A stretch of DNA of 64,000 bases from Dehalococcoidia bacterium. Its GTDB lineage: Bacteria; Chloroflexota; Dehalococcoidia; Lucifugimonadales; UBA3495. Where the stretch lies: positions 1,244,095-1,308,094 of the forward strand of contig OZ244064.1 in assembly GCA_965215425.1 (NCBI GenBank). Direction: 5' to 3'. Shown piece by piece: positions 1-64,000 of this stretch. Positions within the stretch are counted from its first letter, which is position 1, and every line of letters begins with the position of its first letter. The position numbers and the translations under genes were made by a program. Under the pieces are notes generated by a model, which had not been told where the DNA came from, made no database searches, and saw only the letters and a program-made list of their open reading frames with translations.

Positions 1-1022
1 ATGGCGACTTCCTCGCCGCCGTAATACTTGGGGTCAATCAGACGAGTCAAGGTATCCCAACCGATGACGAAAACGCAACCGGGGAACAGGTCGGCTTTTT
101 TGCGGAAGGTTGGGGCGCGGGTCAGGGCCACGCGGCCCCGGCCGGCGAACCCGCCGACCCGTCGCATTATTTCCGATTCCGCCAGGGGCGGCTTGTCCAC
201 GTTCAGCACCGACAGCTCATAGACCACCGGGCAGCCCAGCATTTCCCCGGCGATGCGGGCCAGTTCCTCGTGGCCATAGTGCAGCGGGCTGAAGGAGCCG
301 GGCAGGACCGCCAACCCTCCCGGCTTCCCCTCCGGCGCCGCGCCCGGGGCCGACAAGTCCGGGGGCGGCGCGCCCGGGACGAGGGCCGCAGCGCGGGCGG
401 TCAAGCGTCCGTCGGGTTGGGCCAGAACAAGGTCGACCTCGCCGGACAGGAGGCGCTGTATCGGGCCGGGGTGCGCCACGGTCGTGATCTCCGGCTGCTC
501 CGCCCCGGTCAAGCCCACGTCCCGTTCCAGATCCAGCGCTGCGGCAAGGCCAAAGGCTCGGCCCAGGGCGTAAATCACCAACCGGCTGACTACTTCCTCC
601 TCGCCGGCCCGGTCCCTGCGGCCCTTATCCAGGGTCAGGTTATAGGTGGTAACCTGGGTGTCGTCCCAGGCGGCGATGCAGGCGCGGTGGTCGCCCCGCT
701 TGGGCCGGTCGGTAGCGATAGTAGCGGTGCAGGCCAGACCGACTACCGGGGAATCGTCCTCCCGCAGCGTCAGGCCCCGACGGTAGGCGGCGCGGGCCAT
801 GTCCCGGGCGTTTTGGGGCGATACGTACTGGGCTGGCTCCCGGCCCACCAGGTCAATCATGGAAAACCGGCCGTAGGGAACCCGGGCCTCCAACAGGGTG
901 CGGGAGGCGCCGGAGATGCCCAGCAGCCAGGACAGGGCGCTGCTGCCGGCGCCGGCGACTACCAACGCCGCTTTGTGCGGCGTGGCGTGGATTTTTACGA
1001 TAGCGTCATCGATTTCGTTCAT
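1..1022 (-). CDS. PncC/CinA-C-like domain fused to a cytidylyltransferase-like nucleotidyltransferase (3' end runs off the window)
   Basis: Missing from the ORF track because there is no stop in the window. My minus-strand translation from ATG 1022-1020 gives MNEIDDAIVKIHATPHKAALVVAGAGSSALSWLLGISGASRTLLEARVPYG (CinA-C/PncC-like). Further on it gives LPGSFSPLHYGHEELA, an HxGH nucleotidyltransferase motif. The listed + ORF 270..1091 is its Gly/Arg-rich antisense. Confidence 0.6.
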   Translation of the reverse strand, partial: MNEIDDAIVKIHATPHKAALVVAGAGSSALSWLLGISGASRTLLEARVPYGRFSMIDLVGREPAQYVSPQNARDMARAAYRRGLTLREDDSPVVGLACTATIATDRPKRGDHRACIAAWDDTQVTTYNLTLDKGRRDRAGEEEVVSRLVIYALGRAFGLAAALDLERDVGLTGAEQPEITTVAHPGPIQRLLSGEVDLVLAQPDGRLTARAAALVPGAPPPDLSAPGAAPEGKPGGLAVLPGSFSPLHYGHEELARIAGEMLGCPVVYELSVLNVDKPPLAESEIMRRVGGFAGRGRVALTRAPTFRKKADLFPGCVFVIGWDTLTRLIDPKYYGGEEVA

Positions 1023-1087
1023 AGCCAACCCCCGGCGGCCTTCCCCGGCGGTATTTCTCCGGTAGTCTTTACTACGGCATCCAGGGC

Positions 1088-1684
1088 CTAGGGGATCCAG
1101 GGCGTGTAATCAATGTCTCCCATGCGTTCCCTGGAAACCGCGATGTTTGCGCCGATTTTTACCAACCATTCCTCGTTCCACTCCGACGGAATGCGCCGCC
1201 GGGCTTCCCGCCAGGTCAGGGGTTCCGGGTCCGGGTCAGCGTAGCCATCCACCACTTCGGCCAAGAAGCAGGTCATATCGCCGCCGTCCATCCCGTTGAC
1301 CACCCGGCAATCCAGGTAGCCCAGGCAATCCTTAAGCACCGGACTGCCGGTTACTTTCTCCCCGTATTCCACCGCTGCCAGCTTGTCCCGGGCGGCGCCC
1401 GAAACAAAGCCGAAGTCCTTGATCAGCTGAAGTTGGTCCTTGCGCAGAAAGTTGAGGGCAAAGGCCCGGCTCCGGTAGATGAGGTCGTGGCTGTAGTTTT
1501 CCTTGTATATCTGAACCAGCACGCGGGGGCGGTCGGGTACGATGGCGGCGGCGGCAATAGCGACGGCGATCTGGGCATTGGTCCGGCCCTGCCACCGGCT
1601 GGTTACGGCGGCCAGGGGCGACCAGAGGCGGCCCATCAGGGGGGCGATACTCTGGTAATCCACGCTATGCCCGCCGCTATTCAT
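1088..1684 (-). CDS. flavin reductase-like (FMN-binding split-barrel) protein
   Basis: 198 aa. The segments LAAVTSRWQGRTNAQIAVAI and LDCRVVNGMDGGDMTCFLAEV resemble the flavin reductase domain family. Confidence 0.7.
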   Translation of the reverse strand: MNSGGHSVDYQSIAPLMGRLWSPLAAVTSRWQGRTNAQIAVAIAAAAIVPDRPRVLVQIYKENYSHDLIYRSRAFALNFLRKDQLQLIKDFGFVSGAARDKLAAVEYGEKVTGSPVLKDCLGYLDCRVVNGMDGGDMTCFLAEVVDGYADPDPEPLTWREARRRIPSEWNEEWLVKIGANIAVSRERMGDIDYTPWIP

Positions 1685-1857
1685 CTATGTCATCACCCCT
1701 ACTCAGCCAGGATGAGTGTAGCATCCGGCGCCGGGCTTGTCGAAGAGACGGTGATTTCAGGGCGCCCCTTCGCCCCACTCCGACCTTCCGGAGAAAAGAG
1801 TTGGAGGCGAGGGGACGACTCGGGGTTATTCGCCGTTCCTTAGCCAAAGGCGGGGGC

Positions 1858-2913
1858 TTACCAGTCCGGGGCGATGTCATCGAAGCTGTTGTTGGTTAAC
1901 CGTCGCTGCTTGCTGCCGTCGGCCTCCATCACCAGAATCTCGGCGGCGCCATACAGGTAGGTAACAAAGGCCAGTCGCTTGCCGTCGGGCGACCAGACCG
2001 GGGAGAGATCGGCGGCGCTGTTGCGGGTCAGCCGCTGCTGGTTGGCGCCGTCGGCCTGCATCGTGTAAATCTCCGGGTTGCCGTCCCGGTGGGAGACGAA
2101 GGCCAGGGTTTTGCCGTCCGGCCGCCAGGCCGGAGACAAGTCGTCGGCGTCGCCCCGGGTCAGCCGCGCTTCCTCCACTCCGTCAACCCAATCGCCGTCT
2201 TTGTACCGGCGGAGGACGTAGATGTCGGCGGCGGCGCCCTGCTGCCGGACGAAGGCGATGTAGCGGCCATCGGGGGACCAGACCGGGTGCGAGTCCTCGC
2301 CCTCGGTCAGCCGCACCAGGTTCACGCCCAGGGGATTGCGCAGCCACAAGCCCCGTTCTTCCCAGGAATCTTCGTTGTAAAAAACAATCCACTCCCCATC
2401 GGGCGACCAGTCGCCCAGCCGGTCCGCCGTGGTGTTGAAGGTAACGCGGGTAAGCTCGCCGCCCGCAGCGTTCATCGAGTAGATTTCGGTAACCGTTTCG
2501 CCCGCCGCGGCCCGCTCCGAGACGAACGCCAGCTTTTCCGCCTCCGGCGCCCAGCGGGGCGAGCCGTCGGCGCCGGGATTGTTGGTCAGCCGACGGAACT
2601 GGGCGCCCTTCCTGTCCAGAACGTTCAACTCGGCGTCGCCAGATTCGTAGGAGGTATAAACTATGTTTTCGCCGTCGGCGGACCACCGGGGATCAAGGTC
2701 GGCTCCCTGATTATTGGTGAGCCGGGTGGGCTCGCCGTTTTCCGGGTCCAGCAGGTAAATCTCCGGGTCGCCGTCGGAATCGGAAACAAAGACAATGGGA
2801 TTGCCGCCGCCGGGGAAACAGGCCGAACTCAAAGCCAGCAAAAAGGGCAACAGCATAACCCCGGCCAGCCGCGCCGCCGGCCTTGCAAGGGACCAGAAAC
2901 CCATCGCCAACAC
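1858..2913 (-). CDS. TolB-like PD40 beta-propeller protein, probable lipoprotein
   Basis: 351 aa with repeated PD40 units (SPDG/SADG...IAFVS...EIY...G...RLT). N-terminal signal ends in ...LALSSAC. Confidence 0.8.
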   Translation of the reverse strand: MLAMGFWSLARPAARLAGVMLLPFLLALSSACFPGGGNPIVFVSDSDGDPEIYLLDPENGEPTRLTNNQGADLDPRWSADGENIVYTSYESGDAELNVLDRKGAQFRRLTNNPGADGSPRWAPEAEKLAFVSERAAAGETVTEIYSMNAAGGELTRVTFNTTADRLGDWSPDGEWIVFYNEDSWEERGLWLRNPLGVNLVRLTEGEDSHPVWSPDGRYIAFVRQQGAAADIYVLRRYKDGDWVDGVEEARLTRGDADDLSPAWRPDGKTLAFVSHRDGNPEIYTMQADGANQQRLTRNSAADLSPVWSPDGKRLAFVTYLYGAAEILVMEADGSKQRRLTNNSFDDIAPDW

Positions 2914-3140
2914 CTCCGCACCGAGCCATGATAAGCCATGGTAAGGGAATAGGTTAGGACAAATCCCCCCGCCTTGTCCCTGTAATTTCCCCTCCGGTTA
3001 CGGGAAAATCAGGAGCGAAACACCGGAGCCGGGGCGCCTTTTACCGCAGAAACGTATGCGAACCCGGGAACAGGTCAGGACAAATCCCTCGCCTGGCCCC
3101 GGCGTTTTACGTAGGGGACTACTCAACGGACGGGTTGATG

Positions 3141-3189
3141 TGTATAATGCGTATTTCCAATCCCCGGATTATTGTGATATATTTAACAA
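3141..3189 (+). promoter_or_regulatory. possible gltB promoter -10 element plus downstream 18-bp imperfect palindrome
   Basis: TG-TATAAT at 3141-3148. TTGTGATATATTTAACAA at 3172-3189 is symmetric at 14 of 18 positions (TTGT...ACAA). It sits about 150 nt upstream of the gltB ATG. I found no convincing -35. Confidence 0.3.
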
Positions 3190-3332
3190 ACTGCCGGGCT
3201 GCGCCCGGCGGTGGCTCAGTTGAATCCTTTTCCCGGTGGACTACGCCGGAGTCCATTCGTTAGCGAAAGTTAGCAAATCTCTGGCGAGCCTGGTTTGACC
3301 CCTCGCAAACTCCTGGAGTAAGGGTAGCGTCA

Positions 3333-6300
3333 ATGAACCCGTTAAGAGAACTGGCCCGGCACGGGCTGTATTCTCCCCACCTGGAGCATGATAGTTGCGG
3401 GGTGGGTATGGTTGCCAACATCAAGGGCAGCCAGTCCCACCAGATAATTACCGAGTCTTTGCAGGTGCTGGTCAATCTGGGACATCGGGGAGCCTGCGGC
3501 TGCGACCCGGAGACCGGCGATGGCGCGGGCATTCTGTTGCAGATGCCCCATGCCTTTCTGAAGAAGGTATGTCCCGGACTGGGGATCGACCTGCCGGCGC
3601 CGGGGGCCTACGGCGTAGGGATGGTTTTTCTCCCGCCCCGGCCCGAAGCCCGGGCCAGGTGTCAGGACTTGATTGACCGCTCCATCGCCGCCGAGGGGCT
3701 GGAACTGCTGGGTTGGCGCGAGGTGCCGGTGGACCCCGCCAGGCTGGGGCGGGACGCCCGGTCGGTGCAGCCCGTAATTCGCCAGGTGTTCGTCGGCAGC
3801 GGGCCGGACTTTCCCGAACCGGAACAGCTTCAGCGCAAGCTCTACACCCTGCGCAAGGTCATCGAGAACGCGTTGCCGAACTGTGGCCTCAGTGAAGAGG
3901 ACGCCGACTACTTTTACCTTTGCAGTCTGTCCAACAGCACCCTGGTCTATAAAGGGCTGCTGATGGCCCACCAGGTCGCCGGCTTTTACCGGGACCTGGA
4001 CGACGAATCCCTGGTCAGCGCCTTTGCCCTGGTGCATTCCCGTTTCAGCACCAACACCCTGGGACATTGGAAACTGGCCCATCCCTACCGCTACCTGGCG
4101 CATAATGGCGAGATTAACACCCTACGGGGCAACACCAACTGGATGCACGCCCGGGAAGCCCAGTTCGAGTCGCCCCTGTTCGGCGCCGACATCCAGAAAA
4201 TACCCCCGGTGATGACCCCCGGGGCCAGCGATACCGCCGGCTTTGACAACGCCCTGGAACTGTTAATGATGACCGGGCGCAGCCTCGACCACGCCATGCT
4301 GATGATGATTCCCGAGGCTTGGGAGCAGCACGAGTCAATGTCCCGGGAGAAGAAGGACTTTTACGAGTACCACTCCTGCCTGATGGAACCCTGGGACGGC
4401 CCGGCGATGATTGTGGCCGCCAACGGGCATAACATCTGCGCCGTCCTGGACCGCAACGGCCTGCGTCCCTTCCGCTACACGATCACCAAGGACGACAAGC
4501 TGGTGATGGCCTCGGAGACCGGGGTGCTGGACATTCCTCCCGACCGGATACGGCAGCGGGGCCGCCTCCAACCGGGCCGGATGTTCCTAGTCAGCATGGA
4601 GGAAGGCCGCATCATCGGCGACGAGGAGTTGAAACGGAAGCTGTCGCGCCGCCATCCCTACGGCGCCTGGCTTCGGGAAAACCGGGTTTCCCTGGACGAC
4701 CTGCCGGAAGCCCCGGCGGTCGCGCCGCCGGACAAGGGAGAACTGACCCGGCAGCAGCGGGCCTTTGGCTACACCGGGGAAGAGCTGCGGCTCCTCACCA
4801 CCCCGATGGCGGCCAGCGCCTACGAGGCGATCGGTTCCATGGGCAACGACACGCCGCTGGCGGTGCTGTCCGAAAAGAACCAGTTGCTGTTCAATTACTT
4901 CAAACAGCTTTTTGCCCAGGTAACCAATCCGCCCCTGGACGCCATCCGGGAGGAATTGATTACTTCTCTGGAAGCCTTTATCGGCTGCGAACAGAACCTC
5001 TTTGCGGAAACGCCGCGGCACTGCCATCAGTTGAAGCTCAAGTCGCCGATTATTACCGATGCGGAACTGGAGAAAATACGCCGGGTTGACGTGGGCGACG
5101 TGCGGGCCATCACCCTGCCGGCCCGGTTCGACGCCCGGCAGCAAGGCTCCCTGAAAGCGGCGCTGGATACCCTGTGCGACCAGGCAGCTCAAGCCATCCG
5201 GGACGGTTACAGCCTCATTATCCTGTCCGACCGGGGCGTGGATGCGCGCCAGGCGCCGATCCCCAGCCTGCTGGCTACGGCGGCGGTACACCACCACCTG
5301 ATCCGAGAAGGCGCCCGCACCAAGGCCGGCCTGGTGGTCGAGTCCGGCGAGCCCCGGGAAGTGCATCACTTCTGCCTGCTGCTGGGCTACGGCGCCGGGG
5401 CGATCAACCCCTACCTGGCCCTGGCCACCGTCCGGGACCTGGCCGAACAGGGCGAACTGAACGGCGCCAAGCCCGATTACGCCGTCCAGAACTATATCAA
5501 GGCCAACGAAAAGGGCCTGCTCAAGGTGATGTCCAAGATGGGCATTTCCACAGTGCAGAGCTACCGGGGCGCCCAGATTTTCGAGGCCGTCGGCCTGAAC
5601 CGGGACCTGATTGACCGCTACTTTACCTGGACTCCCTCCCGGGTTGAAGGCATTGGCCTGGAAGTGGTGGAGGAAGAACAGCGGCAACGGCACCGCTTTG
5701 CCTTTCCGCCCCGGCCGGTCGCCGCCGCGCCGGAACTGGACCCGGGCGGCGCCTACCAGTGGCGCCGGCACGGGGAAGTCCACCAGTGGAACCCGGACAC
5801 CATCGCCAGGCTCCAGTACGCCACCCGGGCCAATAGCTGGGACTCCTACCAGCAGTTCAGCCAAGCGGTCAACGACCAGAGCAAGCAGTTGGCTACCCTG
5901 CGCGGCCTGCTGGAGTTCAAGGCCGTCCGGCCGCCGGTTCCCCTGGATGCGGTGGAACCGGCCCGGGAAATCGTCAAGCGCTTCGCCACTGGCGCCGCCT
6001 CCTTCGGCTCCATCAGCAAGGAAGCCCACGAGACCCTGGCGATTGCCATGAACCGCATCGGGGCGCGCAGCAATACCGGCGAGGGCGGCGAGGACTATCA
6101 CCGCTATACCCCCGACGCCAACGGGGATTCCCGGAACAGCGCCATCAAACAGGTGGCCTCCGGGCGGTTCGGCGTTACGCCCAATTACCTGATCAACGCC
6201 ACCGACCTGCAAATCAAGATGGCCCAGGGTTCCAAGCCCGGCGAGGGCGGACAGTTACCCGGCCACAAGGTGGACGAGATTATCGGCTGGGTGCGCCATA

Positions 6301-7877
6301 CCACCCCCGGCGTGGAGCTGATTTCGCCGCCGCCCCATCACGACATCTACTCCATTGAAGACCTGGCCCAACTGATTCACGACCTGAAGAATATCAACCC
6401 GGACTCCCGGATCCACGTCAAGCTGGTGGCGGAAGTGGGGGTGGGAACCATCGCCGCCGGCGTCTCCAAGGGTCATGGCGACGTGGTGCTGATCAGCGGG
6501 CACGACGGCGGCACCGGGGCCTCTCCCGAATCCTCCATCAAGCACGCCGGGCTGCCCTGGGAGTTGGGGCTGGCCGAAACCCAGCAGGTACTGGTCGCCA
6601 ACGACCTGCGCAGCCGCATCGTGGTGCAGACCGACGGCCAGCTCAAGACCGGCCGGGACGCCGCCATCGCCTTCCTGCTGGGGGCCGACGAGGTCGGCTT
6701 TGCCACCGCGCCGCTGATTGTCAGCGGCTGCATTATGCTCCGCAAGTGCCACCTGAACACCTGCTCGGTGGGCATTGCCACCCAGGACCCGGAGCTGCGC
6801 CGGCGGTTCGCCGGCAAGCCGGAATACGTCATCAATTACTTCTTCTTCGTGGCGGAAGAACTGCGGGAGATTATGGCGCGCCTGGGCTTCCGCACGGTGC
6901 AGGAGATGATTGGACGGGTGGAGGCGCTGGAGGCCAGTACCGCCGTGGCGCAGGGCAAAGCCCGGGGCCTGGACTACTCCAGGCTGCTGTACCGCCATCC
7001 CAAGTCGGACGAAGTGGTTATCTACCAGTGCGAAGAACAGGACCACGGGCTGGAGAATGCCCTGGACCACCAGTTGATCGCCCGATGCGGCCCGGCCCTG
7101 GAGCGGCGGCAGCCAGTCAAAATCGCCCTGCCCATCCGCAACTCCAACCGCACCGTTGGCGCCATGCTCAGCGGTAAAATCGCCAAGCGGTACGGGGAAG
7201 AGGGCTTGCCTTCGGGAACGATCCGGATAAACCTCGCCGGCTCGGCCGGCCAGAGCTTCGGCGCTTTCCTGGCCGAGGGCGTGGACCTCCGGCTGGAAGG
7301 GGACACCAACGACTATCTGGGCAAGGGCATGAGCGGCGGCAAGATTATCGTTTGCCCGCCGGCCGAATCCGACTTTGTGCCGGAGGAAAATATCATCATC
7401 GGCAACGTGGCCCTCTACGGCGCCACCGGCGGCCAGGCGTTCATTCGCGGGCTGGGCGGCGAGCGGTTCTGTGTCCGCAACAGCGGCGTCCAGGCGGTGG
7501 TTGAGGGCGTCGGCGACCACGGCTGCGAGTATATGACCGGCGGCATCGCCGTGGTCCTCGGCCCCACCGGCCGCAACTTCGCCGCCGGCATGAGCGGCGG
7601 CATCGCCTTTATTTATGACGCCGCCGGGGACTTCGCCACTCGGTTCAACGACGGCATGGCCGACCTGGAGCCGGTTTCCGACCCGGAGGACGTGGCGGTT
7701 CTCCGCCGGATGATTGAAGACCACCTGGAATACACCGGCAGCGGCCCGGCCCGGCGCATCCTGGCCGACTGGAACCAGGCCCTGCCCCGGTTCCACAAGG
7801 TAATGCCCCGGGATTATCGCCGGGTGCTGGAAGAACGCCGGAGAAACAGGAAAATGGAAGTAGCTAGTCATGGGTAA
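3333..7877 (+). CDS. gltB: glutamate synthase large subunit
   Basis: 1514 aa. Has the N-terminal amidotransferase Cys ([14 protein letters not shown]), the FMN/3Fe-4S central domain and the C-terminal GXGXG-type domain. Immediately followed by gltD. Confidence 0.97.
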
Positions 7878-9324
7878 CCCCAGCGGATTTATGGAAGCCG
7901 GCCGGCAGCCGCCGGAGCGCCGCCCGGTAGCCGAAAGAAAGGCGGACTACCAGGAGCTATACTTGGACTGGCCGGAAAAGGCCGCCCGGGAGCAGGGTTC
8001 CCGGTGTATGGACTGCGCCGTGCCCTTCTGCCACATGGGTTGCCCCCTGGGTAACGTCATCCCGGAGTTTAACCACCACGTTTACCGGGGCGAATGGCGC
8101 AAGGCGCTGAAGGTGCTGCACAGCACCAACAACTTCCCGGAGTTCACCGGCCGGATTTGCCCGGCGCCCTGCGAAGCCTCCTGCGTCCTGAGCATTAACA
8201 ACGACCCGGTAACCATTGAATACATCGAGAAGGAAATCGCCGACCGGGGTTATCAGGAAGGCTGGATACAGCCCCAGCCACCGGCCCGGCGCACCGGCAA
8301 GCGGGTGGCGGTGGTCGGTTCCGGCCCGGCGGGACTGGCAGCAGCACAGCAGCTGAACCGGGCCGGCCATTGGGTAACTGTCCTGGAGCGGGCCAACTAC
8401 GTCGGCGGCCTGCTGATGCTGGGCATCCCCGACTTCAAACTGGACAAGCAGGTAGTCCACCGCCGCGTCCGACTGTTGGCCGAGGAGGGGATCGACTTCC
8501 GCACCGGGGTCAACGTGGGCGTCAATTACCCGGTGGAGCAACTGCGGGCCGAGTTCGACGCCATCTGTCTCACCGGCGGCTCCACCCAGGCGCGGGACTT
8601 GCCGGTGCCGGGCCGGGAGCTGGACGGTATCCATCTGGCCATGGAATATCTGCCCCAGCAGAACAGGCTGCTGGCCGGCGAGACGATCGACCCGGCGGAA
8701 CGCATCAGCGCCGAGGGCAAGCGGGTGGTCATCCTGGGCGGCGGCGATACCGGGGCGGACTGTCTGGGCACCGCCCACCGCCAGGGCGCCGAGGTGGTGT
8801 ACCAGTTCGAGTTGCTGCCCGAACCACCGGAGCAGCGGCGTCCCGACAACCCCTGGCCCCAATGGCCGGCTATTCTGCGCTCCTCCCCGGCCCACGAGGA
8901 GGGAGGCATCCGGGACTACAACATCCTGACCAAATCCTTCTCCGGCAGTCAGGGCCGGGTGGAACGGCTGCACGCCGTCCGGGTGGAATGGAGCGCCGGC
9001 GACGCCGGCCGCTTTAATATGGCCGAGGTTCCCGGCAGCGAGCTGGAAGTGGAAACCGACCTGGTGCTGCTGGCGATGGGCTTCCTGCACCCGGAACATC
9101 AGGGGATGTTGACCGACCTGGGCGTGGCACTGGACGCCCGGGGCAACGTAACGGCGGACCAGAACAAGATGACCAGCATCCCCGGCGTGTTCGCCGGCGG
9201 CGACATGGCCCGGGGCCAGTCCCTGGTCGTCTGGGCCATCGCCGAAGGTCGGGAAATGGCCCGGGGCGTGGACGCCTACCTGGCCGGCCAGACCAGCCTG
9301 CCCCGATCGATGCCGTCGAACTAA
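7870..9324 (+). CDS. gltD: glutamate synthase small subunit (NADPH)
   Basis: 484 aa with Cys clusters ([18 protein letters not shown]) and dinucleotide folds ([27 protein letters not shown]). Overlaps the gltB stop by 8 nt. Confidence 0.95.
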
Positions 9325-9409
9325 ACTAACCGTACGGGAAAGGGCCGGCGCCGGGAAAGGGGAGGCAGCGCGGTTATCCCTTTCGGTTACCGGTCAAGCA
9401 TTGCCGGTT

Positions 9410-9832
9410 TCACTCCAGCGCCCGGTGCAGCAGGTCCCGGACTTCCGCCGACATCGCATATCCTTCCAGGCGGTTTTTGGCGACCCAGGCAAAGGTTTCG
9501 TGTTCCGACAGCCTTACCGTCCTTCCCGGCACGGTTGCCAGGAAGTTCAGTTGACGGGTCGGGACGCCGTTCCCGGCGGGATAGTCAAAGGAACCCAGGA
9601 ACCGGCCAATAGCAATGACTTCCAGTCCCGTTTCCTCGGCCACTTCCCGCCGCAGCGCCTGGGCCAGCGTCTCGCCGGCCTCCACCGCCCCGCCGGGCAA
9701 CTCGAACCAACCGCCCAGGTAGTCCTCCGGGGAGCGTCTGAGCAACAGTACCCCGGCGGCAGCGCGGATAACCGCCGCGACCACCACCCGCTCGATCCCC
9801 TGTGCTCGAGCCGTCGCAAAAAGCTCTTCCAT
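9410..9832 (-). CDS. NUDIX hydrolase
   Basis: 140 aa with a Nudix box: GGWFELPGGAVEAGETLAQALRREVAEETGL. Confidence 0.85.
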   Translation of the reverse strand: MEELFATARAQGIERVVVAAVIRAAAGVLLLRRSPEDYLGGWFELPGGAVEAGETLAQALRREVAEETGLEVIAIGRFLGSFDYPAGNGVPTRQLNFLATVPGRTVRLSEHETFAWVAKNRLEGYAMSAEVRDLLHRALE

Positions 9833-9872
9833 TCTTTGCTGTGCTGGCGAACCTGAACCGGGTTAAGGCCGG

Positions 9873-11345
9873 TCAATCCGCCGCCGCATGCTCCGCCGGG
9901 GCCGGCTCGGACTGGGCCGCTTGCACCAGTTGGGCGTGGCGGCTCAGGTATTCCTGCAGATCCAGCACCTGAATGGTGTTGGTGGTGCCGGATACGCCGG
10001 TCAGGCTGCCGTGGACGATGGTAACCACGTCCGATTCGGTTACCAGGCCGGTGGCGAGGGAGCCGCTGATCAGCATCGCCACCAGCCGGGCGATGTCCTG
10101 CTCCAGGGGGATGACGCCGCTGGGATAGAGGCCCCAACCCAGACACAGCTTGCGCAGGGTTGCCTCGTTATGGGAAAAGACGATGACGTCGCCCTCGGGA
10201 CGGTAACGGGCCACCTCAAAGGCGGCGCGGCCGGTGCTGGTAACCACAATCGGCTTGGAATGCAAGGCGCGCACCAGGCGGCTGGCGCCGGCGGCGATGG
10301 CCTGGGTGCGGTCTCTGGCCCGGAAATCCTTGTAAAAGGGGTAAATCTTTTCCGATTCCCGGATGGTAACGTCGGCCACCCGTACCGCCTCCACCGGGTA
10401 CTGCCCCACGGCGATTTCATCGGAGAGCAGGATGGAGTCGCAGCCATCCAGGACGGCATTGCTGATGTCCGACACCTCGGCCCGGGTGGGCGTGGGGGAT
10501 ACTACCATCGACCGAAGCATCTGGGTGGCGATGCAGGAGATCTTGGCCGCTTCGTTGGCCTTGCGGACGATTTCCTTTTGCACCAGCGGCACCCGCTCCA
10601 TCGGGATTTCCACGCCCAGGTCGCCCCGGGCGACCATCACGCCATCCACTTCCTCCAGGATCGAATCCAGGTTGTCAATCCCCTCGCCCCGCTCCAGTTT
10701 AGCCATCACCGGGGCCTGGCTGCCAATGCTTTCCAGGTACGCCTTGGCGTAGCGGACATCCTCGCCGGTGCGGACGAAAGACACGGCCACCCAATCGACC
10801 TGTTGCTCCACGCCGAAGCGCAGGGCGTCCTTATCCTCCTCGGTAAGCACCGGCAGGTCGATGGATACGCCGGGGAGATTGACCCCCTTGAACGAGGAGA
10901 TTATACCGCCGTTGCGGACCCGGGTTTTTATCTCCAGACCGTTGGTTTCCAGCACCTCCAGGCAAACAATGCCGTCAGAGATGAAAATCAGGTTGCCCTC
11001 CCGCAGGTTGCGCAGGACGCCGGGTTCCGGGAAGGGAATCGTGTTGGGGTCAGTGGCGGATTCCTCCGGGATTACCCGGTACTCCTCGCCGTGATAGAGG
11101 GTCTGCACCTCGTCCATCCGGCCCAGGCGCAGCTTGATGCCGCCCAGGTCTTGCAGGATCCCCACGTGGCGGCCATGCTTTGCCGACAGGCGGCGGACGT
11201 TGTGGATTATCTCCGCATGCTCGGCGAAGGTGCCGTGGGAGAAGTTAAGCCGGGCGCAGTCCATTCCATTGAGAATCAACTGCTCCAGGGTTTCCGGGTC
11301 CCGGGAGACCGGGCCGATGGTGGCGATAATCTTGGTTTTACGCAT
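9873..11345 (-). CDS. pyk: pyruvate kinase
   Basis: MRKTKIIATIGPVS...NFSHG...MVARGDLGVEIP. I trimmed the start to ATG 11345. The upstream in-frame Met codons lie inside the intergenic repeat. Confidence 0.95.
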   Translation of the reverse strand: MRKTKIIATIGPVSRDPETLEQLILNGMDCARLNFSHGTFAEHAEIIHNVRRLSAKHGRHVGILQDLGGIKLRLGRMDEVQTLYHGEEYRVIPEESATDPNTIPFPEPGVLRNLREGNLIFISDGIVCLEVLETNGLEIKTRVRNGGIISSFKGVNLPGVSIDLPVLTEEDKDALRFGVEQQVDWVAVSFVRTGEDVRYAKAYLESIGSQAPVMAKLERGEGIDNLDSILEEVDGVMVARGDLGVEIPMERVPLVQKEIVRKANEAAKISCIATQMLRSMVVSPTPTRAEVSDISNAVLDGCDSILLSDEIAVGQYPVEAVRVADVTIRESEKIYPFYKDFRARDRTQAIAAGASRLVRALHSKPIVVTSTGRAAFEVARYRPEGDVIVFSHNEATLRKLCLGWGLYPSGVIPLEQDIARLVAMLISGSLATGLVTESDVVTIVHGSLTGVSGTTNTIQVLDLQEYLSRHAQLVQAAQSEPAPAEHAAAD

Positions 11346-11348
11346 AGG

Positions 11349-11496
11349 CTGACACTCCCGCCCGCGCCGCATGGTGAACTCTCTATGGTTGCGGCCCGGC
11401 GGGGATAGTCGGGGGCCCCGCCCGCGCCGCATGGTGGACTCGCCGGCGCCAGGCGGTGGAGCCGGTCGCTGACACCCCCGCCCGCGCTATGATGCG
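11349..11496. repeat. three copies of a ~20-29-bp box at an exact 60-bp period
   Basis: CCCGCCCGCGCCGCATGGTG at 11357 and 11417; CCCGCCCGCGCTATGATG at 11477. Copies 1 and 3 share the extension GCTGACAC(T/C)CC. The intervening 40 bp are unrelated. Confidence 0.7.
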
Positions 11497-11573
11497 CCGG
11501 TCGAACCAACGTACCGTCCCCACCCCGCGACCGGTTCAGGAGGAGCGGGAACCCGGGCCTCCGCCGGCTTTTC

Positions 11574-12755
11574 TTACCGGCCGCGGCCGGTGTAGTAAGA
11601 ATCGGTGGCGACTTTCAGACCGGCCACCCGGTTGGCTTGCAAGCTCTCCCGGCGCTGGGCGGCCCATTGATTGGAGGCGACAATACCGGCCAGGCTGCCC
11701 TGGAAGTGGGGCATTACGTGGCGGGCCAGCAGTTCATAACTGCGCAGTATCTTTTCCCGGGGCGCCCAATCTTCCACCCGGATCATAAAGCTGCCAAAGC
11801 CTCCGCTGATCTCCTGCAACCGCTCGATACCGGCGATGCAGTCTTCCGGCGTACCCACAATCCACTGGTTATGTTCCACCATAAAATCAACTATCTGATT
11901 GGGCGGGACATCCGGCACCTCATTGCCCAGGGTGTTGCCGAAATACTCGGTAATCAGGCGGCCCCCGCCCAGGCGAATGTCCTCCATGGCTTCCTTTTTA
12001 CTTTCGGCCAGGTGCATACCGACTACCAGGCCCCAGTCCTCCCGGCGCACCATCTTGCCGTGTTCCGCCGCCGACTCCTCGGCGATCGACCATAGTTCCT
12101 TGAGGCTGGTGGCCCGCACCGTGTCCCGGGGGATGCTCATGGAAAGCACCGCCGCCCCGTGCTTGCCGGCCAGGCTGACCCCCGCCGGGGACTGGACCGA
12201 GGCCACCGCCACCGGCAGATGCGGCTGCTGGTAGGGACGGAGTTGCAGCACCGCCTCGTTCAGCTCGAACCAGTCGCTCTTGTAGGTCAGGGGTTCGGTT
12301 TCGTTGAACAGGCGCAGGATGATGCCCAGGGATTCGTCCATCATTTCCCGCTGCCGCGCCGGGTTGATGCCCAGCATCAAGGCATCGGAGGCCAGGGCGC
12401 CGGGGCCGACCCCCAGGATGACCCGTCCCCGGGTCAGGTGGTCCAGCAGCACCACCCGGTTAGCCACCATCAGGGGATGGTGATAGGGCAGGCTGATGAC
12501 GCCGGTGCCCAGACGGATGTTGCGGGTGCGCTCGGCGGCGGTGGCAATGAACACCTCCGGGGAGGCGATGGTCTCCCAGCCGGCGCTGTGGTGTTCGCCG
12601 ATGTAGGCTTCATCAAAGCCCAGCAGGTCCAGCCATTGCAGCAGTTCCAGATCTCGTTCCAGGGCCAAAGTCGGGTTTTCGCCTACCCGGTGGAAGGGAG
12701 CCATAAAGACCCCGAATTTCATTCGCTGGGCCGGGCCGTTACTAGCGCCTGTCAT
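11574..12755 (-). CDS. LLM-class (luciferase-like) flavin-dependent monooxygenase
   Basis: MKFGVFMAPFH...AYIGEHHS... is typical of the LLM fold. Start set at ATG 12755, which is preceded by GGAGGACTTTGCG. Confidence 0.85.
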   Translation of the reverse strand: MTGASNGPAQRMKFGVFMAPFHRVGENPTLALERDLELLQWLDLLGFDEAYIGEHHSAGWETIASPEVFIATAAERTRNIRLGTGVISLPYHHPLMVANRVVLLDHLTRGRVILGVGPGALASDALMLGINPARQREMMDESLGIILRLFNETEPLTYKSDWFELNEAVLQLRPYQQPHLPVAVASVQSPAGVSLAGKHGAAVLSMSIPRDTVRATSLKELWSIAEESAAEHGKMVRREDWGLVVGMHLAESKKEAMEDIRLGGGRLITEYFGNTLGNEVPDVPPNQIVDFMVEHNQWIVGTPEDCIAGIERLQEISGGFGSFMIRVEDWAPREKILRSYELLARHVMPHFQGSLAGIVASNQWAAQRRESLQANRVAGLKVATDSYYTGRGR

Positions 12756-13023
12756 CGCAAAGTCCTCCCCTCTATCCTTTCCATAATGCCTTTCCCCAGT
12801 AAGCTGCCGTTTCCCCAATACCCGGCAAGTATTGAGTCATTCTAACACGGGTTTGGCGGTTTCATCTATGCCCATCGCAAACCTCCGGCCCCGGCCCTTA
12901 CCCGGGCGGGCCGGGAGAGCGGGCAGAGAGCGCGGGCCGGATTACGGCGGGACGGGGGGTAGCCGCAACCTGACAAAAGTGTTATCTTGAGTCGGACTAT
13001 ACTACCGAGGGGAGGAGAACCAA

Positions 13024-13449
13024 ATGGCCCAGATAAAGCATATCGCCATCGCCACCAATGACCCGGAAGCGACCGCCAAGTTCTATTCCGAGGTGTTCGG
13101 ACTCCGGGAGGTCGCCAAGCTGAACAGTGAAAACGCCAAGGGTTATATGCTCAGCGACGGCAACGTAAACATGGCAATACTGGACTTCCAGAACGACGCC
13201 GTAGCCGGCGAACGGGGCAAGGATTGGGAGGGGATTCACCACATCGGCTTCGAGGTGGAGAGCCTGGAACAGATTGAGGCCCGCCTGTCCGCCGCCAACT
13301 CGAAACCTATGGACGAGGTCAACCACGCACTGCACATCGGTATGAGCAGCGCCCGGACGCAGAACGTGGAGACCAAGTACGAAGGCCCCAACGGGGAGAT
13401 GATCGACGTTTCCGAAACCGGCTGGGTCGGCACGCGGGGATTGGACTAG
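13024..13449 (+). CDS. VOC / glyoxalase-family protein
   Basis: 141 aa. MAQIKHIAIATNDPEATAKFYSEVFGL and GIHHIGFEVESLE. GGGGAGGAG Shine-Dalgarno (SD) sequence upstream. Confidence 0.8.
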   Translation: MAQIKHIAIATNDPEATAKFYSEVFGLREVAKLNSENAKGYMLSDGNVNMAILDFQNDAVAGERGKDWEGIHHIGFEVESLEQIEARLSAANSKPMDEVNHALHIGMSSARTQNVETKYEGPNGEMIDVSETGWVGTRGLD

Positions 13450-13480
13450 CGAGCCGGGCTAATCCGGCTTCCCCAATCCG

Positions 13481-13770
13481 CCTCCGGTAGCTCCGGGACG
13501 CGCCGGAGCTTCGAGCCGGGCGTCCCGGGGCTACCGGAGGATTGCAGCCGGCGACTATCCGGCGTATCCGGCCCGGGGCGCGCCGGAGCTTCGAGCCGGG
13601 TGGCCCGGAGCTACCGGGGGATTGCAGCCGGCGACTATCCAGTTCATCCGGCGTATCCGGCCCGGGGCGCGCCGGAGCTTCGAGCCGGGTGGCCCGGGGC
13701 TACCGGGGGCTACCGGGGGATTGCAGCCGGCGACTATCCGGTTCATCCGGGCCGGCCCGGTTGGTTAAAG
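13481..13770. repeat. tandem repeat (units of 79 and 89 bp, about 3 copies); the first unit forms a ~60-nt near-perfect hairpin
   Basis: CGCGCCGGAGCTTCGAGCCGGG recurs at 13500, 13579 and 13668. ATTGCAGCCGGCGACTATCC occurs three times. CCTCCGGTAGC (13481-13491) pairs with GCTACCGGAGG (13530-13540). The repeat sits in a convergent intergenic gap. Confidence 0.85.
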
Positions 13771-13792
13771 GCGTATTCCGTACCCGCGCCCT

Positions 13793-14206
13793 TTACGCCG
13801 GCCCAAAGGCCAGGGCCGGCGTATCCTCGTCCGGCTCGGCCAAAATCAAAGCCAGGTTCATTCCGGTGGCGATGGTGTGGGGGTTGGCGGCGTCCACGCC
13901 CAGGATACGGGCGCTGAGGCGCGGCCCCTCGGCCAGGGTAACGATGCCGGAGCAGTAGGGGTTATTGCGGCCATAGCCCTGTTCGGTCAGGGCCGCCGGC
14001 GCTACCGAGATGCAGGTAAAGGCGCTGAGCCGCCCCTGACCGCTGAACCGGAACCACTCCATCTCCCGGCTGTGGCAGGCCGGACACATCGGCCGGGCCG
14101 CGGCGTACAACTTGCCGCAGGCCCGGCAACGCACTCCCATAAATTGCCCCTCTTTCAGGTAAGCATAGAAGGAGGCGGCGGTAAACTCCCGGACGGCCTC
14201 GGCCAT
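13793..14206 (-). CDS. DUF35 OB-fold/zinc-ribbon protein (thiolase partner)
   Basis: CRACGKLYAAARPMCPACHS zinc ribbon followed by an OB-fold. Start ATG 14206 has GGAGGGGG upstream, overlapping the thiolase stop. Confidence 0.8.
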   Translation of the reverse strand: MAEAVREFTAASFYAYLKEGQFMGVRCRACGKLYAAARPMCPACHSREMEWFRFSGQGRLSAFTCISVAPAALTEQGYGRNNPYCSGIVTLAEGPRLSARILGVDAANPHTIATGMNLALILAEPDEDTPALAFGPA

Positions 14207-14211
14207 AATCC

Positions 14212-15498
14212 TTACCCCCTCCGCAGGATGTGGACCACACAAGTGCCGCCGGTGCCGCCGACGTTGTGGGTCAGGCCCAGTTCCAGGTTGGGATTCGGCA
14301 CCTGGCGCGGGCCGGCCTCGCCGCGCAGCTGGTGGAAAGTCTCGATTACCTGGGCCACGCCGGAGGCTCCTACCGGGTGGCCCTTGGCCTTGAGGCCGCC
14401 GGAGGTGTTGATGGGCCGGTCGCCGGTGCGGGCGGTGCGGCCCTCATCCACGGCCCGGGGGCCTTCGCCCGGCTCAAAGAAGCCCAGGTCTTCGGTGGCG
14501 ACAATCTCGGCGATGGTGAAACAGTCGTGGACTTCGGCCACCTGGATGTCCGCCGGCGTTACCCCGGCCATGGCATAAGCCTGGGCGGCGGCTTCCCGGG
14601 CGGCGGAAAGCGAGGTTAGCTCCGCCGCGTCATGCAGCGCGCGGCCCGAAGCCTGGCCGACGCCGGCGAGCTGCACCGGCTTGTCGGTAAAGCTGCCGGC
14701 AATCTCCGCCGCGACCAGCAGCAGACAGGAGGCGCCGTCGGTAATGGGAGCGCAGTCATACAGGCGCAGGGGCCAGGCAATCCACGGGTTGGCCCCGGCG
14801 TCGTTCAGAAAGTCCATTTCGTCCTGCCAGTCGGGAACCGGCTCGCCCCGCTGCTCCGCCCGGGCCTTGCGTCGTTCCAGCAGCTCCCGCAGGCTGACAT
14901 TGAATTGAGCTTTGGGATTCAAGGCGCCGTTGTTGTGGTTCTTGATACCCACCTTGAGCAGGTGGCTCAGGCTGGTCTCGTAGCGGTCCATATGGGCCTT
15001 GGCCAGGGCGCCGTAGATGCCGGGGAAGGTCAGCCCGGCGGGGACTTCGTACAGCCCGTCGGCGGCGGAGGCCAGCACGTCGGTAACGCCCTCGGTGGGC
15101 AGGTTGGTCATCTTTTCCACGCCGCCCACCAGCGCCACATCGTACATCCCGGAGGCAATCGCCATAATACCCTCGCGGAGGGCGCTGCCGCTGCTGGCGC
15201 AGGCGTTTTCGATACGGGTTACCGGGGTGGGGGTCAGGCCCAACCAGTCGGCCAGGATGGGCGCCGTGTGGCCCTGTCCTTCAAATAAATCGGCGGAGTA
15301 ATTGCCGATGTACCCGCACTCAATATCCGCGACGTCAATGCCCTGGTCCAGGTGTTCCAGCAGGTCCTGAAAAGCCTCCGCAAACAGGTCCCGGGTGGTC
15401 TTGTCGCGGAAAGCGCCAAACCGGGACATACCGGCGCCCACGATGGAAACGGGCCGGCCCAGCCGCCGCCTTTTCGCCGGGGTGAGGGAAGTTGCCAT
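14212..15498 (-). CDS. thiolase (SCP-x / acetyl-CoA C-acyltransferase-like)
   Basis: Catalytic motifs are present: ENACASSGSAL, KGHPVGASG, HNVGGTGGTC. Start set to ATG 15498 (GGAGGT, 6 nt spacer); ATG 15504 is an alternative. Confidence 0.85.
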   Translation of the reverse strand: MATSLTPAKRRRLGRPVSIVGAGMSRFGAFRDKTTRDLFAEAFQDLLEHLDQGIDVADIECGYIGNYSADLFEGQGHTAPILADWLGLTPTPVTRIENACASSGSALREGIMAIASGMYDVALVGGVEKMTNLPTEGVTDVLASAADGLYEVPAGLTFPGIYGALAKAHMDRYETSLSHLLKVGIKNHNNGALNPKAQFNVSLRELLERRKARAEQRGEPVPDWQDEMDFLNDAGANPWIAWPLRLYDCAPITDGASCLLLVAAEIAGSFTDKPVQLAGVGQASGRALHDAAELTSLSAAREAAAQAYAMAGVTPADIQVAEVHDCFTIAEIVATEDLGFFEPGEGPRAVDEGRTARTGDRPINTSGGLKAKGHPVGASGVAQVIETFHQLRGEAGPRQVPNPNLELGLTHNVGGTGGTCVVHILRRG

Positions 15499-15742
15499 GC
15501 GCATACCTCCGTTGGGGATTGGCCTGGGGTCATTATGGTGGCCGGCGGGGGTGACGTCAATGGCGGATTGATAGCATCGTTCCGGAGGGATATAATCCGG
15601 AAATGAAAATGAGCCGACTATCCAGGTTGGTTTCACCTGGAAGAGCCCGGGGGCTCTTTATCGCCGGCTCTCCTTAAACGCAGTGATAACATATACCATC
15701 AAGGCGAGATGGTCAACGCCCCGTTTTCACCCCTTTTTCAAT

Positions 15743-15798
15743 GGTTCCGTTTACAATCAGTGTTCACCCGGTATCAAGAAGCGGCAACTACCCCCTAA
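15743..15798. repeat. 56-nt motif shared with 26574-26629 (core GGTTCCGTTTACAATCAG)
   Basis: 47 of 56 positions are identical to the second locus by my count, and the first 18 nt are identical. Confidence 0.7.
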
Positions 15799-15867
15799 CG
15801 GGATGGGCTGAATCCAGCATCGTTACGGGTTAAGAATGCCACAGAAAACACCATAGAACCGCAATGC

Positions 15868-15896
15868 TTGATATGCAACCCGGTTTCCGGTATTCT
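15868..15896 (+). promoter_or_regulatory. candidate sigma70-type promoter for the Grx-DinB gene
   Basis: TTGATA (15868-15873), 17-nt spacer, TATTCT (15891-15896). Confidence 0.4.
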
Positions 15897-15934
15897 GGCC
15901 TTGCCGGCCGGAAAACGGCCAGCGGAGGAAAGGG

Positions 15935-16705
15935 ATGATGCAGGTACACGTTTACACCAACCCTGGTTGATTCAGTTGCCGGACGTTGGAGGAGTTTCTA
16001 ACGTCCAACGGTGTTCAGTATGAGCACCACGACATCGCCAGCGAACCGGGGGCCAGGGAGTTCCTGGAAGGCCGGGGCGTCAAGTCGGCGCCGGTAACGG
16101 TGGTGGATAATGAAATCATCATCGGCTATTACCCCCGGAAACTGATTGCCACCTTGCAGCTGGATACCCAGGTTGACCTGACCGGCCGGACCGGTTGGCT
16201 GGCCGAAAAGTACGATAAAATCCTGAACGCCGCCATCCGGGCCACCCTCCAGCTGGCCCCGGAGCAGTTGCAGCGAGAAGTGTCCTGGCGGCCCGAAACC
16301 CTGCGCGACACCATCGTCCATATCCTTTCCTTCCCCGAACTGGCCTGGCTCAGCCACCGCACCGGCAGTATGAGCGCCGACGATATGCAGGCTTGCCGGG
16401 AGCGGCTGGCCGGCGTGAACGACCCGGAAGCCATCGCCGAGTACGGCGGCGGCGTTATCCGTAACGTTACCGAGTTTCTCGGCAACGATGACAGCGATAA
16501 TCTGGCGGCCTTTGACCGGGTGGTTCCCGCCCACTATGGCGGCGAGGTTACGGTGGTGGAATTGTTGAACATCATCCTGAGCCACAGCGCCCACCACCTG
16601 AAACAGGTTTACTGGTTTATGGAAACCGAGTTGGGCGTCGCCCCGGTAAACCCGGCTACGGCCGCAGATATGGAAGGCATATTTACACCGGAAGCCCTGA
16701 TTTAG
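15935..16705 (+). CDS. glutaredoxin/NrdH-like domain fused to a DinB/YfiT-like domain, with in-frame TGA at 15968-15970 (candidate selenocysteine UxxC; otherwise a pseudogene or TTG start at 15986)
   Basis: GGAGG (15924-15928), 6 nt, ATG 15935. The translation reads MMQVHVYTNPG-TGA-FSCRTLEEFLTSNGVQYEHHDI...VKSAPVTVVDNEIIIGY (Grx fold). C-terminal part has IVHIL...HSAHHLKQ (DinB-like His triad). The reading frame is continuous with listed ORF 15986..16705. Confidence 0.55.
15984..16010 (+). other. SECIS-like stem-loop downstream of the in-frame TGA
   Basis: CGTTGGA (15984-15990) pairs with TCCAACG (16004-16010). The 13-nt loop GGAGTTTCTAACG begins with GG and starts 23 nt after the U of UGA. 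Confidence 0.4.
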
Positions 16706-16717
16706 CATCAAGATTTG

Positions 16718-16746
16718 GCGTCATTCCGGCTCCGCCGGAATGACGC
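16718..16746 (+). terminator. perfect 12-bp stem hairpin after the Grx-DinB gene
   Basis: GCGTCATTCCGG-ctccg-CCGGAATGACGC. There is no clear T-tract, so intrinsic-terminator status is uncertain. Confidence 0.4.
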
Positions 16747-16896
16747 TGGTGGGCGGCCCGGCCGTTTACCGGCGCCCCGGCGGGAGAACCTCCCGCGCAC
16801 CTCCGCTCCGCCAACTCAGCGAGCGTTTACCGGTGCGCCGGCAAAGGGACCCGGCCCATTCAACCCAATCCGAGAGCCACGAAATAAGGAGCGCTT

Positions 16897-17793
16897 ATGG
16901 CAACTTATGACCCGAGTCAAAAGTTTGAAGTGGCCGTCCACGAGCGGGAATACCGGACGGATGGCAGCGAATCCTGGATTGTGCGCGTCTATCAGCCCCA
17001 AGTCTCCGACCCAGAGTCCAGCCCGGGGTCTGGCCCGGGAGCCGGTCCCTTTCCGGCGCTGCTGGACGTACACGGGGGAGCCTGGAACCGGGGGGAACGC
17101 CACAACGACGAGGTGATGAACCGGGCCCTGGCCGCCAGCGGCATTGTGGTCGCCGCCGTGGACTTCCGCCTGGCCCCGGCCCATCCCTATCCCGCCCAGG
17201 TGGTGGACGTGAACTACGCCACCCGTTGGCTCAAGGCCCACGCCGCCGAGTTCAACGCCACCGCCGACCGGGTGGGCGGCATCGGTTCCTCCAGCGGCGG
17301 ACATACTCTGATGCTCAGCGCCATGCGGCCCGACGACCTCCGCTATGCGGTTTTGGAGTTGCCCGGCGCCGCCGGAGTTGACGCCACCCTGGCCTACACC
17401 ATCTGCTGCTGGCCGGTGCTGGACCCCTACGCCCGCTACCAGTACGCCCGGGAAGCGAACAACGAGCGGCTGGCCGCCTCCAGCGAGGCCTACTTCCTGA
17501 ACCAGGAGGCGATGCGGGAAGGGAATCCCCAGCAGATCCTGGAGCGCGGCGAAAAGGCGCTGCTGCCCCCCACCCTGATTATCCAGGGCACCCGGGACGA
17601 CAACGTGCCGCTGTCCATCCCGAACCGGTTTGCGGAAGCCTTCCGCGCCGCCGGCGGCGACATCCAGCTGGAAATTTTCCCGGAAATGCCCCACGGTTTT
17701 GGCAATACCCCCGGCCCGGAGTCGGACCGAGCCATTGAATTGATGCAGGCTTTTATCGCCCGCTGCCTGGCGACGGCCGGGGCGGCGGTTTAA
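16897..17793 (+). CDS. alpha/beta hydrolase (esterase/lipase, HSL-like)
   Basis: 298 aa. HGGAW oxyanion motif, GIGSSSGGH nucleophile elbow and a C-terminal His (EMPHGF). Confidence 0.85.
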   Translation: MATYDPSQKFEVAVHEREYRTDGSESWIVRVYQPQVSDPESSPGSGPGAGPFPALLDVHGGAWNRGERHNDEVMNRALAASGIVVAAVDFRLAPAHPYPAQVVDVNYATRWLKAHAAEFNATADRVGGIGSSSGGHTLMLSAMRPDDLRYAVLELPGAAGVDATLAYTICCWPVLDPYARYQYAREANNERLAASSEAYFLNQEAMREGNPQQILERGEKALLPPTLIIQGTRDDNVPLSIPNRFAEAFRAAGGDIQLEIFPEMPHGFGNTPGPESDRAIELMQAFIARCLATAGAAV

Positions 17794-18001
17794 CCGGGGT
17801 GGGTTTCGCTGAAGGAGCGGGGTTGCCGGGGCGGGCTTTGCTTTGTACCCGCCCGTTGCGCGCCGCCGCCGGATTGAACGGCAGCCGGCTTTGCGGTTGC
17901 CGCCGCCGGATTGCCGGGATGGGCTTGGCGCCGGCCCCGTTGCGCGGGGCCGGCCTTCCCTGGCGGGTAAGACGCGGGTAGGACGCCACAGGAGGCGTAC
18001 C

Positions 18002-19108
18002 TTGAGAATCGACCGAGTGGAAACGGCCTTATACCAGATTCAACGACAGCCGGGCCTGTCCAACTCCAGTTCGCAGATCGATTCCACCAGCCTGCTGCTG
18101 GCCCGGGTTAGCTCCGACGCCGGGCCGGAGGGCATCGGCTGGACTTACAGCCACGGCAGCAGCGGCCGGGGGATGAAGGAGGCGATCGACACCCTGCTGG
18201 CGCCCCGGCTGCTTGGCGAAGACCCCGGCCATCCCGGTGATATCGAAAGGCTGTGGGACCGGTTGTGGCGCAGCGTCTTTCCCAACATCACCATGGCCGG
18301 CCTCACCGCAGTGGCATTGGCGCCGCTGGATATTGCCCTCTGGGATCTGGCCGGCAAAGCCGCCGGCCAACCCCTCTTTCGCCTGCTGGGTGGCTACCGG
18401 AACCGGGTTCCCGCCTACGGTAGCGGCCTGGACCTGGCCTATTCCACGGAGGAGTTGCTGGACGAGGTGGAGAGCTTTATCGGCCAGAACTATTGGGGTG
18501 TGAAAATCAAGATCGGCCGGGAACGGCTGGAGGAGGACGTTGACCGGCTGCGCGCCGTGCGTCAGGCCATCGGCCCCCACACGCCCCTGATGGTGGACGC
18601 CAATCAACGCTGGACCGTCGGGGAAGCCATTACCCGGGCCCGGGCCATGGAGCAGTTTAACCTGTTCTGGCTGGAGGAGCCGATTCCGGCGGAAGACCAT
18701 GCCGGCTACCAGCGGCTGGGCCGCACGGTCAACGTCGCCCTGGCCGCCGGCGAGGGCGAGCACCTGACCGAACAATTCCTCGACCTGTTCCAGCGGGGCG
18801 CTATCCAGTTCGTGCAGGCCGACGTGTGCCGGGTCGGTGGCGTAACCCCCTGGATGCGGATTGCCCGCCTGGCCGACGCCTACCACCTGCCCATGGCCCC
18901 GCACCTGGTAGAGGAATTATCCGTCCACCTGTGCTGCGGCGCGTCCAACGGTTTCCTGGTGGAACACCTGCCCACCCTGAACCTGAACAACACCGGCTTC
19001 ATCCGGAACCCGGTCCTGCCCCAACAGGGAGTTTTCACCCCCCTGAAGACCCCGGGACATGGGGTAGAGTTCGACTTCCCGGCCCTGGAAAAGTTCCGGT
19101 TGGATTAG
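18002..19108 (+). CDS. enolase-superfamily enzyme (mandelate racemase / muconate lactonizing family)
   Basis: VKIKIG, MVDANQRW, FWLEEP and AAGE motifs. Start set to TTG 18002, which follows AGGAGG. The longer listed ORF has a Pro/Arg-rich, implausible N-terminus. Confidence 0.85.
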   Translation: MRIDRVETALYQIQRQPGLSNSSSQIDSTSLLLARVSSDAGPEGIGWTYSHGSSGRGMKEAIDTLLAPRLLGEDPGHPGDIERLWDRLWRSVFPNITMAGLTAVALAPLDIALWDLAGKAAGQPLFRLLGGYRNRVPAYGSGLDLAYSTEELLDEVESFIGQNYWGVKIKIGRERLEEDVDRLRAVRQAIGPHTPLMVDANQRWTVGEAITRARAMEQFNLFWLEEPIPAEDHAGYQRLGRTVNVALAAGEGEHLTEQFLDLFQRGAIQFVQADVCRVGGVTPWMRIARLADAYHLPMAPHLVEELSVHLCCGASNGFLVEHLPTLNLNNTGFIRNPVLPQQGVFTPLKTPGHGVEFDFPALEKFRLD

Positions 19109-19838
19109 GCTGCGCCAGCCGCCAGGCGTACAGGACTGCCGCCACCGCCGTTGCCAGGTTCAGGCTGGAGACGCCGGGCTGCATCGGGAGCGCAATACGA
19201 CTGGCGGCGGCGGCCAATAATCCGGGGCTGATTCCCTCCCGCTCCGAGCCAAAGGCCAGCAAAGCCCGGTCGGGGATTAGTCCGGGACGCAGCGCTTCCC
19301 CCGCCGGGTCCACCGCCACCAGAGATCTTCCGCCGCGCAATACGCCGCCTTCCGACTCCGGCTCCGCTTCCTTCCCGAACCGCAGCTTCCCGGCCCAGAC
19401 CACGGGCAGGGCGAAGTGCAAGCCGGCGGCGCCCACCAGGGCCGCGGGGTGCCAGGGGTCGTGTTCGCCGATAGCAACCAGGCCGGCGGCGCCCACCGCC
19501 GCCGCCACGCGGATGGCCGCCCCGATGTTGCCGTGGCGGCGCGGGTTTTCCAGCAGTACCACCGGCGCCGGGCCGGGGCGGCGCAGCAGGGCCGGCAGGG
19601 CGACTTCGGGACGTTGGGCGATGGCGATGACGCCGGTGGCCGGGGGTACGGGAGCGAGCCGTTGGAAAACCCGGGGCAGCGTTACCGTTGCGCCCTTTTC
19701 CAAAACCCCGGCCAAGTCCGGGGCCAGCGATTGGGTCAGACGAGCCAGTTCCGCCGCATCTACCGTAACCGTTTCAAGTATCGTCCCGCCAAAACGATGG
19801 GCGTGCTTGAGGGGATGAAATCCCTCCAGCACCGCCAA
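19035..19838 (-). CDS. SpoU/TrmH-family RNA 2'-O-methyltransferase
   Basis: VLLENPRRHGNIGAAIRVAAA, LLAFGSEREGIS, IALPMQPGVSSLNLATAVAAVLY. The start is uncertain: I chose TTG 19838, while the listed ATG 19973 would overlap the upstream HAD gene. The 3' end overlaps the convergent enolase-family gene by 74 nt. Confidence 0.7.
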   Translation of the reverse strand: MAVLEGFHPLKHAHRFGGTILETVTVDAAELARLTQSLAPDLAGVLEKGATVTLPRVFQRLAPVPPATGVIAIAQRPEVALPALLRRPGPAPVVLLENPRRHGNIGAAIRVAAAVGAAGLVAIGEHDPWHPAALVGAAGLHFALPVVWAGKLRFGKEAEPESEGGVLRGGRSLVAVDPAGEALRPGLIPDRALLAFGSEREGISPGLLAAAASRIALPMQPGVSSLNLATAVAAVLYAWRLAQPNPTGTFPGPGSRTLPHVPGSSGG

Positions 19839-19899
19839 GGAAGCGTCCCGGCGGGCGCGGCGGAACCGGTCGATGCGGGCCTGGCAATTCCGGGAGTCG

Positions 19900-20247
19900 C
19901 TAATTCGCCGCCTCCCACAGTTGGGCCACCTGAACATCGGGCAGCAGGAACTGGAACCCGGAACGCTCGGCATACCGGCGGTCTATTTCGGTGTCGCCGA
20001 TGTGGTAATAGTTTTCCGCCGCAAACTCCGCCTTCACCGCATCCAGTTGGTGCTTCAGCACCGTGAACGCCATGTTGATGGCGTTTTCCTCCCAGATGCG
20101 CCGCTGGTTGCTCACCGTCCGGTCTGAGCAACTGCCGATGATACAGCCCCGGGCCTGGGCCTGGCGCACCATTTCCAGGGTAATACAGCCGGGCGGGTCG
20201 CCCACTTCCAGAGTGCCGTCGATGTCAAAGCTGATTAGTTTAGCCAA
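19900..20247 (-). CDS. small HAD-superfamily hydrolase
   Basis: 115 aa. MAKLISFDIDGTL (DxDGT motif) and GDTEID. Confidence 0.7.
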   Translation of the reverse strand: MAKLISFDIDGTLEVGDPPGCITLEMVRQAQARGCIIGSCSDRTVSNQRRIWEENAINMAFTVLKHQLDAVKAEFAAENYYHIGDTEIDRRYAERSGFQFLLPDVQVAQLWEAAN

Positions 20248-20312
20248 AGGGGTTCCTCCAGGCCGGGGTAATTTTCACCGGCGCGCCGCCGGGTATGGGG
20301 GGCGCGCCGCGG

Positions 20313-21629
20313 CTAACCGGGATACTTGCCCAGCATCAGCCAGCCGCCGCTGCTGGGGGTGGTGAAGGCGCAGAGGGCCGTTTCGGCCCGGACCGTAACC
20401 TGCCGGGGGCCGGCGGTTCCCCGCAGTTGTTCAATGCTGTCGGTGTACATTGCCGTGCGGGTGCGCCCGTTACCCAGGTTGCCGCCGCTGGAACTGAAGG
20501 GGTGGGGGCCTTTCACGCTGATGTCGCCGGCGTAAAAGGCGAAGGCCTCGCCCCGCTGGACTCCGTGCCACCGGAAGCCTTCCAGGAAGAACTGGGTCAT
20601 GATGGCGTAGCCGTCATAGGGATTGAAAATGTCCACGTCCGCCGGGCCCAGACCGGCGCCTTCGTACATCCGCGCCGCCGCCCGGTCGGTCCATTCCTCA
20701 ACCTCGGCCAGGTCCGGCTGGGTGGTGCGGAACCGGAAGTTGTGCTGGGAATGGTTCAGCACATATACCGGCGGCGTTTTCAGCTCCCGCGCCCGCTCGG
20801 CGGTGGTGAACAGGTAGGCCGCCGCCGCGTTGACCGGCCGGTCGCAGTCCCAGATGCGCAGGGGATTCAGGATGTAGCGGGAGTTGACGTAGTCCTCCAC
20901 GGTGATGGGTTCGATGCCGTGATTGACGTTGAACCCCCAGGGAGTCAGCATCCCGTTCCGGTGCTGGTTGATGACAAAGGGAGCCAGGTCGTCGTGGCAG
21001 CCGCCGTATTTCAGGCAGTACTGGTTGTGCGGGAAGATGTTGATGAAGTCGTTGCCGCCGTGATTGCCCCAGGGCACCGTCCACTGGCGCACCCCCCGGG
21101 CGTAGTCGTCGGCGTTCTCCCCGCCCCGGCGGTAGCGACCCTCCAGGTTGCCCGTGGGGTAGATCACCAGGCAGGTATGGCAGACGCCGTCGCCCACCGC
21201 CTGCGCGGCCAGGCCCACCATCTCGCCGATAGTAGGCACCCCGGTGGGCGCGAACTTGACGTTGGGCAGGTTCATCGTCTTGACCAGCCAATCGCCATTG
21301 ACGAGGGTCAAGCCATACTCCGAGTCATAGGGCGGGTCGAAGTAGGGACGGGGCGCCCACCGGGAGGCGGAGCCGCCGCTGCCCCCGGCGATATGGCTGT
21401 CGCAGCAGATTACCCCGTCAATCTGGTCGGGGGTAACCCCGGCGTCCTCCATGGCCCGCTGGCAGGCCAGGATGGAGTAGGCGCCCAGGGTCTGGTCCAT
21501 GGAAACACCGTCCCAGCGCCGGTCCACCGGAGAATGGCCATAACCGGCGATGGCTACCTGCCCCCGGTGTTCCCACACCCCCAAACCGTCCCGGTCGCGC
21601 CGCCATTGAAAGTTATTGCCGCCGGTCAT
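20313..21629 (-). CDS. thiolase-fold protein lacking the catalytic Cys/His/Cys (Ltp2-like candidate aldolase)
   Basis: 438 aa. Aligns by eye to the thiolase at 14212..15498, but has APTGVPTIGE where that protein has ACASSGSAL. It has GNLGNGRT in place of KGHPVGASG, and TTPSSGGW in place of NVGGTGGTC. Confidence 0.7.
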   Translation of the reverse strand: MTGGNNFQWRRDRDGLGVWEHRGQVAIAGYGHSPVDRRWDGVSMDQTLGAYSILACQRAMEDAGVTPDQIDGVICCDSHIAGGSGGSASRWAPRPYFDPPYDSEYGLTLVNGDWLVKTMNLPNVKFAPTGVPTIGEMVGLAAQAVGDGVCHTCLVIYPTGNLEGRYRRGGENADDYARGVRQWTVPWGNHGGNDFINIFPHNQYCLKYGGCHDDLAPFVINQHRNGMLTPWGFNVNHGIEPITVEDYVNSRYILNPLRIWDCDRPVNAAAAYLFTTAERARELKTPPVYVLNHSQHNFRFRTTQPDLAEVEEWTDRAAARMYEGAGLGPADVDIFNPYDGYAIMTQFFLEGFRWHGVQRGEAFAFYAGDISVKGPHPFSSSGGNLGNGRTRTAMYTDSIEQLRGTAGPRQVTVRAETALCAFTTPSSGGWLMLGKYPG

Positions 21630-21836
21630 TGGTTATCCTTTCGCACTTTTTTCGCCCCGGCGACGCCGGGAGCGCCACAGTTTGCGGAGGTTCACTACTC
21701 CCTCCGGGTATTCGGTATCGTTTCCGGTATAGCCTCCGAGATCGTTTGGCTATCGTTGTTGTCCCCTTGCTGTAGTGCGGGGCTTACGCGGGCCGTCCCC
21801 TCTAACCCCTCAAAGGGGGGCCTGCCGGCGCGGGGC

Positions 21837-22247
21837 TTACTCCGCCACCCGCCATTCGTGGATTAGCCGGCCCGGGGCTACTTCCTCAAACATCACCTCC
21901 ACCGGCGCGCCTACGGGAACCGCATAAGGCGGCACGCCGGGCAGGTTGGAATAAAAGTTCACCGCCGGGTCGGCGTCCAGGGTTACCAGGGCCAGGTTGT
22001 AGGGCTGGTCGGGCATCCGCCGGTTCAGTCGGCCGTCCTCAATGACGATATAGGTGGCGATATGGCCCTTGCCCTCCACCTCCTGCCAGGACAGGGCGTC
22101 GGAAGAGCCGCAGAACTGACAGGCCGGTTGCGGCGGGTACTGGAACCTGGCACAAACGGCGCAATGCTGGAGCAGCAGCCGCCGCGCATTAACCGCATCC
22201 CAAAAGGGGCGGCTCAGTTCGTCGGGAACCGGGATTACCTTAGGCAT
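21837..22247 (-). CDS. DUF35 OB-fold/zinc-ribbon protein
   Basis: 136 aa. CAVCARFQYPPQPACQFCGS zinc ribbon followed by an OB-fold. Lies upstream of the thiolase-like gene. Confidence 0.8.
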   Translation of the reverse strand: MPKVIPVPDELSRPFWDAVNARRLLLQHCAVCARFQYPPQPACQFCGSSDALSWQEVEGKGHIATYIVIEDGRLNRRMPDQPYNLALVTLDADPAVNFYSNLPGVPPYAVPVGAPVEVMFEEVAPGRLIHEWRVAE

Positions 22248-22317
22248 AGTTATCTCCCACCAGATTCCAGATTACTGATTGCTTGAGCCTGATTGCTTGA
22301 ACCGGGGCGGAGACGGG

Positions 22318-22899
22318 TTACTCAATCGCATCGGCCACCGCCAGCGGTTCCGGCTCTATTGCCCGGGGGTCGGGGCCGTAGCGGTTGGGGCCGTCCTCGC
22401 CCTGGCGGGTCAGCCATAGCACGGCCCAAAGGATTATTGCCAGGTTGATTACCAGGGCGATGATGCCCACTCCCACCAGGGGAGCGATAATTGACCGGTC
22501 AAAATCGCCAAAGAACGCACTGGACAGGGCGATGCTGCCGACCAAAGCCAGGGGTATCCAACCGACGATGGCGATGACGTACCAGACCAGCAACCACCAA
22601 CCGCTCTTGCCGATGTCGTGCAGCCGCCGGGTGTCCACGGCGAGGGAGGGCAGCAGGATCGCCAGCGCAAATATGGTCTGCACCGGGCTGAAAGACCATT
22701 CATTCTGGGAATTAAAGGAGTTGACCGCGGCGTCAACCGAGGCCGCCATCAGAGTGCCCAGGAAAGCGGCCAGCGTCCACCACCAGCATTCGGCGCGGGT
22801 GGCCCGCCCGCTGAAATCGCCGTACTTTCGCAGGCACTGTTTTACTGCATCTACAAAGGTCATCATCGGCTTGGTCCGGGGCATTGCCGGCGCTTCCAT
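22318..22899 (-). CDS. DUF805-family inner-membrane protein
   Basis: KYGDFSGRATRAECWWWTLAAFL signature, multiple TM segments, RRLHDIGKSGWW, C-terminal NRYGPDPR. Several possible Met starts. Confidence 0.8.
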   Translation of the reverse strand: MEAPAMPRTKPMMTFVDAVKQCLRKYGDFSGRATRAECWWWTLAAFLGTLMAASVDAAVNSFNSQNEWSFSPVQTIFALAILLPSLAVDTRRLHDIGKSGWWLLVWYVIAIVGWIPLALVGSIALSSAFFGDFDRSIIAPLVGVGIIALVINLAIILWAVLWLTRQGEDGPNRYGPDPRAIEPEPLAVADAIE

Positions 22900-22992
22900 T
22901 TACCAACCCTCCTTGCCATTACTGACTGCCGGCGCCTATTCTACCACCTCCCGGCCTCCGGTTTTAAGGTGGCGGCGCGGCGGTCGGGGCCG

Positions 22993-23580
22993 TCAGAAAG
23001 ATTCCGGCTCCGTCGAACGGGGGCTGTGTCCATTTTCTCCCCGCCTCAAACCGAGCGAGTCGTCAGAAAGCTCATGGTTCCATTGCCGGGGATCGGGGCC
23101 GTAGCGGTTGGGGCCGGCTTGTCCCTGGCGGGTCAGCCACAGCAACACCCAGATGAATACCGCCAGCAGCGCCGCGGCCCCAATCAGCAAGACGAGCAAC
23201 ACTCCGGCCACCGCTCCCCCCACCGGGACCGCGGCGCCCAACTCAGTCCAATCCCCCGACAGGAAGACGAAGATCAAGCCGGCAGCGACAATCACCAAGG
23301 GGATCCAACCAACCAGGAAGATACCCCACCAAACCGCTTGCCACCAGCCGGTTCGGTTAATGTCGTGCAGCCGGCGGGCGGTTACGGCCAGACCGGGCAG
23401 GAGGACCGCCAAGCCGAATATCCCGCCAAGGACGGAGCCAATAAGGGGGAGGCTGTTGAGAATGAAGCCGGCCACCGACACGGCCAGCACCCACCACCAG
23501 TATTCGGCCCGGGTGGCCCGGCCGCTGAAGTCGCCATACTTTCGCATACACTGGGTTAGGGCCTGGCGCAAGGACAACAT
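22993..23580 (-). CDS. DUF805-family inner-membrane protein (paralog)
   Basis: KYGDFSGRATRAEYWWWVLAV, RRLHDINRTGWW, NRYGPDPR. Start set to the Met at 23580; 23616 is also possible. Confidence 0.8.
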   Translation of the reverse strand: MLSLRQALTQCMRKYGDFSGRATRAEYWWWVLAVSVAGFILNSLPLIGSVLGGIFGLAVLLPGLAVTARRLHDINRTGWWQAVWWGIFLVGWIPLVIVAAGLIFVFLSGDWTELGAAVPVGGAVAGVLLVLLIGAAALLAVFIWVLLWLTRQGQAGPNRYGPDPRQWNHELSDDSLGLRRGENGHSPRSTEPESF

Positions 23581-24041
23581 CGGCTTTGACCCGGATTGCG
23601 GCGTCTCGTACTGCATTGCGGTTCCTCTTCCCTCCGGTCGGTTAGCGCGTTCAGTTTACCATTTAACCGGTTAGCCGGACAATCGTCCACCCGGAAAAAG
23701 CCCAACCTTCCCCGGCAGGGGACGGGAACCGGGTAAATCACCGGCTCGGCCAGCACAAACCCGTAGGGGCCGCAGAACCAGGGGCTGGCGGAATGCTCCA
23801 CGCAGCCGGTAATGGTAACCTCGCCCACCAGGGCGCCCCGGGGCAGGTTCGGCGGAAGGACGATGCCCGCCCGCCGGAGATAGTCCCGCTGCTCCGGGAA
23901 AGCCTCCAGCGGCAGCGTCAGTTTCCCGGCGTGGACATAAACCCGCCCCCGGAACCGGGTGGCCCAGGTCCGGTTTTCAATATCCTTGTAACCGCTGACA
24001 ATCAGCCAGGCCCAGGGCTGGCGGATACTCAAAGCGCGCAT
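23556..24041 (-). CDS. ASCH-domain protein
   Basis: MRALSIRQPWAWLIVSGYKDIENRTW...GFVLAEP is typical of ASCH. Start trimmed to ATG 24041. Confidence 0.8.
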   Translation of the reverse strand: MRALSIRQPWAWLIVSGYKDIENRTWATRFRGRVYVHAGKLTLPLEAFPEQRDYLRRAGIVLPPNLPRGALVGEVTITGCVEHSASPWFCGPYGFVLAEPVIYPVPVPCRGRLGFFRVDDCPANRLNGKLNALTDRREEEPQCSTRRRNPGQSRCCPCARP

Positions 24042-24214
24042 TGACCGCTCCGATAGATCTACCAAGGCTCTACCAGATCTACATGCCGGTAGCTCGGCTG
24101 ATGGAGAGAGTAGCAAGACGCCGGAAAAATTGAAAGCCCGGCCTGGTAAACCCGGGCCGGGTTTATCCGGGTTTATATTGCGCCCCGGAACCGTCAGGCC
24201 GTACACTGAACCGG

Positions 24215-24505
24215 ATGATTATTCAGTCGGTCAGCCACCGGGGACTGCGCCGGTTAATTGAGGAAGATAATCCCCGATTGATCGGTCGGGAACTAGCCAA
24301 CCGAGTCCGCGTCATAATCACTGCCTTGAGGCGAGCCGAGGACATTTCCCGGTTCGTCGAAAGAGCGCCCCGGGGTTGGCGTGTCCACCGATTAGCCCGC
24401 AGCCGGGGCAGTGAATGGAGTGTTTCGGTATCTGGCAACTGGCGGATTACTTTCGAAATAGAGGGCGACCGCGTCTATAACTTGAGCTTGGAGGATTATC
24501 ACTAA
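24215..24505 (+). CDS. higB: HigB-like (RelE/ParE-superfamily) toxin
   Basis: 96 aa. WRVHRLARSRGSEWSVSVSGNWRITFEIEGDRVYNLSLEDYH matches the HigB killer-protein pattern. Confidence 0.85.
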   Translation: MIIQSVSHRGLRRLIEEDNPRLIGRELANRVRVIITALRRAEDISRFVERAPRGWRVHRLARSRGSEWSVSVSGNWRITFEIEGDRVYNLSLEDYH

Positions 24506-24810
24506 TGGAACGTCCGGGCATCAAAATGAATATGACTCCGGCGCATCCCGGCTTGTTCATCCAGACGGAGATTATTGATGAGTTGGGGCTGGACACGGCC
24601 CAAATTGCGGCAATACTGGGTGTGGCTGAGGCCGTCGTTTGCGCCCTGGTGAACCAGCAAACCCGTCTGACACCGGAGCTGGCACTGCGGCTGGAGAAGG
24701 CTTTTGACCTCCAGATGGACTTGCTGCTACCGGTACAGGCCTGGTACGACGCCGTGCAGATGCGCGCCCGGTGGGATGAGGCGCCGGTGGAACGCTACCA
24801 ACCCGGTTAA
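24505..24810 (+). CDS. higA: HigA-like HTH (XRE) antitoxin
   Basis: 101 aa. HPGLFIQTEIIDELGLDTAQIAAILGV...LTPELALRLEKAF. Its start overlaps the higB stop (ATAATGG). Confidence 0.85.
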   Translation: MERPGIKMNMTPAHPGLFIQTEIIDELGLDTAQIAAILGVAEAVVCALVNQQTRLTPELALRLEKAFDLQMDLLLPVQAWYDAVQMRARWDEAPVERYQPG

Positions 24811-24885
24811 CTGACCCGTACCCAGCATCGTACCCGGCGCTGTACCCGGCGCCGGACGAGGCAGGCCATCAAGTCAGGCCGGCAA

Positions 24886-26472
24886 TCAGGTGCGACTGTT
24901 GAAAATATAGTGGGGCGTTCCGGCAACTGGAGCAGCCACCGGCGCCCGGCTCCGGTAGAATTGAGCGACGTAAGGCAACAGCCGCTGCGCCATCCGCCGG
25001 GTTTCCAGGGTTTCGGGTTCCATGGGACGGGAGAGTTGCTCCCGCAATTCCCGTCCCACGTCCTCCTTGTTGACCCACCGGTGCGCTCCGTCCTGAAACA
25101 GAACCTCTCCGTCAATGATGACGGTGGCGATGTCCCGCGCCCTGGCTCGCCCCAGCGCCGCCTCCAGCGGGGGGACGCCGGGTTCCAGGTAAGGGTCTTC
25201 CAGAGCGTTCAAACGGAGCAGAACCAGGTCGGCCCGGCGGCCCGGCGCCAGCGCCCCGATGTCTCCGGCAAAGCCGGCCGGAGCGGCGGCGTTGGCCGTG
25301 GCCATGGCCAGGACCTGCTCGGCGGTGATGGCGGGAAGGTCGATACCCGGCTGCCGGTGGAGTTTGCTGACCAGCCGCATCTCCTGCAACAGGTCGTCAT
25401 CGTCGTTAAGGCCGGTGCTGTCGGTGCCTATAGCCACGTTGACGCCCCGGGCCAACAGGGGGTTGACCGGAGCGATACCGTTCTTGAGGCGCAGATTGGA
25501 GCTGGCGTTGTGGCAAACCGTAACTCCCGCCCCGGCCAAAAGCTCAATATCCCGGTCGGTGAGCCAAACGGCGTGGGCGCAGGAAAGCTCTGGCCCCAGA
25601 AACTCCAGATCTTGCAGATGCTCCACCGGCGTCTTGCCCCAGGTGCGCAGCCCGTAGTCCTTCTGGTAATGGCTCTCCACCAGGTGCATATGGATGCCGG
25701 TCTGATAGCGGGCCGCCTGCTCCTTGGCGCGCTGGAGAAAGGCATCCGAGTTCCACTGCACATTGCTGGGACTCAGCAAAACCCGGGTTTTGCCCGGGGG
25801 GTAGTCGTGGTATTGGCGGTAGGTCTCGGCGAAGAAGGCGAAGTAGTCATCGTCGGTCATATCAGTAACCGACAAGTGGCGGCGCACGCCCGCCGCCAGG
25901 TCTGCGGGCAAGCCGGACAGGAACTCCCGGTCATCGCCATACACCACCCGGTTCTGGTTGCGGAAGTAGCTGGAAAAAGCCACCCGCATACCGGCGTCGC
26001 GGAAGCCCCGCAGCACGGCGTCCACATCCTCCTTCAAGGTAGCCGTCGCCGTCTGGGGGTGATTATACATCACCGTGGTGGTTCCCGACTCCAGCATATT
26101 GAGGGCGGTATAGAGGGTCATCAGGTAGTGGTCGTAGGGCCGGCGCCCCCAGCCGGCCAGAATCCACAGTTCCAGACAATCGTCGCAGGTGCCCATCTGG
26201 AGGGTCGTTACCCCGCGGCCGTGGTGGTGAGAGTTGACCAGCCCGGGGATGATGGCATAGTCCAGGCCGCCGAGTTCCACGTCGGGCCGGTACTGCGCCC
26301 GGAGCGCCGGGTAGGGGCCAACGTCCTGGATAACCCCGTCCTCCTGGTAAACCGCCGCATCGTAAAGAGTTACGGCCGCGCCCCCGGCGGCGTCCGGGCC
26401 GGCGGGGCCGGCGGAAGCAGCGGAACCCGCCGGGCTGAGCAGGTGCTTGCCGCGAATCAATGAAGAAGCCAT
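24886..26472 (-). CDS. amidohydrolase-superfamily enzyme (chlorohydrolase / aminohydrolase-like)
   Basis: 528 aa. PGLVNSHHHG metal-binding motif, HLVESH, CHNASSN, GTDS. Confidence 0.85.
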   Translation of the reverse strand: MASSLIRGKHLLSPAGSAASAGPAGPDAAGGAAVTLYDAAVYQEDGVIQDVGPYPALRAQYRPDVELGGLDYAIIPGLVNSHHHGRGVTTLQMGTCDDCLELWILAGWGRRPYDHYLMTLYTALNMLESGTTTVMYNHPQTATATLKEDVDAVLRGFRDAGMRVAFSSYFRNQNRVVYGDDREFLSGLPADLAAGVRRHLSVTDMTDDDYFAFFAETYRQYHDYPPGKTRVLLSPSNVQWNSDAFLQRAKEQAARYQTGIHMHLVESHYQKDYGLRTWGKTPVEHLQDLEFLGPELSCAHAVWLTDRDIELLAGAGVTVCHNASSNLRLKNGIAPVNPLLARGVNVAIGTDSTGLNDDDDLLQEMRLVSKLHRQPGIDLPAITAEQVLAMATANAAAPAGFAGDIGALAPGRRADLVLLRLNALEDPYLEPGVPPLEAALGRARARDIATVIIDGEVLFQDGAHRWVNKEDVGRELREQLSRPMEPETLETRRMAQRLLPYVAQFYRSRAPVAAPVAGTPHYIFNSRT

Positions 26473-26573
26473 CGGTTCCCTCCGTCGGTTCCGTTTGAAA
26501 ACGGGATTTAGCCCCGCCGGGGCCGGGCGTATCGGCGCGCCGAAACGTTAAAATCCAACGGAACCCCTCCGTC

Positions 26574-26655
26574 GGTTCCGTTTACAATCAGGGTTTACCC
26601 CGTATGAGAAGCAGCGACTACGCCCTGAAATTACACCCTGAAAGTAAACGGAACC
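26574..26655. repeat. second copy of the GGTTCCGTTTAC motif, closed by an inverted copy (MITE-like or operator-like)
   Basis: GGTTCCGTTTAC at 26574-26585 and its reverse complement GTAAACGGAACC at 26644-26655. There is another GGTTCCGTTT at 26487-26496. CCCTCCGTCGGTTCCGTTT is duplicated at 26478 and 26565. Confidence 0.65.
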
Positions 26656-26662
26656 CCCGCCG

Positions 26663-27586
26663 TCAAAGGACTTGCGCCAGGCGCTGCTCCTGATACCAGG
26701 CGATGATTTCAGACCCGGTGGCCGCCCAAACCCCACCCTGTTCCATCATGTAACCCAATGCCCGGTCCACGCTGCCGATGCGGAAGGGCTGGCCGACCAG
26801 CCAGGGATGCCAGTTCAGCGCCATAACCCGGCCGCTAACCGAGCCGTCCTGACGCAAGGTATCGAAGCTCTCCGTGAGCATCCGCCGGTAGGCGGCCACG
26901 GTAACCTTCCGGTCGGCCAGGGCGGCCACATCGTCCAGTTCGTAAAGCAGCGGCAGGGCGAAGAACGGTTCCTGGCCGGTGGTCATCGGGTAGGGCTGCT
27001 CGTCGTTGGCCCAATCGCAAACGTAGCGCAGGCCGGCCTCGGCCAATAACCGGGGGGTGCGGTGAGACTCGCCGTACTCCGGCCCCAACCAGCCCTGCGG
27101 GACAACGCCGGTGGCCCGGGTCAGGGCGGCAAGGGAAGTCTGAATGTACTCCCACTCTTCCGCTTCCGACATATTGCTGGTAATCATGCGGCTGACGGAG
27201 ATACCGTGGCCGATGACCTCGCAGCCCCGCTTCAGGCAATGGCGTACCAGGTAGGGATAGTTTTCGGCGGTGAGCGCGTCCAGCGCGATGGTAGCTTTAA
27301 CGCCGTGTTTTTCCAGCACGTCCAGCAGCCGGAAGATGCCGACCCGGTGCCCGTATTCCCGGTGAGACAGCCGGGCGTAGTCCGGGAAGTCTCGGGGCGT
27401 GGAGCCGCCGGCCAGGCGAGCGACCTGAAAGCTCCCGGGCGGAGCTTGCCACTCCATATGTTCCAACACCAGGATGACGCAGAGGGCTACCCGGGCCTGG
27501 CCGGGCCAGCGCAGGGCCGGGCGGCCGGTTATGGGCGACCAGGCGTGGTGCGGGTGATCCATCCCGAAGGTACGTTGCGCCGGCAT
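26663..27586 (-). CDS. polysaccharide deacetylase-family protein (PuuE-like fold)
   Basis: MPAQRTFGMDHPHHAWSPITGRPALRWPGQARVAL... Start trimmed to ATG 27586. Confidence 0.8.
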   Translation of the reverse strand: MPAQRTFGMDHPHHAWSPITGRPALRWPGQARVALCVILVLEHMEWQAPPGSFQVARLAGGSTPRDFPDYARLSHREYGHRVGIFRLLDVLEKHGVKATIALDALTAENYPYLVRHCLKRGCEVIGHGISVSRMITSNMSEAEEWEYIQTSLAALTRATGVVPQGWLGPEYGESHRTPRLLAEAGLRYVCDWANDEQPYPMTTGQEPFFALPLLYELDDVAALADRKVTVAAYRRMLTESFDTLRQDGSVSGRVMALNWHPWLVGQPFRIGSVDRALGYMMEQGGVWAATGSEIIAWYQEQRLAQVL

Positions 27587-27739
27587 ATTGACCTCGCTTT
27601 TGATTGATGCGTTGCTGCGTCGCTCCGGGTCGCTCCGGTTCACGAAATCGGGGAAATAGTCGGGAAGCAACCGGGAAGGAAAGGCTTGGGAAACGGTCGA
27701 ACAGTCGCCGCGGCTCAGGCCGGGCCGCACCGGGCCAAT

Positions 27740-28705
27740 TCAGATACTCCCACTCCCGCCCCTGCCCCCGCGCCACTGAGGTTCGGCCGGGCCGCACCGG
27801 GCCAATTGCTGCGCGTGGGCCACGGCCTGGTCGTAATAGTTGGCGATGTAGTATTCGGCAATTTCGTCGGCGGTGGTCTGCCAGACGCCATCATGGGCCA
27901 TTATGTACCCCAGGATGTCGTCCAGGTACTTGACCCGGTGGGGTTGACCAATGAGGAAGGGATGCAGGGCAATGCACATAACCTGGCCGCTCCTGGCGCC
28001 TTCCCGGTAGAGCTGGTCGAACTGGGCCTTGCAAATCTCGGCAAAATAGTCGGTCCCGTAGTGATTGTCCCGCAGCACCGAGGAATCGTTCAACTCGATG
28101 GAGTAAGGCACCGACACCAGCTTGCCCGCATTGACTTTGATTGGCGTCGGCTGATCGTCGTGAAACCAGTCGGTATGGTAGATTAACCCGGCCTCGGCCA
28201 TCAGGTCAGGGGTATGCACGCTTCCCGAAATCGCCGGCCCCAACATTCCTTTCAACTGCTTCCCGGTATGCCGCTTCAGGGTATCAATACAATCCCGGTA
28301 GAACTCCCGCTCCTCATCCTCGGTGCCGGTATAAAGGTAACGGGTGTTGTAGATGCCGTGGCTCATATAATCCCAGTCCCGGGCCAACATCGCCGCCGCA
28401 ATTTCGGGGAAATGTTCCAGCACCGCCAGGTTCAGCGACACACAGCAACGGATTCCGTACTTATCCAACGGCTCCAGCATCCGCCAGAAGCCGACCCGGT
28501 TGCCGTAGTCCCGGTAGGAGTATTGCTGCACGTCCGGGTAGGGCGTGCGCGGCCACGGATTGCGCACGCCGGCGTGCTCCGGGAGATACTCGTAATGCTC
28601 CACGTTGGGGGAAATCCAGAGCGCAACCCGGGCCTCCCCGGGCCACTGGATAACGGGCCTATCGATAATGGGCAGGTAGTCAATGCGGTCGGGAGGCAGG
28701 GCCAT
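27740..28705 (-). CDS. polysaccharide deacetylase-family protein (paralog)
   Basis: 321 aa. IIDRPVIQWPGEARVALWISPNVEHYEY is collinear with the neighbouring paralog. Confidence 0.8.
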   Translation of the reverse strand: MALPPDRIDYLPIIDRPVIQWPGEARVALWISPNVEHYEYLPEHAGVRNPWPRTPYPDVQQYSYRDYGNRVGFWRMLEPLDKYGIRCCVSLNLAVLEHFPEIAAAMLARDWDYMSHGIYNTRYLYTGTEDEEREFYRDCIDTLKRHTGKQLKGMLGPAISGSVHTPDLMAEAGLIYHTDWFHDDQPTPIKVNAGKLVSVPYSIELNDSSVLRDNHYGTDYFAEICKAQFDQLYREGARSGQVMCIALHPFLIGQPHRVKYLDDILGYIMAHDGVWQTTADEIAEYYIANYYDQAVAHAQQLARCGPAEPQWRGGRGGSGSI

Positions 28706-28763
28706 CGGTCATCACTCCTGAAGTCAGCTGCGGCTCCGGCAAACCCGGCTCGCCGGCCGGGGA

Positions 28764-28916
28764 AGGTTGCGCCCCGGGCGCCGGGAACCATCCCGTCTGA
28801 CCTGGTTCCAAAAATAAGTGCGCACGGTTGCGCCCCGGGCGCCGGGAACCATCCGATTCACGTACGGCTGGCGGACACGCAGCCCCGGTTGCGCGCCCCG
28901 GGCGCCGGGAACGATA
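28764..28916. CRISPR. CRISPR-like mini-array: 3 repeats (29, 29 and a degenerate 31 nt) and 2 spacers of exactly 32 nt; no cas genes in the window
   Basis: GGTTGCGCCCCGGGCGCCGGGAACCATCC at 28764-28792 and 28825-28853. A degenerate copy with a 2-nt insertion lies at 28886-28916. The unrelated spacers are 28793-28824 and 28854-28885. The reverse complement ...GTTCCCGGCGCCCGGGGCGCAACC resembles type I-E repeats. Confidence 0.4.
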
Positions 28917-29273
28917 TTCAAGCCTACTTAAGCCTAACGTCAGCTGAAGTCTAACTCCGGGACGCCGCCCCGTCAAACCGGAGCGGCCGGGGTTAACGCG
29001 CCGGCCTCAAACCATCCTCGAACTATTACCCCGCCCTTGCCAACGGGCTGGCTCCATGCCTATGATGGGCTGCCGGCTGGCCCGCCACCGGCGATTTTGG
29101 CACGACGGCCGGCTCCATGCCTATGCCGGGCCTATGCTGGGCGGTATTCGGCGGACCGGCGACAGACCGGCGCGTGGCAGTTGCCAGCCTGAGACGCCGG
29201 GCGGAGGCGCCGGGCGGAAAGGTTCCTACCCCATTCCCCGCACGACAGATTCATTTACCGGGAGAGAAAAGTT

Positions 29274-29831
29274 ATGCGAACGCCTATAGTTACCCGCGAC
29301 CAGGTCCCCGAGAACTTGCGCGAAGCCTTCGACGCCGAAACTTCCGGCAGCGGCGGGGTGGTCGCCAGCGGCCCCGGTTCGGCGATGATTAACAGCCCGG
29401 AGATGCGCCGGCGGGCCAATGCCCTGGTCAACTACCTGCGGGACGAGTCTTCACTGCCCAAGAAAATTCAGGAACTGGCGATGATCGTTACCGCCCGGGC
29501 CAACGACTGCCCGTTTATCTGGAACGCTCACGCCGCCCGCGCCCGGGAGCAGGGAATCAGCGACGCCTTCGTGGATGCCCTGCGGGATAACCAGCCCCTG
29601 CCTTCCCTGCCCCCGGACGAGGCGGCGGTGGTCAGCCTGGGCAATGAGTTCTTCCAGACGCGCAAAATCAGCCAGGAGACCTTCCAGGCGGCTTTGGCCC
29701 AATTCGGCCCGCTGGGGCTGACCGAGCTGTGTACCCTGATGGGCTACTACGCCCTGCTGGCCTTTAACGCCAATGCCTTCCTGATTGACTTGCCCGAGGA
29801 GCGCAGCGAGCCGGTACTACCCATCGCCTGA
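29274..29831 (+). CDS. carboxymuconolactone decarboxylase (AhpD-like) family protein
   Basis: 185 aa. ELAMIVTARANDCPFIWNAHAARA is the CMD-domain core. Confidence 0.8.
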   Translation: MRTPIVTRDQVPENLREAFDAETSGSGGVVASGPGSAMINSPEMRRRANALVNYLRDESSLPKKIQELAMIVTARANDCPFIWNAHAARAREQGISDAFVDALRDNQPLPSLPPDEAAVVSLGNEFFQTRKISQETFQAALAQFGPLGLTELCTLMGYYALLAFNANAFLIDLPEERSEPVLPIA

Positions 29832-30062
29832 ACCCCCAACTACCGAAGCGTCAAACCTTACTGGAGCGTCAGGCCTTACTGACCTGCTGCGGGCCCGTTT
29901 AGTAAGGTCGGCAAGCGCTTCGGGCCATTTTATACCGGAGTTGGTTCGTATCCGGCGGATTAAGCCCACCACGGCAAAAGGCGGGCCGCCGCCGGCCCGC
30001 CCCATTACCGTCTATCGCCCGGTTGCCGGATGCGCCCGGTTCCGGTTAGAAACCGGGCCCGG

Positions 30063-32333
30063 TTACTGGTGGAACAAATTCAGCGCCGAGCCGAGACGGA
30101 ACCAGGCTATTTGCGACTCGCCGTAGGAATGGTTCAGGTACAGCGTTTCGCTGCTGCCGTCGCTGTGCCGGACGATGCACTCTACCGGCTTGCCGGGGGC
30201 CAGGTTTTGCAACCCCACCAGACTGAGGCGGTCATCCTCCCGGATCCGATCGTAGTCCTCCGGGTGGGGGAAGGTCAAAGCCAGGAGGCCCTGCTTTTTC
30301 AGGTTGCTTTCGTGGATGCGGGCGAAGCTGCGGACGATGACCGCCGCGCCGCCCAGCAGGCGGGGCGACAGGGCGGCGTGTTCCCGGCTGCTGCCCTCGC
30401 CATAGTTGAAGTCGCCGACCACCGCCCACCGGATTCCCCGGGATTGGTAGTCCCGGGCAATCCGGGAGAAGCCGACGCCCGCTTCGCCGGTTACCACGTT
30501 CTTGCCCTTGCCGGCCACGTCGTCGTAGGCGTTAATCGCCCCCATAAACATATTGTCGCTGAACCGGTCCAGGTGCCCCCGGAAGCGCAGCCACACGCCG
30601 GCCGGGGAGATGGAGTCGGTGGTGGTCTTGCCCTTGGCCTTTACCAGCACCGGCAGATCCAGAAAATCGTTGCCGTCCCAGGCCGGCCAGGGTTCCAAAA
30701 GCTGGATCCGCTCGCTGTCCGGCGCCACGGTCAACTCGATGTCGCCGCCGTCCCGGGGCGGAGCCTCGTAGGAAGATGCCCCCCGGTCAAAGCTCCGGGC
30801 CGGCACGTCCGGCGCCGTCTGGGGCGGCGCCAGGCGGAAGGGCTGCCCATCGGCGCCGGTCAGGGTATCGGTCAAGGGGTTGAAGGAGAGGCGTCCGGCC
30901 AGGGCCAGGGCGGTAACGATCTCCGGACTGCCGATGATGTTCATCGTGGAGGGTTCCCCGTCGTTGCGGGCCGGGAAGTTCCGGTTGTAGGAGGTTACGA
31001 TGGTGTTGGGCCGCCCCACCGGGTCGCCGACCCGCCGCCACTGGCCGATGCAGGGGCCACAGGCGTTAGCCAGCACCGTGGCCTCGATGTCCTTGAGGGA
31101 CTGCATCTGCCCGTCCCGCTCGATGGTGGCCCGCACCTGCTCCGAGCCGGGGGTAACCATAAAAGGCACCGCCGCCGTGAGGCCGTGGGCCTTGGCCTGT
31201 TCCGCCACGTCGGCGGAGCGGCTCATATCCTCGTAGGAGGAGTTGGTACAGCTGCCGATCAACGCCGAGGAGATTTCGTCCACCAGGGCGCCGTCCTGCT
31301 GCAACTCCAGGGCCATCATCGAGATGGGGCGGGCCCGGTCCGGCGAGTGGGGGCCTACCAGGTGCGGCTCCAGTTCCGACAGGTTTATCTCCACCACCTG
31401 GTCATAGTGCTGCTGGGGGTTTTCGGCGCACTCCGGGTCGGCGACCAGCAACTGCCGGTACTGCTCCGCCAGTTCCGCCAGCTCGCCCCGGCCGGTGGCC
31501 GCCAGGTAACGGGCCATGGTTGCGTCGTAGGGGAAGGTGGAAGAAGTAGCGCCCAGTTCGGCGCCCATATTGCAGATGGTGCCTTTGCCGGTGGCGCTGA
31601 TGCTGGCGGCGCCGGGGCCGAAGTATTCGATGATGGCGTTGGTGGCGCCGGAGACGGTCAACCGCCCGGCCAGGTGCAGAATTATATCCTTGGGCGCCGT
31701 CCAGCCGTTCAATTCCCCGGTCAGGCGCACGCCGATGAACCGGGGGTAGAGGACTTCCCAGGGCAGGCCGGCCATCACCTCAACCGCGTCCGCGCCGCCG
31801 ACGCCGACGGAAATGGAGCCGAGGCCGCCGCCGTTGGGCGTGTGGGAGTCGGTGCCCAGCATCAACTGGGCGGGAAAGGCGTAATTTTCCAGCGCCACCT
31901 GGTGGATGATGCCCGCCCCCGGCCCCCAGAAACCCACGCCGTACTTGGCCGCCGCCGTCCGCAGGAAGTTGTAAACCTCGCTGTTCTCTCCCAGAGATTC
32001 CTGCAAATCGGAGGCCCCCTCCACCCGGGCCTGGATGAGATGGTCGCAATGCACCGAGGTAGGTACGGCGGTGGTCTGCCGCCGGGTTTGCATAAACTGG
32101 AGCATGGCGGTCTGACCCAAAACATCCTGGAGGATCACCCGGTCGGGCCGCAGTTGGATATAGGTCTCCCCGCGCACCAGGTTGGTATCCGTCGGGTCGT
32201 CCAGATGGGACAGCAGGATTTTGTCGGCCAGGGTCAGCGGGCCGGTCCGGGTTTGCCGCACGGTTTGCAGATTCCGGTCCAGCCGTTCATAGATGCCGGA
32301 AACCAACTCCCTTGTCGGTTCAATCGTCGCCAT
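30063..32333 (-). CDS. acn: aconitate hydratase
   Basis: Motifs VHCDHLI, DSHTPNGGG, GSCTNSS, NACGPCIGQW, NRNFPARNDG. Start trimmed to ATG 32333 (MATIEPT...). Confidence 0.95.
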   Translation of the reverse strand: MATIEPTRELVSGIYERLDRNLQTVRQTRTGPLTLADKILLSHLDDPTDTNLVRGETYIQLRPDRVILQDVLGQTAMLQFMQTRRQTTAVPTSVHCDHLIQARVEGASDLQESLGENSEVYNFLRTAAAKYGVGFWGPGAGIIHQVALENYAFPAQLMLGTDSHTPNGGGLGSISVGVGGADAVEVMAGLPWEVLYPRFIGVRLTGELNGWTAPKDIILHLAGRLTVSGATNAIIEYFGPGAASISATGKGTICNMGAELGATSSTFPYDATMARYLAATGRGELAELAEQYRQLLVADPECAENPQQHYDQVVEINLSELEPHLVGPHSPDRARPISMMALELQQDGALVDEISSALIGSCTNSSYEDMSRSADVAEQAKAHGLTAAVPFMVTPGSEQVRATIERDGQMQSLKDIEATVLANACGPCIGQWRRVGDPVGRPNTIVTSYNRNFPARNDGEPSTMNIIGSPEIVTALALAGRLSFNPLTDTLTGADGQPFRLAPPQTAPDVPARSFDRGASSYEAPPRDGGDIELTVAPDSERIQLLEPWPAWDGNDFLDLPVLVKAKGKTTTDSISPAGVWLRFRGHLDRFSDNMFMGAINAYDDVAGKGKNVVTGEAGVGFSRIARDYQSRGIRWAVVGDFNYGEGSSREHAALSPRLLGGAAVIVRSFARIHESNLKKQGLLALTFPHPEDYDRIREDDRLSLVGLQNLAPGKPVECIVRHSDGSSETLYLNHSYGESQIAWFRLGSALNLFHQ

Positions 32334-32597
32334 AAAGGTACACCCCTGCGCTGAAATGGTTGGTGTTGAAATGGCTGATGTTGATGCGTCAACGGTCAGT
32401 GGCGGTAGTCTAAAAGGATCCGGGGTTGCTGTCAATCGGGGGGGTTGTTGCGCCGGGCGACGCCGCGCCGGCGCAGTGCGCCGGGAGGAACCGGCCCGCG
32501 GCGGCGAAACTCCGGCGTTTCTGCCGCTCCCGGTGGGGAAAGACGGCTATCGTACAGGTTCTGGTGGTATTGGTTGGGTTTTCTGCCGCTCCCGGTG

Positions 32598-32646
32598 GGA
32601 AAAACCCGCAAAAGGAAGACCCCTCCGGGCAAGGAGAGGTCTTTCC
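32598..32646 (-). terminator. intrinsic terminator after the ferredoxin gene
   Basis: On the minus strand: GGAAAGACCTCTCC-ttgccc-GGAGGGGTCTTCC followed by TTTTGCGGGTTTTT. Confidence 0.55.
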
Positions 32647-32667
32647 GGAAAGAGCCGGGGCCAGCGC

Positions 32668-32937
32668 CTACTTGCGCTTGAGGGCGTCCGGGTCGGTATT
32701 TTTGAAGTAGTCGTAGTTCATGGCGATGTAGTTTTCCCACTGACCGGGAACGGCGTCCTCAGCGAAGATGGCAGTTACCGGACAGACCGGCTCGCAGGCG
32801 GCGCAATCAATGCACTCGTCCGGGCTGATGTAGAACATATCGTCGGCATCGGTGGTGTAGATGCAGTCCACCGGGCAAACGTCCACGCACGCGGCGTCCT
32901 TCACACCTACGCAGGGTTCGGTAATGATGTAAGTCAT
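32668..32937 (-). CDS. fdx: ferredoxin (7Fe / 2x[4Fe-4S]-type)
   Basis: 89 aa. CVGVKDAACVDVCPVDCI and CIDCAACEPVCP. Confidence 0.9.
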   Translation of the reverse strand: MTYIITEPCVGVKDAACVDVCPVDCIYTTDADDMFYISPDECIDCAACEPVCPVTAIFAEDAVPGQWENYIAMNYDYFKNTDPDALKRK

Positions 32938-33279
32938 TCTCTTATTGCTCCTCTGAACTAGCGGTTATTGAGGATAACGGCTCCCCGACCGCCCGTCTCC
33001 CCCTGGAGGATAACCGGGGAACTATTAGAATTATAGCATAGCCCGGCGGGTTTGCAATACGATACCGGGACAATAACGGGACCGGGCGCTGGCTGCCGTC
33101 GCTCAAACCGGATGATTCCACAATCCCGGGACCACGGCGGGACCGGGACAAGCAGGGCGCCGCCGGGTCTTTTGAGGGGTCGGGCGGTAACCTCCCGGCA
33201 ACCGCCGCCTGATTCCCGGAGGGATCACCGGAGGGGCAAGGCCGCCGGGTTCCGGCGCTTACCGTTTACTTACCGCTAC

Positions 33280-33720
33280 TTACAGCACCAGTCCGTAAGT
33301 TCGCTTTTTGATGGACAGGTTCACGAAGGTCTCAGTGCGCTGCACCCCTTCAATGGGGCCAATCTTGGTGCGGAGAAAATGGCCCAGGCTTTCCGCCGAC
33401 TCCAGCCCGGCCCAGACAAATACGTCGTAAGCGCCGGTGGTAACCGCCACGTAGTGGGCCTCCGGCAGGCCAATCAGGGATTCGGCCACCCGGTCCGACT
33501 TGCCGGGGGCGGTTTGCATACCGATCAAGGCGGTAGTGGAAAAGCCCAGCTTTTCCAGATTGGGCACCGCGACCACTCGCACCACGTCGTCATCCAGCAG
33601 CTTGCCCAACCGGCGCCGCACCGTGCCCTCGCTGACCCCTACTTCCCGGGCGATTTTCGCATTGGAGGCCCGCCCGTCCAGTTGCAGCAGGGCAATTATC
33701 TTCCGGTCTAACTCATCCAT
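33280..33720 (-). CDS. Lrp/AsnC-family transcriptional regulator
   Basis: 146 aa. MDELDRKIIALLQLDGRASNAKIAREVGVSEGTVRRRL followed by an RAM domain. Confidence 0.9.
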   Translation of the reverse strand: MDELDRKIIALLQLDGRASNAKIAREVGVSEGTVRRRLGKLLDDDVVRVVAVPNLEKLGFSTTALIGMQTAPGKSDRVAESLIGLPEAHYVAVTTGAYDVFVWAGLESAESLGHFLRTKIGPIEGVQRTETFVNLSIKKRTYGLVL

Positions 33721-33960
33721 TCAGGATACTCCCGTTATGGTCTTTATACGAAACAAACGACTCCATAATAAGCCAGTGTCCATTTACTGTCAATACGGCA
33801 ATAAAATTTCCGAATATCGCATTTAATACACCGCAAAGGCGGGTTAACGCTGCGGAAATCGGAAAAGCCCCAGCCCGGCCCTGCTCCTTAAAAGCCATCG
33901 GGAATCACGGATTTTTAATTCGCAATTCGTAATTTCCAGTTGGACGCTGGCCGCCGGGCG

Positions 33961-33989
33961 TTGACAAGCCGGAACAAACGCCCTTTAAT
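33961..33989 (+). promoter_or_regulatory. candidate sigma70-type promoter upstream of the CaCA transporter gene
   Basis: TTGACA (33961-33966), 17-nt spacer, TTTAAT (33984-33989). Confidence 0.4.
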
Positions 33990-34095
33990 TCCTGATTGTC
34001 CAGCCGGGGCCGCCGGAGCGCCCCGGAAACGTCAGTTTAACCCGTAATTGACCGGGGGTAGTATAGTACGAAGGCGGACACTTTCCTAATTCGTA

Positions 34096-35166
34096 GTGGA
34101 AAGGAGCAATATGCCCGGACTTCCCGAGGCGGTTTCCCTGACCGTTTCCGTTCCCATCTTTCTTGCCAGCGCCGCTGCCGTTATCTTCCTGGGAGTGCAG
34201 CTTGCCAGGTATGGCGACGCCCTGGCGACTCTGACCGGCTGGGGCCGGCTGTTCGTCGGCAGCATCCTGGTGGCCCTGGCTACTTCCCTGCCGGAACTGT
34301 CCAACAACGTCACCGCGGTGCGGATTGACAACCCCCAACTGGCCCTGGGCAACGTGGTGGGGGCCAATATGATAAATATGTTCACCATGGCGGTGGTGGC
34401 CCTCCTCTTTGGTGGACGCCGTTTCCTGCAACGGGTGGCCCCGGAACAGGGTTACCTCATCGTCCTGGCCGCCATACTCACTGGGCTGGCCGTCCTGTTC
34501 GCCGGCTGGCACACCCTGGCCCCCAGCCCGGTTACCGAGCTCAACCTGTGGGCGATCGGGGCCTCCTCCATATTTCTGCTGGTAGTCTATGTTATCGGAA
34601 TGCGGATCGTCTATCAGAAAAGTCCGACCGGGGCGGCGGAGGAAGGGGGTGATGACCCGGGAATGTCCCTGGGCAAAGCCTGGGCGATGTTCAGCCTGGT
34701 GTCGGCGGGGGTGATCATCGCCGGGGTCTTTCTGGCCCAGAGCGCCGACTGGATTGCCGGCGCCACCGGCATATCCTCCGGCGTGCTGGGGATACTGGCC
34801 GTATCCATCGTAACCACGATGCCCGAGGCGTCGGCGTCGGTGGCGGCGGCTCGCATGGGCGCTGCGGATCTGGGCGTCGCCGGCTTATACGGCAGTTGCG
34901 TATTCAACGTAACCATCCTGGCCTACGCCGACCCCTTCTACCGGGGCGGGGAAAGCTGCGCTTCGGTGATAATACTCAACTGCCCCTCGCCGGAGCATTT
35001 CGTCGCCGGAATCAGCGCCATTGCCCTGATTTTATGGGGCGGGTTGCTGCTGTGGGGCCGGAACCGTTTCCCCCAACCGGTGGTAACCGGCGGGCTGGCG
35101 CTGATGGCCGCGGCATACCTGGCCGGGGCGGTGGGAGCGATACTGGTCTCCCGCCAGGGCGTCTGA
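34096..35166 (+). CDS. Na+/Ca2+ exchanger (CaCA, YrbG-like) membrane protein
   Basis: 356 aa, polytopic. Alpha-repeat motifs ATSLPELSNNV...GNVVGANMINMF and TTMPEASASV...GSCVFNV. Confidence 0.85.
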   Translation: MERSNMPGLPEAVSLTVSVPIFLASAAAVIFLGVQLARYGDALATLTGWGRLFVGSILVALATSLPELSNNVTAVRIDNPQLALGNVVGANMINMFTMAVVALLFGGRRFLQRVAPEQGYLIVLAAILTGLAVLFAGWHTLAPSPVTELNLWAIGASSIFLLVVYVIGMRIVYQKSPTGAAEEGGDDPGMSLGKAWAMFSLVSAGVIIAGVFLAQSADWIAGATGISSGVLGILAVSIVTTMPEASASVAAARMGAADLGVAGLYGSCVFNVTILAYADPFYRGGESCASVIILNCPSPEHFVAGISAIALILWGGLLLWGRNRFPQPVVTGGLALMAAAYLAGAVGAILVSRQGV

Positions 35167-35320
35167 TCCCGGGGCTTACCTACCCCTGGGGAAAAGGCGC
35201 CGGTCGTCATTGACGTCGGCGGGTACAGGACCCGCCGACTTCGATCGCAGTTGGACTACCCCAATGAAGGGACTCCGGCGGGTACAGTATCTGCCCCTAC
35301 CGCCCCGGCCCGCCGTCGAT

Positions 35321-35743
35321 CTAGGTCAACTTTCCGTAAACCCGTTCCGGGGTTACCAATATGCCCACCGCTTCCTGGGCCACCATCGCCCGGTCGTATT
35401 CCTCCCAATCGGGGTGGTCCTGGCCGCTGCACGCCCGGAAGATCTCCCGCAGGGTCAGCCGCAGTTCCTCGGCATCGGTATTATCCGCCGCCAACAGCCG
35501 GGCCGGGCCTTCCACCACCACGTAGCGGCGCCAGTCGTCGGTAACCGCCAGGACGGTGCATTGCGGGTTGCGCCGCAGGTTGCGCACCTTCCGGGACCTG
35601 GGATAGACCGAGGCCAGGGCCATGTAGCCCTGATAGGCGCCGCAGACCACCACGCTGGCCTGCACCGCTCCGTTGGGCTGAATCGTCTGCACCACCGCCC
35701 GGTGATTGGTCTCCAGAAAGGGCCGGATGTCCTCAAAGTCCAT
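35321..35743 (-). CDS. PPOX-class split-barrel protein (pyridoxamine 5'-phosphate oxidase / F420-dependent family)
   Basis: MDFEDIRPFLETNHRAVVQTIQPNGAVQASVV...RNLRRNPQCTVL. Start ATG 35743 is preceded by GGAGGT. Confidence 0.75.
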   Translation of the reverse strand: MDFEDIRPFLETNHRAVVQTIQPNGAVQASVVVCGAYQGYMALASVYPRSRKVRNLRRNPQCTVLAVTDDWRRYVVVEGPARLLAADNTDAEELRLTLREIFRACSGQDHPDWEEYDRAMVAQEAVGILVTPERVYGKLT

Positions 35744-35794
35744 AGCCGTCTGTACCTCCACATAAATCGGTTTGAAGACAGTATAGCAGAGGGT

Positions 35795-36784
35795 TCAGAA
35801 GGGCAGGTCGTCTTTCTGGTAACGGTTGGCGTAGGCCAGTTGGTTATCCAGGGACAAACGCGCTGTGTAGTCCGGGGAGTTCCGCAAATTGCGTAGGCTG
35901 ATCTCCAGAGTAGCTTTAGCCTGATATGCCTCGTAATGCCAGCGATCCTCGCAGCCGATTGCCGTATCCTGCAACACAACCTGGGCATCAAAGGGGCCCG
36001 GGGGTTCGGAGCTGCGGTTGAATCGGAAAACGAGTTGCGTATCGCTCATTTCCACCCGTTCAACAAAGGTCCATTTTCGGTTAAAGAGGCTGGGTTTAAT
36101 CACTATCTGCCGTAGCCACCGGGAGCGTGTATTCCGGGGCAACAGATACCAGAGAGTTTCGCGCTCCGCCGGGCTGCGACAACCGATGTAGCGCAGGCTT
36201 TCCAGCCCCATCCGCTGCGGAACCAGCACTTCGGCGGCGCGGCGATGGACTATCTGTCTGCGTTCCGAGGGGTCAAACCACGAATCATGATAGACCAGGT
36301 CGAAAGGGATTTGCTTGAGGAAGGAGACCGCGCCGCTGGGCGTCGCAGCGACAGCAGCGGCATTGCCCTCGGTAAAGAGGCAATCCTCCCGCGACAAAAC
36401 GGCCAGGGCGTCAAAGATGAAGTAAACCAGAACTGGACAGTGAGAGTCGAACTCCCGTTGCCCAACCGGTCGGAACCCCTCATTCTGATACTGCGTCGGG
36501 GTTTTGGGCCGGAAATACAACCGCACGTAGTCTTGCCACTGCGGGTTTGTGTGCGCAATAACCTCGGGAGCGGCTATATCCACCGCCAATTGACTCGTGC
36601 TTACCGCCAAGCTCCGGCTGAGCAGCTCGCCCTGTCGCAGTATGCTTGCCGCGTTGGTGATGTCGGTGCAATGGAACAAACAATCGGGCCACCACTGACG
36701 CGCTGGCCCTAACCAGTCGGCTTGGCGCAAGTTCGCCAGATGCTGGCGAATCTCAGCTATTTCCCTATCCGGGCGGAGGGTCAT
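35795..36784 (-). CDS. DarT-like (DUF4433) ADP-ribosyltransferase with N- and C-terminal extensions
   Basis: 329 aa. LFHCTDITNAASILRQGELLS, YVRLYFRPKTPTQY, LFTEGNAA and RRAAEVLVPQ line up with the conserved DarT blocks as I remember them (IYHITHIDNL..IL..G.L; VPFYF.PR.P; FTD.H; KQAEFLV). Its ATG overlaps the upstream stop (ATGA). Confidence 0.75.
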   Translation of the reverse strand: MTLRPDREIAEIRQHLANLRQADWLGPARQWWPDCLFHCTDITNAASILRQGELLSRSLAVSTSQLAVDIAAPEVIAHTNPQWQDYVRLYFRPKTPTQYQNEGFRPVGQREFDSHCPVLVYFIFDALAVLSREDCLFTEGNAAAVAATPSGAVSFLKQIPFDLVYHDSWFDPSERRQIVHRRAAEVLVPQRMGLESLRYIGCRSPAERETLWYLLPRNTRSRWLRQIVIKPSLFNRKWTFVERVEMSDTQLVFRFNRSSEPPGPFDAQVVLQDTAIGCEDRWHYEAYQAKATLEISLRNLRNSPDYTARLSLDNQLAYANRYQKDDLPF

Positions 36785-37716
36785 AAAAGTTCTACTGCGC
36801 CCACACCGGACAGCGAAAGTTGTTCCGGCTGCCTGGTGGGGCCACCTTTGCCGGGAATTATCCGCAACCCCAGAGTTTGCGGACTTACCCCTCTGGATCG
36901 CCTAGCCATCTTCACCGGCTGGATGTAGGGCAACTTTGCCATCAGGGGAATTATCCAGTCGGCATACTCACTCAGGCCGCCGGGCAGGTAATCACCACTC
37001 AGAAATCCGGCGGCGCGCAGTTGCTGCCAAAGATCCAGGAACGCCGCTTCGGGAATGGCAACTGACCCGTCAGCAAGCTCCAGGATTATTGAAACCTCGT
37101 CGGCGCCAATCCGCGCCGGGAAGGGATCGTCGCTGCCGTCCCCCGCCGCGCCGGCGCCAATCACCGAGACCAGATCCGTCCAGACCTCGGTAAAGGCCAG
37201 GGATTCCGGCTCGCCCCGCAGCCATTCCCTGGTTTCCCGGATACTGCGGTGTTCCGGCATATAGGGGTCTTCAAGGTCTTGCCGGTGAATGTAAACGTCT
37301 ATCGGCAGCTTGCCCAGATACTGCTCCATCAGGGGACGTACCTGAGTTTCCCAATTCAGTTCGCCGTTGCCGCAGCCCAGCAGGGGAAAGGAGATGTCCG
37401 TAATGCCATAAACGTGGTAAGTATCGGCAAATTTCCGCAACCCGGCCTCGATGTAATCGGGTCGGGAGGGGCTGCGCCAGTGTTTCTTGGTGGGAAAGTT
37501 CAGCACCCACTTGTGCGGCGTCCGGTAAAGCCACAGCTGGCCGGTGGCGAACAGACCCTTCTCGCACAGTTCCTGATACCGGGCAAACATTTCCGGGTAA
37601 ATGGTCTTGAAGTCCCTGGCGATCCCCTTCCCCATCACTCCCACGGTGTTCACCGTATTCACCAGAGTCCGGGCCGGACTGGTAAACAAGTCGCACACCA
37701 CGTAGGTAATCATCAT
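36781..37716 (-). CDS. DarG-like macrodomain protein
   Basis: MITYVVCDLFTSPARTLVNTVNTVGVMGKGIARDFKTIYPEMF...LNFPTKKHWRSPSRPDYIEAGL...FPLLGCGNGELNW closely follows the DarG macrodomain pattern. A C-terminal region of about 170 aa has unknown fold. Start trimmed to the ATG at 37716 or 37713. Confidence 0.8.
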   Translation of the reverse strand: MMITYVVCDLFTSPARTLVNTVNTVGVMGKGIARDFKTIYPEMFARYQELCEKGLFATGQLWLYRTPHKWVLNFPTKKHWRSPSRPDYIEAGLRKFADTYHVYGITDISFPLLGCGNGELNWETQVRPLMEQYLGKLPIDVYIHRQDLEDPYMPEHRSIRETREWLRGEPESLAFTEVWTDLVSVIGAGAAGDGSDDPFPARIGADEVSIILELADGSVAIPEAAFLDLWQQLRAAGFLSGDYLPGGLSEYADWIIPLMAKLPYIQPVKMARRSRGVSPQTLGLRIIPGKGGPTRQPEQLSLSGVGAVELL

Positions 37717-37847
37717 TAAACTCCCGGAAAAATTTTGATACCTTCGCTTCCTCTTCCTTTGATTCCGCAAGCTGCCATTTTGCCACGCCCGGCCCCGGGC
37801 CACAAGAAAGGCTTTGCACTGGTTCCGGCCAAATCGGTGGGATAAAT

Positions 37848-37876
37848 ATAATAGAATATATGTTCTGCATCTTCAA
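37848..37876 (-). promoter_or_regulatory. candidate promoter of the macro/DarT-like operon
   Basis: On the minus strand: TTGAAG, 17-nt spacer, TATTAT, within an AT-rich patch (GGGATAAATATAATAGAATATATG). Confidence 0.45.
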
Positions 37877-37903
37877 CCGGGAACTGTCAGGCCGGCAAGG
37901 GCA

Positions 37904-39415
37904 TCACCGGCCGTCCCGCCCTCCCGTCAGCAAAGCCGGCGCCAGCGCCAGCAAGGCGATTACCCCGGCAGCGCGGAAGAAGCGGTGGAACAGGCTCAGG
38001 CCGGCCCGGGTTACGGCGTCCTGATAGGCAACCAGCCGGGCCGCCGCCTCCGCCGCCGGTTCCCCGGGGGTTGGCAGGGGCAGGCTTAAACCGGCGGTCA
38101 GGGCCTGGAAGTGCTCGATGCCCCAGGCCGCCAGGGCCGCCAGACCCAGGGTCATCCCCAGCAGCCGCGACACCACCACCAACGCCGCCGCCGTCCCCCG
38201 GTAATCCTCGCTTACCGTGCGCAACGCCTGGGCCATTATCGGCGCAATGACCAGACCAAATCCCAGACCGGTTATTGCCAGGTGCAGCGTCAACGCCGGC
38301 TCCGCCACCTCCAGCCCCCAGCCGCCGACTAGGAACAAGCCCACCGCCGTCAGAACCAATCCGGCGGCAATCACCGACCGGCCTCCCCACCAATTGGGCC
38401 ACCACCGGGGCCACCACTTGGGCCACCAACCGGGCCAGGCCAGCAGTTGACCGCCGATAACCGCTCCCACCGGGATGGCGCCGGTCAGCCGCAGCAGCCA
38501 CAGGGCGCCGGTAAAGGGGTCTTTACCCATTACCGTGTTAGCCATCAAAGGCACAGTTACCAGGGTAATAATCAGCGAAACGCCTACCAGCAGTTGGGTC
38601 AGGTTGGCCGCCACGAAAGCTACCGACCGGAACAGCAACAGCGGCAACAGGGGCTGACCTACCCGCAATTCCAGCGCGCCCAGGCCCACCGCCAGGGCCA
38701 GCGCCAAGCCGCCCAGGAGGAAAGGCTGGGCCGAGGCCAGGGTGAACAGTCCGGGGCGGGACAGGGCCAGGGACAAGACCAGCAGCGTTGCCACCAGCAA
38801 AGCCCCGCCCAGGTAGTCCACCCGGGCCTCCCGGTTGCGGCGGTTGGGCAACCACAGCAGACCCGGCAGCAGCAGGGCGACCTGAGGCAGGTTCAGCCAG
38901 AAAAGCCACCGCCAGTCAGCCAACTCCACGATGACCCCGCCATAGGCCGGCCCCAGCATCGCACCGGCCTCGGCGGCGGCGCCGACGATGCCCAGCGCCA
39001 GGCCCCGGCGCTCCGGCGGCAACGCTCCGGCAGCCAGGGCAAACCCGACCGGCAGCGCCGCCGCGCCGCCGATGGCTTGAATGACCCGCGCCCCGATGAG
39101 CTCTTCCAGGCTGCCGGAAAGCGCCACCAGAATACTGCCCCCGGCGAATAGGCCCAACCCAATCATATAGACCCGCGGGCCGCCGTAAACGTCGGCCAGA
39201 CGGCCAATCAGCGGCATAAAGGCGGTGTAGCCCAGCAGATAGGCGGTAATAACCCAGGCTACCCGGTCCAACTCGGTTATCGGGATACGCAGGTCCAGCA
39301 TCATTGCCGGCAGGACGGTAACCACCACCGTCTGGTCCAGGGCGGTGAAAAAAGCGCCCAGACCGATGACGGCCAGGAGCAGCGGAACCCGGATTTCCCG
39401 GGGCTTGTCAACCAC
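37904..39415 (-). CDS. MFS transporter (14-TMS DHA2-like)
   Basis: 503 aa, polytopic. LDQTVVVTVLPAM and GRLADVYGGPRV motifs. Confidence 0.9.
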   Translation of the reverse strand: MVDKPREIRVPLLLAVIGLGAFFTALDQTVVVTVLPAMMLDLRIPITELDRVAWVITAYLLGYTAFMPLIGRLADVYGGPRVYMIGLGLFAGGSILVALSGSLEELIGARVIQAIGGAAALPVGFALAAGALPPERRGLALGIVGAAAEAGAMLGPAYGGVIVELADWRWLFWLNLPQVALLLPGLLWLPNRRNREARVDYLGGALLVATLLVLSLALSRPGLFTLASAQPFLLGGLALALAVGLGALELRVGQPLLPLLLFRSVAFVAANLTQLLVGVSLIITLVTVPLMANTVMGKDPFTGALWLLRLTGAIPVGAVIGGQLLAWPGWWPKWWPRWWPNWWGGRSVIAAGLVLTAVGLFLVGGWGLEVAEPALTLHLAITGLGFGLVIAPIMAQALRTVSEDYRGTAAALVVVSRLLGMTLGLAALAAWGIEHFQALTAGLSLPLPTPGEPAAEAAARLVAYQDAVTRAGLSLFHRFFRAAGVIALLALAPALLTGGRDGR

Positions 39416-39474
39416 GAATACCCCGAATCGGCGCGGAAAGTTTTCTCAACCTTTAGTTGTTTACTATTAGCTCT

Positions 39475-40467
39475 TTAGTTGCCAATTTCCGGCGCGGTTA
39501 TCTCCGCCGGGGGATCCAGGGCCTCCAAAGTCAGGGTGCGTCCGGCCGCCGCCGCGTCGCCGGGCGACAGCGGGCCAGCCAGCAGCGCCCGGGGCAGCCG
39601 GATTTCCGCCCGGTCGGCCCAGATTTCTACCGCCACGTCCGGCCCCGCCGTATCCGCCGTATCCGTCAGGACCGCCGGGACCAGTTGACCCAAAGTCGCC
39701 GCCGGCAGCGTCCCCCGTATGCGGTAGGCAGTGTAGCCTTCTAACGCCAACCGCTCCTCGCCGGCCAATTCCGGGGACTGTACCCCGGAAATAAGTCCGG
39801 CAAAGGTTTCGGCCGCATTATCCAGCCGGAAGGGAACCGCCTCCCGTTCCGTCCGTTCCCATTGGCCGCTGAACAGGTTGGTTATAAAGGCCCTCTCTTC
39901 CACCGCTATCACGCTGACTTGCAGGAAGGAGCCGGATGTCTCCAGGTCCAGCGTGATGTGGAAGTTTCCGGGGACAGCGGCGGGGGCGGCGACCGCGGTA
40001 TCACCCCCCGCAGTATCAACCCCCGCAGCAACAGGCCCCGCAGCAACGGGACGGTTGAAGACCCCCTCGGCCCGGGTCAGGAGCAGGCCGGGACCTATCC
40101 GGGCGCCGCCGGATTGGTGTTCCAGGACAAAGGCCAATGACTCCGTCGCCGCCACCCGCGCCGCCGCCCGGGACAGGATGGCCTGTGGGTCCGGCGGCGG
40201 AGTAGGAGTAGGGGTGGGGACAGGGGTGGGAGAGGGCCCGGGCAGCGGCAGCGGCGTCGAAGCCGGAGCCGGCCCCTCCCCGCAGGCCAATGCCACCTGG
40301 AAAAGCAGCAGCAACGGCGCCGCCGCCAGTAACCGCCAGGGTTTCGGTCCTTTCACCGGCAACCTCAATCCGGTCCCGGATCCGGGACGGCACCCGGGAA
40401 GGTATCCGGGATACCGATAACCGGGAGCCGGCGACCCGGCCTTTCCCTCCGGCGCGCCGGCCGGCAT
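39475..40467 (-). CDS. LppX/LprAFG-like lipoprotein
   Basis: Signal with lipobox (LLLFQVALAC), a Pro-rich linker, then a domain of about 230 aa resembling DUF1396. Sits directly upstream of the MFS gene, as in mycobacterial lprG-Rv1410c. The true start is probably internal (GTG before KGPKPWRLL). Confidence 0.6.
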   Translation of the reverse strand: MPAGAPEGKAGSPAPGYRYPGYLPGCRPGSGTGLRLPVKGPKPWRLLAAAPLLLLFQVALACGEGPAPASTPLPLPGPSPTPVPTPTPTPPPDPQAILSRAAARVAATESLAFVLEHQSGGARIGPGLLLTRAEGVFNRPVAAGPVAAGVDTAGGDTAVAAPAAVPGNFHITLDLETSGSFLQVSVIAVEERAFITNLFSGQWERTEREAVPFRLDNAAETFAGLISGVQSPELAGEERLALEGYTAYRIRGTLPAATLGQLVPAVLTDTADTAGPDVAVEIWADRAEIRLPRALLAGPLSPGDAAAAGRTLTLEALDPPAEITAPEIGN

Positions 40468-40476
40468 TCCCCGCCT

Positions 40477-42270
40477 CTAGTTCCAGGACCAGAAGGCTAC
40501 GCTGCCCGCGGCTAGCTCCGTCGGGGGAGCATTCCCCACCGCATCCAGCACGTACACCCGCGCCCCGGTGGGAGTATGGCCGTTGCGCCGCTCCGCCACC
40601 GGGCCGGGCGACCCGGCCACCACCAGCCGGGAGCTGTCCGGCGACCAGGGAGAATGGGAGTAGGCGTACTGGTCAAAGAAGCTGAGCATCGTAAAAACCT
40701 CGCCGCTGGGCCGGAACCGGAACAGTTCCCGCGCCGCCGCGCCGTTGTCCGGTTCGCCGGCCGAACCGCCTTCCGCCGGCGCGGCGGAGGCGGCCAGGTC
40801 GGCGACCTTCCACTCAAACACCTGCTCTTCCGCATCCACGGATACCCAGGCCAGGCGTTCCCCGCTGGGCGCCCAGTAAAAGGCCAGCAGCGGCTCCTCT
40901 ACCAGGGTACGGACCAAGGTACGAATCGGGGTACGGACGCCGGCGGCAACGGTCACCAACCGAATGCGTTGAAAGACGCTTCCCCGAACGCCCTGACGGT
41001 CGGCCACCGCCAGCGTGCTTCCGTCCGGCGACCAGATGAAGGCGGAAAAGGGCCCTACTTCCAGTATTTGCCGGGGCGTCGCCGGGGCGTCCGCTTCCCC
41101 CACGTAGAGCGTGCTGCCGGCGGCGCCGGATACCGGGTCGGATACCGGGTCAGACACCGTGTAGGCCCAGCGCCGTCCATCCGGGGACAGGGCCGGCGTC
41201 CGAAAGCTCGCCGTATCCACCAACCGCCAGGCCCGGTCGGGCCGGAAGGGTTTGCGCAGCAGCTTGACCGCCTCCCGGGAATGGACCATCAGGGAGTCGC
41301 CGTCGCCGCCCCAACTGTAGTAGAGGGGCGCCCCCCGCTCCAACGCCACCGCGCCTCCGGTGGTATTCGGGTTCACCGCAAACAGGGTTAACCCCTGCCG
41401 GGTGGTAGCCAGAAAGGACAGGTATTCACCATCGGGAGACCAGTAGAGATAGTGGGGGGCGCCGTCGGCAATCAACGCCGGAACGTCGTTCTCATATACC
41501 ATCCGGCCCCGGCCGGTGGCGGCGTCCAGCACCTGGACCGACACCTGCAAAGCGCGGTTGTCGGCAATCCGCACCCGGGAAACGGCCAGCCGGGTTCCGT
41601 CGGGCGACCAGGTAGGCCAGGCATAGACGTTGTTAAAGTCCAGATCCTGAACCCGATAGACGCCGGACGGGTCCGCAGCCCCCGGCGGGCCGTCCGGCCG
41701 GGGTTGCGGCGATTGAGGTGATTGCGGCGATTGAACCTGGCTGCCGCCGGTCAGCCGCCGCTCCCCACTGCCGTCGGGCCGGACGGTGAACAAGTCGCCA
41801 TAGGGACTGATGTAGGCAATCCGGTCAACGCTCAAGCTGACTGCCTCCCCGGTGGTTGCGCCGGTTGTTGCGGTTGTTGAGTCGGTTCTTGCGCCGGGTC
41901 TCGCACCGGTTTTTGCGCCAATCGTTGCAGCTGTTGCAGCTATTGTCGCTTCAGGCTCCCCGGTTACCGCCCCGGTGGTCGACCCGCCGGTTCTTGCGCC
42001 GACCGTTGCAGCTATTGTCGACCCGGGTTCCGCTCCGGGTTCCGCTCCGGGTTCGGTATCCCGGCCCGCGCCGGTCGCCGCGCCGGGTTCCGCTGACCGG
42101 CCCGGCGGGCCGGCCAGTTCGGGCAAGGGGTAGGGCAAGTTGCCACAGCCGGCCAGGGCCGGAATCGTTCCCAGCATCATCCCCAGCAGGGCTGCAATCT
42201 GGAACCACGCGGCCGGCCGCGCCAGGTACCCGGTCAAATACCCGGTCAAAAACCGGACCAAACGCTTCAC
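40477..42270 (-). CDS. TolB-like PD40 beta-propeller lipoprotein with a low-complexity linker
   Basis: Only the 3' portion of listed ORF 40477..43959 is real. It has a signal with lipobox (TIPALAGC), a Gly/Thr/Ala/Pro-rich linker, then PD40 repeats (SPDG...LAV..., WSPDGEYLSF). The start (GTG 42270) is approximate. Confidence 0.7.
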   Translation of the reverse strand: MKRLVRFLTGYLTGYLARPAAWFQIAALLGMMLGTIPALAGCGNLPYPLPELAGPPGRSAEPGAATGAGRDTEPGAEPGAEPGSTIAATVGARTGGSTTGAVTGEPEATIAATAATIGAKTGARPGARTDSTTATTGATTGEAVSLSVDRIAYISPYGDLFTVRPDGSGERRLTGGSQVQSPQSPQSPQPRPDGPPGAADPSGVYRVQDLDFNNVYAWPTWSPDGTRLAVSRVRIADNRALQVSVQVLDAATGRGRMVYENDVPALIADGAPHYLYWSPDGEYLSFLATTRQGLTLFAVNPNTTGGAVALERGAPLYYSWGGDGDSLMVHSREAVKLLRKPFRPDRAWRLVDTASFRTPALSPDGRRWAYTVSDPVSDPVSGAAGSTLYVGEADAPATPRQILEVGPFSAFIWSPDGSTLAVADRQGVRGSVFQRIRLVTVAAGVRTPIRTLVRTLVEEPLLAFYWAPSGERLAWVSVDAEEQVFEWKVADLAASAAPAEGGSAGEPDNGAAARELFRFRPSGEVFTMLSFFDQYAYSHSPWSPDSSRLVVAGSPGPVAERRNGHTPTGARVYVLDAVGNAPPTELAAGSVAFWSWN

Positions 42271-42316
42271 GATAAGCGCCACTAACACCCCCGGTACCGG
42301 TTTCCCAAGAATACCA

Positions 42317-42466
42317 CCCCCACCTCCCCGTAGCAACGGCGGGCGGTTGGCCAGTTGTCCCTGAGCGTTCCCGCAGAGGCCCACCCCCCGTAACAACGGG
42401 GCGAGGGCTCCGAGATGCCGAGTCGGAGGGTCTGCCAGCGCCCACCCCCCGTAACAACGGGGAGAG
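42317..42466. repeat. three hairpin-containing boxes at a 60-61-bp period between the divergent TolB-like gene and dnaA
   Basis: CACCTCCCCGTAGCAACGGCGG at 42321; CCCACCCCCCGTAACAACGGGG at 42380 and 42441. Each contains CCCCGT-aaca-ACGGGG. Confidence 0.7.
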
Positions 42467-42615
42467 GTTACCGGGCGGGGCGATCGGGCCGCAAACCCCC
42501 GAATATCGGCGTCCTTCCCGCCTTGCGGTTTTGGGTGGCCGGCCGCTAATCTGGTCAAACGGCCGCACGATACTATTTGCCGGGCGAGAAGCCTGCCGGG
42601 CTCTCCGATTGCGCT

Positions 42616-44004
42616 ATGACCAGCGAAAATACCTCGGCCAGGGAAACCTGGAACGCCACCCTGGGTCAACTGGAACTGGAGTTGCCCCGCGCCACTTTCG
42701 ATACCTGGCTGAAGCAGACCCGGGGCATCGGGTTCAACGGCGCCGACTTGTTGGTGGAGGTGCCCAACGCCTTTACTATTGCCTGGCTGGAACAACGGAT
42801 GTATCAGACCATCCGGCGTTCCCTGCGCCAGGCTTCCGACCAACCGCTGGACGTGCGGTTCCAGGTATCGCCGGAAGTCGCTGGGCCGGCGCCCCAGGCC
42901 CCTTCCCCGGAAGGCGTCGCCGCCCGGAACCGGGGAACGCCGGGGGGAACGATGGAAGGGCCGGCCGGCCCGCCGCCCGCCGCCGCCGGCTTCAGCTTCG
43001 ATGACAAGTATTCCTTCAACAGCTTTGTCGTCGGCAACTCCAACCGGATGGCCTTCAGCGCCGCCCAGGCGGTGGCCGACGCCCCCGGCCAGGCCTACAA
43101 CCCCCTGTTCCTCTACTCCGGCGTGGGGCTGGGCAAGACCCACCTGCTGCACGCCATCGGGCAGGAGACCGCCCGCCGGGGCCAGAGCGTCCTCTATGTC
43201 TCCTCCGAGCAGTTCACCAACGACTTCATTTCCGCCATCCGCAACCGCACGACCGAGGAGTTCCGGCAACGCTACCGGAGCGCCCAGGTGCTCCTGATTG
43301 ACGACGTGCAGTTTATGAGCGGGAAGGAGCAGACGCAGGAAGGGTTTTTCCACACCTTCAACGACCTCCATACCGCCGGCTACCAGATCGTGCTGACCTC
43401 CGACCGGCCGCCCAAATCCCTGGCCCTGCTGGAAGACCGGCTCCGCTCCCGCTTTGAATGGGGGCTGATTGCCGACATCCAGCCGCCCGACCTGGAAACC
43501 CGCATGGCAATCCTGTCCGCCAAGGCCGACCAGCTGAAGACCGCGCTGGAAGAAAGCGTGCTGGAGCTCATCGCCAAGCGGGTGCAGAAGAACGTCCGGG
43601 AACTGGAGGGCAGCCTGAACCGGGTGGTAGCCTACTCCCAGTTGATGAACACGCCGGTAACCCTGGAATCGACTTCCCGGCTGCTGGACGACCTGACGCT
43701 GGACACGGCCCGCCACGCCATCGACCCGGAGCGCATCCTGGAGCAGGTTTCCCGCCACTACCGGGTTGCCACCGCCGACCTGCTGGGCCGCCGCCGCAGC
43801 AAGATCATCGCCCTCGCCCGCCAGGTAGCCATGTACCTGCTGATCTACGAGCTGGAACTTTCCCCCACCGACGTCGGCCGGCTGCTGGGCAACCGGGACC
43901 ACTCCACCGTCATTCACGGCGCCGGCAAGATAAACGGGGAAATCAACGAGGATTACCAACTCCGCCAGGATGTGCTGAACATCAAAGAGGCGATATTTAC
44001 CTAG
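42616..44004 (+). CDS. dnaA: chromosomal replication initiator protein DnaA
   Basis: GVGLGKTHLLHAIG (Walker A), LLIDDVQF, a sensor region and the C-terminal DNA-binding domain (RQVAMYLL...DHSTVIHG). Start trimmed to ATG 42616. Confidence 0.95.
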   Translation: MTSENTSARETWNATLGQLELELPRATFDTWLKQTRGIGFNGADLLVEVPNAFTIAWLEQRMYQTIRRSLRQASDQPLDVRFQVSPEVAGPAPQAPSPEGVAARNRGTPGGTMEGPAGPPPAAAGFSFDDKYSFNSFVVGNSNRMAFSAAQAVADAPGQAYNPLFLYSGVGLGKTHLLHAIGQETARRGQSVLYVSSEQFTNDFISAIRNRTTEEFRQRYRSAQVLLIDDVQFMSGKEQTQEGFFHTFNDLHTAGYQIVLTSDRPPKSLALLEDRLRSRFEWGLIADIQPPDLETRMAILSAKADQLKTALEESVLELIAKRVQKNVRELEGSLNRVVAYSQLMNTPVTLESTSRLLDDLTLDTARHAIDPERILEQVSRHYRVATADLLGRRRSKIIALARQVAMYLLIYELELSPTDVGRLLGNRDHSTVIHGAGKINGEINEDYQLRQDVLNIKEAIFT

Positions 44005-44013
44005 GGGGTGTCT

Positions 44014-44382
44014 TCAAAGTAATTTAGTCCAAATGACCATCGCCCGAATCTGGCAGATGGCCAAGTAGGAAAGGGAGTTCTTGGCATACCGGGTTGCCAC
44101 CCCCCGCCACTGCTTGAAGTCCAGGAAGCCGTTTTCCACCAGGTGGCGCAGCTTGTACCGCGCCCGGTCATACTCCCGCTTTTCCCGGCGATTGCTCTTG
44201 GGCGGTATTACCGGGTTCATGCCCAACTCCGAGGCCGCAGCTATGATTTCATTGGTGTCGTAGGCTTTGTCAGCCAGCAGACACTCCGCTTCGATGCCTT
44301 CAATCAGGGGCAAGGCTTGGGTGCAGTCCGCTGCCGTGCCTCCGGTCACCATTACCCTTACCGGCATTCCGTGGGCATCCAC
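44014..44382 (-). CDS. IS5-family transposase, C-terminal DDE frame (orfB), joined to orfA by a -1 frameshift
   Basis: Re-reading one nt at AAAAGGGGG (plus-strand 44407-44415) gives ...RTKGGLNTKLHLAVDAHGMPVRVMVTGG...ADKAYD...RHLVENGF. This is a continuous DDE transposase. Confidence 0.8.
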   Translation of the reverse strand: MDAHGMPVRVMVTGGTAADCTQALPLIEGIEAECLLADKAYDTNEIIAAASELGMNPVIPPKSNRREKREYDRARYKLRHLVENGFLDFKQWRGVATRYAKNSLSYLAICQIRAMVIWTKLL

Positions 44383-44402
44383 CGCCAGATGCAGTTTGGT
44401 GT

Positions 44403-44792
44403 TCAGCCCCCTTTTGTGCGGGCGATGGCCTGGCTTCCGCCCTGGGCCCCGGCGCTGTGGGGATGGGCCTTGATGTAACTGGCGTCAATCATCAACCATT
44501 CAAAATCAGGATCGTCGACCAGGGCATCCAGCAGCATGTCCCATACCCCTCTGTCCCGCCAGCGGCAGAAGCGGCGGTGGGTGTTCTTCCAATCCCCATA
44601 GTCCGGGGGCAGGTCCCGCCAGGGGGCGCCGGTGCGCAAAATCCAGAACACGGCGTTGAGAAAGAGACGATTATCGCAGGCGGGCCGGCCCGTCTTGCCC
44701 TTGCCGCCTGGGAGAAGGGGGTCCAGGACTTCCCATACCCGGTCTGAAATATCGTGACGCCGGTGCGCCGGCACTGCCATTGCTGCTGACAT
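44403..44792 (-). CDS. IS5-family transposase, N-terminal frame (orfA)
   Basis: RLFLNAVFWILRTGAPWRDLP...RFCRWRDRGVW. Ends at ...ARTKGG-TGA, just after the A-AAA-GGG-GG run. Confidence 0.85.
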   Translation of the reverse strand: MSAAMAVPAHRRHDISDRVWEVLDPLLPGGKGKTGRPACDNRLFLNAVFWILRTGAPWRDLPPDYGDWKNTHRRFCRWRDRGVWDMLLDALVDDPDFEWLMIDASYIKAHPHSAGAQGGSQAIARTKGG

Positions 44793-45006
44793 AGCCCAAT
44801 CCTGCTACACTGGTTGCAATGTCAGCTTATCATCACACCCTTACTTTGACGACACCCCCTAGGTAAAGTCGTCAAAACAGGTGATTGCAAGGGCAGCGCT
44901 GCTCTGGAGCAAACCCTTTTGACCACCCGGTAACCACTCTGACTGGCCAAACCGTCAACGCCCGGGGGCGATATTCCGGGCGGCCGGAACAGATTAACGG
45001 AATAGA

Positions 45007-46104
45007 TTAACGACTCGGCGGCTGATAGCCGTCGGTAAGCAGCCTCCGGCAGAATACGGCCGTATCCACCAGATCGGGAATAACCACGTATTCATCTACC
45101 GTGTGCATCTCATTGGTTGCCATCCCCACCACTACGCTCTGGATACCCTGCCGCCGCATTACGTTGCCGTCGGTGCCGCCGCCGGAGGGTCGGATATTGG
45201 GTATCAGGGCCATCTCCTCCATTATACGGCGGGTCATACGGACTACTGACTCCTCCGGGTCCAGGTTATACATCTGGAAAAGGACTTCCATTTCTTCATC
45301 GATCGTCGCTTCCCGGTAGCGCCGCCGGGCTTCCTCCAGGGTGGCCTGAAGCTGAACTTTAAGCAGGGCAAAGGTCTCGGTGTTGCGGCTGCGGAACTCG
45401 CCCCCAAAGACCGCCTCTGCCGGAACGGCGTTGCGCACTGTACCGCCGTTGATCAGCCCCACGTTAAAGGTGCTCTCTGCATCCAGGCGACCCTGGGGCA
45501 GTTCGCCGATTATCTCCGATGCGATTCGGATGGCCGACAGGCCTTTCTCCGGCTCCACCCCGGCATGGGCGCCCCGTCCCTTGACCGTCACGTCAAAGCT
45601 CATATAGCTGGGACTGGAGCCGGTTATCGTATTCACCGGGCCGTTGCCGTCGAAAACCACCGCCTCCAAAGCCCGAATCCTGGAATAGTCCAGATTTGTT
45701 GCGCCCACCAGGCCGATTTCCTCGCCCCGGGTAAAAACCACCTGGACCGGGCGATGGGCGGCGCCATCCTCGACCACCGACTCCAGGCCCTCCATAATGG
45801 CCGCAATGCCGGCCTTGCAGTCTCCTCCCAGGATGGTGGCGCCATCGGAAACAATCCGGTCGCCCTGGATCGAGGGAGTGATTCCCCGGCCCGGTTCCAC
45901 CGTGTCCATATGCGCCGACAACAGTAGGGGCCGTTCTCCCGGCTCCGAGGCAATCACATTGCCGTGGGCGTCCCGTTCCACCTGAAAACCCAGCCGGCGC
46001 AGCCGCCCGGTCAGGTGTTGGGCAACTTCCTCTTCCTCGTCCGAGGGACTGTCTATTCGCACCAGGTCAAGGAAAGAATTTACCAACCGCTCTTGACTTA
46101 TCAT
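45007..46104 (-). CDS. M20-family metallopeptidase (PepT/ArgE/DapE-like)
   Basis: 365 aa. PSDEEEEVAQHL..., LLLSAHMDTV, DCKAGIAA, EEIGLVGA. Confidence 0.85.
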   Translation of the reverse strand: MISQERLVNSFLDLVRIDSPSDEEEEVAQHLTGRLRRLGFQVERDAHGNVIASEPGERPLLLSAHMDTVEPGRGITPSIQGDRIVSDGATILGGDCKAGIAAIMEGLESVVEDGAAHRPVQVVFTRGEEIGLVGATNLDYSRIRALEAVVFDGNGPVNTITGSSPSYMSFDVTVKGRGAHAGVEPEKGLSAIRIASEIIGELPQGRLDAESTFNVGLINGGTVRNAVPAEAVFGGEFRSRNTETFALLKVQLQATLEEARRRYREATIDEEMEVLFQMYNLDPEESVVRMTRRIMEEMALIPNIRPSGGGTDGNVMRRQGIQSVVVGMATNEMHTVDEYVVIPDLVDTAVFCRRLLTDGYQPPSR

Positions 46105-46241
46105 CGCTACTACCCTCTCGATTATTAACTTTGCCGGCCGCCCCCGTCGGTCATCCCCTGAAGGCGGGCAGCTATCGCGAGAATCTTATCGCGGAACCCG
46201 TCATTATACATCATCCATCCCCGGGTAGCTCCCCGCCAGTT

Positions 46242-47117
46242 CTAGGGAGACAGGGCGATCAGGGTCAGTCCCAGGACAATAAAAACGGAGCCCAGCAGAC
46301 GGCCCCGGCCAAATGGCTCCTGGAGAATGAAGACGCCCAGCAGCACGCCAACTACTATCCCTATCTCCCGGGCCGGGGCCACGTAGCTGACCCGGGAGAG
46401 GGAGAAAGCGGTCAGCACCAAACCATAGGTTACAAAGGTCAGAACTCCCGCCGCCAGGATACGCCAAGCGTTGATTTTCCACTCCAACCACACCGTGGCC
46501 GAGGTGTGGTTCCGCAATATATAAGGAGTCAGACCAATCATCGCGCCCAAGGTCAGCAGGTAGCTGTAGAGAAATGGCGAAACGTACTCTACGCCTCGCT
46601 TGTCCACCAGGGAATAAACGGTGATGGTCAAGCCGGTGAGGACAGCATATCGGGTTCCGCCGTCTTTCAGCAGGACCAGCGGATGATGGAGAATCAGACT
46701 GAACCGACCCCACCAGGATACGATGTAAATGCCGGCGACAATGGCGGCAAGACCCAGTATCGCCGGCAAGGCAATCCATTCCCCCAAAGTCAATACGGCC
46801 AGGACCGGAACCAGCATCGTGCCGATGCCCCGGGAGATGGGATAGACCAGGGAGAGGTCGCCCCGGGCATAGGCTCGTCCCAGCAACAGGAAATAGAAGC
46901 TGTGGACTACCGACGAAGCCAGGACCAGCCACCAACCCGGCGGCGGGATGGGGTTGAAATACAGCAACACCGCCCCCAGCGGAGCCAGCAGCAAACTCCC
47001 ACCGGCCAGGATGGACCAGGCAAAGACTTCCTGGTTCCCGGAACGCTTTACCAACAGGTTCCAGGAAGAATGGGCAACCGCGGACAGCAGCACGAAAACC
47101 AGGGATAATCCAGTCAT
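46242..47117 (-). CDS. EamA/DMT-family transporter
   Basis: 291 aa with about 10 TMS and two EamA-like halves. Confidence 0.85.
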   Translation of the reverse strand: MTGLSLVFVLLSAVAHSSWNLLVKRSGNQEVFAWSILAGGSLLLAPLGAVLLYFNPIPPPGWWLVLASSVVHSFYFLLLGRAYARGDLSLVYPISRGIGTMLVPVLAVLTLGEWIALPAILGLAAIVAGIYIVSWWGRFSLILHHPLVLLKDGGTRYAVLTGLTITVYSLVDKRGVEYVSPFLYSYLLTLGAMIGLTPYILRNHTSATVWLEWKINAWRILAAGVLTFVTYGLVLTAFSLSRVSYVAPAREIGIVVGVLLGVFILQEPFGRGRLLGSVFIVLGLTLIALSP

Positions 47118-47260
47118 GGGAAAAAGTATAACTGAGCCGGCAAGACATAGTAGGGAACTCGGGGCGGGAAATTAGCCCACCCCAACCTATCGAAAACCGG
47201 CCAGAAAGAAGCGGATACCGCGATTGGAACTGGAGGAGGAGAGAAGAGAAAAGAAAGGGT

Positions 47261-47337
47261 TGGTAGCGCATAGGGGATTCGAACCCCTGATCTCCGCCTT
47301 GAGAGGGCGGTGTCCTGGGCCGCTAGACGAATGCGCC
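47261..47337 (-). tRNA. tRNA-Glu (anticodon CUC), CCA encoded
   Basis: I folded the reverse complement by hand: GGCGCAT-TC-GTCT-AGCGGCCCA-GGAC-A-CCGCC-CTCTCAA-GGCGG-AGATC-AGGGG-TTCGAAT-CCCCT-ATGCGCT-A-CCA. The D-arm GUCUAG.GGCCCAGGAC is typical of tRNA-Glu. Confidence 0.85.
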
Positions 47338-47453
47338 ACACCAACAACCGGACACCAGCCCAGGGAGGTATCCAGCAAAAATAATATAGTAAACTTCGCC
47401 GGAATTGTCAACCACTCAGGGCCGGCAAAATCTCCCGGGGAAATCCCCCGGTT

Positions 47454-47760
47454 CGTGGATAACTCCCGGTTTTTCGTGGATAACTTGTTCTAATCGGTGG
47501 ATAGCTCTTCCCCGAAGGTGCAGCGTCTCCGGAGAACCGACCGGTAGGAACCGGCCCCCGGTTTGGCCGAAGCGGTTATCCACAGCGCTGCCAACCTTAT
47601 CCACACCCAACTCCTTCCCGTCCGTGTTAGAATAGGTGATGTCAACCGGAAATCAGGTTGGATAAATACCAGTTATCCACCTGTAAACCCCTTTATTATT
47701 ACCTTTCCTGTATATTAATTCTTCTATGATCGATACAGTAAGACTTAACATTAAAGCCGG
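47454..47760. other. candidate oriC: seven DnaA boxes plus an AT-rich unwinding segment
   Basis: TTATCCACA at 47576-47584 and 47597-47605. TTATCCACC at 47673-47681. Reverse-strand TTATCCACG at 47454-47462 and 47475-47483. Reverse-strand CTATCCACC at 47496-47504 and TTTATCCAA at 47658-47666. AT-rich tract 47688-47760 with a GATC, running into the obg start. Confidence 0.75.
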
Positions 47761-49048
47761 GGATGGCGGAAACGGCTGCGTCAGCTTTCTTCGGGAGAAG
47801 TTCCGACCCAAAGGCGGACCCAACGGCGGGGATGGCGGGGACGGGGGCAATGCCTACGTGGTCGGCGATGCCTCGCTGAACACCCTCCTGCATCTGAAAT
47901 ACAACAGCACGATTTACGTTGACCGGGGCGGTCATGGCAAGGGCAAGGGACAACGCGGCGCCAACGGCGAAGATACCATCATCCGGGTTCCCCTGGGCAC
48001 CGTTGTATGGCTGATGCGCCGGGGCGGCAACAAAGACTTCCTGACCGACGTGACCGACGCCGCTCCGCGATTGGTAGCCCAGGGAGGAATGGGCGGTTGG
48101 GGCAACGCCCACTACGTCTCATCCACCAACCAGGAGCCGGTCCTGTCTCAAAAGGGTGAAGGGGGGGAGTACGTGGTGCTTTTCCTGGAACTGAAGCTGC
48201 TGGCCGACGTTGGTCTGCTGGCCCGGCCCAATGCCGGCAAATCCACCCTTATATCCCGCTGTTCCGCCGCCAAACCCCGGATCGCCGACTATCCCTTCAC
48301 GACGGTCGAGCCGGTGCTGGGCGTAGTCAACAACCGGGGCCGGGACTTTGTAATGATGGAGGTGCCCGGACTGTTGGAGGGAGCGCACGAGGGGGTGGGC
48401 CTCGGCGACCAGTTCCTGCGCCACGCCGAGCGGGCGCGCCTGTACGTCCACGTCCTGGACGGTCTCTCCGCCGATCCGGTGGCCGACTTTCACATGATTA
48501 ACCGGGAGATTCAGGAGTTCAACCCGGCCCTGGCCCATAAACCCCAGCTGATCGCCGTTAACAAGCTGGACGTAACCGAGGTGCGCCAGCGCCGGGCCGA
48601 GTTGGAAGCGGCGCTGCGCCGGGCGGCGGCAGAATCCCCGGTCTTGCCCGGCGGAGCGGACCCTCCGGTACTCTTTATCTCGGCGGTCAGCGGCGAAGGG
48701 ATCGAGGAGTTGCTGGGCCGGGTAATTGAGCTGCTGGCCCAGCTACCCCAAGCGGAGCCGGCTACGCCGGCCGGCCGCCCCGGGGAAACAGCGCCGGCCC
48801 GGGCCGGCCCCGACCGGCGCCGGCCGGCCGCCCAACCCATCACCTTTTACCGGGAGAAGGGGGTGTACGTCATCCGCTCCGAGCAATTGGAGCGACTCAG
48901 CGCCCTGGCCGATACCCGGGACTACCGGGTGCTGCTCCAACTATGGCGGGAGATGACCCGTTTGGGCATTGCCCGGCGGTTGGAAGAGGCCGGAATTGAA
49001 CCGGGAGATACCATCCGCATCGGCCGGGCGGAAATGGAATGGTTCTAA
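47726..49048 (+). CDS. obg: GTPase ObgE/CgtA
   Basis: MIDTVRLNIKAGDGGNGCVSF...GGDGG (Obg fold), GLLARPNAGKST (G1), and a C-terminal OCT-like domain. Confidence 0.95.
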   Translation: MIDTVRLNIKAGDGGNGCVSFLREKFRPKGGPNGGDGGDGGNAYVVGDASLNTLLHLKYNSTIYVDRGGHGKGKGQRGANGEDTIIRVPLGTVVWLMRRGGNKDFLTDVTDAAPRLVAQGGMGGWGNAHYVSSTNQEPVLSQKGEGGEYVVLFLELKLLADVGLLARPNAGKSTLISRCSAAKPRIADYPFTTVEPVLGVVNNRGRDFVMMEVPGLLEGAHEGVGLGDQFLRHAERARLYVHVLDGLSADPVADFHMINREIQEFNPALAHKPQLIAVNKLDVTEVRQRRAELEAALRRAAAESPVLPGGADPPVLFISAVSGEGIEELLGRVIELLAQLPQAEPATPAGRPGETAPARAGPDRRRPAAQPITFYREKGVYVIRSEQLERLSALADTRDYRVLLQLWREMTRLGIARRLEEAGIEPGDTIRIGRAEMEWF

Positions 49049-49121
49049 TTCAACTCTGATTCAATCAGGAATTGGCGACTATAAAACCGGGCTTCGTAAT
49101 TTCTGATTCGTAATTATAGTT

Positions 49122-49736
49122 ATGCGGGTAGGTATTCTGGGCGGCACCTTCGACCCGATACACCTGGGCCACCTGATCATCGCCGAGGAGAGCCGCCTCG
49201 GTCTGTCGCTGGACCGGGTGCTGTTTGTTCCCGCCGGCCAGCCCTGGCTGAAGGAAGGGCAGCCCCTGACCGAGGCCGGCCACCGGCTGCGGATGGTGGA
49301 ACTGGCCGTCGCCTCCAATCCCCACTTTGACTGCCTCCGCAGCGAACTGGCCCGGCCCGGCCCCAGTTACACCGTGGATACGCTGGAAGAGTTGCGGGCC
49401 GGCCTGGGGCCGGAGGTTGAACTGCACTTCATCCTGGGCCGGGACGCCTTTGCCAGTTTTCACCGTTGGAAAGAACCGGAGCGACTGCTGGACTTGTCCC
49501 GGCTGGTGGTAGTGAGCCGCCCCGGTTACCGGGAAGAGCAGGGGGAGGGCGGCATCGACCGGATCCGGGCCCGCTACCGGGAGCGCGCCGCCCGCATAAC
49601 CGTACTATCAGTACCCTGGGTGAACTTCAGCGCTACCGAAATTCGCCGCCGGGCCGCCGCCGGCATCTCCTTCCGCTACCAGGTCCCGGAGCCGGTGGAG
49701 CGGTATATAACCGAGCATGGGTTGTACCGGGGATAG
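49122..49736 (+). CDS. nadD: nicotinate-nucleotide adenylyltransferase
   Basis: MRVGILGGTFDPIHLGH...ISATEIR. No SD is visible; TAATTA/TATAGT lies immediately upstream. Confidence 0.9.
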   Translation: MRVGILGGTFDPIHLGHLIIAEESRLGLSLDRVLFVPAGQPWLKEGQPLTEAGHRLRMVELAVASNPHFDCLRSELARPGPSYTVDTLEELRAGLGPEVELHFILGRDAFASFHRWKEPERLLDLSRLVVVSRPGYREEQGEGGIDRIRARYRERAARITVLSVPWVNFSATEIRRRAAAGISFRYQVPEPVERYITEHGLYRG

Positions 49737-49756
49737 GGCCCGGTAAGGGCCGGCTG

Positions 49757-49818
49757 TTGACAGGCTCCTTTTCTGCCTGTATTGTACCTTGAAATTAATC
49801 AGTGTGATGAAATTCACA
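49757..49818 (+). promoter_or_regulatory. candidate promoter plus a perfect TGTGA-N6-TCACA palindrome in the AT-rich leader of the PRTase gene
   Basis: TTGACA (49757-49762), 17-nt spacer, TATTGT (49780-49785). TGTGAtgaaatTCACA at 49803-49818. Confidence 0.45.
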
Positions 49819-49957
49819 ATACTGATCGTATATTTATAAAAGTATAAGAAGGTGTCAATACTGTTACCTTGACTGTAGCGTAGGCAGATACGCTATACCG
49901 TAGCAGTTTTCTTATATATTTTTGTTATTGGTTCAAATCAAGTAGTCCGGAGGCATC

Positions 49958-50587
49958 ATGCTGCTAGAAAAATCCAGAGCCGGCACAGCAACGAATCCGG
50001 TGGCTCTGTTGCAGCGATGCGGCGCCTTGCTGTTTGGCGAGTTTGAGCTGGCTTCCGGGAAGATTACGGATTACTACTTTGACTCCAAACGCTTGACGCT
50101 GGATCCTGAGGGGGCGGAATTCGTAGCGAAGCAGCTTGCCGGCAAGCTGGACGAGCTGGGTGTAGATGTGGTTGGTGGAACGGCCTACAGCGCGATTCCC
50201 ATCGCCTCCCACATTTGTCTGTACAGCCGGCTGCGACAAGGCCGGGAAATTCCGGCCTTTTATATCCGAAAGGAAGGCAAGGGTCACGGAACCAATGAGC
50301 TCGCGGAAGGCGTTTTGCCCGGCAAGGGCAAAAGGGTAGCAATAGTGGAGGACGTGGTAACGACCGGGGGGTCGCTGCTCGACTCGATCGACAAGTTCAA
50401 TACCATCGTGCAGGAAAAAAGCCTGGGTTGTACCTTGAAGTACGCAATTACTTTGGTTGACCGGGACGAGGGCGGCCGGGAGGCGGTAGAAGCGCGGGGT
50501 TACACGTTCTGGTCTCTCTTCACCGTGGTGCGCGACGACAAAGGCCAGGTCAACTTCCGTTTTAACGGCTTTGACGACCTGATTTAA
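49958..50587 (+). CDS. orotate phosphoribosyltransferase-like type I PRTase
   Basis: 209 aa. FGEFELASGKITDYYFD and the PRPP loop VAIVEDVVTTGGS. Visibly lower GC than its neighbours. Confidence 0.75.
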   Translation: MLLEKSRAGTATNPVALLQRCGALLFGEFELASGKITDYYFDSKRLTLDPEGAEFVAKQLAGKLDELGVDVVGGTAYSAIPIASHICLYSRLRQGREIPAFYIRKEGKGHGTNELAEGVLPGKGKRVAIVEDVVTTGGSLLDSIDKFNTIVQEKSLGCTLKYAITLVDRDEGGREAVEARGYTFWSLFTVVRDDKGQVNFRFNGFDDLI

Positions 50588-50609
50588 CCGGGCTGATCCA
50601 CTGCTCCGG

Positions 50610-51731
50610 CTACCCTTCCCCCGGCCCGAACAGTTGGGACAGGGCAATTATCTCGGCGCTGCCCTGGGCCGGGGCGGCCAGAGCTAGCTGGGCGCCGGCG
50701 GTGGCCCGGGCGGTGCGGACGTAGCCCAGGCCCAGCAGTTCGCCGGTGGTGGGTATGACTGCCAGGGACGTTACCTGACCCACGTTCCGTCCCTCCTGCT
50801 CCAGGTTCGCCCCCTCGGACACTGACCCGCCGGCGGAGAACCGCAGCCGTACCAGGTACTTCTGCACCTTTTTGTAGGTATCCAGCCGGGCGATGACCTC
50901 CTGCCCGATGTAGCAGCCCTTGGCGAAGTCGATGGAACCAATCAGGCCGGCCTCCAGCGGGTTATAGGCGTCGCCCAATTCCCGGCCATAACGGGGTACG
51001 GCGTATTGCACCAGCGCCGCCTCGTAGGATTCCAGCCCCGCCGGGGTAAGGCCGGCCGCCGTCAGGGTCTGCCAAATCGCCGGCGCCGCCTCCTTTCCGG
51101 TCAGCAGGTCAAAGGCCGGCAGTTCCCCCAGGGGCCGGCGGATAACCAGCGCTTCCTGGCCGGCGATGATGGTGGAAAAGGCGGAATAGGGTTCCAGGGT
51201 CTCCAGTCTCTTCCCGTCCCTTTCGGGCGCTCGGCCCGAAGTAAGACCGGTATCAAGGCCGGTGTCGCGGCCAGGGTCAAAGCCGGTATCAAGGTCGGTA
51301 TCGCGGCCGGTATCAAGAATGGAAGCCAGGGCCGCCTCGCTGCGGGGGCCGCATACCGTCAGGAGCGCCGTCGCCGTCGTCCCGTCGGTAACGGTCAAGT
51401 CCTCCATAATGGTGTATTTGTCCAGCCACTCCATCACCCGCTGCTGGGTGCCGGGACTGGTGAGCAGGAGAGTACAGGCTCCGGTATTAACCACGCCCAA
51501 CAGGTCGAGGATACGGCCCCGGTCGGTGGTCAGGATGGTAGGCGCGCCCCGGCCCGGGGGCAGGTTGACCACCCCGTTGGTGGAAAGGCGGTTGAGCAGG
51601 TCCAGGGCGTCCTCGCCCCGGGCCTGGAGCCGTCCGGTACGGGAATTGTCGTGGAGCGCGGCGGCCTCGGTAACCGCCCGGTACTCGGCGGCAGCGTCGG
51701 AATAAACCCGGGGCGGCGGGGGCAGGGTCAT
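50610..51731 (-). CDS. GcvT/YgfZ-family folate-binding protein
   Basis: 373 aa. The ...GCYIGQEVIARL... motif is typical of YgfZ/GcvT. Contains an internal low-complexity insert: GRDTDLDTGFDPGRDTGLDTGL. Confidence 0.75.
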   Translation of the reverse strand: MTLPPPPRVYSDAAAEYRAVTEAAALHDNSRTGRLQARGEDALDLLNRLSTNGVVNLPPGRGAPTILTTDRGRILDLLGVVNTGACTLLLTSPGTQQRVMEWLDKYTIMEDLTVTDGTTATALLTVCGPRSEAALASILDTGRDTDLDTGFDPGRDTGLDTGLTSGRAPERDGKRLETLEPYSAFSTIIAGQEALVIRRPLGELPAFDLLTGKEAAPAIWQTLTAAGLTPAGLESYEAALVQYAVPRYGRELGDAYNPLEAGLIGSIDFAKGCYIGQEVIARLDTYKKVQKYLVRLRFSAGGSVSEGANLEQEGRNVGQVTSLAVIPTTGELLGLGYVRTARATAGAQLALAAPAQGSAEIIALSQLFGPGEG

Positions 51732-51908
51732 GCTGAAACCTCCGGGGCAGTGTTCTTTCGGCAGGGTTCGCAGGGTTTCTGGTAGCGTTCTTTCCGGTTA
51801 TTGTAGCCCGTTCCGTACCCCGTTCTCTCCGGGACCCGCTCTCTCCGGGAAAGGGAGCCGGGGTTAAGGTAGCCGGCGCTGGCGCCGGTACGTTTGGCGC
51901 CGGTACGT

Positions 51909-52364
51909 TTAGCGCCGGGATGACGGAGCCAGCAGCGCCCGCTCAATGGCCCGGCGTACCGGGCGCAGGTAGGGGCGGGCCGCCCGCAGCCGGGTCATCA
52001 GGTTCGGCAGCGCCACCCATTGGCATTGGTCGATGCCTTCGGTCAAGTCGGGCTGCAAGGGGTCGGCCAGGGCGCCGGCGTAGTCCATAAAAAACCATTG
52101 CACCGTCTTGTTAACCGGCCCGATCCGGTAGTAGGAGATATAGCTGCTGCGGCAAAAGGGAGCGCGGATGGTAATTAACCCGGGACGCAGGCCCGTTTCC
52201 TCGGCCACCTCCCGCAGGGCGCATTCCTCGTAGGGTTCGCCGGGGTAGTCCAGCTTGCCCTTGGGCAGGTCCAAAAGCCGGTGCTTGCGGATAACCAGGG
52301 CATTGCCGCCACAGAGGACCAGGCCCCCGGCGGCGAACAGTTGCGGCAGCTCAGCTCTATTCAT
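51909..52364 (-). CDS. NUDIX hydrolase
   Basis: 151 aa. Nudix box LPKGKLDYPGEPYEECALREVAEETGL. Overlaps the PPK2 stop by 8 nt. Confidence 0.8.
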   Translation of the reverse strand: MNRAELPQLFAAGGLVLCGGNALVIRKHRLLDLPKGKLDYPGEPYEECALREVAEETGLRPGLITIRAPFCRSSYISYYRIGPVNKTVQWFFMDYAGALADPLQPDLTEGIDQCQWVALPNLMTRLRAARPYLRPVRRAIERALLAPSSRR

Positions 52365-53250
52365 GTATGTGAATCCGTTCCAGGATCCCCACCTGCTCGC
52401 GGTTTAACCCGGTGAACAACACCCCGTCCACCACCATATCGGTCAGCATATCCGTTTCTGCCGCCTGGTAAATATACTCGGGCCGCAAATCCTTGCCCGG
52501 GAAGTCAAATCGGGTCAGGATGTAGTGGATAGTGTTCAACCGGGCCTGCTGCTTGTTGTCCGAATCGATGATGACCCAGGGGGCATAGTCGGTGGAGGTA
52601 ACGGCGAACATCCGCTCCTTGAAATAGGTTAACAGTTGCCAGCGTTCCGCCACCTTGCGGTCGTTGGCCGAGTATTTCCAGTATTGCAAGTCGCTGTCCT
52701 GGCGTAGCCGGAACCGCAGGTCCTGGGACTCCCGGGACACCGACAGGTAGATTTTGATTATGGAGACCCCTTCATCTACCAGATCCTTTTCCCAGTCGTT
52801 CACCCGGTTCATAAAGTAATGATACTGGCGCATGGAGCAGTAACCCATGGCCGGCTGAACCAGGGCGCGGGAATACCAGGAACGGTCAAACACAATCATT
52901 TCCCCGGGCCGGGGCATCAGCTTGTAGTGGCGGCCCAACCAGTTGCGCATTTCCTGGGCTGAGGGGATGCCCTGGCTGATAATGGCGGAGGACCTGGGAT
53001 TCAGGTAATGGGTAATGGTGGCGGCGGTGCTGCCCTTGCCGGCGGCGTCCCGCCCCTCCAGGACGATGGCGACCCGCCGGCCATTGTCGATAACCGATTC
53101 CTGCAAGGCCAAGAGCTGGCGGCGCAAGATGCGCAGCTCGGCCCGGTAGGCCAGGTACTCGATACCCCGAAAGGCGGCTACGTCGTGTCGGGTTGCCGTA
53201 GTTTCGGGCAGGATACTGGCCTTTTCTTTTACTGCATCGTAAGCGACCAT
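52357..53250 (-). CDS. polyphosphate kinase 2 (PPK2) family protein
   Basis: VAIVLEGRDAAGKGSTAATI (Walker A of PPK2), FDRSWYSR, and a lid region. Start ATG 53250 is preferred over TTG 53268. Confidence 0.85.
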   Translation of the reverse strand: MVAYDAVKEKASILPETTATRHDVAAFRGIEYLAYRAELRILRRQLLALQESVIDNGRRVAIVLEGRDAAGKGSTAATITHYLNPRSSAIISQGIPSAQEMRNWLGRHYKLMPRPGEMIVFDRSWYSRALVQPAMGYCSMRQYHYFMNRVNDWEKDLVDEGVSIIKIYLSVSRESQDLRFRLRQDSDLQYWKYSANDRKVAERWQLLTYFKERMFAVTSTDYAPWVIIDSDNKQQARLNTIHYILTRFDFPGKDLRPEYIYQAAETDMLTDMVVDGVLFTGLNREQVGILERIHIHE

Positions 53251-53488
53251 GGGCCAACAACCGTCCAACCATCCAACCGGCTCTTTACGTCCAGTTTCCT
53301 CTGTTCCCTTGCCGGCTTATCCTAAATAACCCGGGGCGGCCCTGTCAATCGGCCTCGTCAATCTATAGTAGCGCCGCGGGCCGGAACGACGGCCGGGGAC
53401 TTGTGGTACACTGGTTTAACTGTTCCGAATACCGATACCGGGAACCGAACACCGGGAACCGAACCGGAAACCGATACCAGGAGGAGCT

Positions 53489-54031
53489 ATGCCCCCCAAG
53501 CAGTATGCCACCGCGCCGGAGTTGATTCTGGAGCCGACCAGGCGTTATTCGGCGACCATTCGCACCAATCACGGCGCGATGACCCTGGAGTTGTTTGCCG
53601 CCGAAGCCCCCCGCACCGTTAATAATTTTGTCTTTCTGGCCCGGGAGGGTTTTTACGAAGCCGGCTGCTTCCACCGGGTAATCAGGGACTTTATGATCCA
53701 GGGCGGCTGCCCCGAGGGCAGCGGCCGGGGCGGGCCGGGCTATCGCTTCCAGGACGAACCGGTTACCCGCCCCTACGTCAAGGGGACGCTGGCCATGGCC
53801 AACGCCGGGCCTAACACCAACGGCAGCCAGTTCTTCATCGTCCACGGCCAAAACGTGGGTCTGCCCCCCAACTACACCATCTTCGGAATGCTGGTCGCCG
53901 GCGAGGAAACGCTGGATACCCTGGCCAATGCGGCGGTAACCTCCGGCGGCAGCGGCGAAAGCTCCACTCCCGCCCAGCGGCTGGAAATACGCAACATAGA
54001 AATCGACGAACAGGAGATAACCCCCGCCTAG
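53489..54031 (+). CDS. ppiB: cyclophilin-type peptidyl-prolyl cis-trans isomerase
   Basis: FHRVIRDFMIQGG...GTLAMANAGPNTNGSQFFI. Confidence 0.92.
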   Translation: MPPKQYATAPELILEPTRRYSATIRTNHGAMTLELFAAEAPRTVNNFVFLAREGFYEAGCFHRVIRDFMIQGGCPEGSGRGGPGYRFQDEPVTRPYVKGTLAMANAGPNTNGSQFFIVHGQNVGLPPNYTIFGMLVAGEETLDTLANAAVTSGGSGESSTPAQRLEIRNIEIDEQEITPA

Positions 54032-54130
54032 ACTCACCCCTCAAGAGGAGCCGCCGGCGCAGCGGTTCAGCAGTGGTTCGCTGCGTCGGCGGCCTATCCG
54101 GGTGAAAATGCCCCTCAGTACTACGGGATT

Positions 54131-55081
54131 ATGGGCACGCTTTACGTTGTTGGCACTCCGATCGGCAACCTGGAGGACCTCACCCGGCGGGCCGCCCGCA
54201 TTCTGGGGCAGGTGGGCCTCATCGCCGCCGAGGATACCCGGGTTACCCGGCGGCTGCTGAACCACCTGGGCCTGCGGGTTCCGCTAATTAGCTGTAACCG
54301 CCACAACTGGCCGGCCCGGCTGCCGGAGTTGCTGCGAGCGCTGGAATCCGGGGACGCCGCCCTGGTTACCGACGCCGGTATGCCGGCGGTCAGCGACCCG
54401 GGCAGCGAGGTTACCGCGCAGGTCGCTGCCGCCGGGTTTCCGGTGGAGGTTATTCCCGGAGCCTCGGCGGTTACCGCGGCATTGGCCGCCGCCGGTATGC
54501 CGGCCGATTCCTTCCTCTTCCTGGGGTTCTTGCCCCGCCGCCGCAAAGACCGCCGGGCCCGACTGGCGGCGGCGGCCCCTTTGCCCTTTACCCTGGTCAT
54601 CTTCGAAGCTCCCCACCGGCTGCGGCCCACCCTGGAGGACCTGCTGGCGACCCTGGGCGACCGGAACATTGCCGTCTGCCGGGAGTTGACCAAGCTCCAC
54701 GAGGAAGTCCGGCGCAGCAGCATTGCCCAGGCGCGGGACTATTTTACCGCGCCCCGGGGCGAGTTCGTCCTGGTGGTGGCCGGAACCGGAACCGAAACCG
54801 GAAAGCAGGCCGGGCCGGCGCTGGAGACGGGCCCGGAGACGATGCTGGGAACGGGGCTGGAAAGGATGCTGGGAACGGCGCCAACCCCGGCCGGCCGGCC
54901 GGCGGCGCAAGCGCAACTGGCGCAACTGCGCCGGGAAGGTAAGCGGGGTCGCGAGGCGGTGGCCCGCGTCGTCGCCGCCACCGGCCTCTCCCGCCGGGAG
55001 GTTTACCGGCTGTGGGTGGAAACGGCGGAGACCAATACCCCCTCACCTCAACCAGCGCCCCAACCGGCTGATTCGGGGTGA
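54131..55081 (+). CDS. rsmI: 16S rRNA (cytidine1402-2'-O)-methyltransferase with a C-terminal low-complexity extension
   Basis: MGTLYVVGTPIGNLEDLTRRA...AEDTR...SDAG.P..SDPG pattern. The tail carries repeats: GTGTETGKQAGPALETGPETMLGTGLERMLGT. Confidence 0.9.
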   Translation: MGTLYVVGTPIGNLEDLTRRAARILGQVGLIAAEDTRVTRRLLNHLGLRVPLISCNRHNWPARLPELLRALESGDAALVTDAGMPAVSDPGSEVTAQVAAAGFPVEVIPGASAVTAALAAAGMPADSFLFLGFLPRRRKDRRARLAAAAPLPFTLVIFEAPHRLRPTLEDLLATLGDRNIAVCRELTKLHEEVRRSSIAQARDYFTAPRGEFVLVVAGTGTETGKQAGPALETGPETMLGTGLERMLGTAPTPAGRPAAQAQLAQLRREGKRGREAVARVVAATGLSRREVYRLWVETAETNTPSPQPAPQPADSG

Positions 55082-55156
55082 GGGTATATTGACCGGGAAA
55101 TACCGGGCGGAAGGCCCGGCCCAGCTAGGGCCGGGCCGGCCAGACTAACAAGGTGT

Positions 55157-55576
55157 CTAGGCTACGACGGCTACGCCCTGGCCGACGGCGGTGGTGTCGC
55201 CGTTCTGGTTATGGCACTGAACCTGCACCGTTACCTGCGTTCCCTGCTCCGCCGGCTCCTGATGAATTACCGAGCCGGATACGGTGATGGTGTCGCCGCC
55301 CTTGACCGGGCGGAGGAACTTCAGGTTGACGCTGCCGGTGTGGTTAAACACCTCCGGGCCGAAGAACTTGCGCAGGGCCTCGGCGGCGAAGGTGATGGAC
55401 ATCCGTCCCGAGGCGATGGCGTAGGTGGTGCCCAGCCGTTGGGCGGCCAGTTCCGGGTCGTTGTGGATGTTTTGCCGGTCCAGGATGCCACAGGACTCAA
55501 ACTGGTTGATGCTTTCCTGGGTGATGGCCTTGGTCAGCGTGGGGATGGTTGCGTCGTCTAGGATTGGGGATGCCAT
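55157..55576 (-). CDS. MaoC-like (R)-hydratase hotdog protein
   Basis: 139 aa. NIHNDPELAA hydratase motif. Confidence 0.8.
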   Translation of the reverse strand: MASPILDDATIPTLTKAITQESINQFESCGILDRQNIHNDPELAAQRLGTTYAIASGRMSITFAAEALRKFFGPEVFNHTGSVNLKFLRPVKGGDTITVSGSVIHQEPAEQGTQVTVQVQCHNQNGDTTAVGQGVAVVA

Positions 55577-56037
55577 TTCTTTCCCACCTCGTCGGGTTTT
55601 TTCATCTGGTAAGTGCGCAGTTTTTCCAGCAGGCGGCCGTCCTCGTCCTCGGCGGTGGCCTCGATGACCATGTAGGGCTTGTCCCGCCGCAGGTACTTGT
55701 CGTGGATACGCCCGGTAACCTTTATTCGCTTGCCGGGAATGGGCGGATTGAAGAACTCCACTTCGTTGCCGGCGTTCACCCCGCCGGTTTGGTCATCGTA
55801 AACCATATTGAAGGCGGTGGCGTCGTGCTTGACCGCCAGGGTCGGGAAGGAGGCGTCCGGGTCCGCCACCGAAGCGCGGAAGGCGTCCAGCATCTCCTGA
55901 GTCAACACGTATTCGTAGGAACCCAGCTCCTCGCCAATCTCAATATCGTCATAGTTGAAGGGCTTCAACTCTGCGTCGGCCATATACTCCACCCCTGGTT
56001 CATAGTTGCCTATACCATACTTGACGGAAAGGGGCAA
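55558..56037 (-). CDS. MaoC-N-like hotdog protein (partner subunit)
   Basis: 159 aa with a hotdog-fold pattern. Overlaps the downstream MaoC gene by 19 nt. The heterodimer arrangement resembles HadAB-type dehydratases. Confidence 0.65.
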   Translation of the reverse strand: MPLSVKYGIGNYEPGVEYMADAELKPFNYDDIEIGEELGSYEYVLTQEMLDAFRASVADPDASFPTLAVKHDATAFNMVYDDQTGGVNAGNEVEFFNPPIPGKRIKVTGRIHDKYLRRDKPYMVIEATAEDEDGRLLEKLRTYQMKKPDEVGKKWHPQS

Positions 56038-56166
56038 GTCAATTGCGGGAGGCGAGAACCGCGGGTTCTTTCGACAGCAGGCGACAGCAAGTTCTTTAAC
56101 GGTTGAGGGCGAAAATCTAAAGGCCCGGCTGGGAAGGGATAATCCACCGGGCCGCCAGGCCGGCGT

Positions 56167-56652
56167 TTACTGTTGCAATGGGCGGGTTACAAGCTCCAAC
56201 TCGTCCAAAACTTCGGTGAACAGGGGAAACTGGTATCGGAATAACCTCTCGTAACCGGCTTCCTCTCCGGTCAGCGGGTTGAAAACCCGGTGATGGTATT
56301 CAGCATCATTCCGGTGAACGTTGTGGTAGCGGAGTACCCGATGGCCGCCCTGGACCCAGGCGGCATAACGGTAGGAATAGCAGCGCACTTTGCGGAGGTG
56401 GCCGAAGTATTGGCTCTCGTACCACTTCTCCATTTCCAGCGCCACGCTCTGAAAACAGTAAACCCGGCCCTGCAAGGAAAGAACACCCTCGTCTCCCGTT
56501 TCCAGGAACTTCAGGGTGTTCGGAGTGGAGTGGTCTATGAAAGGATGCTCGCTTATCCGCCGTTCGTGGATATTCCGGTAGTGATCCCAGGTATTCCAGT
56601 CGTGGGGGTCGTTCCTTTCAGGGATTGACGCACGTGATAGGCTTGCATCCAC
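56167..56652 (-). CDS. DUF6516 / TumE-like protein
   Basis: VLRYHNVHRNDAEYHHRVFNPLTGEEAGYERLFRYQFPLFTEVLDEL resembles the RYDN...GDH.H...E..Y.F core of TumE-family toxins as I remember it. GTG start, with about 50 aa of N-terminal extension. Confidence 0.5.
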   Translation of the reverse strand: MDASLSRASIPERNDPHDWNTWDHYRNIHERRISEHPFIDHSTPNTLKFLETGDEGVLSLQGRVYCFQSVALEMEKWYESQYFGHLRKVRCYSYRYAAWVQGGHRVLRYHNVHRNDAEYHHRVFNPLTGEEAGYERLFRYQFPLFTEVLDELELVTRPLQQ

Positions 56653-56807
56653 TCGAGTAACTCCTCAGTCTCTTGAACCTGGCCTTCGGATAGCTGCCGG
56701 CTCATTTTCTCCGAGGACATTCGGTAGCGTTCCTTGCAAGCCTGGATACGGCGTTCCAGGTCGGCCTGCATTGCTTCAAGGGTGACGGTTACCACCGGGA
56801 TTGCCAT
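56553..56807 (-). CDS. small coiled-coil protein (putative antitoxin-like partner)
   Basis: 84 aa. LEAMQADLERRIQACKERYRMSSEKMSRQLSEGQVQETEELLEWMQAYH. The 3' 100 nt overlap the TumE-like ORF in another frame. Confidence 0.45.
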   Translation of the reverse strand: MAIPVVTVTLEAMQADLERRIQACKERYRMSSEKMSRQLSEGQVQETEELLEWMQAYHVRQSLKGTTPTTGIPGITTGISTNGG

Positions 56808-56860
56808 CGCTTACCTGCCTGTGTCGTACATTCCAATCCAGTCAGCGCCCAATACCAGCA

Positions 56861-56888
56861 AATTACAATAGCAACCCCAATACGGTCA
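56861..56888 (-). promoter_or_regulatory. candidate promoter for the small-ORF/TumE-like pair
   Basis: On the minus strand: TTGACC, 16-nt spacer, TGTAAT. Confidence 0.4.
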
Positions 56889-57191
56889 ACCCCCTTCAGC
56901 TTTTCAGGAGTTCTCAATCCACTCCGGAGTTCCCCGCGAATACCACCGGCTGGCGCCACCAGTCCATCCAGCAGCTGGGCAATCCGCACAGCATCGGGCA
57001 AGTCATCGATACCCCGCGAATGCCGCGGGCGGGCCGGGTAAAGGATACCGACGCGGGGCGAGGGGGTTGAGAAGGCCGGCCGGCCCGGTCCCGGTTTGCC
57101 GGCTGTACCCTATAGCCCCGCCGCCGTTGATGCTCTATAATCGGGTAGGCTGGATAAAAGATAAAAATTATTGATTTGGCAGGAAGAGCTC

Positions 57192-58019
57192 ATGGATTTG
57201 CAGTTTGACCGTGGCGACTACCTCCGGCCCAGGGGCCACGCCCTGGTTTATTTCCGGGTGGACACCGAGCCGGACCTGCTGTATGCCACCTACGTGGTGA
57301 TCCTGCCGGTGAAGGCCGACTTCGGCAAGTACGTGCCGCCGTTTCTGGCCTCCCACCTGGGCAACCTGTCCCTGAACGACTTTTCCGCCTTTGCGATGCC
57401 CCCGGTTCCGGAGCCGGTGGACGGCTACCGGGAATTGGAACGACTGAGCGAACTGCGGGGGGATGACCTGATCTTCGGCGCCAGTATGTTCTCCTTTGAC
57501 CTGCCCCGGATGATGGAATCCACTACCGATGCGGTGCAGTCGTACTCCCGACTGTGCGCCGACTACTTCGACCGGGGCCGCGCCGCCGCGCCACCACTGC
57601 GGGAAGGCGGCGCTCCCGGCGCAGCGGCGACAGCGGAAGCGGGAACGGGAACGGAAACCGGCGCCGAGTCGGACGCCTCCTACCAGGTCAACGAGGTCCT
57701 CTTCAGTCTGATGAGCGAGCGGGACAAGCTGGCCGAATTGGCCCGGCTGCTGGGCAAGCTCCAGTTCGCTCAGGAGGGGCAGGACGACGGTATGACCGGC
57801 GAGGTAACCGAAGAGATAACGGCGTTGGCCCGGCACCTGCCCGAGGAGTTCCAGGTGCTGAACCTGCTGGCCGCCGCCCGGGACGCCACCGCCCAAGGCT
57901 CCCGCCTGGCCCAGCTTTACCTGGACCGCTGCTTCCGCCTCTCCGACGGCGACGCCAGCAGCGCGCAGGTTCTGGAAGCGCAGATAGCGGAACTGCGGGG
58001 GCAAGCGGAAGAACGTTAA
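57192..58019 (+). CDS. hypothetical protein (no family recognised)
   Basis: Protein-like composition: MDLQFDRGDYLRPRGHALVYFRV...YVVILPVKADFGKYVPPFLASHLG..., then an acidic helical C-terminal half. AGGAAGAG lies upstream of ATG 57192; the listed TTG 57171 is also possible. Confidence 0.55.
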   Translation: MDLQFDRGDYLRPRGHALVYFRVDTEPDLLYATYVVILPVKADFGKYVPPFLASHLGNLSLNDFSAFAMPPVPEPVDGYRELERLSELRGDDLIFGASMFSFDLPRMMESTTDAVQSYSRLCADYFDRGRAAAPPLREGGAPGAAATAEAGTGTETGAESDASYQVNEVLFSLMSERDKLAELARLLGKLQFAQEGQDDGMTGEVTEEITALARHLPEEFQVLNLLAAARDATAQGSRLAQLYLDRCFRLSDGDASSAQVLEAQIAELRGQAEER

Positions 58020-58068
58020 GAACTTTAAGACCGTCAAGACCGTCAAGACCGTTAGCGCGGCGACCGGG

Positions 58069-58125
58069 GCCCGGGGGATCTTCCCCCGGGCTTCAGGTTC
58101 CATATTTCTTTATTTCTTTTCGTTT
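58069..58125 (+). terminator. intrinsic terminator
   Basis: A 10-bp stem, GCCCGGGGGA-tct-TCCCCCGGGC, followed by a T-rich tract (...TATTTCTTTATTTCTTTTCGTTT). Confidence 0.55.
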
Positions 58126-58238
58126 GAAAACCGGGTTTAAGCCCCGTAGCCCCCTGGCTGCACCCCCTGGTTGCAGTAGTAGGCGTGCGGATCTCGCCGC
58201 CGAACCCTGAAATCAAACGTAACTCTCCCGGCGCAACT

Positions 58239-58268
58239 TTGACACCCCATCCCCCGCCGGGTTATACT
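58239..58268 (+). promoter_or_regulatory. candidate glyA promoter
   Basis: TTGACA (58239-58244), 18-nt spacer, TATACT (58263-58268). Confidence 0.5.
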
Positions 58269-58313
58269 GCCTACCTATTTCCCATCACCAACCAAAGGCA
58301 GGTCGTTATTGTG

Positions 58314-59558
58314 ATGTCCCTGTTGGCCCGGCAAGACCCGGAAGTGGCCCGCGCCATCCAGCTGGAGGATGAGCGCCAGCGTAACTGCGTCGTCCTCATC
58401 GCCTCGGAAAACTACGCCAGCAAGGCGGTGCTGGAGGCCCAGTCCGGCGTGATGAACAACAAGTACGCCGAGGGCTACCCCGGTCGCCGCTACTATGGCG
58501 GCTGTGAGCACGTGGACGTAGTGGAAAGCCTGGCGATACAACGGGCCAAGGAGCTGTTCGGCGCCGAACACGCCAACGTGCAGCCCCACAGCGGGGCCCA
58601 GGCGAATATGGCCGTCTATTTTGCCCTGCTGGAGCCGGGAGATACGGTGCTGGGCATGGAACTGGCCCACGGCGGCCACCTGACCCACGGCGCCGGAGTC
58701 AACTTCTCCGGCAAGCTCTACAACTTCGTTCCCTACGGCGTCGACCGGGACACCGAGCAAATTGACTATGACGTGGTGGAACGGCTGGCCCGGGAACACC
58801 GGCCCAGGCTGATTGTCGCCGGGTGCAGCGCCTACGCCAGAACGCTGGACTTCCCCCGCTTCCGGGCCATCGCCGATGCGGTGGACGCCACCCTGATGGT
58901 GGATATGGCCCACATCGCCGGGTTGATTGCCGGCGGCGCCCATCCCTCGCCCTTTCCCCACGCCCACGTGGTTACCTCCACCACCCAGAAAAGCCTGCGC
59001 GGGCCTCGGGGCGGGTTCATTCTTTGCGCCGCCGACCTGGCGCGCAAAATCGATTTTGCGGTATTTCCCTTCATGCAGGGCGGGCCGCTGATGCAGGCCA
59101 TCGCCGCCAAGGCCGTCTGCTTCGGCGAGGCCCTCCGCCCCGAATTCGCCCGCTACGCCAACCAGGTGGTGGTCAATGCCGGGGTGATGGCGGCCGAAGT
59201 GTCCGAGGCCGGCCTGCGGCTGGTCTCCGGCGGTACGGAAAATCACCTGATCCTGGTGGACTTAACCCCCCTGGGCCTGACCGGTCAGGCGGCGGAAACC
59301 GCTTTGGAATCGGTGGGTATCATCGCTAACAAGAACGCCATACCCTTTGACCCCAAGCCGCCCCGGGTCGCCAGCGGCCTGCGCCTGGGAACCCCGGCCA
59401 TCACCAGCCGGGGCATGGCGGAAGTGGAAGTCAAGGAAGTGTCCCGGTTGATTGCCCAGACCCTGAACCAGATCGGCGATGCCCGGGCGCTGGGGCAGGT
59501 CAAGGACTCTGTCAAGGAACTCACCGCCCGTTTCCCGGTTCCGGGGCTGGATTCCTGA
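58314..59558 (+). CDS. glyA: serine hydroxymethyltransferase
   Basis: ASENY...[13 protein letters not shown]...[14 protein letters not shown] (PLP Lys). Start trimmed to ATG 58314. Confidence 0.95.
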
Positions 59559-59676
59559 CCGGTGGGGACGTTGGCCGGCCTCCCGACTATTGTTCCGGCC
59601 ATCGTCCGGCCTTCCCCCGCGCTCCGGGCCGACCCGGGCCGACGGGAATGGCGGAGAAAGCTCAACCCCCACCCGG

Positions 59677-59705
59677 TTGAGCGGTAAACCGGCCAGTGCT
59701 ATAAT
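59677..59705 (+). promoter_or_regulatory. candidate rpsF operon promoter
   Basis: TTGAGC (59677-59682), 17-nt spacer, TATAAT (59700-59705). Confidence 0.5.
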
Positions 59706-59739
59706 TGGGCGGCGGTTAAAACTTTTACAGGAGCGCCTT

Positions 59740-60321
59740 TTGCGTCATTACGAACTTGTAACCATCCTCAGCCCGATGCTCAGCCAGGACCAGGCCGCCG
59801 AGGCCTGGAGCCAGATTAGCGCCTTTATAACCAGTCGGAACGGGGAGATATTCCAGGAACAGCCTTGGGGTACGCGTCGGTTGGCCTACCCGATTCACCG
59901 GGGAAACCATCACTTTCTGGAGGGCAACTATCGCCTGATCCGTTTCTCCACCGAAAGGCCCTTCAACCAAGCCCTGGAAACCTTCCTGCGCGTGGATGAA
60001 CGGGTGCTGCGCTCGCTGGTGGTGTCCATCCCGGAGCCTACCGTTATCCCCGATGCGACCGCCGCGACCGGCGCGGCGGCTGCCCCGGCAGCGGCCCCGC
60101 CGGTCGCCGCCGTACCGGAAGCAACGCCGGCGGCGGAAGCGCCGGAGCCGGAGCCGGAACCTGGGCCAGAACCGGGCCCGTCAGCGGTGGAAGGGGAAGC
60201 AGCGGCAGCGCCGGTGGAAGCGACGCCCGCGGCAGCCCCCGCCCCGGCAGCGGAACCCCCCACCAGCGGGGAGAACGCCGGGGAAGACGCTGCCCCGGCA
60301 GCGGAACAGTCCTCAACATAG
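59740..60321 (+). CDS. rpsF: 30S ribosomal protein S6 with a long Ala/Pro/Glu-rich C-terminal extension
   Basis: TTG start after CAGGAG. RHYELVTILSP...WGTRRLAYPI...GNYRLIRF, followed by about 95 aa of low complexity. Confidence 0.85.
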   Translation: MRHYELVTILSPMLSQDQAAEAWSQISAFITSRNGEIFQEQPWGTRRLAYPIHRGNHHFLEGNYRLIRFSTERPFNQALETFLRVDERVLRSLVVSIPEPTVIPDATAATGAAAAPAAAPPVAAVPEATPAAEAPEPEPEPGPEPGPSAVEGEAAAAPVEATPAAAPAPAAEPPTSGENAGEDAAPAAEQSST

Positions 60322-60341
60322 GCAGGGTAGGCAGGTCGCGG

Positions 60342-60791
60342 TTGAACAAAATCATTGTCATCGGCAACGTGGGCCGAGACCCGGAAATGCGCTACACGCC
60401 CAGCGGCCAGGGGGTTACCTCTTTCAGCGTGGCCTCCAATCGCCGTTATCGCACCGCCGCCGGTGAGCAACGGGAGGAAACCGAGTGGTTTAACGTCAGC
60501 GCCTGGGGACGCCTGGCCGAAATTTGCAACCAGTACCTGACCCGGGGCCAGCAAGTTTATGTGGAGGGCCGGCTGCGCAGCCGGAGCTACCAGGGAAGCG
60601 ACGGCCAGCCCCGCTTTTCCCTGGAAATTACGCTGACGGAAATGCAGATGCTGGGTTCCCGCGGCTCCGGTATGGAGGAAGACCGCTCTCCCTACGGAAA
60701 TGAGGGCGGCCGGGGCGTGAGTGACTACGGCGGTGGTTATGGCGGAGGCTACGGCGGCCAACGTGACGAAATTGACGACCTGCCCTTCTAG
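60342..60791 (+). CDS. ssb: single-stranded DNA-binding protein
   Basis: NKIIVIGNVGRDPEMRYTPSG...WFNVSAWGRLAE, a Gly-rich tail and the acidic tip DEIDDLPF. Confidence 0.92.
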   Translation: MNKIIVIGNVGRDPEMRYTPSGQGVTSFSVASNRRYRTAAGEQREETEWFNVSAWGRLAEICNQYLTRGQQVYVEGRLRSRSYQGSDGQPRFSLEITLTEMQMLGSRGSGMEEDRSPYGNEGGRGVSDYGGGYGGGYGGQRDEIDDLPF

Positions 60792-60942
60792 GTCCTCGAA
60801 GCGGTATCCCAAAAACCGGGGCCGGCTTGCCGCCCCCGGCTATCGGCGGCGCTAACCGGCTCCCGATAACCAGCCCGAATTACCATAAATCAGCCCTGAT
60901 AGCTATAACCAGCCCTGATACTAACGGAGGAGAAGCACCGGC

Positions 60943-61365
60943 ATGACGACACCTGCCCCGGCGCCCGCGCCGGCAGCCCCGGCGCCCCGAACGTCCCCGG
61001 CTCCCCAGACCCGGCCGGCCCCCGGCGGCCGGCCCGGCCCGGGCGGTCCCGGCGGTTCCTACCAGTCCCGCGGCCCGCGTCCGGCCGGGGGCCCGCGTCC
61101 CGGCGGACGCCCCCGGGGCCGCTACGCCCCCCGGCGGCGCGTCTGTTCCTTCTGTGTGGACCACGTTAAGCTGATTGACTACAAAGACTTTGAGCGGCTG
61201 CGCCGGTACGTATCGGACCGGGCCAAAATCGAGCCGCGCCGCAAGAGCGGGGTTTGCGCCAGGCACCAGCGCGCCCTCAGCCTGGCAATCAAGCGGGCCC
61301 GGCATTTGGCGCTCCTGCCCTTTGTCCCCGTGCAGCAGGCTGTGCGGAGCGGGATGCGCCGCTAA
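60943..61365 (+). CDS. rpsR: 30S ribosomal protein S18 with a Pro/Gly/Arg-rich N-terminal extension
   Basis: The C-terminal core is [59 protein letters not shown]. It is preceded by about 65 aa of low complexity. GGAGGAG SD upstream. Confidence 0.85.
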
Positions 61366-61448
61366 CCGGTTGCCGTTGCCGCTCCCTCGGTATATCGAAA
61401 AACCCGTTTAATCCGGCGACGCAGAGGCCCGGAGGGAGACGACAGGAT

Positions 61449-61970
61449 ATGACGACGCTGCCCGCGCCCGGACGAAATACCCCGGAAGGCCACTTGGTCA
61501 TCAGCCGGGATTTCGTCAACCACGCCCGGAATGAGTTGGCCCGGGGCAACCGACTCCAGGCCTCGGAAAAGGTCTGGGGGGCCGCCTCCCATGCCTTGAA
61601 AGCCATCGCCATTCAGCGGGGCTGGCGGCACGGCCACCGCAGTTATATCTTCGCCATTGCCGAGCAGCTGGCGCGGGAATATGACCGGGCCGATTTTACC
61701 AGCAAGCTGGGCACTGCCGACTCGATGCACGGCAACTTTTACTCCAACGAACAGGGTGAGCCGGCTATTGGCAATGCCATCGCCGAAGTTGAGCGGTTCG
61801 TGGACGATTTGGACGCGGTGTGCGCCGCCCCGCCCCGGCCCTTTACGGTGGAGACCAACGCCGACCAGGACCGCTTGCAGCGGTTGTTGGGCCGGAAGGT
61901 CAATCTAGGCGACCATTCAGCCGCGGGATTCGCTCAAGCTCCCCGGCGGCGCGCCGGGTCTGCCGGGTAA
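61449..61970 (+). CDS. PaREP1-like (HEPN-superfamily-like) protein, copy 1
   Basis: ELARGNRLQASEKVWGAASHALKAIAIQRGW...SMHGNFY matches my memory of the PaREP1 pattern (QASEK.Y.AA..A.KA.A...LH..F). Start trimmed to ATG 61449. Confidence 0.55.
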   Translation: MTTLPAPGRNTPEGHLVISRDFVNHARNELARGNRLQASEKVWGAASHALKAIAIQRGWRHGHRSYIFAIAEQLAREYDRADFTSKLGTADSMHGNFYSNEQGEPAIGNAIAEVERFVDDLDAVCAAPPRPFTVETNADQDRLQRLLGRKVNLGDHSAAGFAQAPRRRAGSAG

Positions 61971-62025
61971 TTCGGAAAACCCGTTTAACCCGGCGACGCA
62001 GCGACCCGGCGAGAGACGACAGGAT

Positions 62026-62547
62026 ATGACGACGCGGCCCGCGCCCGGGCGAAATACTCCGGAAGGCCCCAGGGTTATCAGCCGGGATTTCGTCAACCAC
62101 GCCCGGGACGAGTTGGCCCGGGGCAACCGGCTCCAGGCTTCGGAAAAGGTCTGGGGCGCCGCCTCGCATGCCCTGAAAGCCATCGCCATTCAGCGGGGCT
62201 GGCGGCACGGCCACCGCAGTTATATCTTCGCCATTGCCGCGCAACTGGGAGCGGAGTACGGCCGCCCGGACTTTGCCAGCAAGCTGGGCATTGCCGACTC
62301 GATGCACGGCAACTTTTACTCCAACGAACAGGATGCGGATTCTATTGGCAATGCCATCGCTGAAGTTGAGCGGTTCGTGGACGATTTGGACGCGGTGCGT
62401 GTCGCCCCGCCCCGGCCCTTTACCGTGGAGACCAAAGTTGCTCAAGATCGCTTGCAGCGATTGTTGGGCAAGAGGGTCAATCTAGGCGACCATTCAGCCG
62501 CGGGATTCGCTCAAGCTCCCCGGCGGCGCGCCGGGTCTGCCGGGTAA
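62026..62547 (+). CDS. PaREP1-like (HEPN-superfamily-like) protein, copy 2
   Basis: 173 aa. Differs from copy 1 at about 20 residues by my count. Confidence 0.55.
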   Translation: MTTRPAPGRNTPEGPRVISRDFVNHARDELARGNRLQASEKVWGAASHALKAIAIQRGWRHGHRSYIFAIAAQLGAEYGRPDFASKLGIADSMHGNFYSNEQDADSIGNAIAEVERFVDDLDAVRVAPPRPFTVETKVAQDRLQRLLGKRVNLGDHSAAGFAQAPRRRAGSAG

Positions 62548-62612
62548 TTCGGAAAACCCGTTTAACCCGGCGACGTAGCGACCCGGCGAGAGAAATTAGA
62601 GGTTGAACAAGT

Positions 62613-63815
62613 ATGGCTTTCCCCCAGCCCCCGGCTGAAATCGCTCCCCCGGCCCCTTCCCGCCGCCGGCGCCGGCGGCGGGAACCGAGGGAGGATACCG
62701 GGCGTCAAGCGGCCCGCCGCGCCGAGGAACGCCGCCGCCAGCGCCTGGCGATTACCATCGGCGCGCTACTGATTCTGGCGATTGTCGCCATCGTCGCCGT
62801 GGGCTACTACCGGGAGTTCTACCAGCCGCCCCGGGTTCTGGCCGGACAGGTTCGCGACGTCAAGTTCACTATGGGCGACCTGGTTGACCGAATCCGGGTG
62901 CTTCAGGGAGTCAACCGCTACCAGGGCGGGCGGGTCGATTTGAGCACGGTTCCCTTCGAGTACCTCCAGGATATGATTCACGCCGAAATCTTGCGCCAGG
63001 CTTCCCCGGGCCTCGGTTTTTCCGTTACCGGGGCGGATATTGACGAAGAGCTGCGCCGGCGGTTCCGTCCCACCCCGCGCGAGGGGGTGGAAGTGGATCC
63101 CGGTCAGCTGGACCAGGAATATGAAAACGCCCTGACCAATTTCCAGACCGCCACCCGCCTCTCCGCGGGGGAGTACCGGGTGCTGGTGGAAGAGGACTTG
63201 CTGCGCCGCCAGCTATTTTTAGTCATCAGTTCCAGCCTCCCGGAACCGGTGGAGCAGGTGGAGGCGGCGTGGATTCGTCTGGAACTGGATGGCCCAGTGG
63301 AACCTCAGGAAGTCCGCGACCGGCTGGAGCGGGAGGATTTTGCCGTCGTCGCCGCCGAGGTGCACCGGTCTGCCGGCTTCACCAACCAGCAGGGCTATGC
63401 CGGTTGGGTGCCCCGGGAGGCTTTCTCCGATTTGGATGACGAGCTTTTCGGAAACCCGGAACGGGAAGAGCGGTCGCGCCCGGAGGGCGAGGGCAGCGAC
63501 TCGCCGCCAAGGTGGCAACCACTGGCGGTGGGGGAAATCAGCGAGCCCATCTTCACCCAGGACGGGACCTACATCCTCCACAAAATTTCCGGCCCGGAAG
63601 AACGGGAACTCTCCGACGTTATGGCCTTCCGGCTAACCCAGGAACGGGTTGACCAGTGGTTTGACGACCAGTTGTCCCGGGGTTCCGATGACGGCTGGCT
63701 GAAGATAAACTTCGACAGCGACCGCTACGCCTGGGTAGCCGACCAGGTTCACCTGTCCGCTCCCCGGATCCAGCAATCCCCGCCGGGCCAACCCGCGGGG
63801 CCGGGATTCCCTTAG
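62613..63815 (+). CDS. membrane-anchored SurA/PrsA-like protein with a parvulin-like domain
   Basis: Arg-rich N-terminus, one TM segment (LAITIGALLILAIVAIVAVGYY), a SurA-N-like helical region, and ...GYAGWVPREAF...GEISEPIFTQDGTYILHKI. Confidence 0.5.
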   Translation: MAFPQPPAEIAPPAPSRRRRRRREPREDTGRQAARRAEERRRQRLAITIGALLILAIVAIVAVGYYREFYQPPRVLAGQVRDVKFTMGDLVDRIRVLQGVNRYQGGRVDLSTVPFEYLQDMIHAEILRQASPGLGFSVTGADIDEELRRRFRPTPREGVEVDPGQLDQEYENALTNFQTATRLSAGEYRVLVEEDLLRRQLFLVISSSLPEPVEQVEAAWIRLELDGPVEPQEVRDRLEREDFAVVAAEVHRSAGFTNQQGYAGWVPREAFSDLDDELFGNPEREERSRPEGEGSDSPPRWQPLAVGEISEPIFTQDGTYILHKISGPEERELSDVMAFRLTQERVDQWFDDQLSRGSDDGWLKINFDSDRYAWVADQVHLSAPRIQQSPPGQPAGPGFP

Positions 63816-63832
63816 GCGGGCCGGGGCAGGAC

Positions 63833-64000
63833 ATGAGCGAATATCCTGAAATGAAGGACGAGGCAATAAATATCGGCTTGTTGGGTTTGGGCGTGGTCGG
63901 CGGCGGCGTTGCGGCGGCTCTGCTGAAGCAGCCGGAGGCCATATCCGCCAAAGCGGGCCGCCCGGTTAACCTCAAAAAGGCGCTGGTGCGCAATGCCGCC
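63833..64000 (+). CDS. hom: homoserine dehydrogenase (5' part only; runs off the window)
   Basis: My translation is MSEYPEMKDEAINIGLLGLGVVGGGVAAALLKQPEAISAKAGRPVNLKKALVRNAA, a typical Hom N-terminal NAD fold. Missing from the ORF track because there is no stop. Confidence 0.6.
   Translation, partial: MSEYPEMKDEAINIGLLGLGVVGGGVAAALLKQPEAISAKAGRPVNLKKALVRNAA

Follow-up and report, generated by a model that had tools for sequence, protein, structure and literature searches.

Why should unrelated intergenic regions of one genome each carry a short box of their own, repeated two or three times at nearly the same spacing of about 60 bp, while the DNA between the copies differs? The question arose from a sequence-only reading of the window, by which we mean the whole 64-kb stretch of DNA analysed here. 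All eight loci that it listed are present, four of them at exactly the coordinates given, and others needed small corrections. The CRISPR-like repeat placed at 28764 starts one base later (28765), the TTTCTGCCGCTCCCGGTGGG pair lies at 32518 and 32580 with a spacing of 62 instead of 61, and the CCCCGTA.CAACGG triplet is found at 42326, 42386 and 42447. The 16764 locus was placed correctly, but its first copy reads GTTTACCGGCGCCCC and has no literal match to the pattern written for it.

Repeat-spacer-repeat loci in intergenic DNA

The fixed loci of the window are given below, where R is the box, S the segment between copies and d the offset between copies; no strand is assigned.

2945..3093: 28-bp box GGGAA.AGGT.AGGACAAATCCC.C twice, 121 bp apart (23/28), with 93 nt between; membership of the class uncertain
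11348..11500: three boxes, 60 + 60, in overlapping registers, upstream of pyruvate kinase; copies A/B share CCCGCCCGCGCCGCATGGTG.ACTC (24/26), copies A/C share GCTGACAC.CCCGCCCGCGC (20 nt, d=120)
16763..16851: R(28)-S(33)-R, period 61, between DinB-like and hydrolase genes; R = CGTTTACCGG.GC.CCGGC....G.ACC (21/28)
29043..29132: upstream of a CMD-family gene, R(27-28)-S(34)-R; the core GGCTCCATGCCTATG recurs with a period of 61
32517..32606: R(28)-S(33)-R, period 62, ancestrally 61, between the terminator of ferredoxin and the promoter of aconitase; ancestral R = GTTTCTGCCGCTCCCGGTGGGGAAAGAC
33059..33155: one ~61-bp unit and a terminal box; S = 37 nt
35212..35297: between convergent genes, R(27)-S(32)-R with a period of 59; copy A forms a hairpin with a 9-bp stem
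42320..42468: upstream of dnaA, mini-array of three copies, R(28)-S(32)-R-S(33)-R, periods 60 and 61; R = (G)CCCACCCCCCGTAACAACGGGG.GAGG, with a 6-bp hairpin at its centre

The spacing is not random. In the 9.0 kb of intergenic DNA of the window, at a threshold of at least 20/28 matching bases, 11 direct-repeat pairs lie at d=59-63 where ~0.4 are expected (Poisson P ~ 7e-13; background elsewhere 0.08 per offset), so that both the 59-61-bp periodicity and the enrichment of a fixed self-distance in intergenic DNA that had been predicted are borne out in the window. A scan of the whole window (28-nt windows, at least 21 matches) likewise finds 11 loci at d=59-63, where the background over offsets 30-300 is 0.15 per offset; for exact matches of at least 10 nt the background is 0.45 runs per offset, and d=60 has 7 runs and d=61 has 5. 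The remaining intergenic repeats (at least 21/28, offsets 30-300) all fall at the double period of 120-124, where nearly all of them lie, in an 80-99-bp tandem repeat or at d=87 (a single case); the 80-99-bp tandem repeat, at 13493-13719, is a separate feature. Chance is ruled out by the two offset scans together with 1.6 Mb from other Dehalococcoidia as control, and an assembly artefact is ruled out because the same loci recur in independent assemblies (one NCBI MAG and two SPAdes-style ENA assemblies).

Every locus is intergenic once two ORF artefacts are corrected: the true start of pyruvate kinase lies near 11345, and a 1160-aa minus-strand ORF across 42326 is spurious, the PD40 lipoprotein gene starting near 42260 and dnaA at 42616. 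Coding matches at d=60 within SpoU (19416) and RsmI (54407) were left out as chance, and rejected as in-frame integration events, because both proteins are colinear with their PDB homologues and show no 20-aa insertion.

When mismatches are allowed and a 97%-identical strain is brought into the comparison, the boxes, first described as 12-29 bp long, measure 24-29 bp at the fixed loci (most 26-29) and the inserts 32-37 bp (mostly 32-34). The boundaries between box and insert are sharp (copies B and C at 42326, for example, match at 26/28 within R), and identity from spacer to spacer in the offset alignments looks no better than chance, so the DNA between copies is indeed unrelated. Each box is moreover unique to its locus, which agrees with the original view that they do not form one dispersed family and sets them apart from REP or MITE repeats.

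Several loci can be followed into other strains. With their spacers, 16763..16851 is kept in L164 and 29043..29132 in L081, and the segment 42228-42671 is 100% identical in L081. Copy A at 35212..35297 looks like a terminator, and copy B, decayed in the window (20/27), is better kept in L081. Within the mini-array upstream of dnaA copies B and C match at 26/28 and copy A, the older copy, at 20/28. The unit at 33059..33155 occurs elsewhere as a whole-unit tandem array, with 2 copies in L083 and, in L081, 4 or more beside an assembly gap. At the 2956 locus a candidate middle copy (14/28) was unconvincing.

A resident CRISPR array of the same period

Among these loci lies one array with recognizable CRISPR architecture.

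28765..28917: CRISPR array; R1 28765-28793, spacer 28794-28825, R2 28826-28854, spacer 28855-28886, degenerate R3 28887-28917 (+2 nt)

Its repeat, GGTTGCGCCCCGGGCGCCGGGAACCATCC, is 29 nt long and partly palindromic; R1 and R2 are identical (29/29), R3 is degenerate and the two 32-nt spacers are unrelated, giving a period of 29 + 32 = 61. We take this geometry to be that of type I-E, and by eye the repeat presumably belongs with type I-E repeats, which it resembles in sequence. At this position strain L081 has identical flanks and, between two repeats, one unrelated spacer where the window has two. Spacers that differ wholly between identical flanks, in strains ~97% identical, indicate that adaptation has acted since the strains split and are the one indirect sign of an active Cas1-Cas2 encoded in the genome, and on this comparison 28765-28917 appears to be a small genuine CRISPR, live, with spacers still turning over.

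Neither the 64 kb of the window nor ~60 kb of the sister strain yielded any cas gene, and the array, with at least 20 kb free of them on each side, is an orphan within the DNA examined. In a low-sensitivity search, 22-mers of three CRISPR spacers gave 0 exact matches in IMG/VR; the repeat core had no match in IMG/VR either, and Rfam returned no family matching the array. The other boxes have no overall similarity to the CRISPR repeat, and we therefore rejected the idea that they are degenerate copies of it. Both ends of box 16764A are like the repeat, and its 18/29 match ranks at about the 99th percentile of the null.

Sites filled in one strain and empty in another

At four further sites the strains differ in the presence of a unit (coordinates of the window; no strand assigned).

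22305..22335: empty site; L164 has a 155-bp insertion holding R(32)-S(33)-R, period 65
26590..26620: empty site with a single GGGTTTACCCCGTATGAGAAGCAGCGACTA; the L081 allele is R(29)-S(32)-R' with a novel S, period 61
27718..27807: perfect 23-nt duplication GGCCGGGCCGCACCGGGCCAATT around 44 nt of novel DNA (period 67); single copy in L081
55110..55150: variable terminator region, empty in the window; L166 is ~62 bp longer, with a palindromic R(27)-S(34)-R, period 61

The alleles at 27741 differ between the window and L081 by exactly the 67 bp of R + S, and 27718..27807 has the appearance of a clean, recent insertion in the window, of the same architecture and off-size. At 26608 the alleles differ by 61-63 bp, and the two R copies of L081 are already about a third different. 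The difference of ~62 bp at 55116 sits in a rearranged region, where the palindrome arms of L166 differ by compensatory changes. In L164 the R at 22305..22335 covers the stop codon of a DUF805 gene. The filled alleles at 26608 and 55116 carry DNA that has no counterpart beside the empty site. Because filled and empty alleles differ by novel DNA inside a duplicated segment, they point to insertions with long target duplications and away from tandem duplications, even if, in a comparison among strains of the species alone, either insertion or deletion would fit the change at the polymorphic loci.

Beyond the species the pattern is lost. When the scan was extended to related genomes, as the sequence-only reading had advised, the 59-63-bp peak was absent from 80 other Dehalococcoidia species (1.6 Mb), bar one clean 28 + 33 case in L004; that case aside, the loci are limited to the window's species. 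The unit at 32517..32606 is absent from the same intergenic region of the next-closest species (L002, L004, L006 and L007), and in metagenomes, scanned with aconitase, no relative came closer than 80% aa. Look-ups of two proteins at the edge of the window had no result, and the sister strain is covered as far as the window's left edge. Type I-E systems are present in the class Dehalococcoidia (PMC8516407).

Off-target spacer integration as a candidate origin

We give about an even chance to the proposal that the loci arose by CRISPR-type (Cas1-Cas2-type) spacer integration at non-CRISPR, often hairpin-bearing intergenic sites, that is, as "neo-CRISPR" loci. Their R-S-R geometry matches that of the resident array (29 + 32 = 61), which makes scars of misplaced spacer insertion the most likely origin, and the step would be fixed because a local duplication of ~28 bp brackets a foreign insert of ~33 bp. 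Of the explanations first offered, a duplication mechanism with a fixed step was thus right about the step and wrong in having whole units duplicated and then selectively conserved, while "decayed repeat-spacer structures" came near the mark as far as the repeat-spacer-repeat anatomy is concerned.

As we picture it, a Cas1-Cas2-like integrase would make staggered cuts ~28 bp apart in chromosomal DNA and ligate in a ~33-bp fragment. Gap repair would duplicate the 28 bp between the cuts, yielding R-S-R with a 61-bp period from any local sequence. Insertions would survive only where harmless, in intergenic DNA, and hairpin sites would apparently be favoured, possibly those with a GTT(T/C)ACC-like left edge. 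Repeated targeting of one site could produce three copies (42326, 11357), and recombination between R copies could lead to later amplification (33077) or loss (26608). Cas1-Cas2 as the enzyme and its site preference we infer, unlike the R-S-R anatomy, the size match, the turnover, the polymorphism and the species restriction, which are observed.

The copies of R are resident sequence, such as a terminator-like hairpin (35217) or the stop codon of a gene (L164). As a set the boxes fold better than random intergenic 28-mers (-8.2 vs -5.7 kcal/mol, p ~ 0.03) and the left edge reads GTTTACC at two boxes and CTTTACC at a third, although both the hairpin and the motif preference are post hoc and weakly significant; k-mer counting for a shared flank motif returned GC-rich words only. 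No source for any of the inserts came out of BLAST searches of the window and of 167 loci, and four neo-spacers had no protospacer match in IMG/VR.

Not every event has the expected size. Duplicated segments depart from 24-29 nt at 11357 (20, copies A/C), 27741 (23) and in L164 (32), the native repeat being 29, and inserts depart from 32-34 nt at 33077 (37), 27741 (44) and 2956 (93), the native spacer being 32. Events of 23 + 44 = 67 and 32 + 33 = 65 are not expected from a strict I-E ruler. Under integration, 11357 would require two overlapping events, one with a common box of only 20 nt, and for off-target integration the rate implied, ~10 fixed and ~4 polymorphic events in 64 kb, would be very high.

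A bolder reading, which we offer tentatively and hold to be somewhat less likely than not, is that a highly promiscuous spacer integrase of this Dehalococcoidia lineage keeps inserting ~33-bp fragments at hairpin-bearing intergenic sites genome-wide, so that mini-arrays with new repeats are born, expanded and lost. On this view the orphan array at 28765 is one of these newborn arrays, turned into a preferred target, and in a more radical version the enzyme would be something other than Cas1-Cas2.

Alternative explanations

A cas-independent integrase or very small mobile element, making ~28-bp staggered cuts and inserting 30-45 bp, with 28765 as its most-hit site, seems to us unlikely. It would accommodate the lack of cas genes in the window and the sister-strain loci, the off-size events (23 + 44 and 32 + 33) and an array that has 1-2 spacers and no cas genes beside it. 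A type I-E adaptation module, however, predicts both the 29 + 32 geometry and the repeat, I-E-like as judged by eye, and the inserts compared here have no sequence in common and hence are not copies of one element. We know of no element with ~28-bp staggered cuts that inserts 30-45 bp.

Secondly, ordinary ~60-bp tandem duplications, arising by slippage or unequal crossing-over and diverging unevenly to leave a similar core, are quite improbable. The unit at 33077 is a whole-unit array of variable copy number in the sister strain, and the distinct tandem repeat of 80-99 bp at 13493-13719 also speaks for such a process. Against it, the young pairs combine a near-perfect R and a sharp edge with an unrelated S (26/28 for copies B/C at 42326; 23 nt around 44 at 27741), slippage gives no cause for a 61-bp step at a dozen unrelated sites, and the DNA of filled alleles has no counterpart beside the empty site. 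The objection raised at the outset, that plain tandem duplication would not suffice, therefore holds at all loci but 33077 in L081 and L083, since the S segments are otherwise unrelated; the class is not one of tandem repeats or VNTRs.

Thirdly, the loci could be decayed remnants of several independent canonical CRISPR arrays of different repeat families whose cas genes were lost, which we regard as very improbable. The repeat-spacer anatomy and the likeness of 16764A to the 28765 repeat at both ends (18/29) would follow, but at least 10 different repeats sharing one 61-bp period within 64 kb of housekeeping genes are implausible, R is resident functional sequence (a terminator hairpin, a gene end) and the empty-site alleles hold exactly one R.

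Finally, functional protein-binding sites or RNA elements at a fixed phase, akin to the phased DNA-organising protein suggested earlier, have equally little to recommend them: the loci do lie in promoter and terminator regions, strains are 100% identical over 440 bp at the 42326 locus ahead of dnaA, several boxes form hairpins and the L166 palindrome arms show compensatory changes, yet the box differs at each locus, 61 bp is 5.8 helical turns and not one helix face, units are gained or lost between 97%-identical strains and absent in sister species, and second copies are visibly decaying. The boxes differ in the same respects from iterons, and those at 42326 were rejected as oriC iterons because the DnaA-box cluster lies at 47454-47681.

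Implications

Natural scars of misplaced spacer insertion have rarely been documented, and the origin of new CRISPR arrays and of new repeat sequences is an open question, on which to our knowledge the sole direct evidence comes from E. coli strains overproducing Cas1-Cas2. If about a tenth of intergenic regions carry scars of native size, array birth becomes testable in a wild genome by comparative and population genomics; the scars here include fixed ones, others that vary between 97%-identical strains, and one that has expanded. Should misplaced integration prove to be their origin, the adaptation machinery would count as a force that measurably mutates intergenic DNA, promoters, terminators and the region upstream of dnaA among it, and the loci would form a catalogue of off-target sites, assembled by nature, that reveals the sequence and structure preferences of the integrase. 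If a promiscuous integrase is at work, the density in the window would extrapolate to hundreds of sites per genome, and de novo CRISPR birth would be visible in a natural population.

Comparison with known systems

The unit at 33077 in the sister strain resembles a VNTR of minisatellite type, unlike the other loci, which are alike over only ~28 of each 61 bp. The array at 28765-28917 shares with canonical type I-E arrays its 29-nt partly palindromic repeats, unique 32-nt spacers, degenerate terminal repeat and turnover, and differs in having only two spacers and in standing at least 20 kb away from any cas gene in both directions; the remaining loci differ further, each having a repeat made of local sequence in 2-3 copies only.

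In P. furiosus, off-target integration sites share features with the repeats in in vitro plasmid assays (PMC6698737), and the window offers similar hints in the GTT-type left edge and the central hairpin. That work concerns an archaeon, another repeat length and plasmid assays, and reports no natural genomic scars.

The sequence-only reading knew of no described element class with this behaviour, but neo-CRISPR loci formed by off-target Cas1-Cas2 integration had been described for E. coli type I-E (Nivala, Shipman and Church 2018, Nat Microbiol 3:310, as cited in bioRxiv 10.1101/148544, PMC7054753). As cited there, the events followed overexpression of Cas1-Cas2, and the evidence from nature, in two species, is called circumstantial (bioRxiv 10.1101/148544, PMC7054753). 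As described there, the E. coli events agree with ours in that a non-CRISPR sequence of repeat length is duplicated around an insert of spacer length, with the period of the native I-E array, and in that repeated targeting builds small arrays with a new "repeat". The loci of the window stand apart in that their enzyme is putative and that they are natural, dense (~10 per 64 kb), part fixed and part polymorphic.

Intergenic repeats share a spacing of about 61 bp

The 61-bp intergenic pattern is real and unusual. In the whole window, mismatch-free self-matching runs of 10 nt or more number 7 for offset 60 and 5 for offset 61, against 0.45 per offset; 28-nt windows with at least 21 matches give 11 loci at offsets 59-63 against 0.15 per offset over 30-300. 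The sharp excess near 60 bp to which the sequence-only reading pointed is seen in intergenic DNA (9.0 kb, 20/28 threshold), where offsets 59-63 account for 11 loci and other offsets for 0.08 each; at P ~ 7e-13 chance is poorly supported as the origin of the pairs. All eight loci named by that reading are present, with small coordinate slips, and each proves intergenic, as claimed, after removal of two ORF artefacts. The remaining intergenic repeats at 21/28 comprise four at 120-124 bp, which are the double period, five from an 80-99-bp tandem repeat, and one at 87 bp. The tandem repeat, made of 2.5 whole units at 13493-13719 downstream of a glyoxalase gene, is not of the same class as the 61-bp loci, and the sister strain is short of ~150 bp there. 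Matches at 60 bp inside the SpoU and RsmI genes were judged to be chance because both proteins are colinear with solved homologues. The 59-62-bp peak is absent from 1.6 Mb of 80 other Dehalococcoidia and related genomes, which hold 2 matches in total at offset 61; one of these, in a locus of the next-closest species (L004), is a clean 28 + 33 pair upstream of a ferredoxin gene.

Anatomy of the loci

With mismatches allowed and ancestral states recovered from the sister strain, the duplicated boxes (R) measure 24-29 bp (most 26-29) rather than the 12-29 bp first proposed, and the DNA between copies (S), unrelated as had been stated, spans 32-37 bp (mostly 32-34).

Repeat and insert lengths (R + S, bp) by window coordinate
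16764: 28 + 33
32518: 28 + 33 (ancestral)
42326: 28 + 32 and 28 + 33
29050: 28 + 34
35217: 27 + 32
11357: 26 + 34

The R/S border is sharp; at 42326, copies B and C match at 26/28 positions in R while the flanking S is unrelated. The loci show repeat-spacer-repeat anatomy rather than that of a tandem duplication in decay. Each box consists of local sequence, that at 35217 being a terminator-like hairpin (9-bp stem) between convergent genes and one in the sister strain a gene's stop codon region. The boxes differ from locus to locus, as claimed, and resemble neither each other nor the CRISPR repeat.

Weak, post hoc hints point to a site preference for hairpins or a GTTTACC-like edge. Folding is more stable in the boxes than in 28-mers drawn at random from intergenic DNA (p ~ 0.03, post hoc), several boxes have a roughly central palindrome, and the left edge reads GTTTACC or CTTTACC in three boxes and GAGTTCACC in one more, GTTTACC occurring only 12 times in the window on both strands.

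A CRISPR array and differences between strains

The element at 28765-28917 is a real CRISPR, with 29-nt repeats and 32-nt spacers at a period of 61 bp, the third repeat being degenerate; within the sequence examined, and as far as the data reach, it is an orphan. The ~97% identical sister strain (GCA_964347845.1 and two ENA assemblies) has flanks identical to those of the window around a single, entirely different spacer, and therefore spacers have been acquired and lost since the strains diverged.

Six loci (11357, 16764, 29050, 32518, 35217 and 42326) are common to both strains, spacers included, and the second copy at 2956 is conserved in the sister strain, whose sequence covers that copy only. 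The 32518 pair is missing from the same intergenic region of the next species, which together with the sharing between strains places the events after speciation and before the strain split. Four further loci are polymorphic.

Polymorphic loci (L081, L164 and L166 are sister-strain stretches)
26608: one copy in the window; R(29)-S(32)-R', period 61, in L081
55116: ~62 extra bp in L166, forming a palindromic R(27)-S(34)-R, period 61
27718-27807: in the window, 44 nt of novel DNA between two perfect 23-nt copies; one copy in L081
22314: 155-bp insertion in L164 relative to the window, containing R(32)-S(33)-R

The palindromic copies in L166 (4529-4546 and 4590-4607) read GTCGGGCC|GGCCCGAC and GGCGGGCC|GGCCCGCC; their differences are paired across the two arms, and thus the hairpin is kept in both copies. 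In the sister strain the 33077 unit is repeated in tandem over its whole length, with a copy number that varies, as would be expected from recombination between two R copies. Adjoining the polymorphic 26608 site, a hairpin element (CGGTTCCGTTT / AAACGGAACC) occurs three times in intergenic 26473-26662, twice in direct orientation at a distance of 87 bp and once inverted. A 60-bp insertion at L166 2745-2804 (opposite window 53371), flanked by just a 7-bp direct repeat (GCGCCGC) and with a hairpin inside, resembles the 61-bp loci in length but does not have the R28-S33 architecture.

Gene setting

The window (63.7% G+C) carries chromosomal housekeeping genes of Dehalococcoidia (Chloroflexota), including glutamate synthase, pyruvate kinase, aconitase, dnaA, obg, glyA, rpsF, ssb and tRNA-Glu. 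Aconitase shows no more than 92% identity to relatives among species-representative genomes, all matches being Dehalococcoidia MAGs.

Features of the window
24215-24810: adjacent small ORFs (96 and 101 aa); ~150 bp is missing from the sister strain, which keeps the 101-aa gene only; may be a variable toxin-antitoxin cassette
35795-37803 (minus): DarT (ssDNA ADP-ribosyltransferase) gene, then macro-domain gene; a DarTG-type toxin-antitoxin/defence pair, also in the sister strain
40477-43959 (minus): 1160-aa ORF, rejected as a high-G+C artefact fusing a PD40 lipoprotein gene (start ~42260) to dnaA antisense
42616-44004: dnaA
44014-44792 (minus): IS4/IS5-family transposase, two ORFs (DUF4096 and DDE_Tnp_1), directly downstream of dnaA
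47454-47681: five DnaA boxes, two perfect (TTATCCACA), between tRNA-Glu (47261-47337) and obg
61254-62547: tandem pair of PaREP1-family paralogues, ~90% identical in DNA

The DnaA-box cluster, ~3.5 kb past the end of dnaA, is probably oriC; the cumulative GC-skew minimum lies at ~46-48 kb.

Origin of the repeat-spacer-repeat loci

Duplication of ~28 bp at whatever site, with ~33 bp of unrelated DNA placed between the copies, is what CRISPR adaptation does. The loci are best read as neo-CRISPR formation in nature, dense and in part still under way, around a tiny active array. We hold Cas1-Cas2 integration at non-CRISPR sites to be about evenly balanced between true and false, because the 64-kb window contains no cas genes, searches of IMG/VR, the window and 167 local loci found no protospacers for the spacers or inserts, two of the polymorphic events depart from the usual size, at 67 and 65 bp, 11357 requires overlapping events with a 20-nt box, 2956 has a copy spacing of 121 bp, the changes at polymorphic sites may be insertions or deletions, and the implied rate of off-target integration is high. 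The main rival is an integrase other than Cas1-Cas2 with the same geometry. Decayed canonical CRISPR arrays are poorly supported, as are plain slippage and the phased protein binding suggested by the sequence-only reading.

Natural neo-CRISPR loci would have clear relevance for CRISPR biology. The class Dehalococcoidia includes type I-E systems (PMC8516407), and off-target integration sites in vitro share repeat features (PMC6698737). In E. coli, according to the available accounts of that work, off-target Cas1-Cas2 integration gives rise to "neo-CRISPR" loci, and the evidence for them in two other species is termed circumstantial (Nivala et al., 2018, via bioRxiv 10.1101/148544, PMC7054753, PMC11788318, PMC9456107).

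Follow-up and report, generated by a model that had tools for sequence, protein, structure and literature searches.

A predicted selenocysteine glutaredoxin fused to a DinB-type helical bundle in marine and sponge-associated Dehalococcoidia

The gene at 15935/15938-16705 is predicted to encode a selenoprotein of about 255 residues, in which a glutaredoxin domain with a UxxC active site precedes a DinB-type bundle. Comparative sequence evidence gives this reading, with the in-frame TGA decoded as selenocysteine (Sec), a probability of about 0.9. An earlier, sequence-only reading had suggested a UxxC selenoprotein glutaredoxin fused to DinB, and this core claim passes the comparative tests. The gene is a new architectural variant of Sec-glutaredoxins, with a predicted function. 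The window, that is, the whole 64-kb stretch of DNA analysed, is part of a source chromosome of 3,302,831 bp. Features are listed in Table 1.

Table 1. Features of the predicted selenoprotein gene and its surroundings, in window coordinates
Feature	Position	Strand	Description or basis
Sigma-70-like promoter match	15868..15896	+	TTGATA-17-TATTCT, ~40 nt 5' of start codon; weak evidence
Shine-Dalgarno (SD) GGAGG	15924..15928	+	6 nt to ATG 15935, 9 nt to ATG 15938
Full predicted selenoprotein CDS	15935..16705	+	256 codons including Sec12, then TAG 16703-16705
Glutaredoxin/NrdH-type thioredoxin-fold domain	15941..16162	+	residues ~3-76; Pfam, AF2, Foldseek
Suppressed synonymous variation, codons 8-27	15956..16015	+	third-position entropy at fourfold sites
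In-frame TGA, proposed Sec codon (U12)	15968..15970	+	position 1 of UxxC redox motif
TGC, Cys15	15977..15979	+	resolving cysteine of U-F-S-C; FSC invariant in close family
Hairpin 1, best SECIS candidate	15981..16006	+	11-bp stem 15981-91/15996-16006, loop GAGU
TTG chosen as start by ORF/gene callers	15986..15988	+	internal Leu18 codon; homolog comparison
Hairpin 2	16010..16028	+	8-bp stem, loop GUA; 97.8% of cells paired across homologs
DinB/YfiT-type four-helix bundle	16199..16630	+	residues ~89-232; Pfam, family profile, Foldseek
His triad H129, H217, H221	16319-21, 16583-85, 16595-97	+	invariant in 51 diverse family members
Perfect 13-bp inverted repeat, 3-nt loop	16718..16746	+	12 nt past stop codon; T-run absent

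Gene layout and conservation of the in-frame TGA

Translation from ATG 15935 gives MMQVHVYTNPG-TGA(15968-15970)-FSCRTLEEF..., in frame with the 239-aa ORF called from TTG 15986. Comparison with homologs supports ATG 15935 or ATG 15938, upstream of the annotated TTG, as the probable true start. The SD motif, its 6-nt spacer and ATG 15935, pointed out in the sequence-only reading, are present in the window. All 82 TGA-bearing homologs possess an ATG 10, 11 or 15 codons 5' of the TGA, preceded by an SD-like motif in 81 of them. An N-terminal strand of the MQVHVYT type, which had been named as a point to check, is likewise shared. The eight codons preceding the TGA (strand VHVYTNPG) differ among homologs by 134 synonymous and 26 nonsynonymous codon differences. 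Because of this excess and of the conserved ATG and SD, the upstream segment is regarded as translated and under purifying selection. In 80 genomes the tblastn alignments start within query residues 1-4 and run to residue 256.

It is highly improbable that the TGA is a true stop, that the protein starts at TTG 15986 as annotated and that the upstream ORF of 11 codons either encodes a leader peptide or has no function. Such a layout agrees with the choice of TTG 15986 by ORF and gene callers and with most database entries of the family, which are 236-240 aa long and begin with MEEFL. However, of 83 homologs only 34 have a usable start codon (TTG or GTG) at the TTG position, the remainder having CTG, TTA, GTA, CTA, CTC or CTT, and no SD is read in the window sequence upstream of it. 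The product from this TTG would be devoid of strand beta1 and of the entire redox motif of the glutaredoxin fold. The codons that it omits are under selection at the protein level behind a conserved ATG and SD, and Cys-type homologs read directly through the TGA position. Under the selenoprotein reading, strand beta1 and the active site are missing from the deposited protein because gene callers treat the UGA as a stop and pick TTG 15986 as a new start.

Of 83 related genes, 82 share the TGA at exactly this codon; TAA, TAG or TGY is found there in none, and the recurrence excludes chance. The 82 genes are those of the best 80 species-representative genomes, one metagenome contig and the window. 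All of the 80 species-representative genomes carry TGA at codon 12, and Cys variants are absent among them. In 16 distant full-length homologs the corresponding segment is WQPGCSSC, with the first Cys aligned to the TGA, which bears out the earlier placement of this codon at the first Cys of a CxxC motif. Cys15 is also retained in distant subfamilies (FTC, TAC, SSC, CSSC). In-frame TGA at the aligned site was found in the other truncated distant subfamilies as well (3 of 3 examined).

A decaying pseudogene, or a stop made by sequencing or assembly error, is a practically negligible explanation. The sole related gene without TGA has CGA instead, on contig ctg223081 of ERZ25766727, which is at 2x coverage, and a few database entries are fragmentary or frameshifted (P0182, P0191). 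Against decay or error stand the independence of the assemblies that share the TGA, their protein identities, which go down to 62%, and reading frames that are intact on both sides of the codon without any TAA or TAG. Synonymous sites near the TGA are more conserved, not less, which also argues against a pseudogene.

The promoter match has 9 of 12 consensus positions, and the scan returned 2 sites in the region versus 0.6 expected. The inverted repeat downstream of the stop codon may be a transcript-end hairpin. It is passed over by the terminator scan because the T-run is missing. No other copy of it occurs within the window.

RNA structure and decoding of the UGA

In bacterial SECIS elements, as described for bSECISearch, a stable stem-loop begins about 10 nt past the UGA, and its apical loop, at a distance of about 16-37 nt from this codon, contains a G. 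The region 15960-16030 was folded, and its minimum free energy (MFE) was compared with that of shuffled sequences. The MFE fold has -28.7 kcal/mol (z = -4.0 versus shuffles). Hairpin 1, the best SECIS candidate, starts 10 nt past the UGA, and its loop starts 21 nt past the UGA. The base of the stem is a conserved GGACG/CGUCC. Across homologs 85% of cells in this hairpin are paired, and the pair 15986:16001 covaries (C-G 24, U-A 21, G-U 6). Covariation rests mainly on this one pair, and towards its top the stem can pair in either of two registers. RNAalifold favours a third pairing, which includes the UGA. A hairpin forms in 83 of 83 homologs, with a mean of -12.9 kcal/mol. Hairpin 2 contains fourfold-degenerate GGT and GTT codons that are more than 95% conserved. 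It is proposed as an accessory part of the recoding element or as an alternative SelB site. No SECIS family was matched in an Rfam scan at the gathering threshold and at E <= 10.

Entropy at fourfold-degenerate sites is 0.47 bits in codons 8-27 (9 sites) versus 1.39 bits in the rest of the gene (80 sites; Mann-Whitney p = 6.7e-5). T predominates among the frozen bases, opposite to the G/C bias of the gene. The nearly frozen synonymous sites of this segment, which runs from shortly before the UGA into hairpin 2, signal selection on the RNA around the UGA.

A different stem had been put forward in the sequence-only reading, of 7 bp at 15984-90/16004-10. It can be formed by the window sequence, but it belongs neither to the MFE fold nor to the conserved structure. 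As a conserved SECIS it was rejected: covariation is no higher than in shuffled controls, and the third pair is present in 34 of 74 distinct homologous segments.

Reading of the UGA as Trp, Cys or Gly, through a reassigned code or SECIS-independent readthrough, would mean that the protein is not a selenoprotein. This is very unlikely. Homologs P0048, P0056 and P0146 are translated by some callers with code 4, giving W at the site, and Sec-machinery genes were not found within the window and the 82 loci searched. On the other side, TGA terminates 18 of the 57 crude ORFs of the window, about a third; as it is an ordinary stop there, the genetic code is not reassigned. The TGA position is that of the catalytic Cys of CxxC in homologs, and Trp or Gly would destroy the site. 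The UGA is flanked by the conserved hairpin and by frozen synonymous sites, and the class Dehalococcoidia is documented as selenoprotein-rich (PMC13326102).

The search for Sec machinery covered the window and the homolog loci. With SelA, SelB and SelD of E. coli (NC_000913.3) as queries, no tblastn match to selA, selB or selD was obtained in the 64-kb window and the 82 homolog loci. No tRNA-Sec was detected by ARAGORN in the window or in 60 loci. This null result only shows that the sel genes are not adjacent to the gene. When only species having the Sec pathway are surveyed, Dehalococcoidia MAGs of the same naming series are among the ten bacteria richest in selenoproteins in BSepDB, at 46-49 genes (PMC13326102). 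A crude scan of the window for further TGA-interrupted ORFs gave nothing convincing. Its matches were mostly off-frame GC-rich artefacts, together with two adjacent same-frame genes at 26663-28705.

Glutaredoxin and DinB domains in comparison with known systems

With U replaced by C, residues 4-62 match Pfam Glutaredoxin PF00462 at 35.1 bits versus a cutoff of 22.9 (E = 1.6e-8). The active site U12-F-S-C15 lies directly after strand VHVYT, at the N-terminus of helix 1. The residue cis-Pro53 (16091-16093), before strand 3, is invariant in 51 diverse sequences. Structure was read from an AF2 model of homolog P0048, which is 70% identical to the window protein (pLDDT 93, pTM 0.86). In this model the glutaredoxin domain has the order beta-alpha-beta-alpha-beta-beta-alpha. 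In Foldseek it matches cGrx1 (7c10, 7c12) with TM 0.90-0.95 and 40% identity, and NrdH and BC3987 with TM 0.76-0.89. Scores against the YruB family TIGR02196 (57.7 bits versus a cutoff of 88.55) and NrdH TIGR02194 (43.3 versus 85.75) fall short of membership; the domain is a relative of both families but belongs to neither.

The DinB region, residues 106-239, scores just under the Pfam gathering cutoffs for DinB (21.3 versus 23 bits) and DinB_2 (21.6 versus 24.8), with E = 3e-4. Many close homologs have precomputed matches to PF12867 or PF05163, and the family profile matches DinB-like proteins of the PDB with E = 3.6e-7. The P0048 model has helices at 86-105, 123-143, 164-183 and 204-228. By Foldseek this domain matches YizA, DR0053, YjoA and YfiT with TM 0.7-0.8 and 12-17% identity. 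The DinB superfamily comprises metal-dependent S-transferases of low-molecular-weight thiols with a His3 site, and few physiological substrates of DinB/YfiT proteins are known (PMC10950700).

Judged from the model, the known system that the glutaredoxin domain most resembles is cGrx1 of Clostridium oremlandii (PDB 7C10, 7C12). The two share a thioredoxin fold in which helix 1 opens with U-x-x-C, the first residue being Sec, predicted for the window protein and native in cGrx1, whose motif is U/C-P-x-C (PMC7642778). cGrx1 represents the glutaredoxin (PF00462, UxxC) family of selenoproteins listed in PMC13188914. It consists of some 85 aa with no fused partner and acts as a reductant of MsrA, whereas in the window protein the glutaredoxin is followed on the same chain by a DinB bundle of roughly 150 aa. 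The motifs also differ (U-F-S-C versus U-P-x-C), as do the hosts, an anaerobic Firmicute for cGrx1 and marine or sponge Dehalococcoidia for the window gene.

BstA/YfiT, mycothiol S-transferase, YizA, YjoA and DR0053 share with the window protein the four-helix bundle, three invariant His and a C-terminal H-x-x-x-H...Q. Known DinB/YfiT members stand alone, with neither a fused redoxin nor Sec, in contrast to the window protein with its fusion and its predicted Sec.

UXX-star glutaredoxin-like selenoproteins (NF041212, NF041211, NF041114) have a glutaredoxin-like fold and Sec, and match weakly (NF041212: 36.4 bits versus a cutoff of 66; cutoffs of the group 66-100 bits). Their Sec is three residues from the C-terminus, unlike that of the window protein, which would be residue 12 of 256, in an N-terminal UxxC.

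In Cys-type GSTs (Omega, Xi, Lambda), too, an all-helical domain comes after a thioredoxin-fold domain that bears the catalytic thiol(ate). Foldseek matches to GSTs have low TM, about 0.3. The C-terminal domain of GSTs is their own, unrelated in sequence to the DinB bundle, and the window protein is not a GST member. The layout, and perhaps also the chemistry, is analogous.

The nearest counterparts in architecture are Cys-type Grx(CxxC)-DinB fusions from metagenomes (P0199, P0190, P0222). They have the same two domains, the cis-Pro, the His triad, a Cys aligned with U12 and a conserved C-terminal G-[IL]-x-x-P tail. They differ in having WQPGCSSC instead of Sec and are 20-25% identical to P0048. 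No curated NCBIfam family is above cutoff for them. The fusion, described in the sequence-only reading as an unrecognised architecture, is thus not unique, since it recurs widely in metagenomes, both in Cys-type and in further Sec-type forms; no curated family and no paper on it came to light. A literature search on selenoproteins or selenoproteomes with DinB, SAR202 or sponge symbionts, and on DinB-glutaredoxin fusions, found nothing relevant.

Proposed mechanism and significance for marine Dehalococcoidia

In the proposed mechanism, UGA 15968 would be decoded as Sec by SelB and Sec-tRNA, with insertion guided by hairpin 1 and probably aided by hairpin 2. A short linker joins the glutaredoxin domain to the DinB bundle with its predicted His3 metal site. 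By analogy with the S-transferases of bacillithiol and mycothiol, the probable ligands of the DinB module are a metal and either a thiol or an electrophilic substrate. The tethered UxxC domain probably provides the nucleophile or the reductant. The UxxC site would attack or resolve a mixed disulfide or selenenylsulfide and would cycle via an Se-S bond with Cys15. Redoxin and transferase would thereby be placed on one polypeptide; cooperation of the two domains is purely conjectural.

A rather unlikely alternative keeps the selenoprotein and assigns the DinB domain another role: binding or trafficking of a soft metal or metalloid (Hg, As, Cu, Zn) via His3 and the selenolate, or service as a scaffold or regulatory module, instead of a partnership in thiol transfer. 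The scarcity of known DinB/YfiT substrates (PMC10950700) leaves space for it, and several computationally predicted selenoproteins are metal-binding (table in PMC13188914). Operon context gives no pointer to a thiol pathway: the gene neighbourhood is conserved only among close relatives (esterase, MR/MLE and SpoU downstream), and comparison of the homolog loci revealed no conserved operon partner hinting at a substrate. However, UxxC in a cis-Pro glutaredoxin fold nearest to cGrx1 favours a catalytic redox cycle, and the characterised enzymes of the DinB superfamily are S-transferases.

The start of the window gene is almost certainly misannotated, with the first 17 codons including that for Sec cut off, and the error extends to hundreds of related Dehalococcoidia genomes of marine and sponge-associated origin. 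Hundreds of database entries of 236-240 aa, named 'DinB family protein' or 'hypothetical', miss the first 15 or more residues including the catalytic one. No NCBIfam model covers the family at present, and a family model with a Sec exception would mend these entries.

A natural fusion with a UxxC redoxin, in Sec and Cys forms, predicts that DinB/YfiT bundles work with a dedicated redoxin. A Sec-to-Cys version of the protein would be tractable material for probing DinB-redoxin cooperation. The gene would add a widespread selenoprotein to marine and sponge Dehalococcoidia, already flagged as selenoprotein-rich, and bears on the selenium demand of the ocean.

Tentatively, and with less than even odds, the protein may represent an undescribed selenoenzyme family in which the selenolate of the glutaredoxin acts directly with the His3-metal centre of DinB, in a layout convergent with GSTs, in a selenium-dependent core reaction. 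If so, this reaction would extend across SAR202-like and sponge-symbiont Dehalococcoidia, with Sec fixed in the best 80 species-level genomes. In it, organic compounds that are recalcitrant or electrophilic could, for example, be transformed by reduction or in a thiol-dependent way, and it would be a core reaction in one of the abundant bacterial clades of the ocean. The fusion would then also be the first clue to the physiological partner of a DinB-superfamily domain.

Reading frame and conservation of the in-frame TGA

The gene encodes, with a probability of about 0.9, a selenoprotein in which a glutaredoxin (Grx) domain is fused to a DinB/YfiT-type four-helix bundle (DinB). Translation from ATG 15935 gives MMQVHVYTNPG, then the TGA proposed to specify selenocysteine (Sec), then FSCRTLEEF in the frame of the ORF listed from TTG 15986. 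The Shine-Dalgarno motif, upstream ATG and in-frame TGA joined to the annotated ORF, described in the sequence-only reading, are all present. Either ATG may be the true start, since homologs mostly carry M-x-V or M-x-x-V ahead of HVYT. The standard genetic code is in use here, because TGA is the stop codon of 18 of 57 crude ORFs in the window.

Features of the Grx-DinB gene and of the RNA around its UGA
Feature	Positions	Strand	Basis
Shine-Dalgarno-type GGAGG	15924-15928	+	sequence reading
Candidate start codons ATG	15935 and 15938	+	sequence reading
In-frame TGA, proposed Sec codon	15968-15970	+	sequence reading and homolog comparison
Hairpin 1, 11-bp stem, loop GAGU	15981-15991/15996-16006	+	MFE fold
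TTG, start in ORF list	15986	+	ORF list, 239-aa ORF
Hairpin 2, 8-bp stem, loop GUA	16010-16017/16021-16028	+	MFE fold
Stop codon TAG	16703-16705	+	sequence reading

A protein search found 964 cluster representatives. Among the 120 listed, nearly all are 236–240 aa long, cover 93% of the query and are cut at exactly the same point as the local ORF; in public databases these truncated proteins go by the names DinB family protein or hypothetical protein. Only three listed matches are 'full length'. P0048 and P0056 have W at the proposed Sec position, and P0062 has Arg (codon CGA, contig labelled 2x coverage). Code-4 translation by some metagenome gene callers places Trp there in P0048, where the DNA has TGA, and presumably in P0056 and P0146, giving an apparently full-length protein with a 'GWFSC' motif.

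Scanning GTDB with one genome for each species yielded 206 relatives. The best 80 loci derive almost entirely from Dehalococcoidia or Chloroflexota MAGs, many of them from sponge, the Red Sea or the SAR202 cluster, with one Candidatus Entotheonella. The tblastn alignments extend from query residue 1–4 through 256 in 80/80. TGA occupies the identical codon in these 80, in homologous locus L001 and in the window, in the context V-H-V-Y-T-N-P-G-TGA-F-S-C-R-T; TAA, TAG and Cys codons are absent from this position throughout this set. An ATG precedes the TGA by 10, 11 or 15 codons in 82/82 TGA genes, and an SD-like motif precedes that ATG in 81/82. The eight codons before the TGA differ from the consensus by 134 synonymous and 26 nonsynonymous changes, so this stretch is translated and selected as protein. 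At the position of TTG 15986, only 34 of 83 homologs have TTG or GTG; the others have CTG, TTA, GTA, CTA, CTC or CTT. Homologs share the N-terminal strand and not the downstream start; the sequence-only reading had named the converse as evidence against its proposal.

The only one of the 83 related genes without TGA is L002 (2001-2762; ENA ERZ25766727, contig ctg223081_2x_l), with CGA (Arg) instead and hairpin-1 pair 34:49 mismatched (G·A). Sec may really have been lost here, or the 2x-coverage contig may contain an error.

The gene stands alone. A thiolase and a ChsH2-like protein lie upstream on the opposite strand; an alpha/beta hydrolase, an MR/MLE enzyme and a SpoU methylase lie downstream. 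The neighbourhood is common to close relatives only. Region 11574-19108 holds a luciferase-like monooxygenase, a glyoxalase-fold protein, the thiolase with its ChsH2-like OB/zinc-ribbon partner, the alpha/beta hydrolase and the MR/MLE enolase-superfamily enzyme, presumably a typical content for SAR202-type Dehalococcoidia. A perfect 13-bp inverted repeat (GCGTCATTCCGGC-TCC-GCCGGAATGACGC; 16718-16746) begins 12 nt past the stop codon, lacks a T-run, has no second copy in the window and could form a hairpin at the transcript end. On the minus strand (26663-28705), two long ORFs (321 and 355 aa) follow one another in one frame with a single TGA between them at about 27740-27742; most probably these are simply neighbouring genes.

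RNA structure around the UGA

Region 15960-16030 has an MFE fold of −28.7 kcal/mol (z = −4.0). Covariation was assessed in 74 distinct homologous 87-nt segments. The GGACG/CGUCC base of hairpin 1 is conserved among them. Pair 15986:16001 covaries (C-G 24, U-A 21, G-U 6, U-G 2, unpaired 21), and its changes replace residues on either side of the stem (Leu/Val18 and Thr/Ala/Ser23). As a whole, the structure scores above 500/500 shuffles and every slid control. Hairpin 2 has 97.8% of cells paired and hardly any variation. The upper stem of hairpin 1 is ambiguous between a continuous register and one with a GG bulge; RNAalifold favours yet another pairing, UGA included, in which the UGA region pairs with 15992-15998. 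The 7-bp stem 15984-15990/16004-16010 of the sequence-only reading does form in this sequence but is not conserved: covariation is not above shuffles, and only 34 of the 74 segments form its third pair.

Folded one by one, homologs have a hairpin at the first position in 83/83 (mean −12.9 kcal/mol). A divergent Red Sea locus (L034) re-forms the stem with its register shifted. The clearest sign of RNA-level constraint is low synonymous entropy in codons 8-27: fourfold-degenerate third positions have 0.47 bits (9 sites) versus 1.39 bits in the rest of the gene (80 sites; p = 6.7e-5). T predominates among the frozen bases (CCT, GGT, GGT, GTT), contrary to the G/C preference of the gene. Hairpin 1 is the likely candidate SECIS element. 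Its stem begins 10 nt and its loop 21 nt past the UGA, in agreement with the bacterial SECIS consensus; Rfam gave no SECIS family match.

A small hairpin of 4 bp (CUGG/UCAG; 15963-15975), 97.6% paired across homologs, also holds the UGA in its loop. Fourfold sites of the CCT and GGT codons preceding the UGA are >90% conserved.

Domain architecture and proposed mechanism

When Sec is entered as Cys, residues 4-62 match Pfam Glutaredoxin (E = 1.6e-8; 35.1 bits, cutoff 22.9), and residues 106-239 match DinB and DinB_2 (E = 3e-4) slightly under the cutoffs of these two models. Best NCBIfam matches are YruB- and NrdH-type glutaredoxins, below cutoff, with weak matches to the 'UXX-star' Grx-like selenoproteins. 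An AlphaFold2 model was built from a 51-sequence alignment for P0048, a full-length homolog with 70% identity and with W where Sec would stand (pLDDT 93.1, pTM 0.86). It has a beta-alpha-beta-alpha-beta-beta-alpha thioredoxin fold at residues 3-73, with the redox motif between strand 1 and helix 1, and a four-helix bundle at residues 86-228. In Foldseek searches of the PDB, the N-domain matches cGrx1 of Clostridium oremlandii (7C10, 7C12; TM 0.90-0.95, rmsd ~1 Å, 40% identity), then BC3987 and NrdH. The C-domain matches YizA, DR0053, YjoA, BCE_2162 and YfiT (TM 0.7-0.8). A sequence profile against the PDB recovers the same two groups, Grx-type and DinB-like. Native cGrx1 is a selenoprotein too, and its site reads U(or C)-P-x-C (PMC7642778).

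Only four alignment columns do not vary among the 51 sequences (20-70% identical to P0048, the reference): cis-Pro P53, H129, H217 and H221 (window numbering), the three histidines being the predicted DinB metal triad. Both the glutaredoxin/NrdH-fold start and the DinB/YfiT-type C-terminal bundle recognised in the sequence-only reading are borne out. C15 and C155 are the only cysteines of the window protein; since C155 is not conserved, U12 and C15 make up the whole redox centre. A C-terminal tail, D-x-x-G-[IL]-x-x-P-x-x-[LV] (residues ~245-256; 16667-16702), is nearly invariant in Sec and Cys subfamilies, with G and P in at least 90% of the 51 sequences, and is conserved as strongly as active-site residues.

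The product joins two domains, a UxxC redoxin and a His3 DinB bundle, and its predicted nucleophile is Sec or Cys. A redoxin of the UxxC or CxxC type attacks a disulfide or mixed disulfide with the first residue of its motif and resolves it with the second. Enzymes of the DinB superfamily (BstA/YfiT, MST) are S-transferases that act on low-molecular-weight thiols and depend on a His-ligated metal, which binds and activates the thiol (PMC10950700). The fusion would place the redoxin beside the transferase-like site of the DinB domain, on which a thiol adduct or oxidised intermediate would form. The selenolate would attack it, with release via a Se-S bond with C15, and the enzyme would be re-reduced by a cellular thiol or thioredoxin reductase. 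This specific relay is tentative, its chances lying slightly under even. Mycoredoxin with MST and bacilliredoxin with Bst are separate redoxin/transferase pairs, whereas the Grx-DinB protein would be their one-chain equivalent. The layout also resembles Cys-type GSTs, and Foldseek gives weak matches to GSTs.

Sec and Cys forms and novelty of the family

Searching 1.84 billion representatives with a profile yielded 434 matches. Sixteen distant proteins, full-length and with both domains (E = 1e-14 to 2e-6), carry V-[YF]-W-Q-P-G-C-S-S-C opposite V-Y-T-N-P-G-U-F-S-C and retain the DinB C-terminal motif W-H-S-A-Q-H-T-R-Q. About 20 further representatives begin abruptly at ...KEFLS, directly past the redox motif. 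An in-frame TGA at the equivalent position, with a start codon before it, occurs in 3/3 such subfamilies examined (VRVFYRVG-U-FTC, VTVYWQPG-U-TAC, VKLYYRPG-U-SSC). Sec use thus appears to reach well beyond the SAR202-like clade. These distant TGA-type subfamilies are L085 (GCA_016190745.1), L086/L087 and L088 (profile E ~1e-22 to 1e-11); their folds downstream of the TGA are no better than those of shuffled sequence. The homolog codon, a comparison called for by the sequence-only reading, is TGA in close relatives, L002 apart, and Cys or TGA in the distant ones examined. As both forms occur, the superfamily comprises several Sec clades and several Cys clades, a mixture that is the classical signature of a selenoprotein family.

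No selA, selB or selD was found in the 64-kb window or 82 homologous loci, and no tRNA-Sec in the window or 60 homologous loci. The BSepDB survey covered only species with the Sec pathway; two Dehalococcoidia MAGs are among its ten most selenoprotein-rich bacteria (49 and 46 genes), one with the same UUID-style isolate name as many loci compared here (PMC13326102). Support for Sec decoding in the source organism is indirect, coming from the comparative pattern and this survey. The gene may well be among those that the survey picked up by tblastn and filed under 'Glutaredoxin'.

A 2026 selenoproteome review counts Grx (PF00462, UxxC) among the selenoprotein families and places it ahead of those 'predicted with high confidence'; it does not mention DinB, YfiT or mycothiol (PMC13188914). 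Literature searches found no description of a Grx-DinB fusion of Sec or Cys type, and nothing relevant pairing DinB or DinB-like proteins with a selenoprotein or DinB with a fused glutaredoxin. NCBIfam 20.0 has no family-specific model. Experiments have proven that glutaredoxins with Sec exist, so this kind of protein is already known; what appears to be new is the Grx-DinB architecture, not the Sec-glutaredoxins themselves.

Follow-up and report, generated by a model that had tools for sequence, protein, structure and literature searches.

The window (the whole 64-kb stretch of DNA that was analysed) contains, between a polysaccharide-deacetylase-like gene and a divergently oriented gene of the CMD family, three copies of a short, GC-rich and partly palindromic repeat that are separated by two spacer-sized inserts. 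Both genes had been named as the neighbours of this ‘mini-array’ in the first-pass annotation of the region, and both are found there. The features of the locus, in which the term ‘neo-repeat’ anticipates the interpretation developed below, are the following.

27740..28705, minus strand: polysaccharide-deacetylase-like gene, with orthologues of approximately 85% DNA identity in two relatives (G002 and G004)
28765..28792, plus strand: neo-repeat R1, the putative duplicated target site, GGTTGCGCCCCGGGCGCCGGGAACCATC; the C at 28793 could belong to either the repeat or the insert
28793..28825, plus strand: insert S1, 33 nt (the size of a spacer), CCGTCTGACCTGGTTCCAAAAATAAGTGCGCAC, with no relation to S2
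28826..28853, plus strand: neo-repeat R2, identical to R1
28854..28886, plus strand: insert S2, 33 nt, CGATTCACGTACGGCTGGCGGACACGCAGCCCC
28887..28916, plus strand: neo-repeat R3, decayed, GGTTGCGCGCCCCGGGCGCCGGGAACGATA, with GC inserted and two bases substituted close to the 3' end
28948..28976, minus strand: putative sigma-70-like promoter of the deacetylase-like gene (-35 TTGACG at 28976-28971, 17-nt spacer, -10 TAGACT at 28953-28948)
29274..29831, plus strand: CMD-family gene, the divergent neighbour

The first two copies of the repeat, GGTTGCGCCCCGGGCGCCGGGAACCATCC (equivalent to GGTTGCGCCCCGGGCGCCGGGAACCATC followed by C), occupy positions 28765-28793 and 28826-28854 and are identical at 29 of 29 nucleotides, and the third, which starts at 28887, carries a GC insertion and has a diverged 3' end. 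The start-to-start spacings of the three copies are 61 and 61, the two inserts show no similarity to one another, and a 25-nt core of the repeat occurs twice in the window (against 0.00 occurrences expected from 100 shuffles). The structure had been recognised in the first-pass annotation as two identical 29-nt repeats followed by a degenerate third, with coordinates that were each one base too low. That annotation had also assigned to the locus the ‘29/32’ geometry of a type I-E array; the I-E geometry and the relationship to CRISPR both stand, and the division into 29 and 32 does not. Because the duplicated length at 61-bp spacing has a genome-wide mode of 28 (described below), the biologically meaningful split is a 28-nt repeat and a 33-nt insert, and the agreement of the copies at the 29th base is due to chance. 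The third copy is probably the older, distal one. Its differences from R1 and R2 (one indel and two substitutions) are clustered at its 3' end and exceed what simple ageing predicts, and they could reflect either decay or an imprecise first event. A search for the same repeat elsewhere, as the first-pass annotation had proposed, recovered no further copy of the 25-nt core in the 3.30-Mb single-contig genome (at up to three mismatches), and no copy of the repeat in metagenome contigs or in GTDB species genomes.

In three members of the genus (the focal genome, G002 and G004) the two hexamers of the promoter at 28948-28976 do not change and the spacer sequence between them varies freely, which is a comparative confirmation, at the level of sequence, of a predicted sigma-70-type promoter in this lineage. 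Since the hexamers are invariant in the orthologous regions of both relatives, the promoter is assigned to the deacetylase-like gene, and the whole mini-array is predicted to lie in the 5' UTR of that gene. The AT-rich stretch beyond the third repeat, which had been put forward as a possible CRISPR leader, corresponds to this conserved promoter instead; the accompanying proposal of minus-strand transcription across the array is plausible, given a promoter upstream on that strand. In G002 and G004 the promoter and the start codon are separated by about 90-100 nt, versus about 240 nt here. Their orthologous regions hold one diverged repeat-like copy; approximately 150 nt of the focal sequence has no counterpart in them, and nothing in them matches the two inserts. 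The relatives therefore present an approximate rather than an exact ‘empty site’, because they are only about 85% identical to the focal genome in the flanking gene. Had the inserts been ordinary intergenic DNA, as the first-pass annotation had allowed, they might have been conserved among related strains; both are missing from G002 and G004.

The same annotation described the mini-array as ‘Cas-less’, a description that is correct for the window and incorrect for the genome. A Cas1 search of the whole genome identified a single locus, 340 kb downstream of the window and thus outside the 64 kb, at which a complete type I-E operon is found (cas3, cse1, cse2, cas7, cas5, cas6e, cas1e and cas2e, all of which exceed their NCBIfam cut-offs). 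Cas1e (275 bits) and Cas2e (99.7 bits) are both encoded by open frames and lie beside an array of 472 repeats. In that main array, downstream of the cas operon (genome 1614768-1643486), the 28-nt repeat GGTTCCCCCGCACACGCGGGGATAGACC recurs 472 times with a period of 61, and 463 of the 471 spacers are exactly 33 nt in length. The duplication at the focal locus is therefore of the resident repeat length (28, or 29 with one chance base), and both of its inserts are of the resident spacer length, 33.

At the leader-proximal end of the main array (genome 1614768-1614990), spacers of just 3 and 6 nt are found between full repeats, and further odd lengths, of 16 and 51 nt, occur elsewhere in it; such lengths suggest that in this system integration is imprecise or repeats recombine with one another. 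Three short arrays that harbor variants of the true repeat are also present, distant from the cas operon.

Genome 313723-314046: small array with repeat variant GGATCCCCCGCACACGCGGGGATAGATCC
Genome 489690-490130: small array with repeat variant GTTGTTCCCCCGCACACGGGGCTGCACC
Genome 491777-492107: small array with repeat variant GGTTCCCCTGCACACGCGGGGATAGA

One spacer of the array at 491777-492107 is an exact copy of DNA of the same genome, at 100491-100523.

The spacing observed at the focal locus recurs throughout the genome. Outside of the main array, the distances between successive identical 16-mers display a peak at 61 (157 events) with shoulders at 60 (41 events) and 62 (19 events), and the other distances that are not divisible by three are represented by 0-3 events each. 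When the length of the duplicated sequence at a distance of 61 was measured after extension with mismatches allowed, it was found to be 28 in 33 cases, 29 in 18, 30 in nine, 31 in nine and 32 in five, with a single case in the range 33-50. A duplication of constant length (28 bp), extended in some cases by chance, around a 33-bp insert gives such a distribution, and both of those lengths equal the repeat and spacer lengths of the resident array. Approximately 241 loci with 61-bp units are detectable, carrying at least 261 inserts, and the sequence of the repeat is specific to each locus. The last of the alternatives offered in the first-pass annotation, that the mini-array belongs to a 60-61-bp periodic phenomenon, is therefore borne out by some 240 sibling loci. 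Re-use of targets is common, because at least 19 loci (18 plus the focal one) hold two or three inserts. Of 168 units with a spacing of 61, and with genes assigned only approximately by a crude codon-usage gene call, 120 are wholly intergenic (14% expected at random) and 11 are wholly inside genes (74% expected). Such a bias fits selection against frameshifting insertions of 61 bp, a preference for GC-rich intergenic palindromes, or both.

A peak at 72 bp in the same distribution was considered as the mark of a second CRISPR type and was rejected, as most of it traces to long coding repeats. It is accounted for by long arrays at genome 984455-988035 and 1546871-1555178, whose repeats measure 72 bp (24 codons) and appear to be coding sequence within genes of very large size.

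Six units of the 61-bp family fall inside the window, the focal mini-array included. The other five are listed here.

11357-11441: family unit with a spacing of 60
19422-19497: family unit with a spacing of 60
29046-29131: older family unit with a spacing of 61, in the same intergenic region as the focal array and 250 nt further on; its copies, GGCTGGCTCCATGCCTATGATGGGC and GGCCGGCTCCATGCCTATGCCGGGC, are 88% alike
32518-32599: family unit with a spacing of 62
42317-42467: three-copy 61-bp unit upstream of dnaA, with two 28-nt copies of GCCCACCCCCCGTAACAACGGGG(C/A)GAGG placed 61 apart

Within the insert of the first of these (11382-11416, within 11357-11441) lies CGGGGATAG, a sequence similar to the 3' portion of the CRISPR repeat. 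In the unit upstream of dnaA an older and more diverged third copy lies 61 bp upstream of the other two, and the hairpin boxes at 42317-42467 look like scars of off-target integration rather than dnaA operators.

Although each locus possesses a repeat of its own, the duplicated sequences share features with the true CRISPR repeat that depend upon position. When 30 units with duplications of exactly 28 nt were compared with that repeat, the mean agreement was 13.2 of 28 positions in register, versus 8-9 at shifts of five or more, with the maximum at a shift of 0. The positions conserved in register are C7 (21 of 30 units), C8 (27), G20 (26) and G21 (27), which together form the outer pairs of the hairpin stem of the true repeat. 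Compared on the plus strand, the focal repeat and GGTTCCCCCGCACACGCGGGGATAGACC agree at 17 of 28 positions; on the minus strand, they agree at 14 of 28. A score of 17 corresponds to an empirical P of about 0.001, since roughly 0.1% of random intergenic sites (with two frames and two strands allowed) reach it. The focal site is in register with the stem of the true repeat, and shares with it the GGTT at the 5' end, C8 and G19-G21. The reverse complement had been favoured in the first-pass annotation as the strand resembling an I-E repeat; by this measure, it is the plus strand that is closer. An Rfam scan of the focal region gave no match to a CRISPR-DR family.

The inserts of several sibling units provide a second connection to the resident system. 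That of the unit at 2241250 (insert at 2241278) has the boundaries of the main-array spacer at 1617469 and matches it at 31 of 33 positions. That of the unit at 2343539 (insert at 2343566) has 20 nt in common with the main-array spacer at 1623575, and its boundaries are displaced, as would be the case if a single invader had been sampled twice. Two further inserts are exact 33/33 copies of DNA of the genome itself: that of the unit at 97005 copies a stretch of cse1, and that of the unit at 254092 copies a sequence that occurs twice in the genome. Through these matches to main-array spacers and own-genome DNA, the scattered units are linked to the machinery of CRISPR adaptation. Among the 463 main-array spacers of 33 nt, the first position is A in 1%, C in 39%, G in 31% and T in 29%, and A is found there in none of 15 off-array inserts that could be oriented; the near-absence of A at this position is probably a PAM-linked signature. 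The flanks of the self-derived inserts, which are few, are inconsistent with respect to a PAM.

The two focal inserts were likewise compared with phage, plasmid and metagenome sequences, as had been recommended for the spacers at the outset, and no informative match was recovered for either. Neither has a match in its own genome (blastn-short) or, with four 20-mers, in IMG/VR; the full 33-mers are absent from 250 genomes of the order at up to three mismatches, a 22-mer of S2 is absent from the GTDB genomes, and the whole mini-array gave only chance-level matches to phages and plasmids (E of 0.04 or greater). A 22-mer of S1 hit one cellular metagenome contig, with 23 contiguous nucleotides (25 of 33 overall) inside a GH127 glycosidase gene, and this was dismissed as a chance or uninformative match (a 23-nt partial identity to a cellular gene) rather than a source. 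Nothing links the focal inserts to a protospacer or a PAM, since neither has a traceable source.

The distribution of such units among relatives was examined by counting exact runs of at least 14 nt at a distance of 61 in samples of 400 kb. Four relatives that gave no Cas1 hit, two of the same genus (G003 and G004) and two of the same family (G005 and G027), yielded 0, 1, 0 and 0 runs, respectively. Three relatives with type I-E systems yielded 0 (G002), 0 (G012) and 5 genuine units (G001), and two samples of the focal genome yielded 43 and 31. The arrays of G001 and G002 also have a period of 61, and that of the focal genome is the largest of the three I-E arrays inspected (G000, G001 and G002). 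The scars thus do not characterise the lineage as a whole, and genomes without cas1 have almost none, a comparison which, in a small sample of related genomes, gives a direction and not a statistic. Possession of a type I-E system is not sufficient for their formation, because G002 and G012, which have I-E systems and large arrays, show none. Adaptation in the focal genome appears to be either unusually active or unusually unfaithful.

With this information in hand, the mini-array is very probably a ‘neo-CRISPR’, produced by two successive off-target integrations by the genome’s own type I-E Cas1-Cas2. The integrase would have mistaken a 28-bp, GC-rich and partly palindromic stretch of the 5' UTR for a CRISPR repeat; it would have attacked both borders in the usual staggered fashion and inserted a 33-nt prespacer, and repair of the resulting gaps would have duplicated the 28 bp to give R-S2-R. 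A later event at the left copy would then have added S1, generating the arrangement R1-S1-R2-S2-R3, in which R1 and R2 are left identical and R3, being as old as the first event, has since decayed. We infer Cas1-Cas2 as the maker of the focal insertion, and in the same way the order of the two events and their orientation. The plus strand is probably the orientation of integration, given its higher similarity to the true repeat and which of the copies are identical to one another. If the array is read on that strand, the addition of S2 and then of S1 matches leader-proximal growth.

Several other explanations can be set against off-target integration by Cas1-Cas2. The locus might have no connection to CRISPR and consist of a simple tandem repeat, or of iterons or operators that serve regulation between divergent promoters; this would accord with repeats that are GC-rich and partly palindromic and with their position between two divergent genes. 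Slippage, however, would reproduce all 61 bp of a unit, and the two inserts are unrelated; the repeats are missing from relatives that share the promoter and the gene; and operators of one regulator are incompatible with the 28+33 split and with a genome-wide peak at 61 that spans unrelated repeat sequences, so that this reading is extremely unlikely. The suggestion of the first-pass annotation that the locus is an orphan or relic array, a piece of a canonical array left by cas loss or by a mobile element and with repeats that have drifted, is scarcely credible in the light of the same comparisons. The CRISPR geometry and a GGTT...GGGA...C similarity to I-E repeats speak for it. Yet the repeat is absent from the remainder of the genome, the GTDB species genomes and the metagenome contigs; R1 equals R2 while resembling the true repeat at just 17 of 28 positions, which is not an outcome that drift produces; and some 240 sibling loci each have a locus-specific repeat. 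Two relatives of the same genus, moreover, lack the block and carry a single repeat-like copy between the same promoter and start codon.

A different integrase, or a repair process that creates 28-bp duplications around 33-bp inserts and matches the I-E system by coincidence, could explain why the I-E-positive relatives G002 and G012 are free of scars and why one unit occurs in G004, which has no cas1. It is nonetheless highly improbable when both lengths match those of the genome’s own array exactly, when targets prefer the stem positions of the repeat in register, when spacers are common to the scattered units and the main array, and when units are nearly absent from all four cas1-less relatives. 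It is also very unlikely that the locus, although off-target in origin, now works as a trans-used mini-array, with the deacetylase promoter driving its transcription, Cas6e cutting the transcript and Cascade taking up the products. The conserved promoter lies upstream, minus-strand RNA should cover the array, and that strand could form a 6-bp stem with a 3' arm at positions 16-21 that ends, as in the true repeat, at G21 and is followed by 7 nt ending in ACC. However, the minus strand matches the true repeat at only 14 of 28 positions, the equivalent of the 5' handle is CGCAACC rather than AUAGACC (three of seven identical), the loop is 3 nt rather than 4, the stem contains a U-G pair, and the fold is no better than that of shuffled sequences (z = +0.25). 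Neither spacer has a target in the databases searched, and the orientation of integration is probably the plus strand, in which case the transcript would be antisense. Trans use had been raised in the first-pass annotation, and nothing recovered here supports it. The off-target integrations have probably left a passenger in an mRNA leader, either neutral or with a mild regulatory effect, rather than a working CRISPR array, and this passenger may affect the expression of the deacetylase-like gene.

Off-target integration of this kind has been described in E. coli that overproduces the type I-E Cas1-Cas2, where it creates ‘neo-CRISPR’ units (Nivala et al. 2018, Nat Microbiol 3:310, as relayed via PMC7054753 and PMC6698737). 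On that relayed account, the parallels with the focal locus include the I-E system itself, a spacer-sized insert, a repeat-length duplication of non-CRISPR DNA, targets that resemble the repeat, and the ability of repeated events at one site to build a small array. Unlike the E. coli units, the events described here are fixed in a wild genome and number more than 200, and the focal one is placed in a 5' UTR that is predicted to be transcribed, with an outgroup that lacks the block. Off-target acquisition is also one of three routes proposed for the origin of isolated arrays (Shmakov et al. 2020, CRISPR J 3:535, via PMC13142298). As those arrays are characterised there, the focal locus resembles them in its distance from cas genes, in the presence in the same genome of a cas-adjacent array of the same type, and in the proposed integration into a repeat-like sequence; it differs from them in having a repeat that agrees with the cas-adjacent one at 17 of 28 positions and in holding just two inserts. 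In experiments with Pyrococcus furiosus Cas1-Cas2 in vitro, off-target sites were found to share position-specific features with the repeat (PMC6698737). The position-dependent features seen here (C7, C8, G20 and G21) are comparable, although the P. furiosus work, unlike the focal case, involved a different CRISPR type and plasmid substrates in vitro.

When compared with the canonical I-E array of its own genome, the focal locus shares the 28+33 organisation, the period of 61, the GGTT start, the run of G at positions 19-21 and a decayed distal repeat. It differs in its repeat (17 of 28), in the absence of adjacent cas genes and of a leader, in having two inserts and no spacer matches, and in a hairpin that is shifted on the plus strand. 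The locus is a natural member of the known neo-CRISPR kind; it is not a canonical I-E array, because the repeat differs and neither a leader nor adjacent cas genes are present. Among isolated arrays, most are said by Shmakov and colleagues (2020) to have repeats identical to the cas-adjacent ones.

The de novo origin of CRISPR arrays, and the fidelity of the integrase in nature, are known mostly from over-expression in E. coli; a few putative natural cases, in Yersinia pestis and Sulfolobus islandicus, were reportedly noted by Nivala, Shipman and Church in 2018. The focal locus offers a clean natural example, in which two integrations at a repeat-like site mirror the resident I-E system and an outgroup is available without them, and the hundreds of sibling events allow the rules of targeting (C7/C8/G20/G21, the intergenic bias and the re-use of sites) to be read directly. 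CRISPR finders and annotators will call such units orphan arrays or regulatory repeats, and neither label applies. A bolder proposal, to which we assign a low probability, is that the I-E adaptation module of this organism is naturally promiscuous and seeds CRISPR-like arrays in intergenic DNA, and that the focal array, which lies in a leader predicted to be transcribed and has a possible Cas6e-like hairpin in register, may begin to yield crRNA-like RNAs or rewire the expression of its host gene. If that were true, the emergence of CRISPR arrays, and the price in fitness of an unfaithful integrase, could be observed in this genome under natural conditions.
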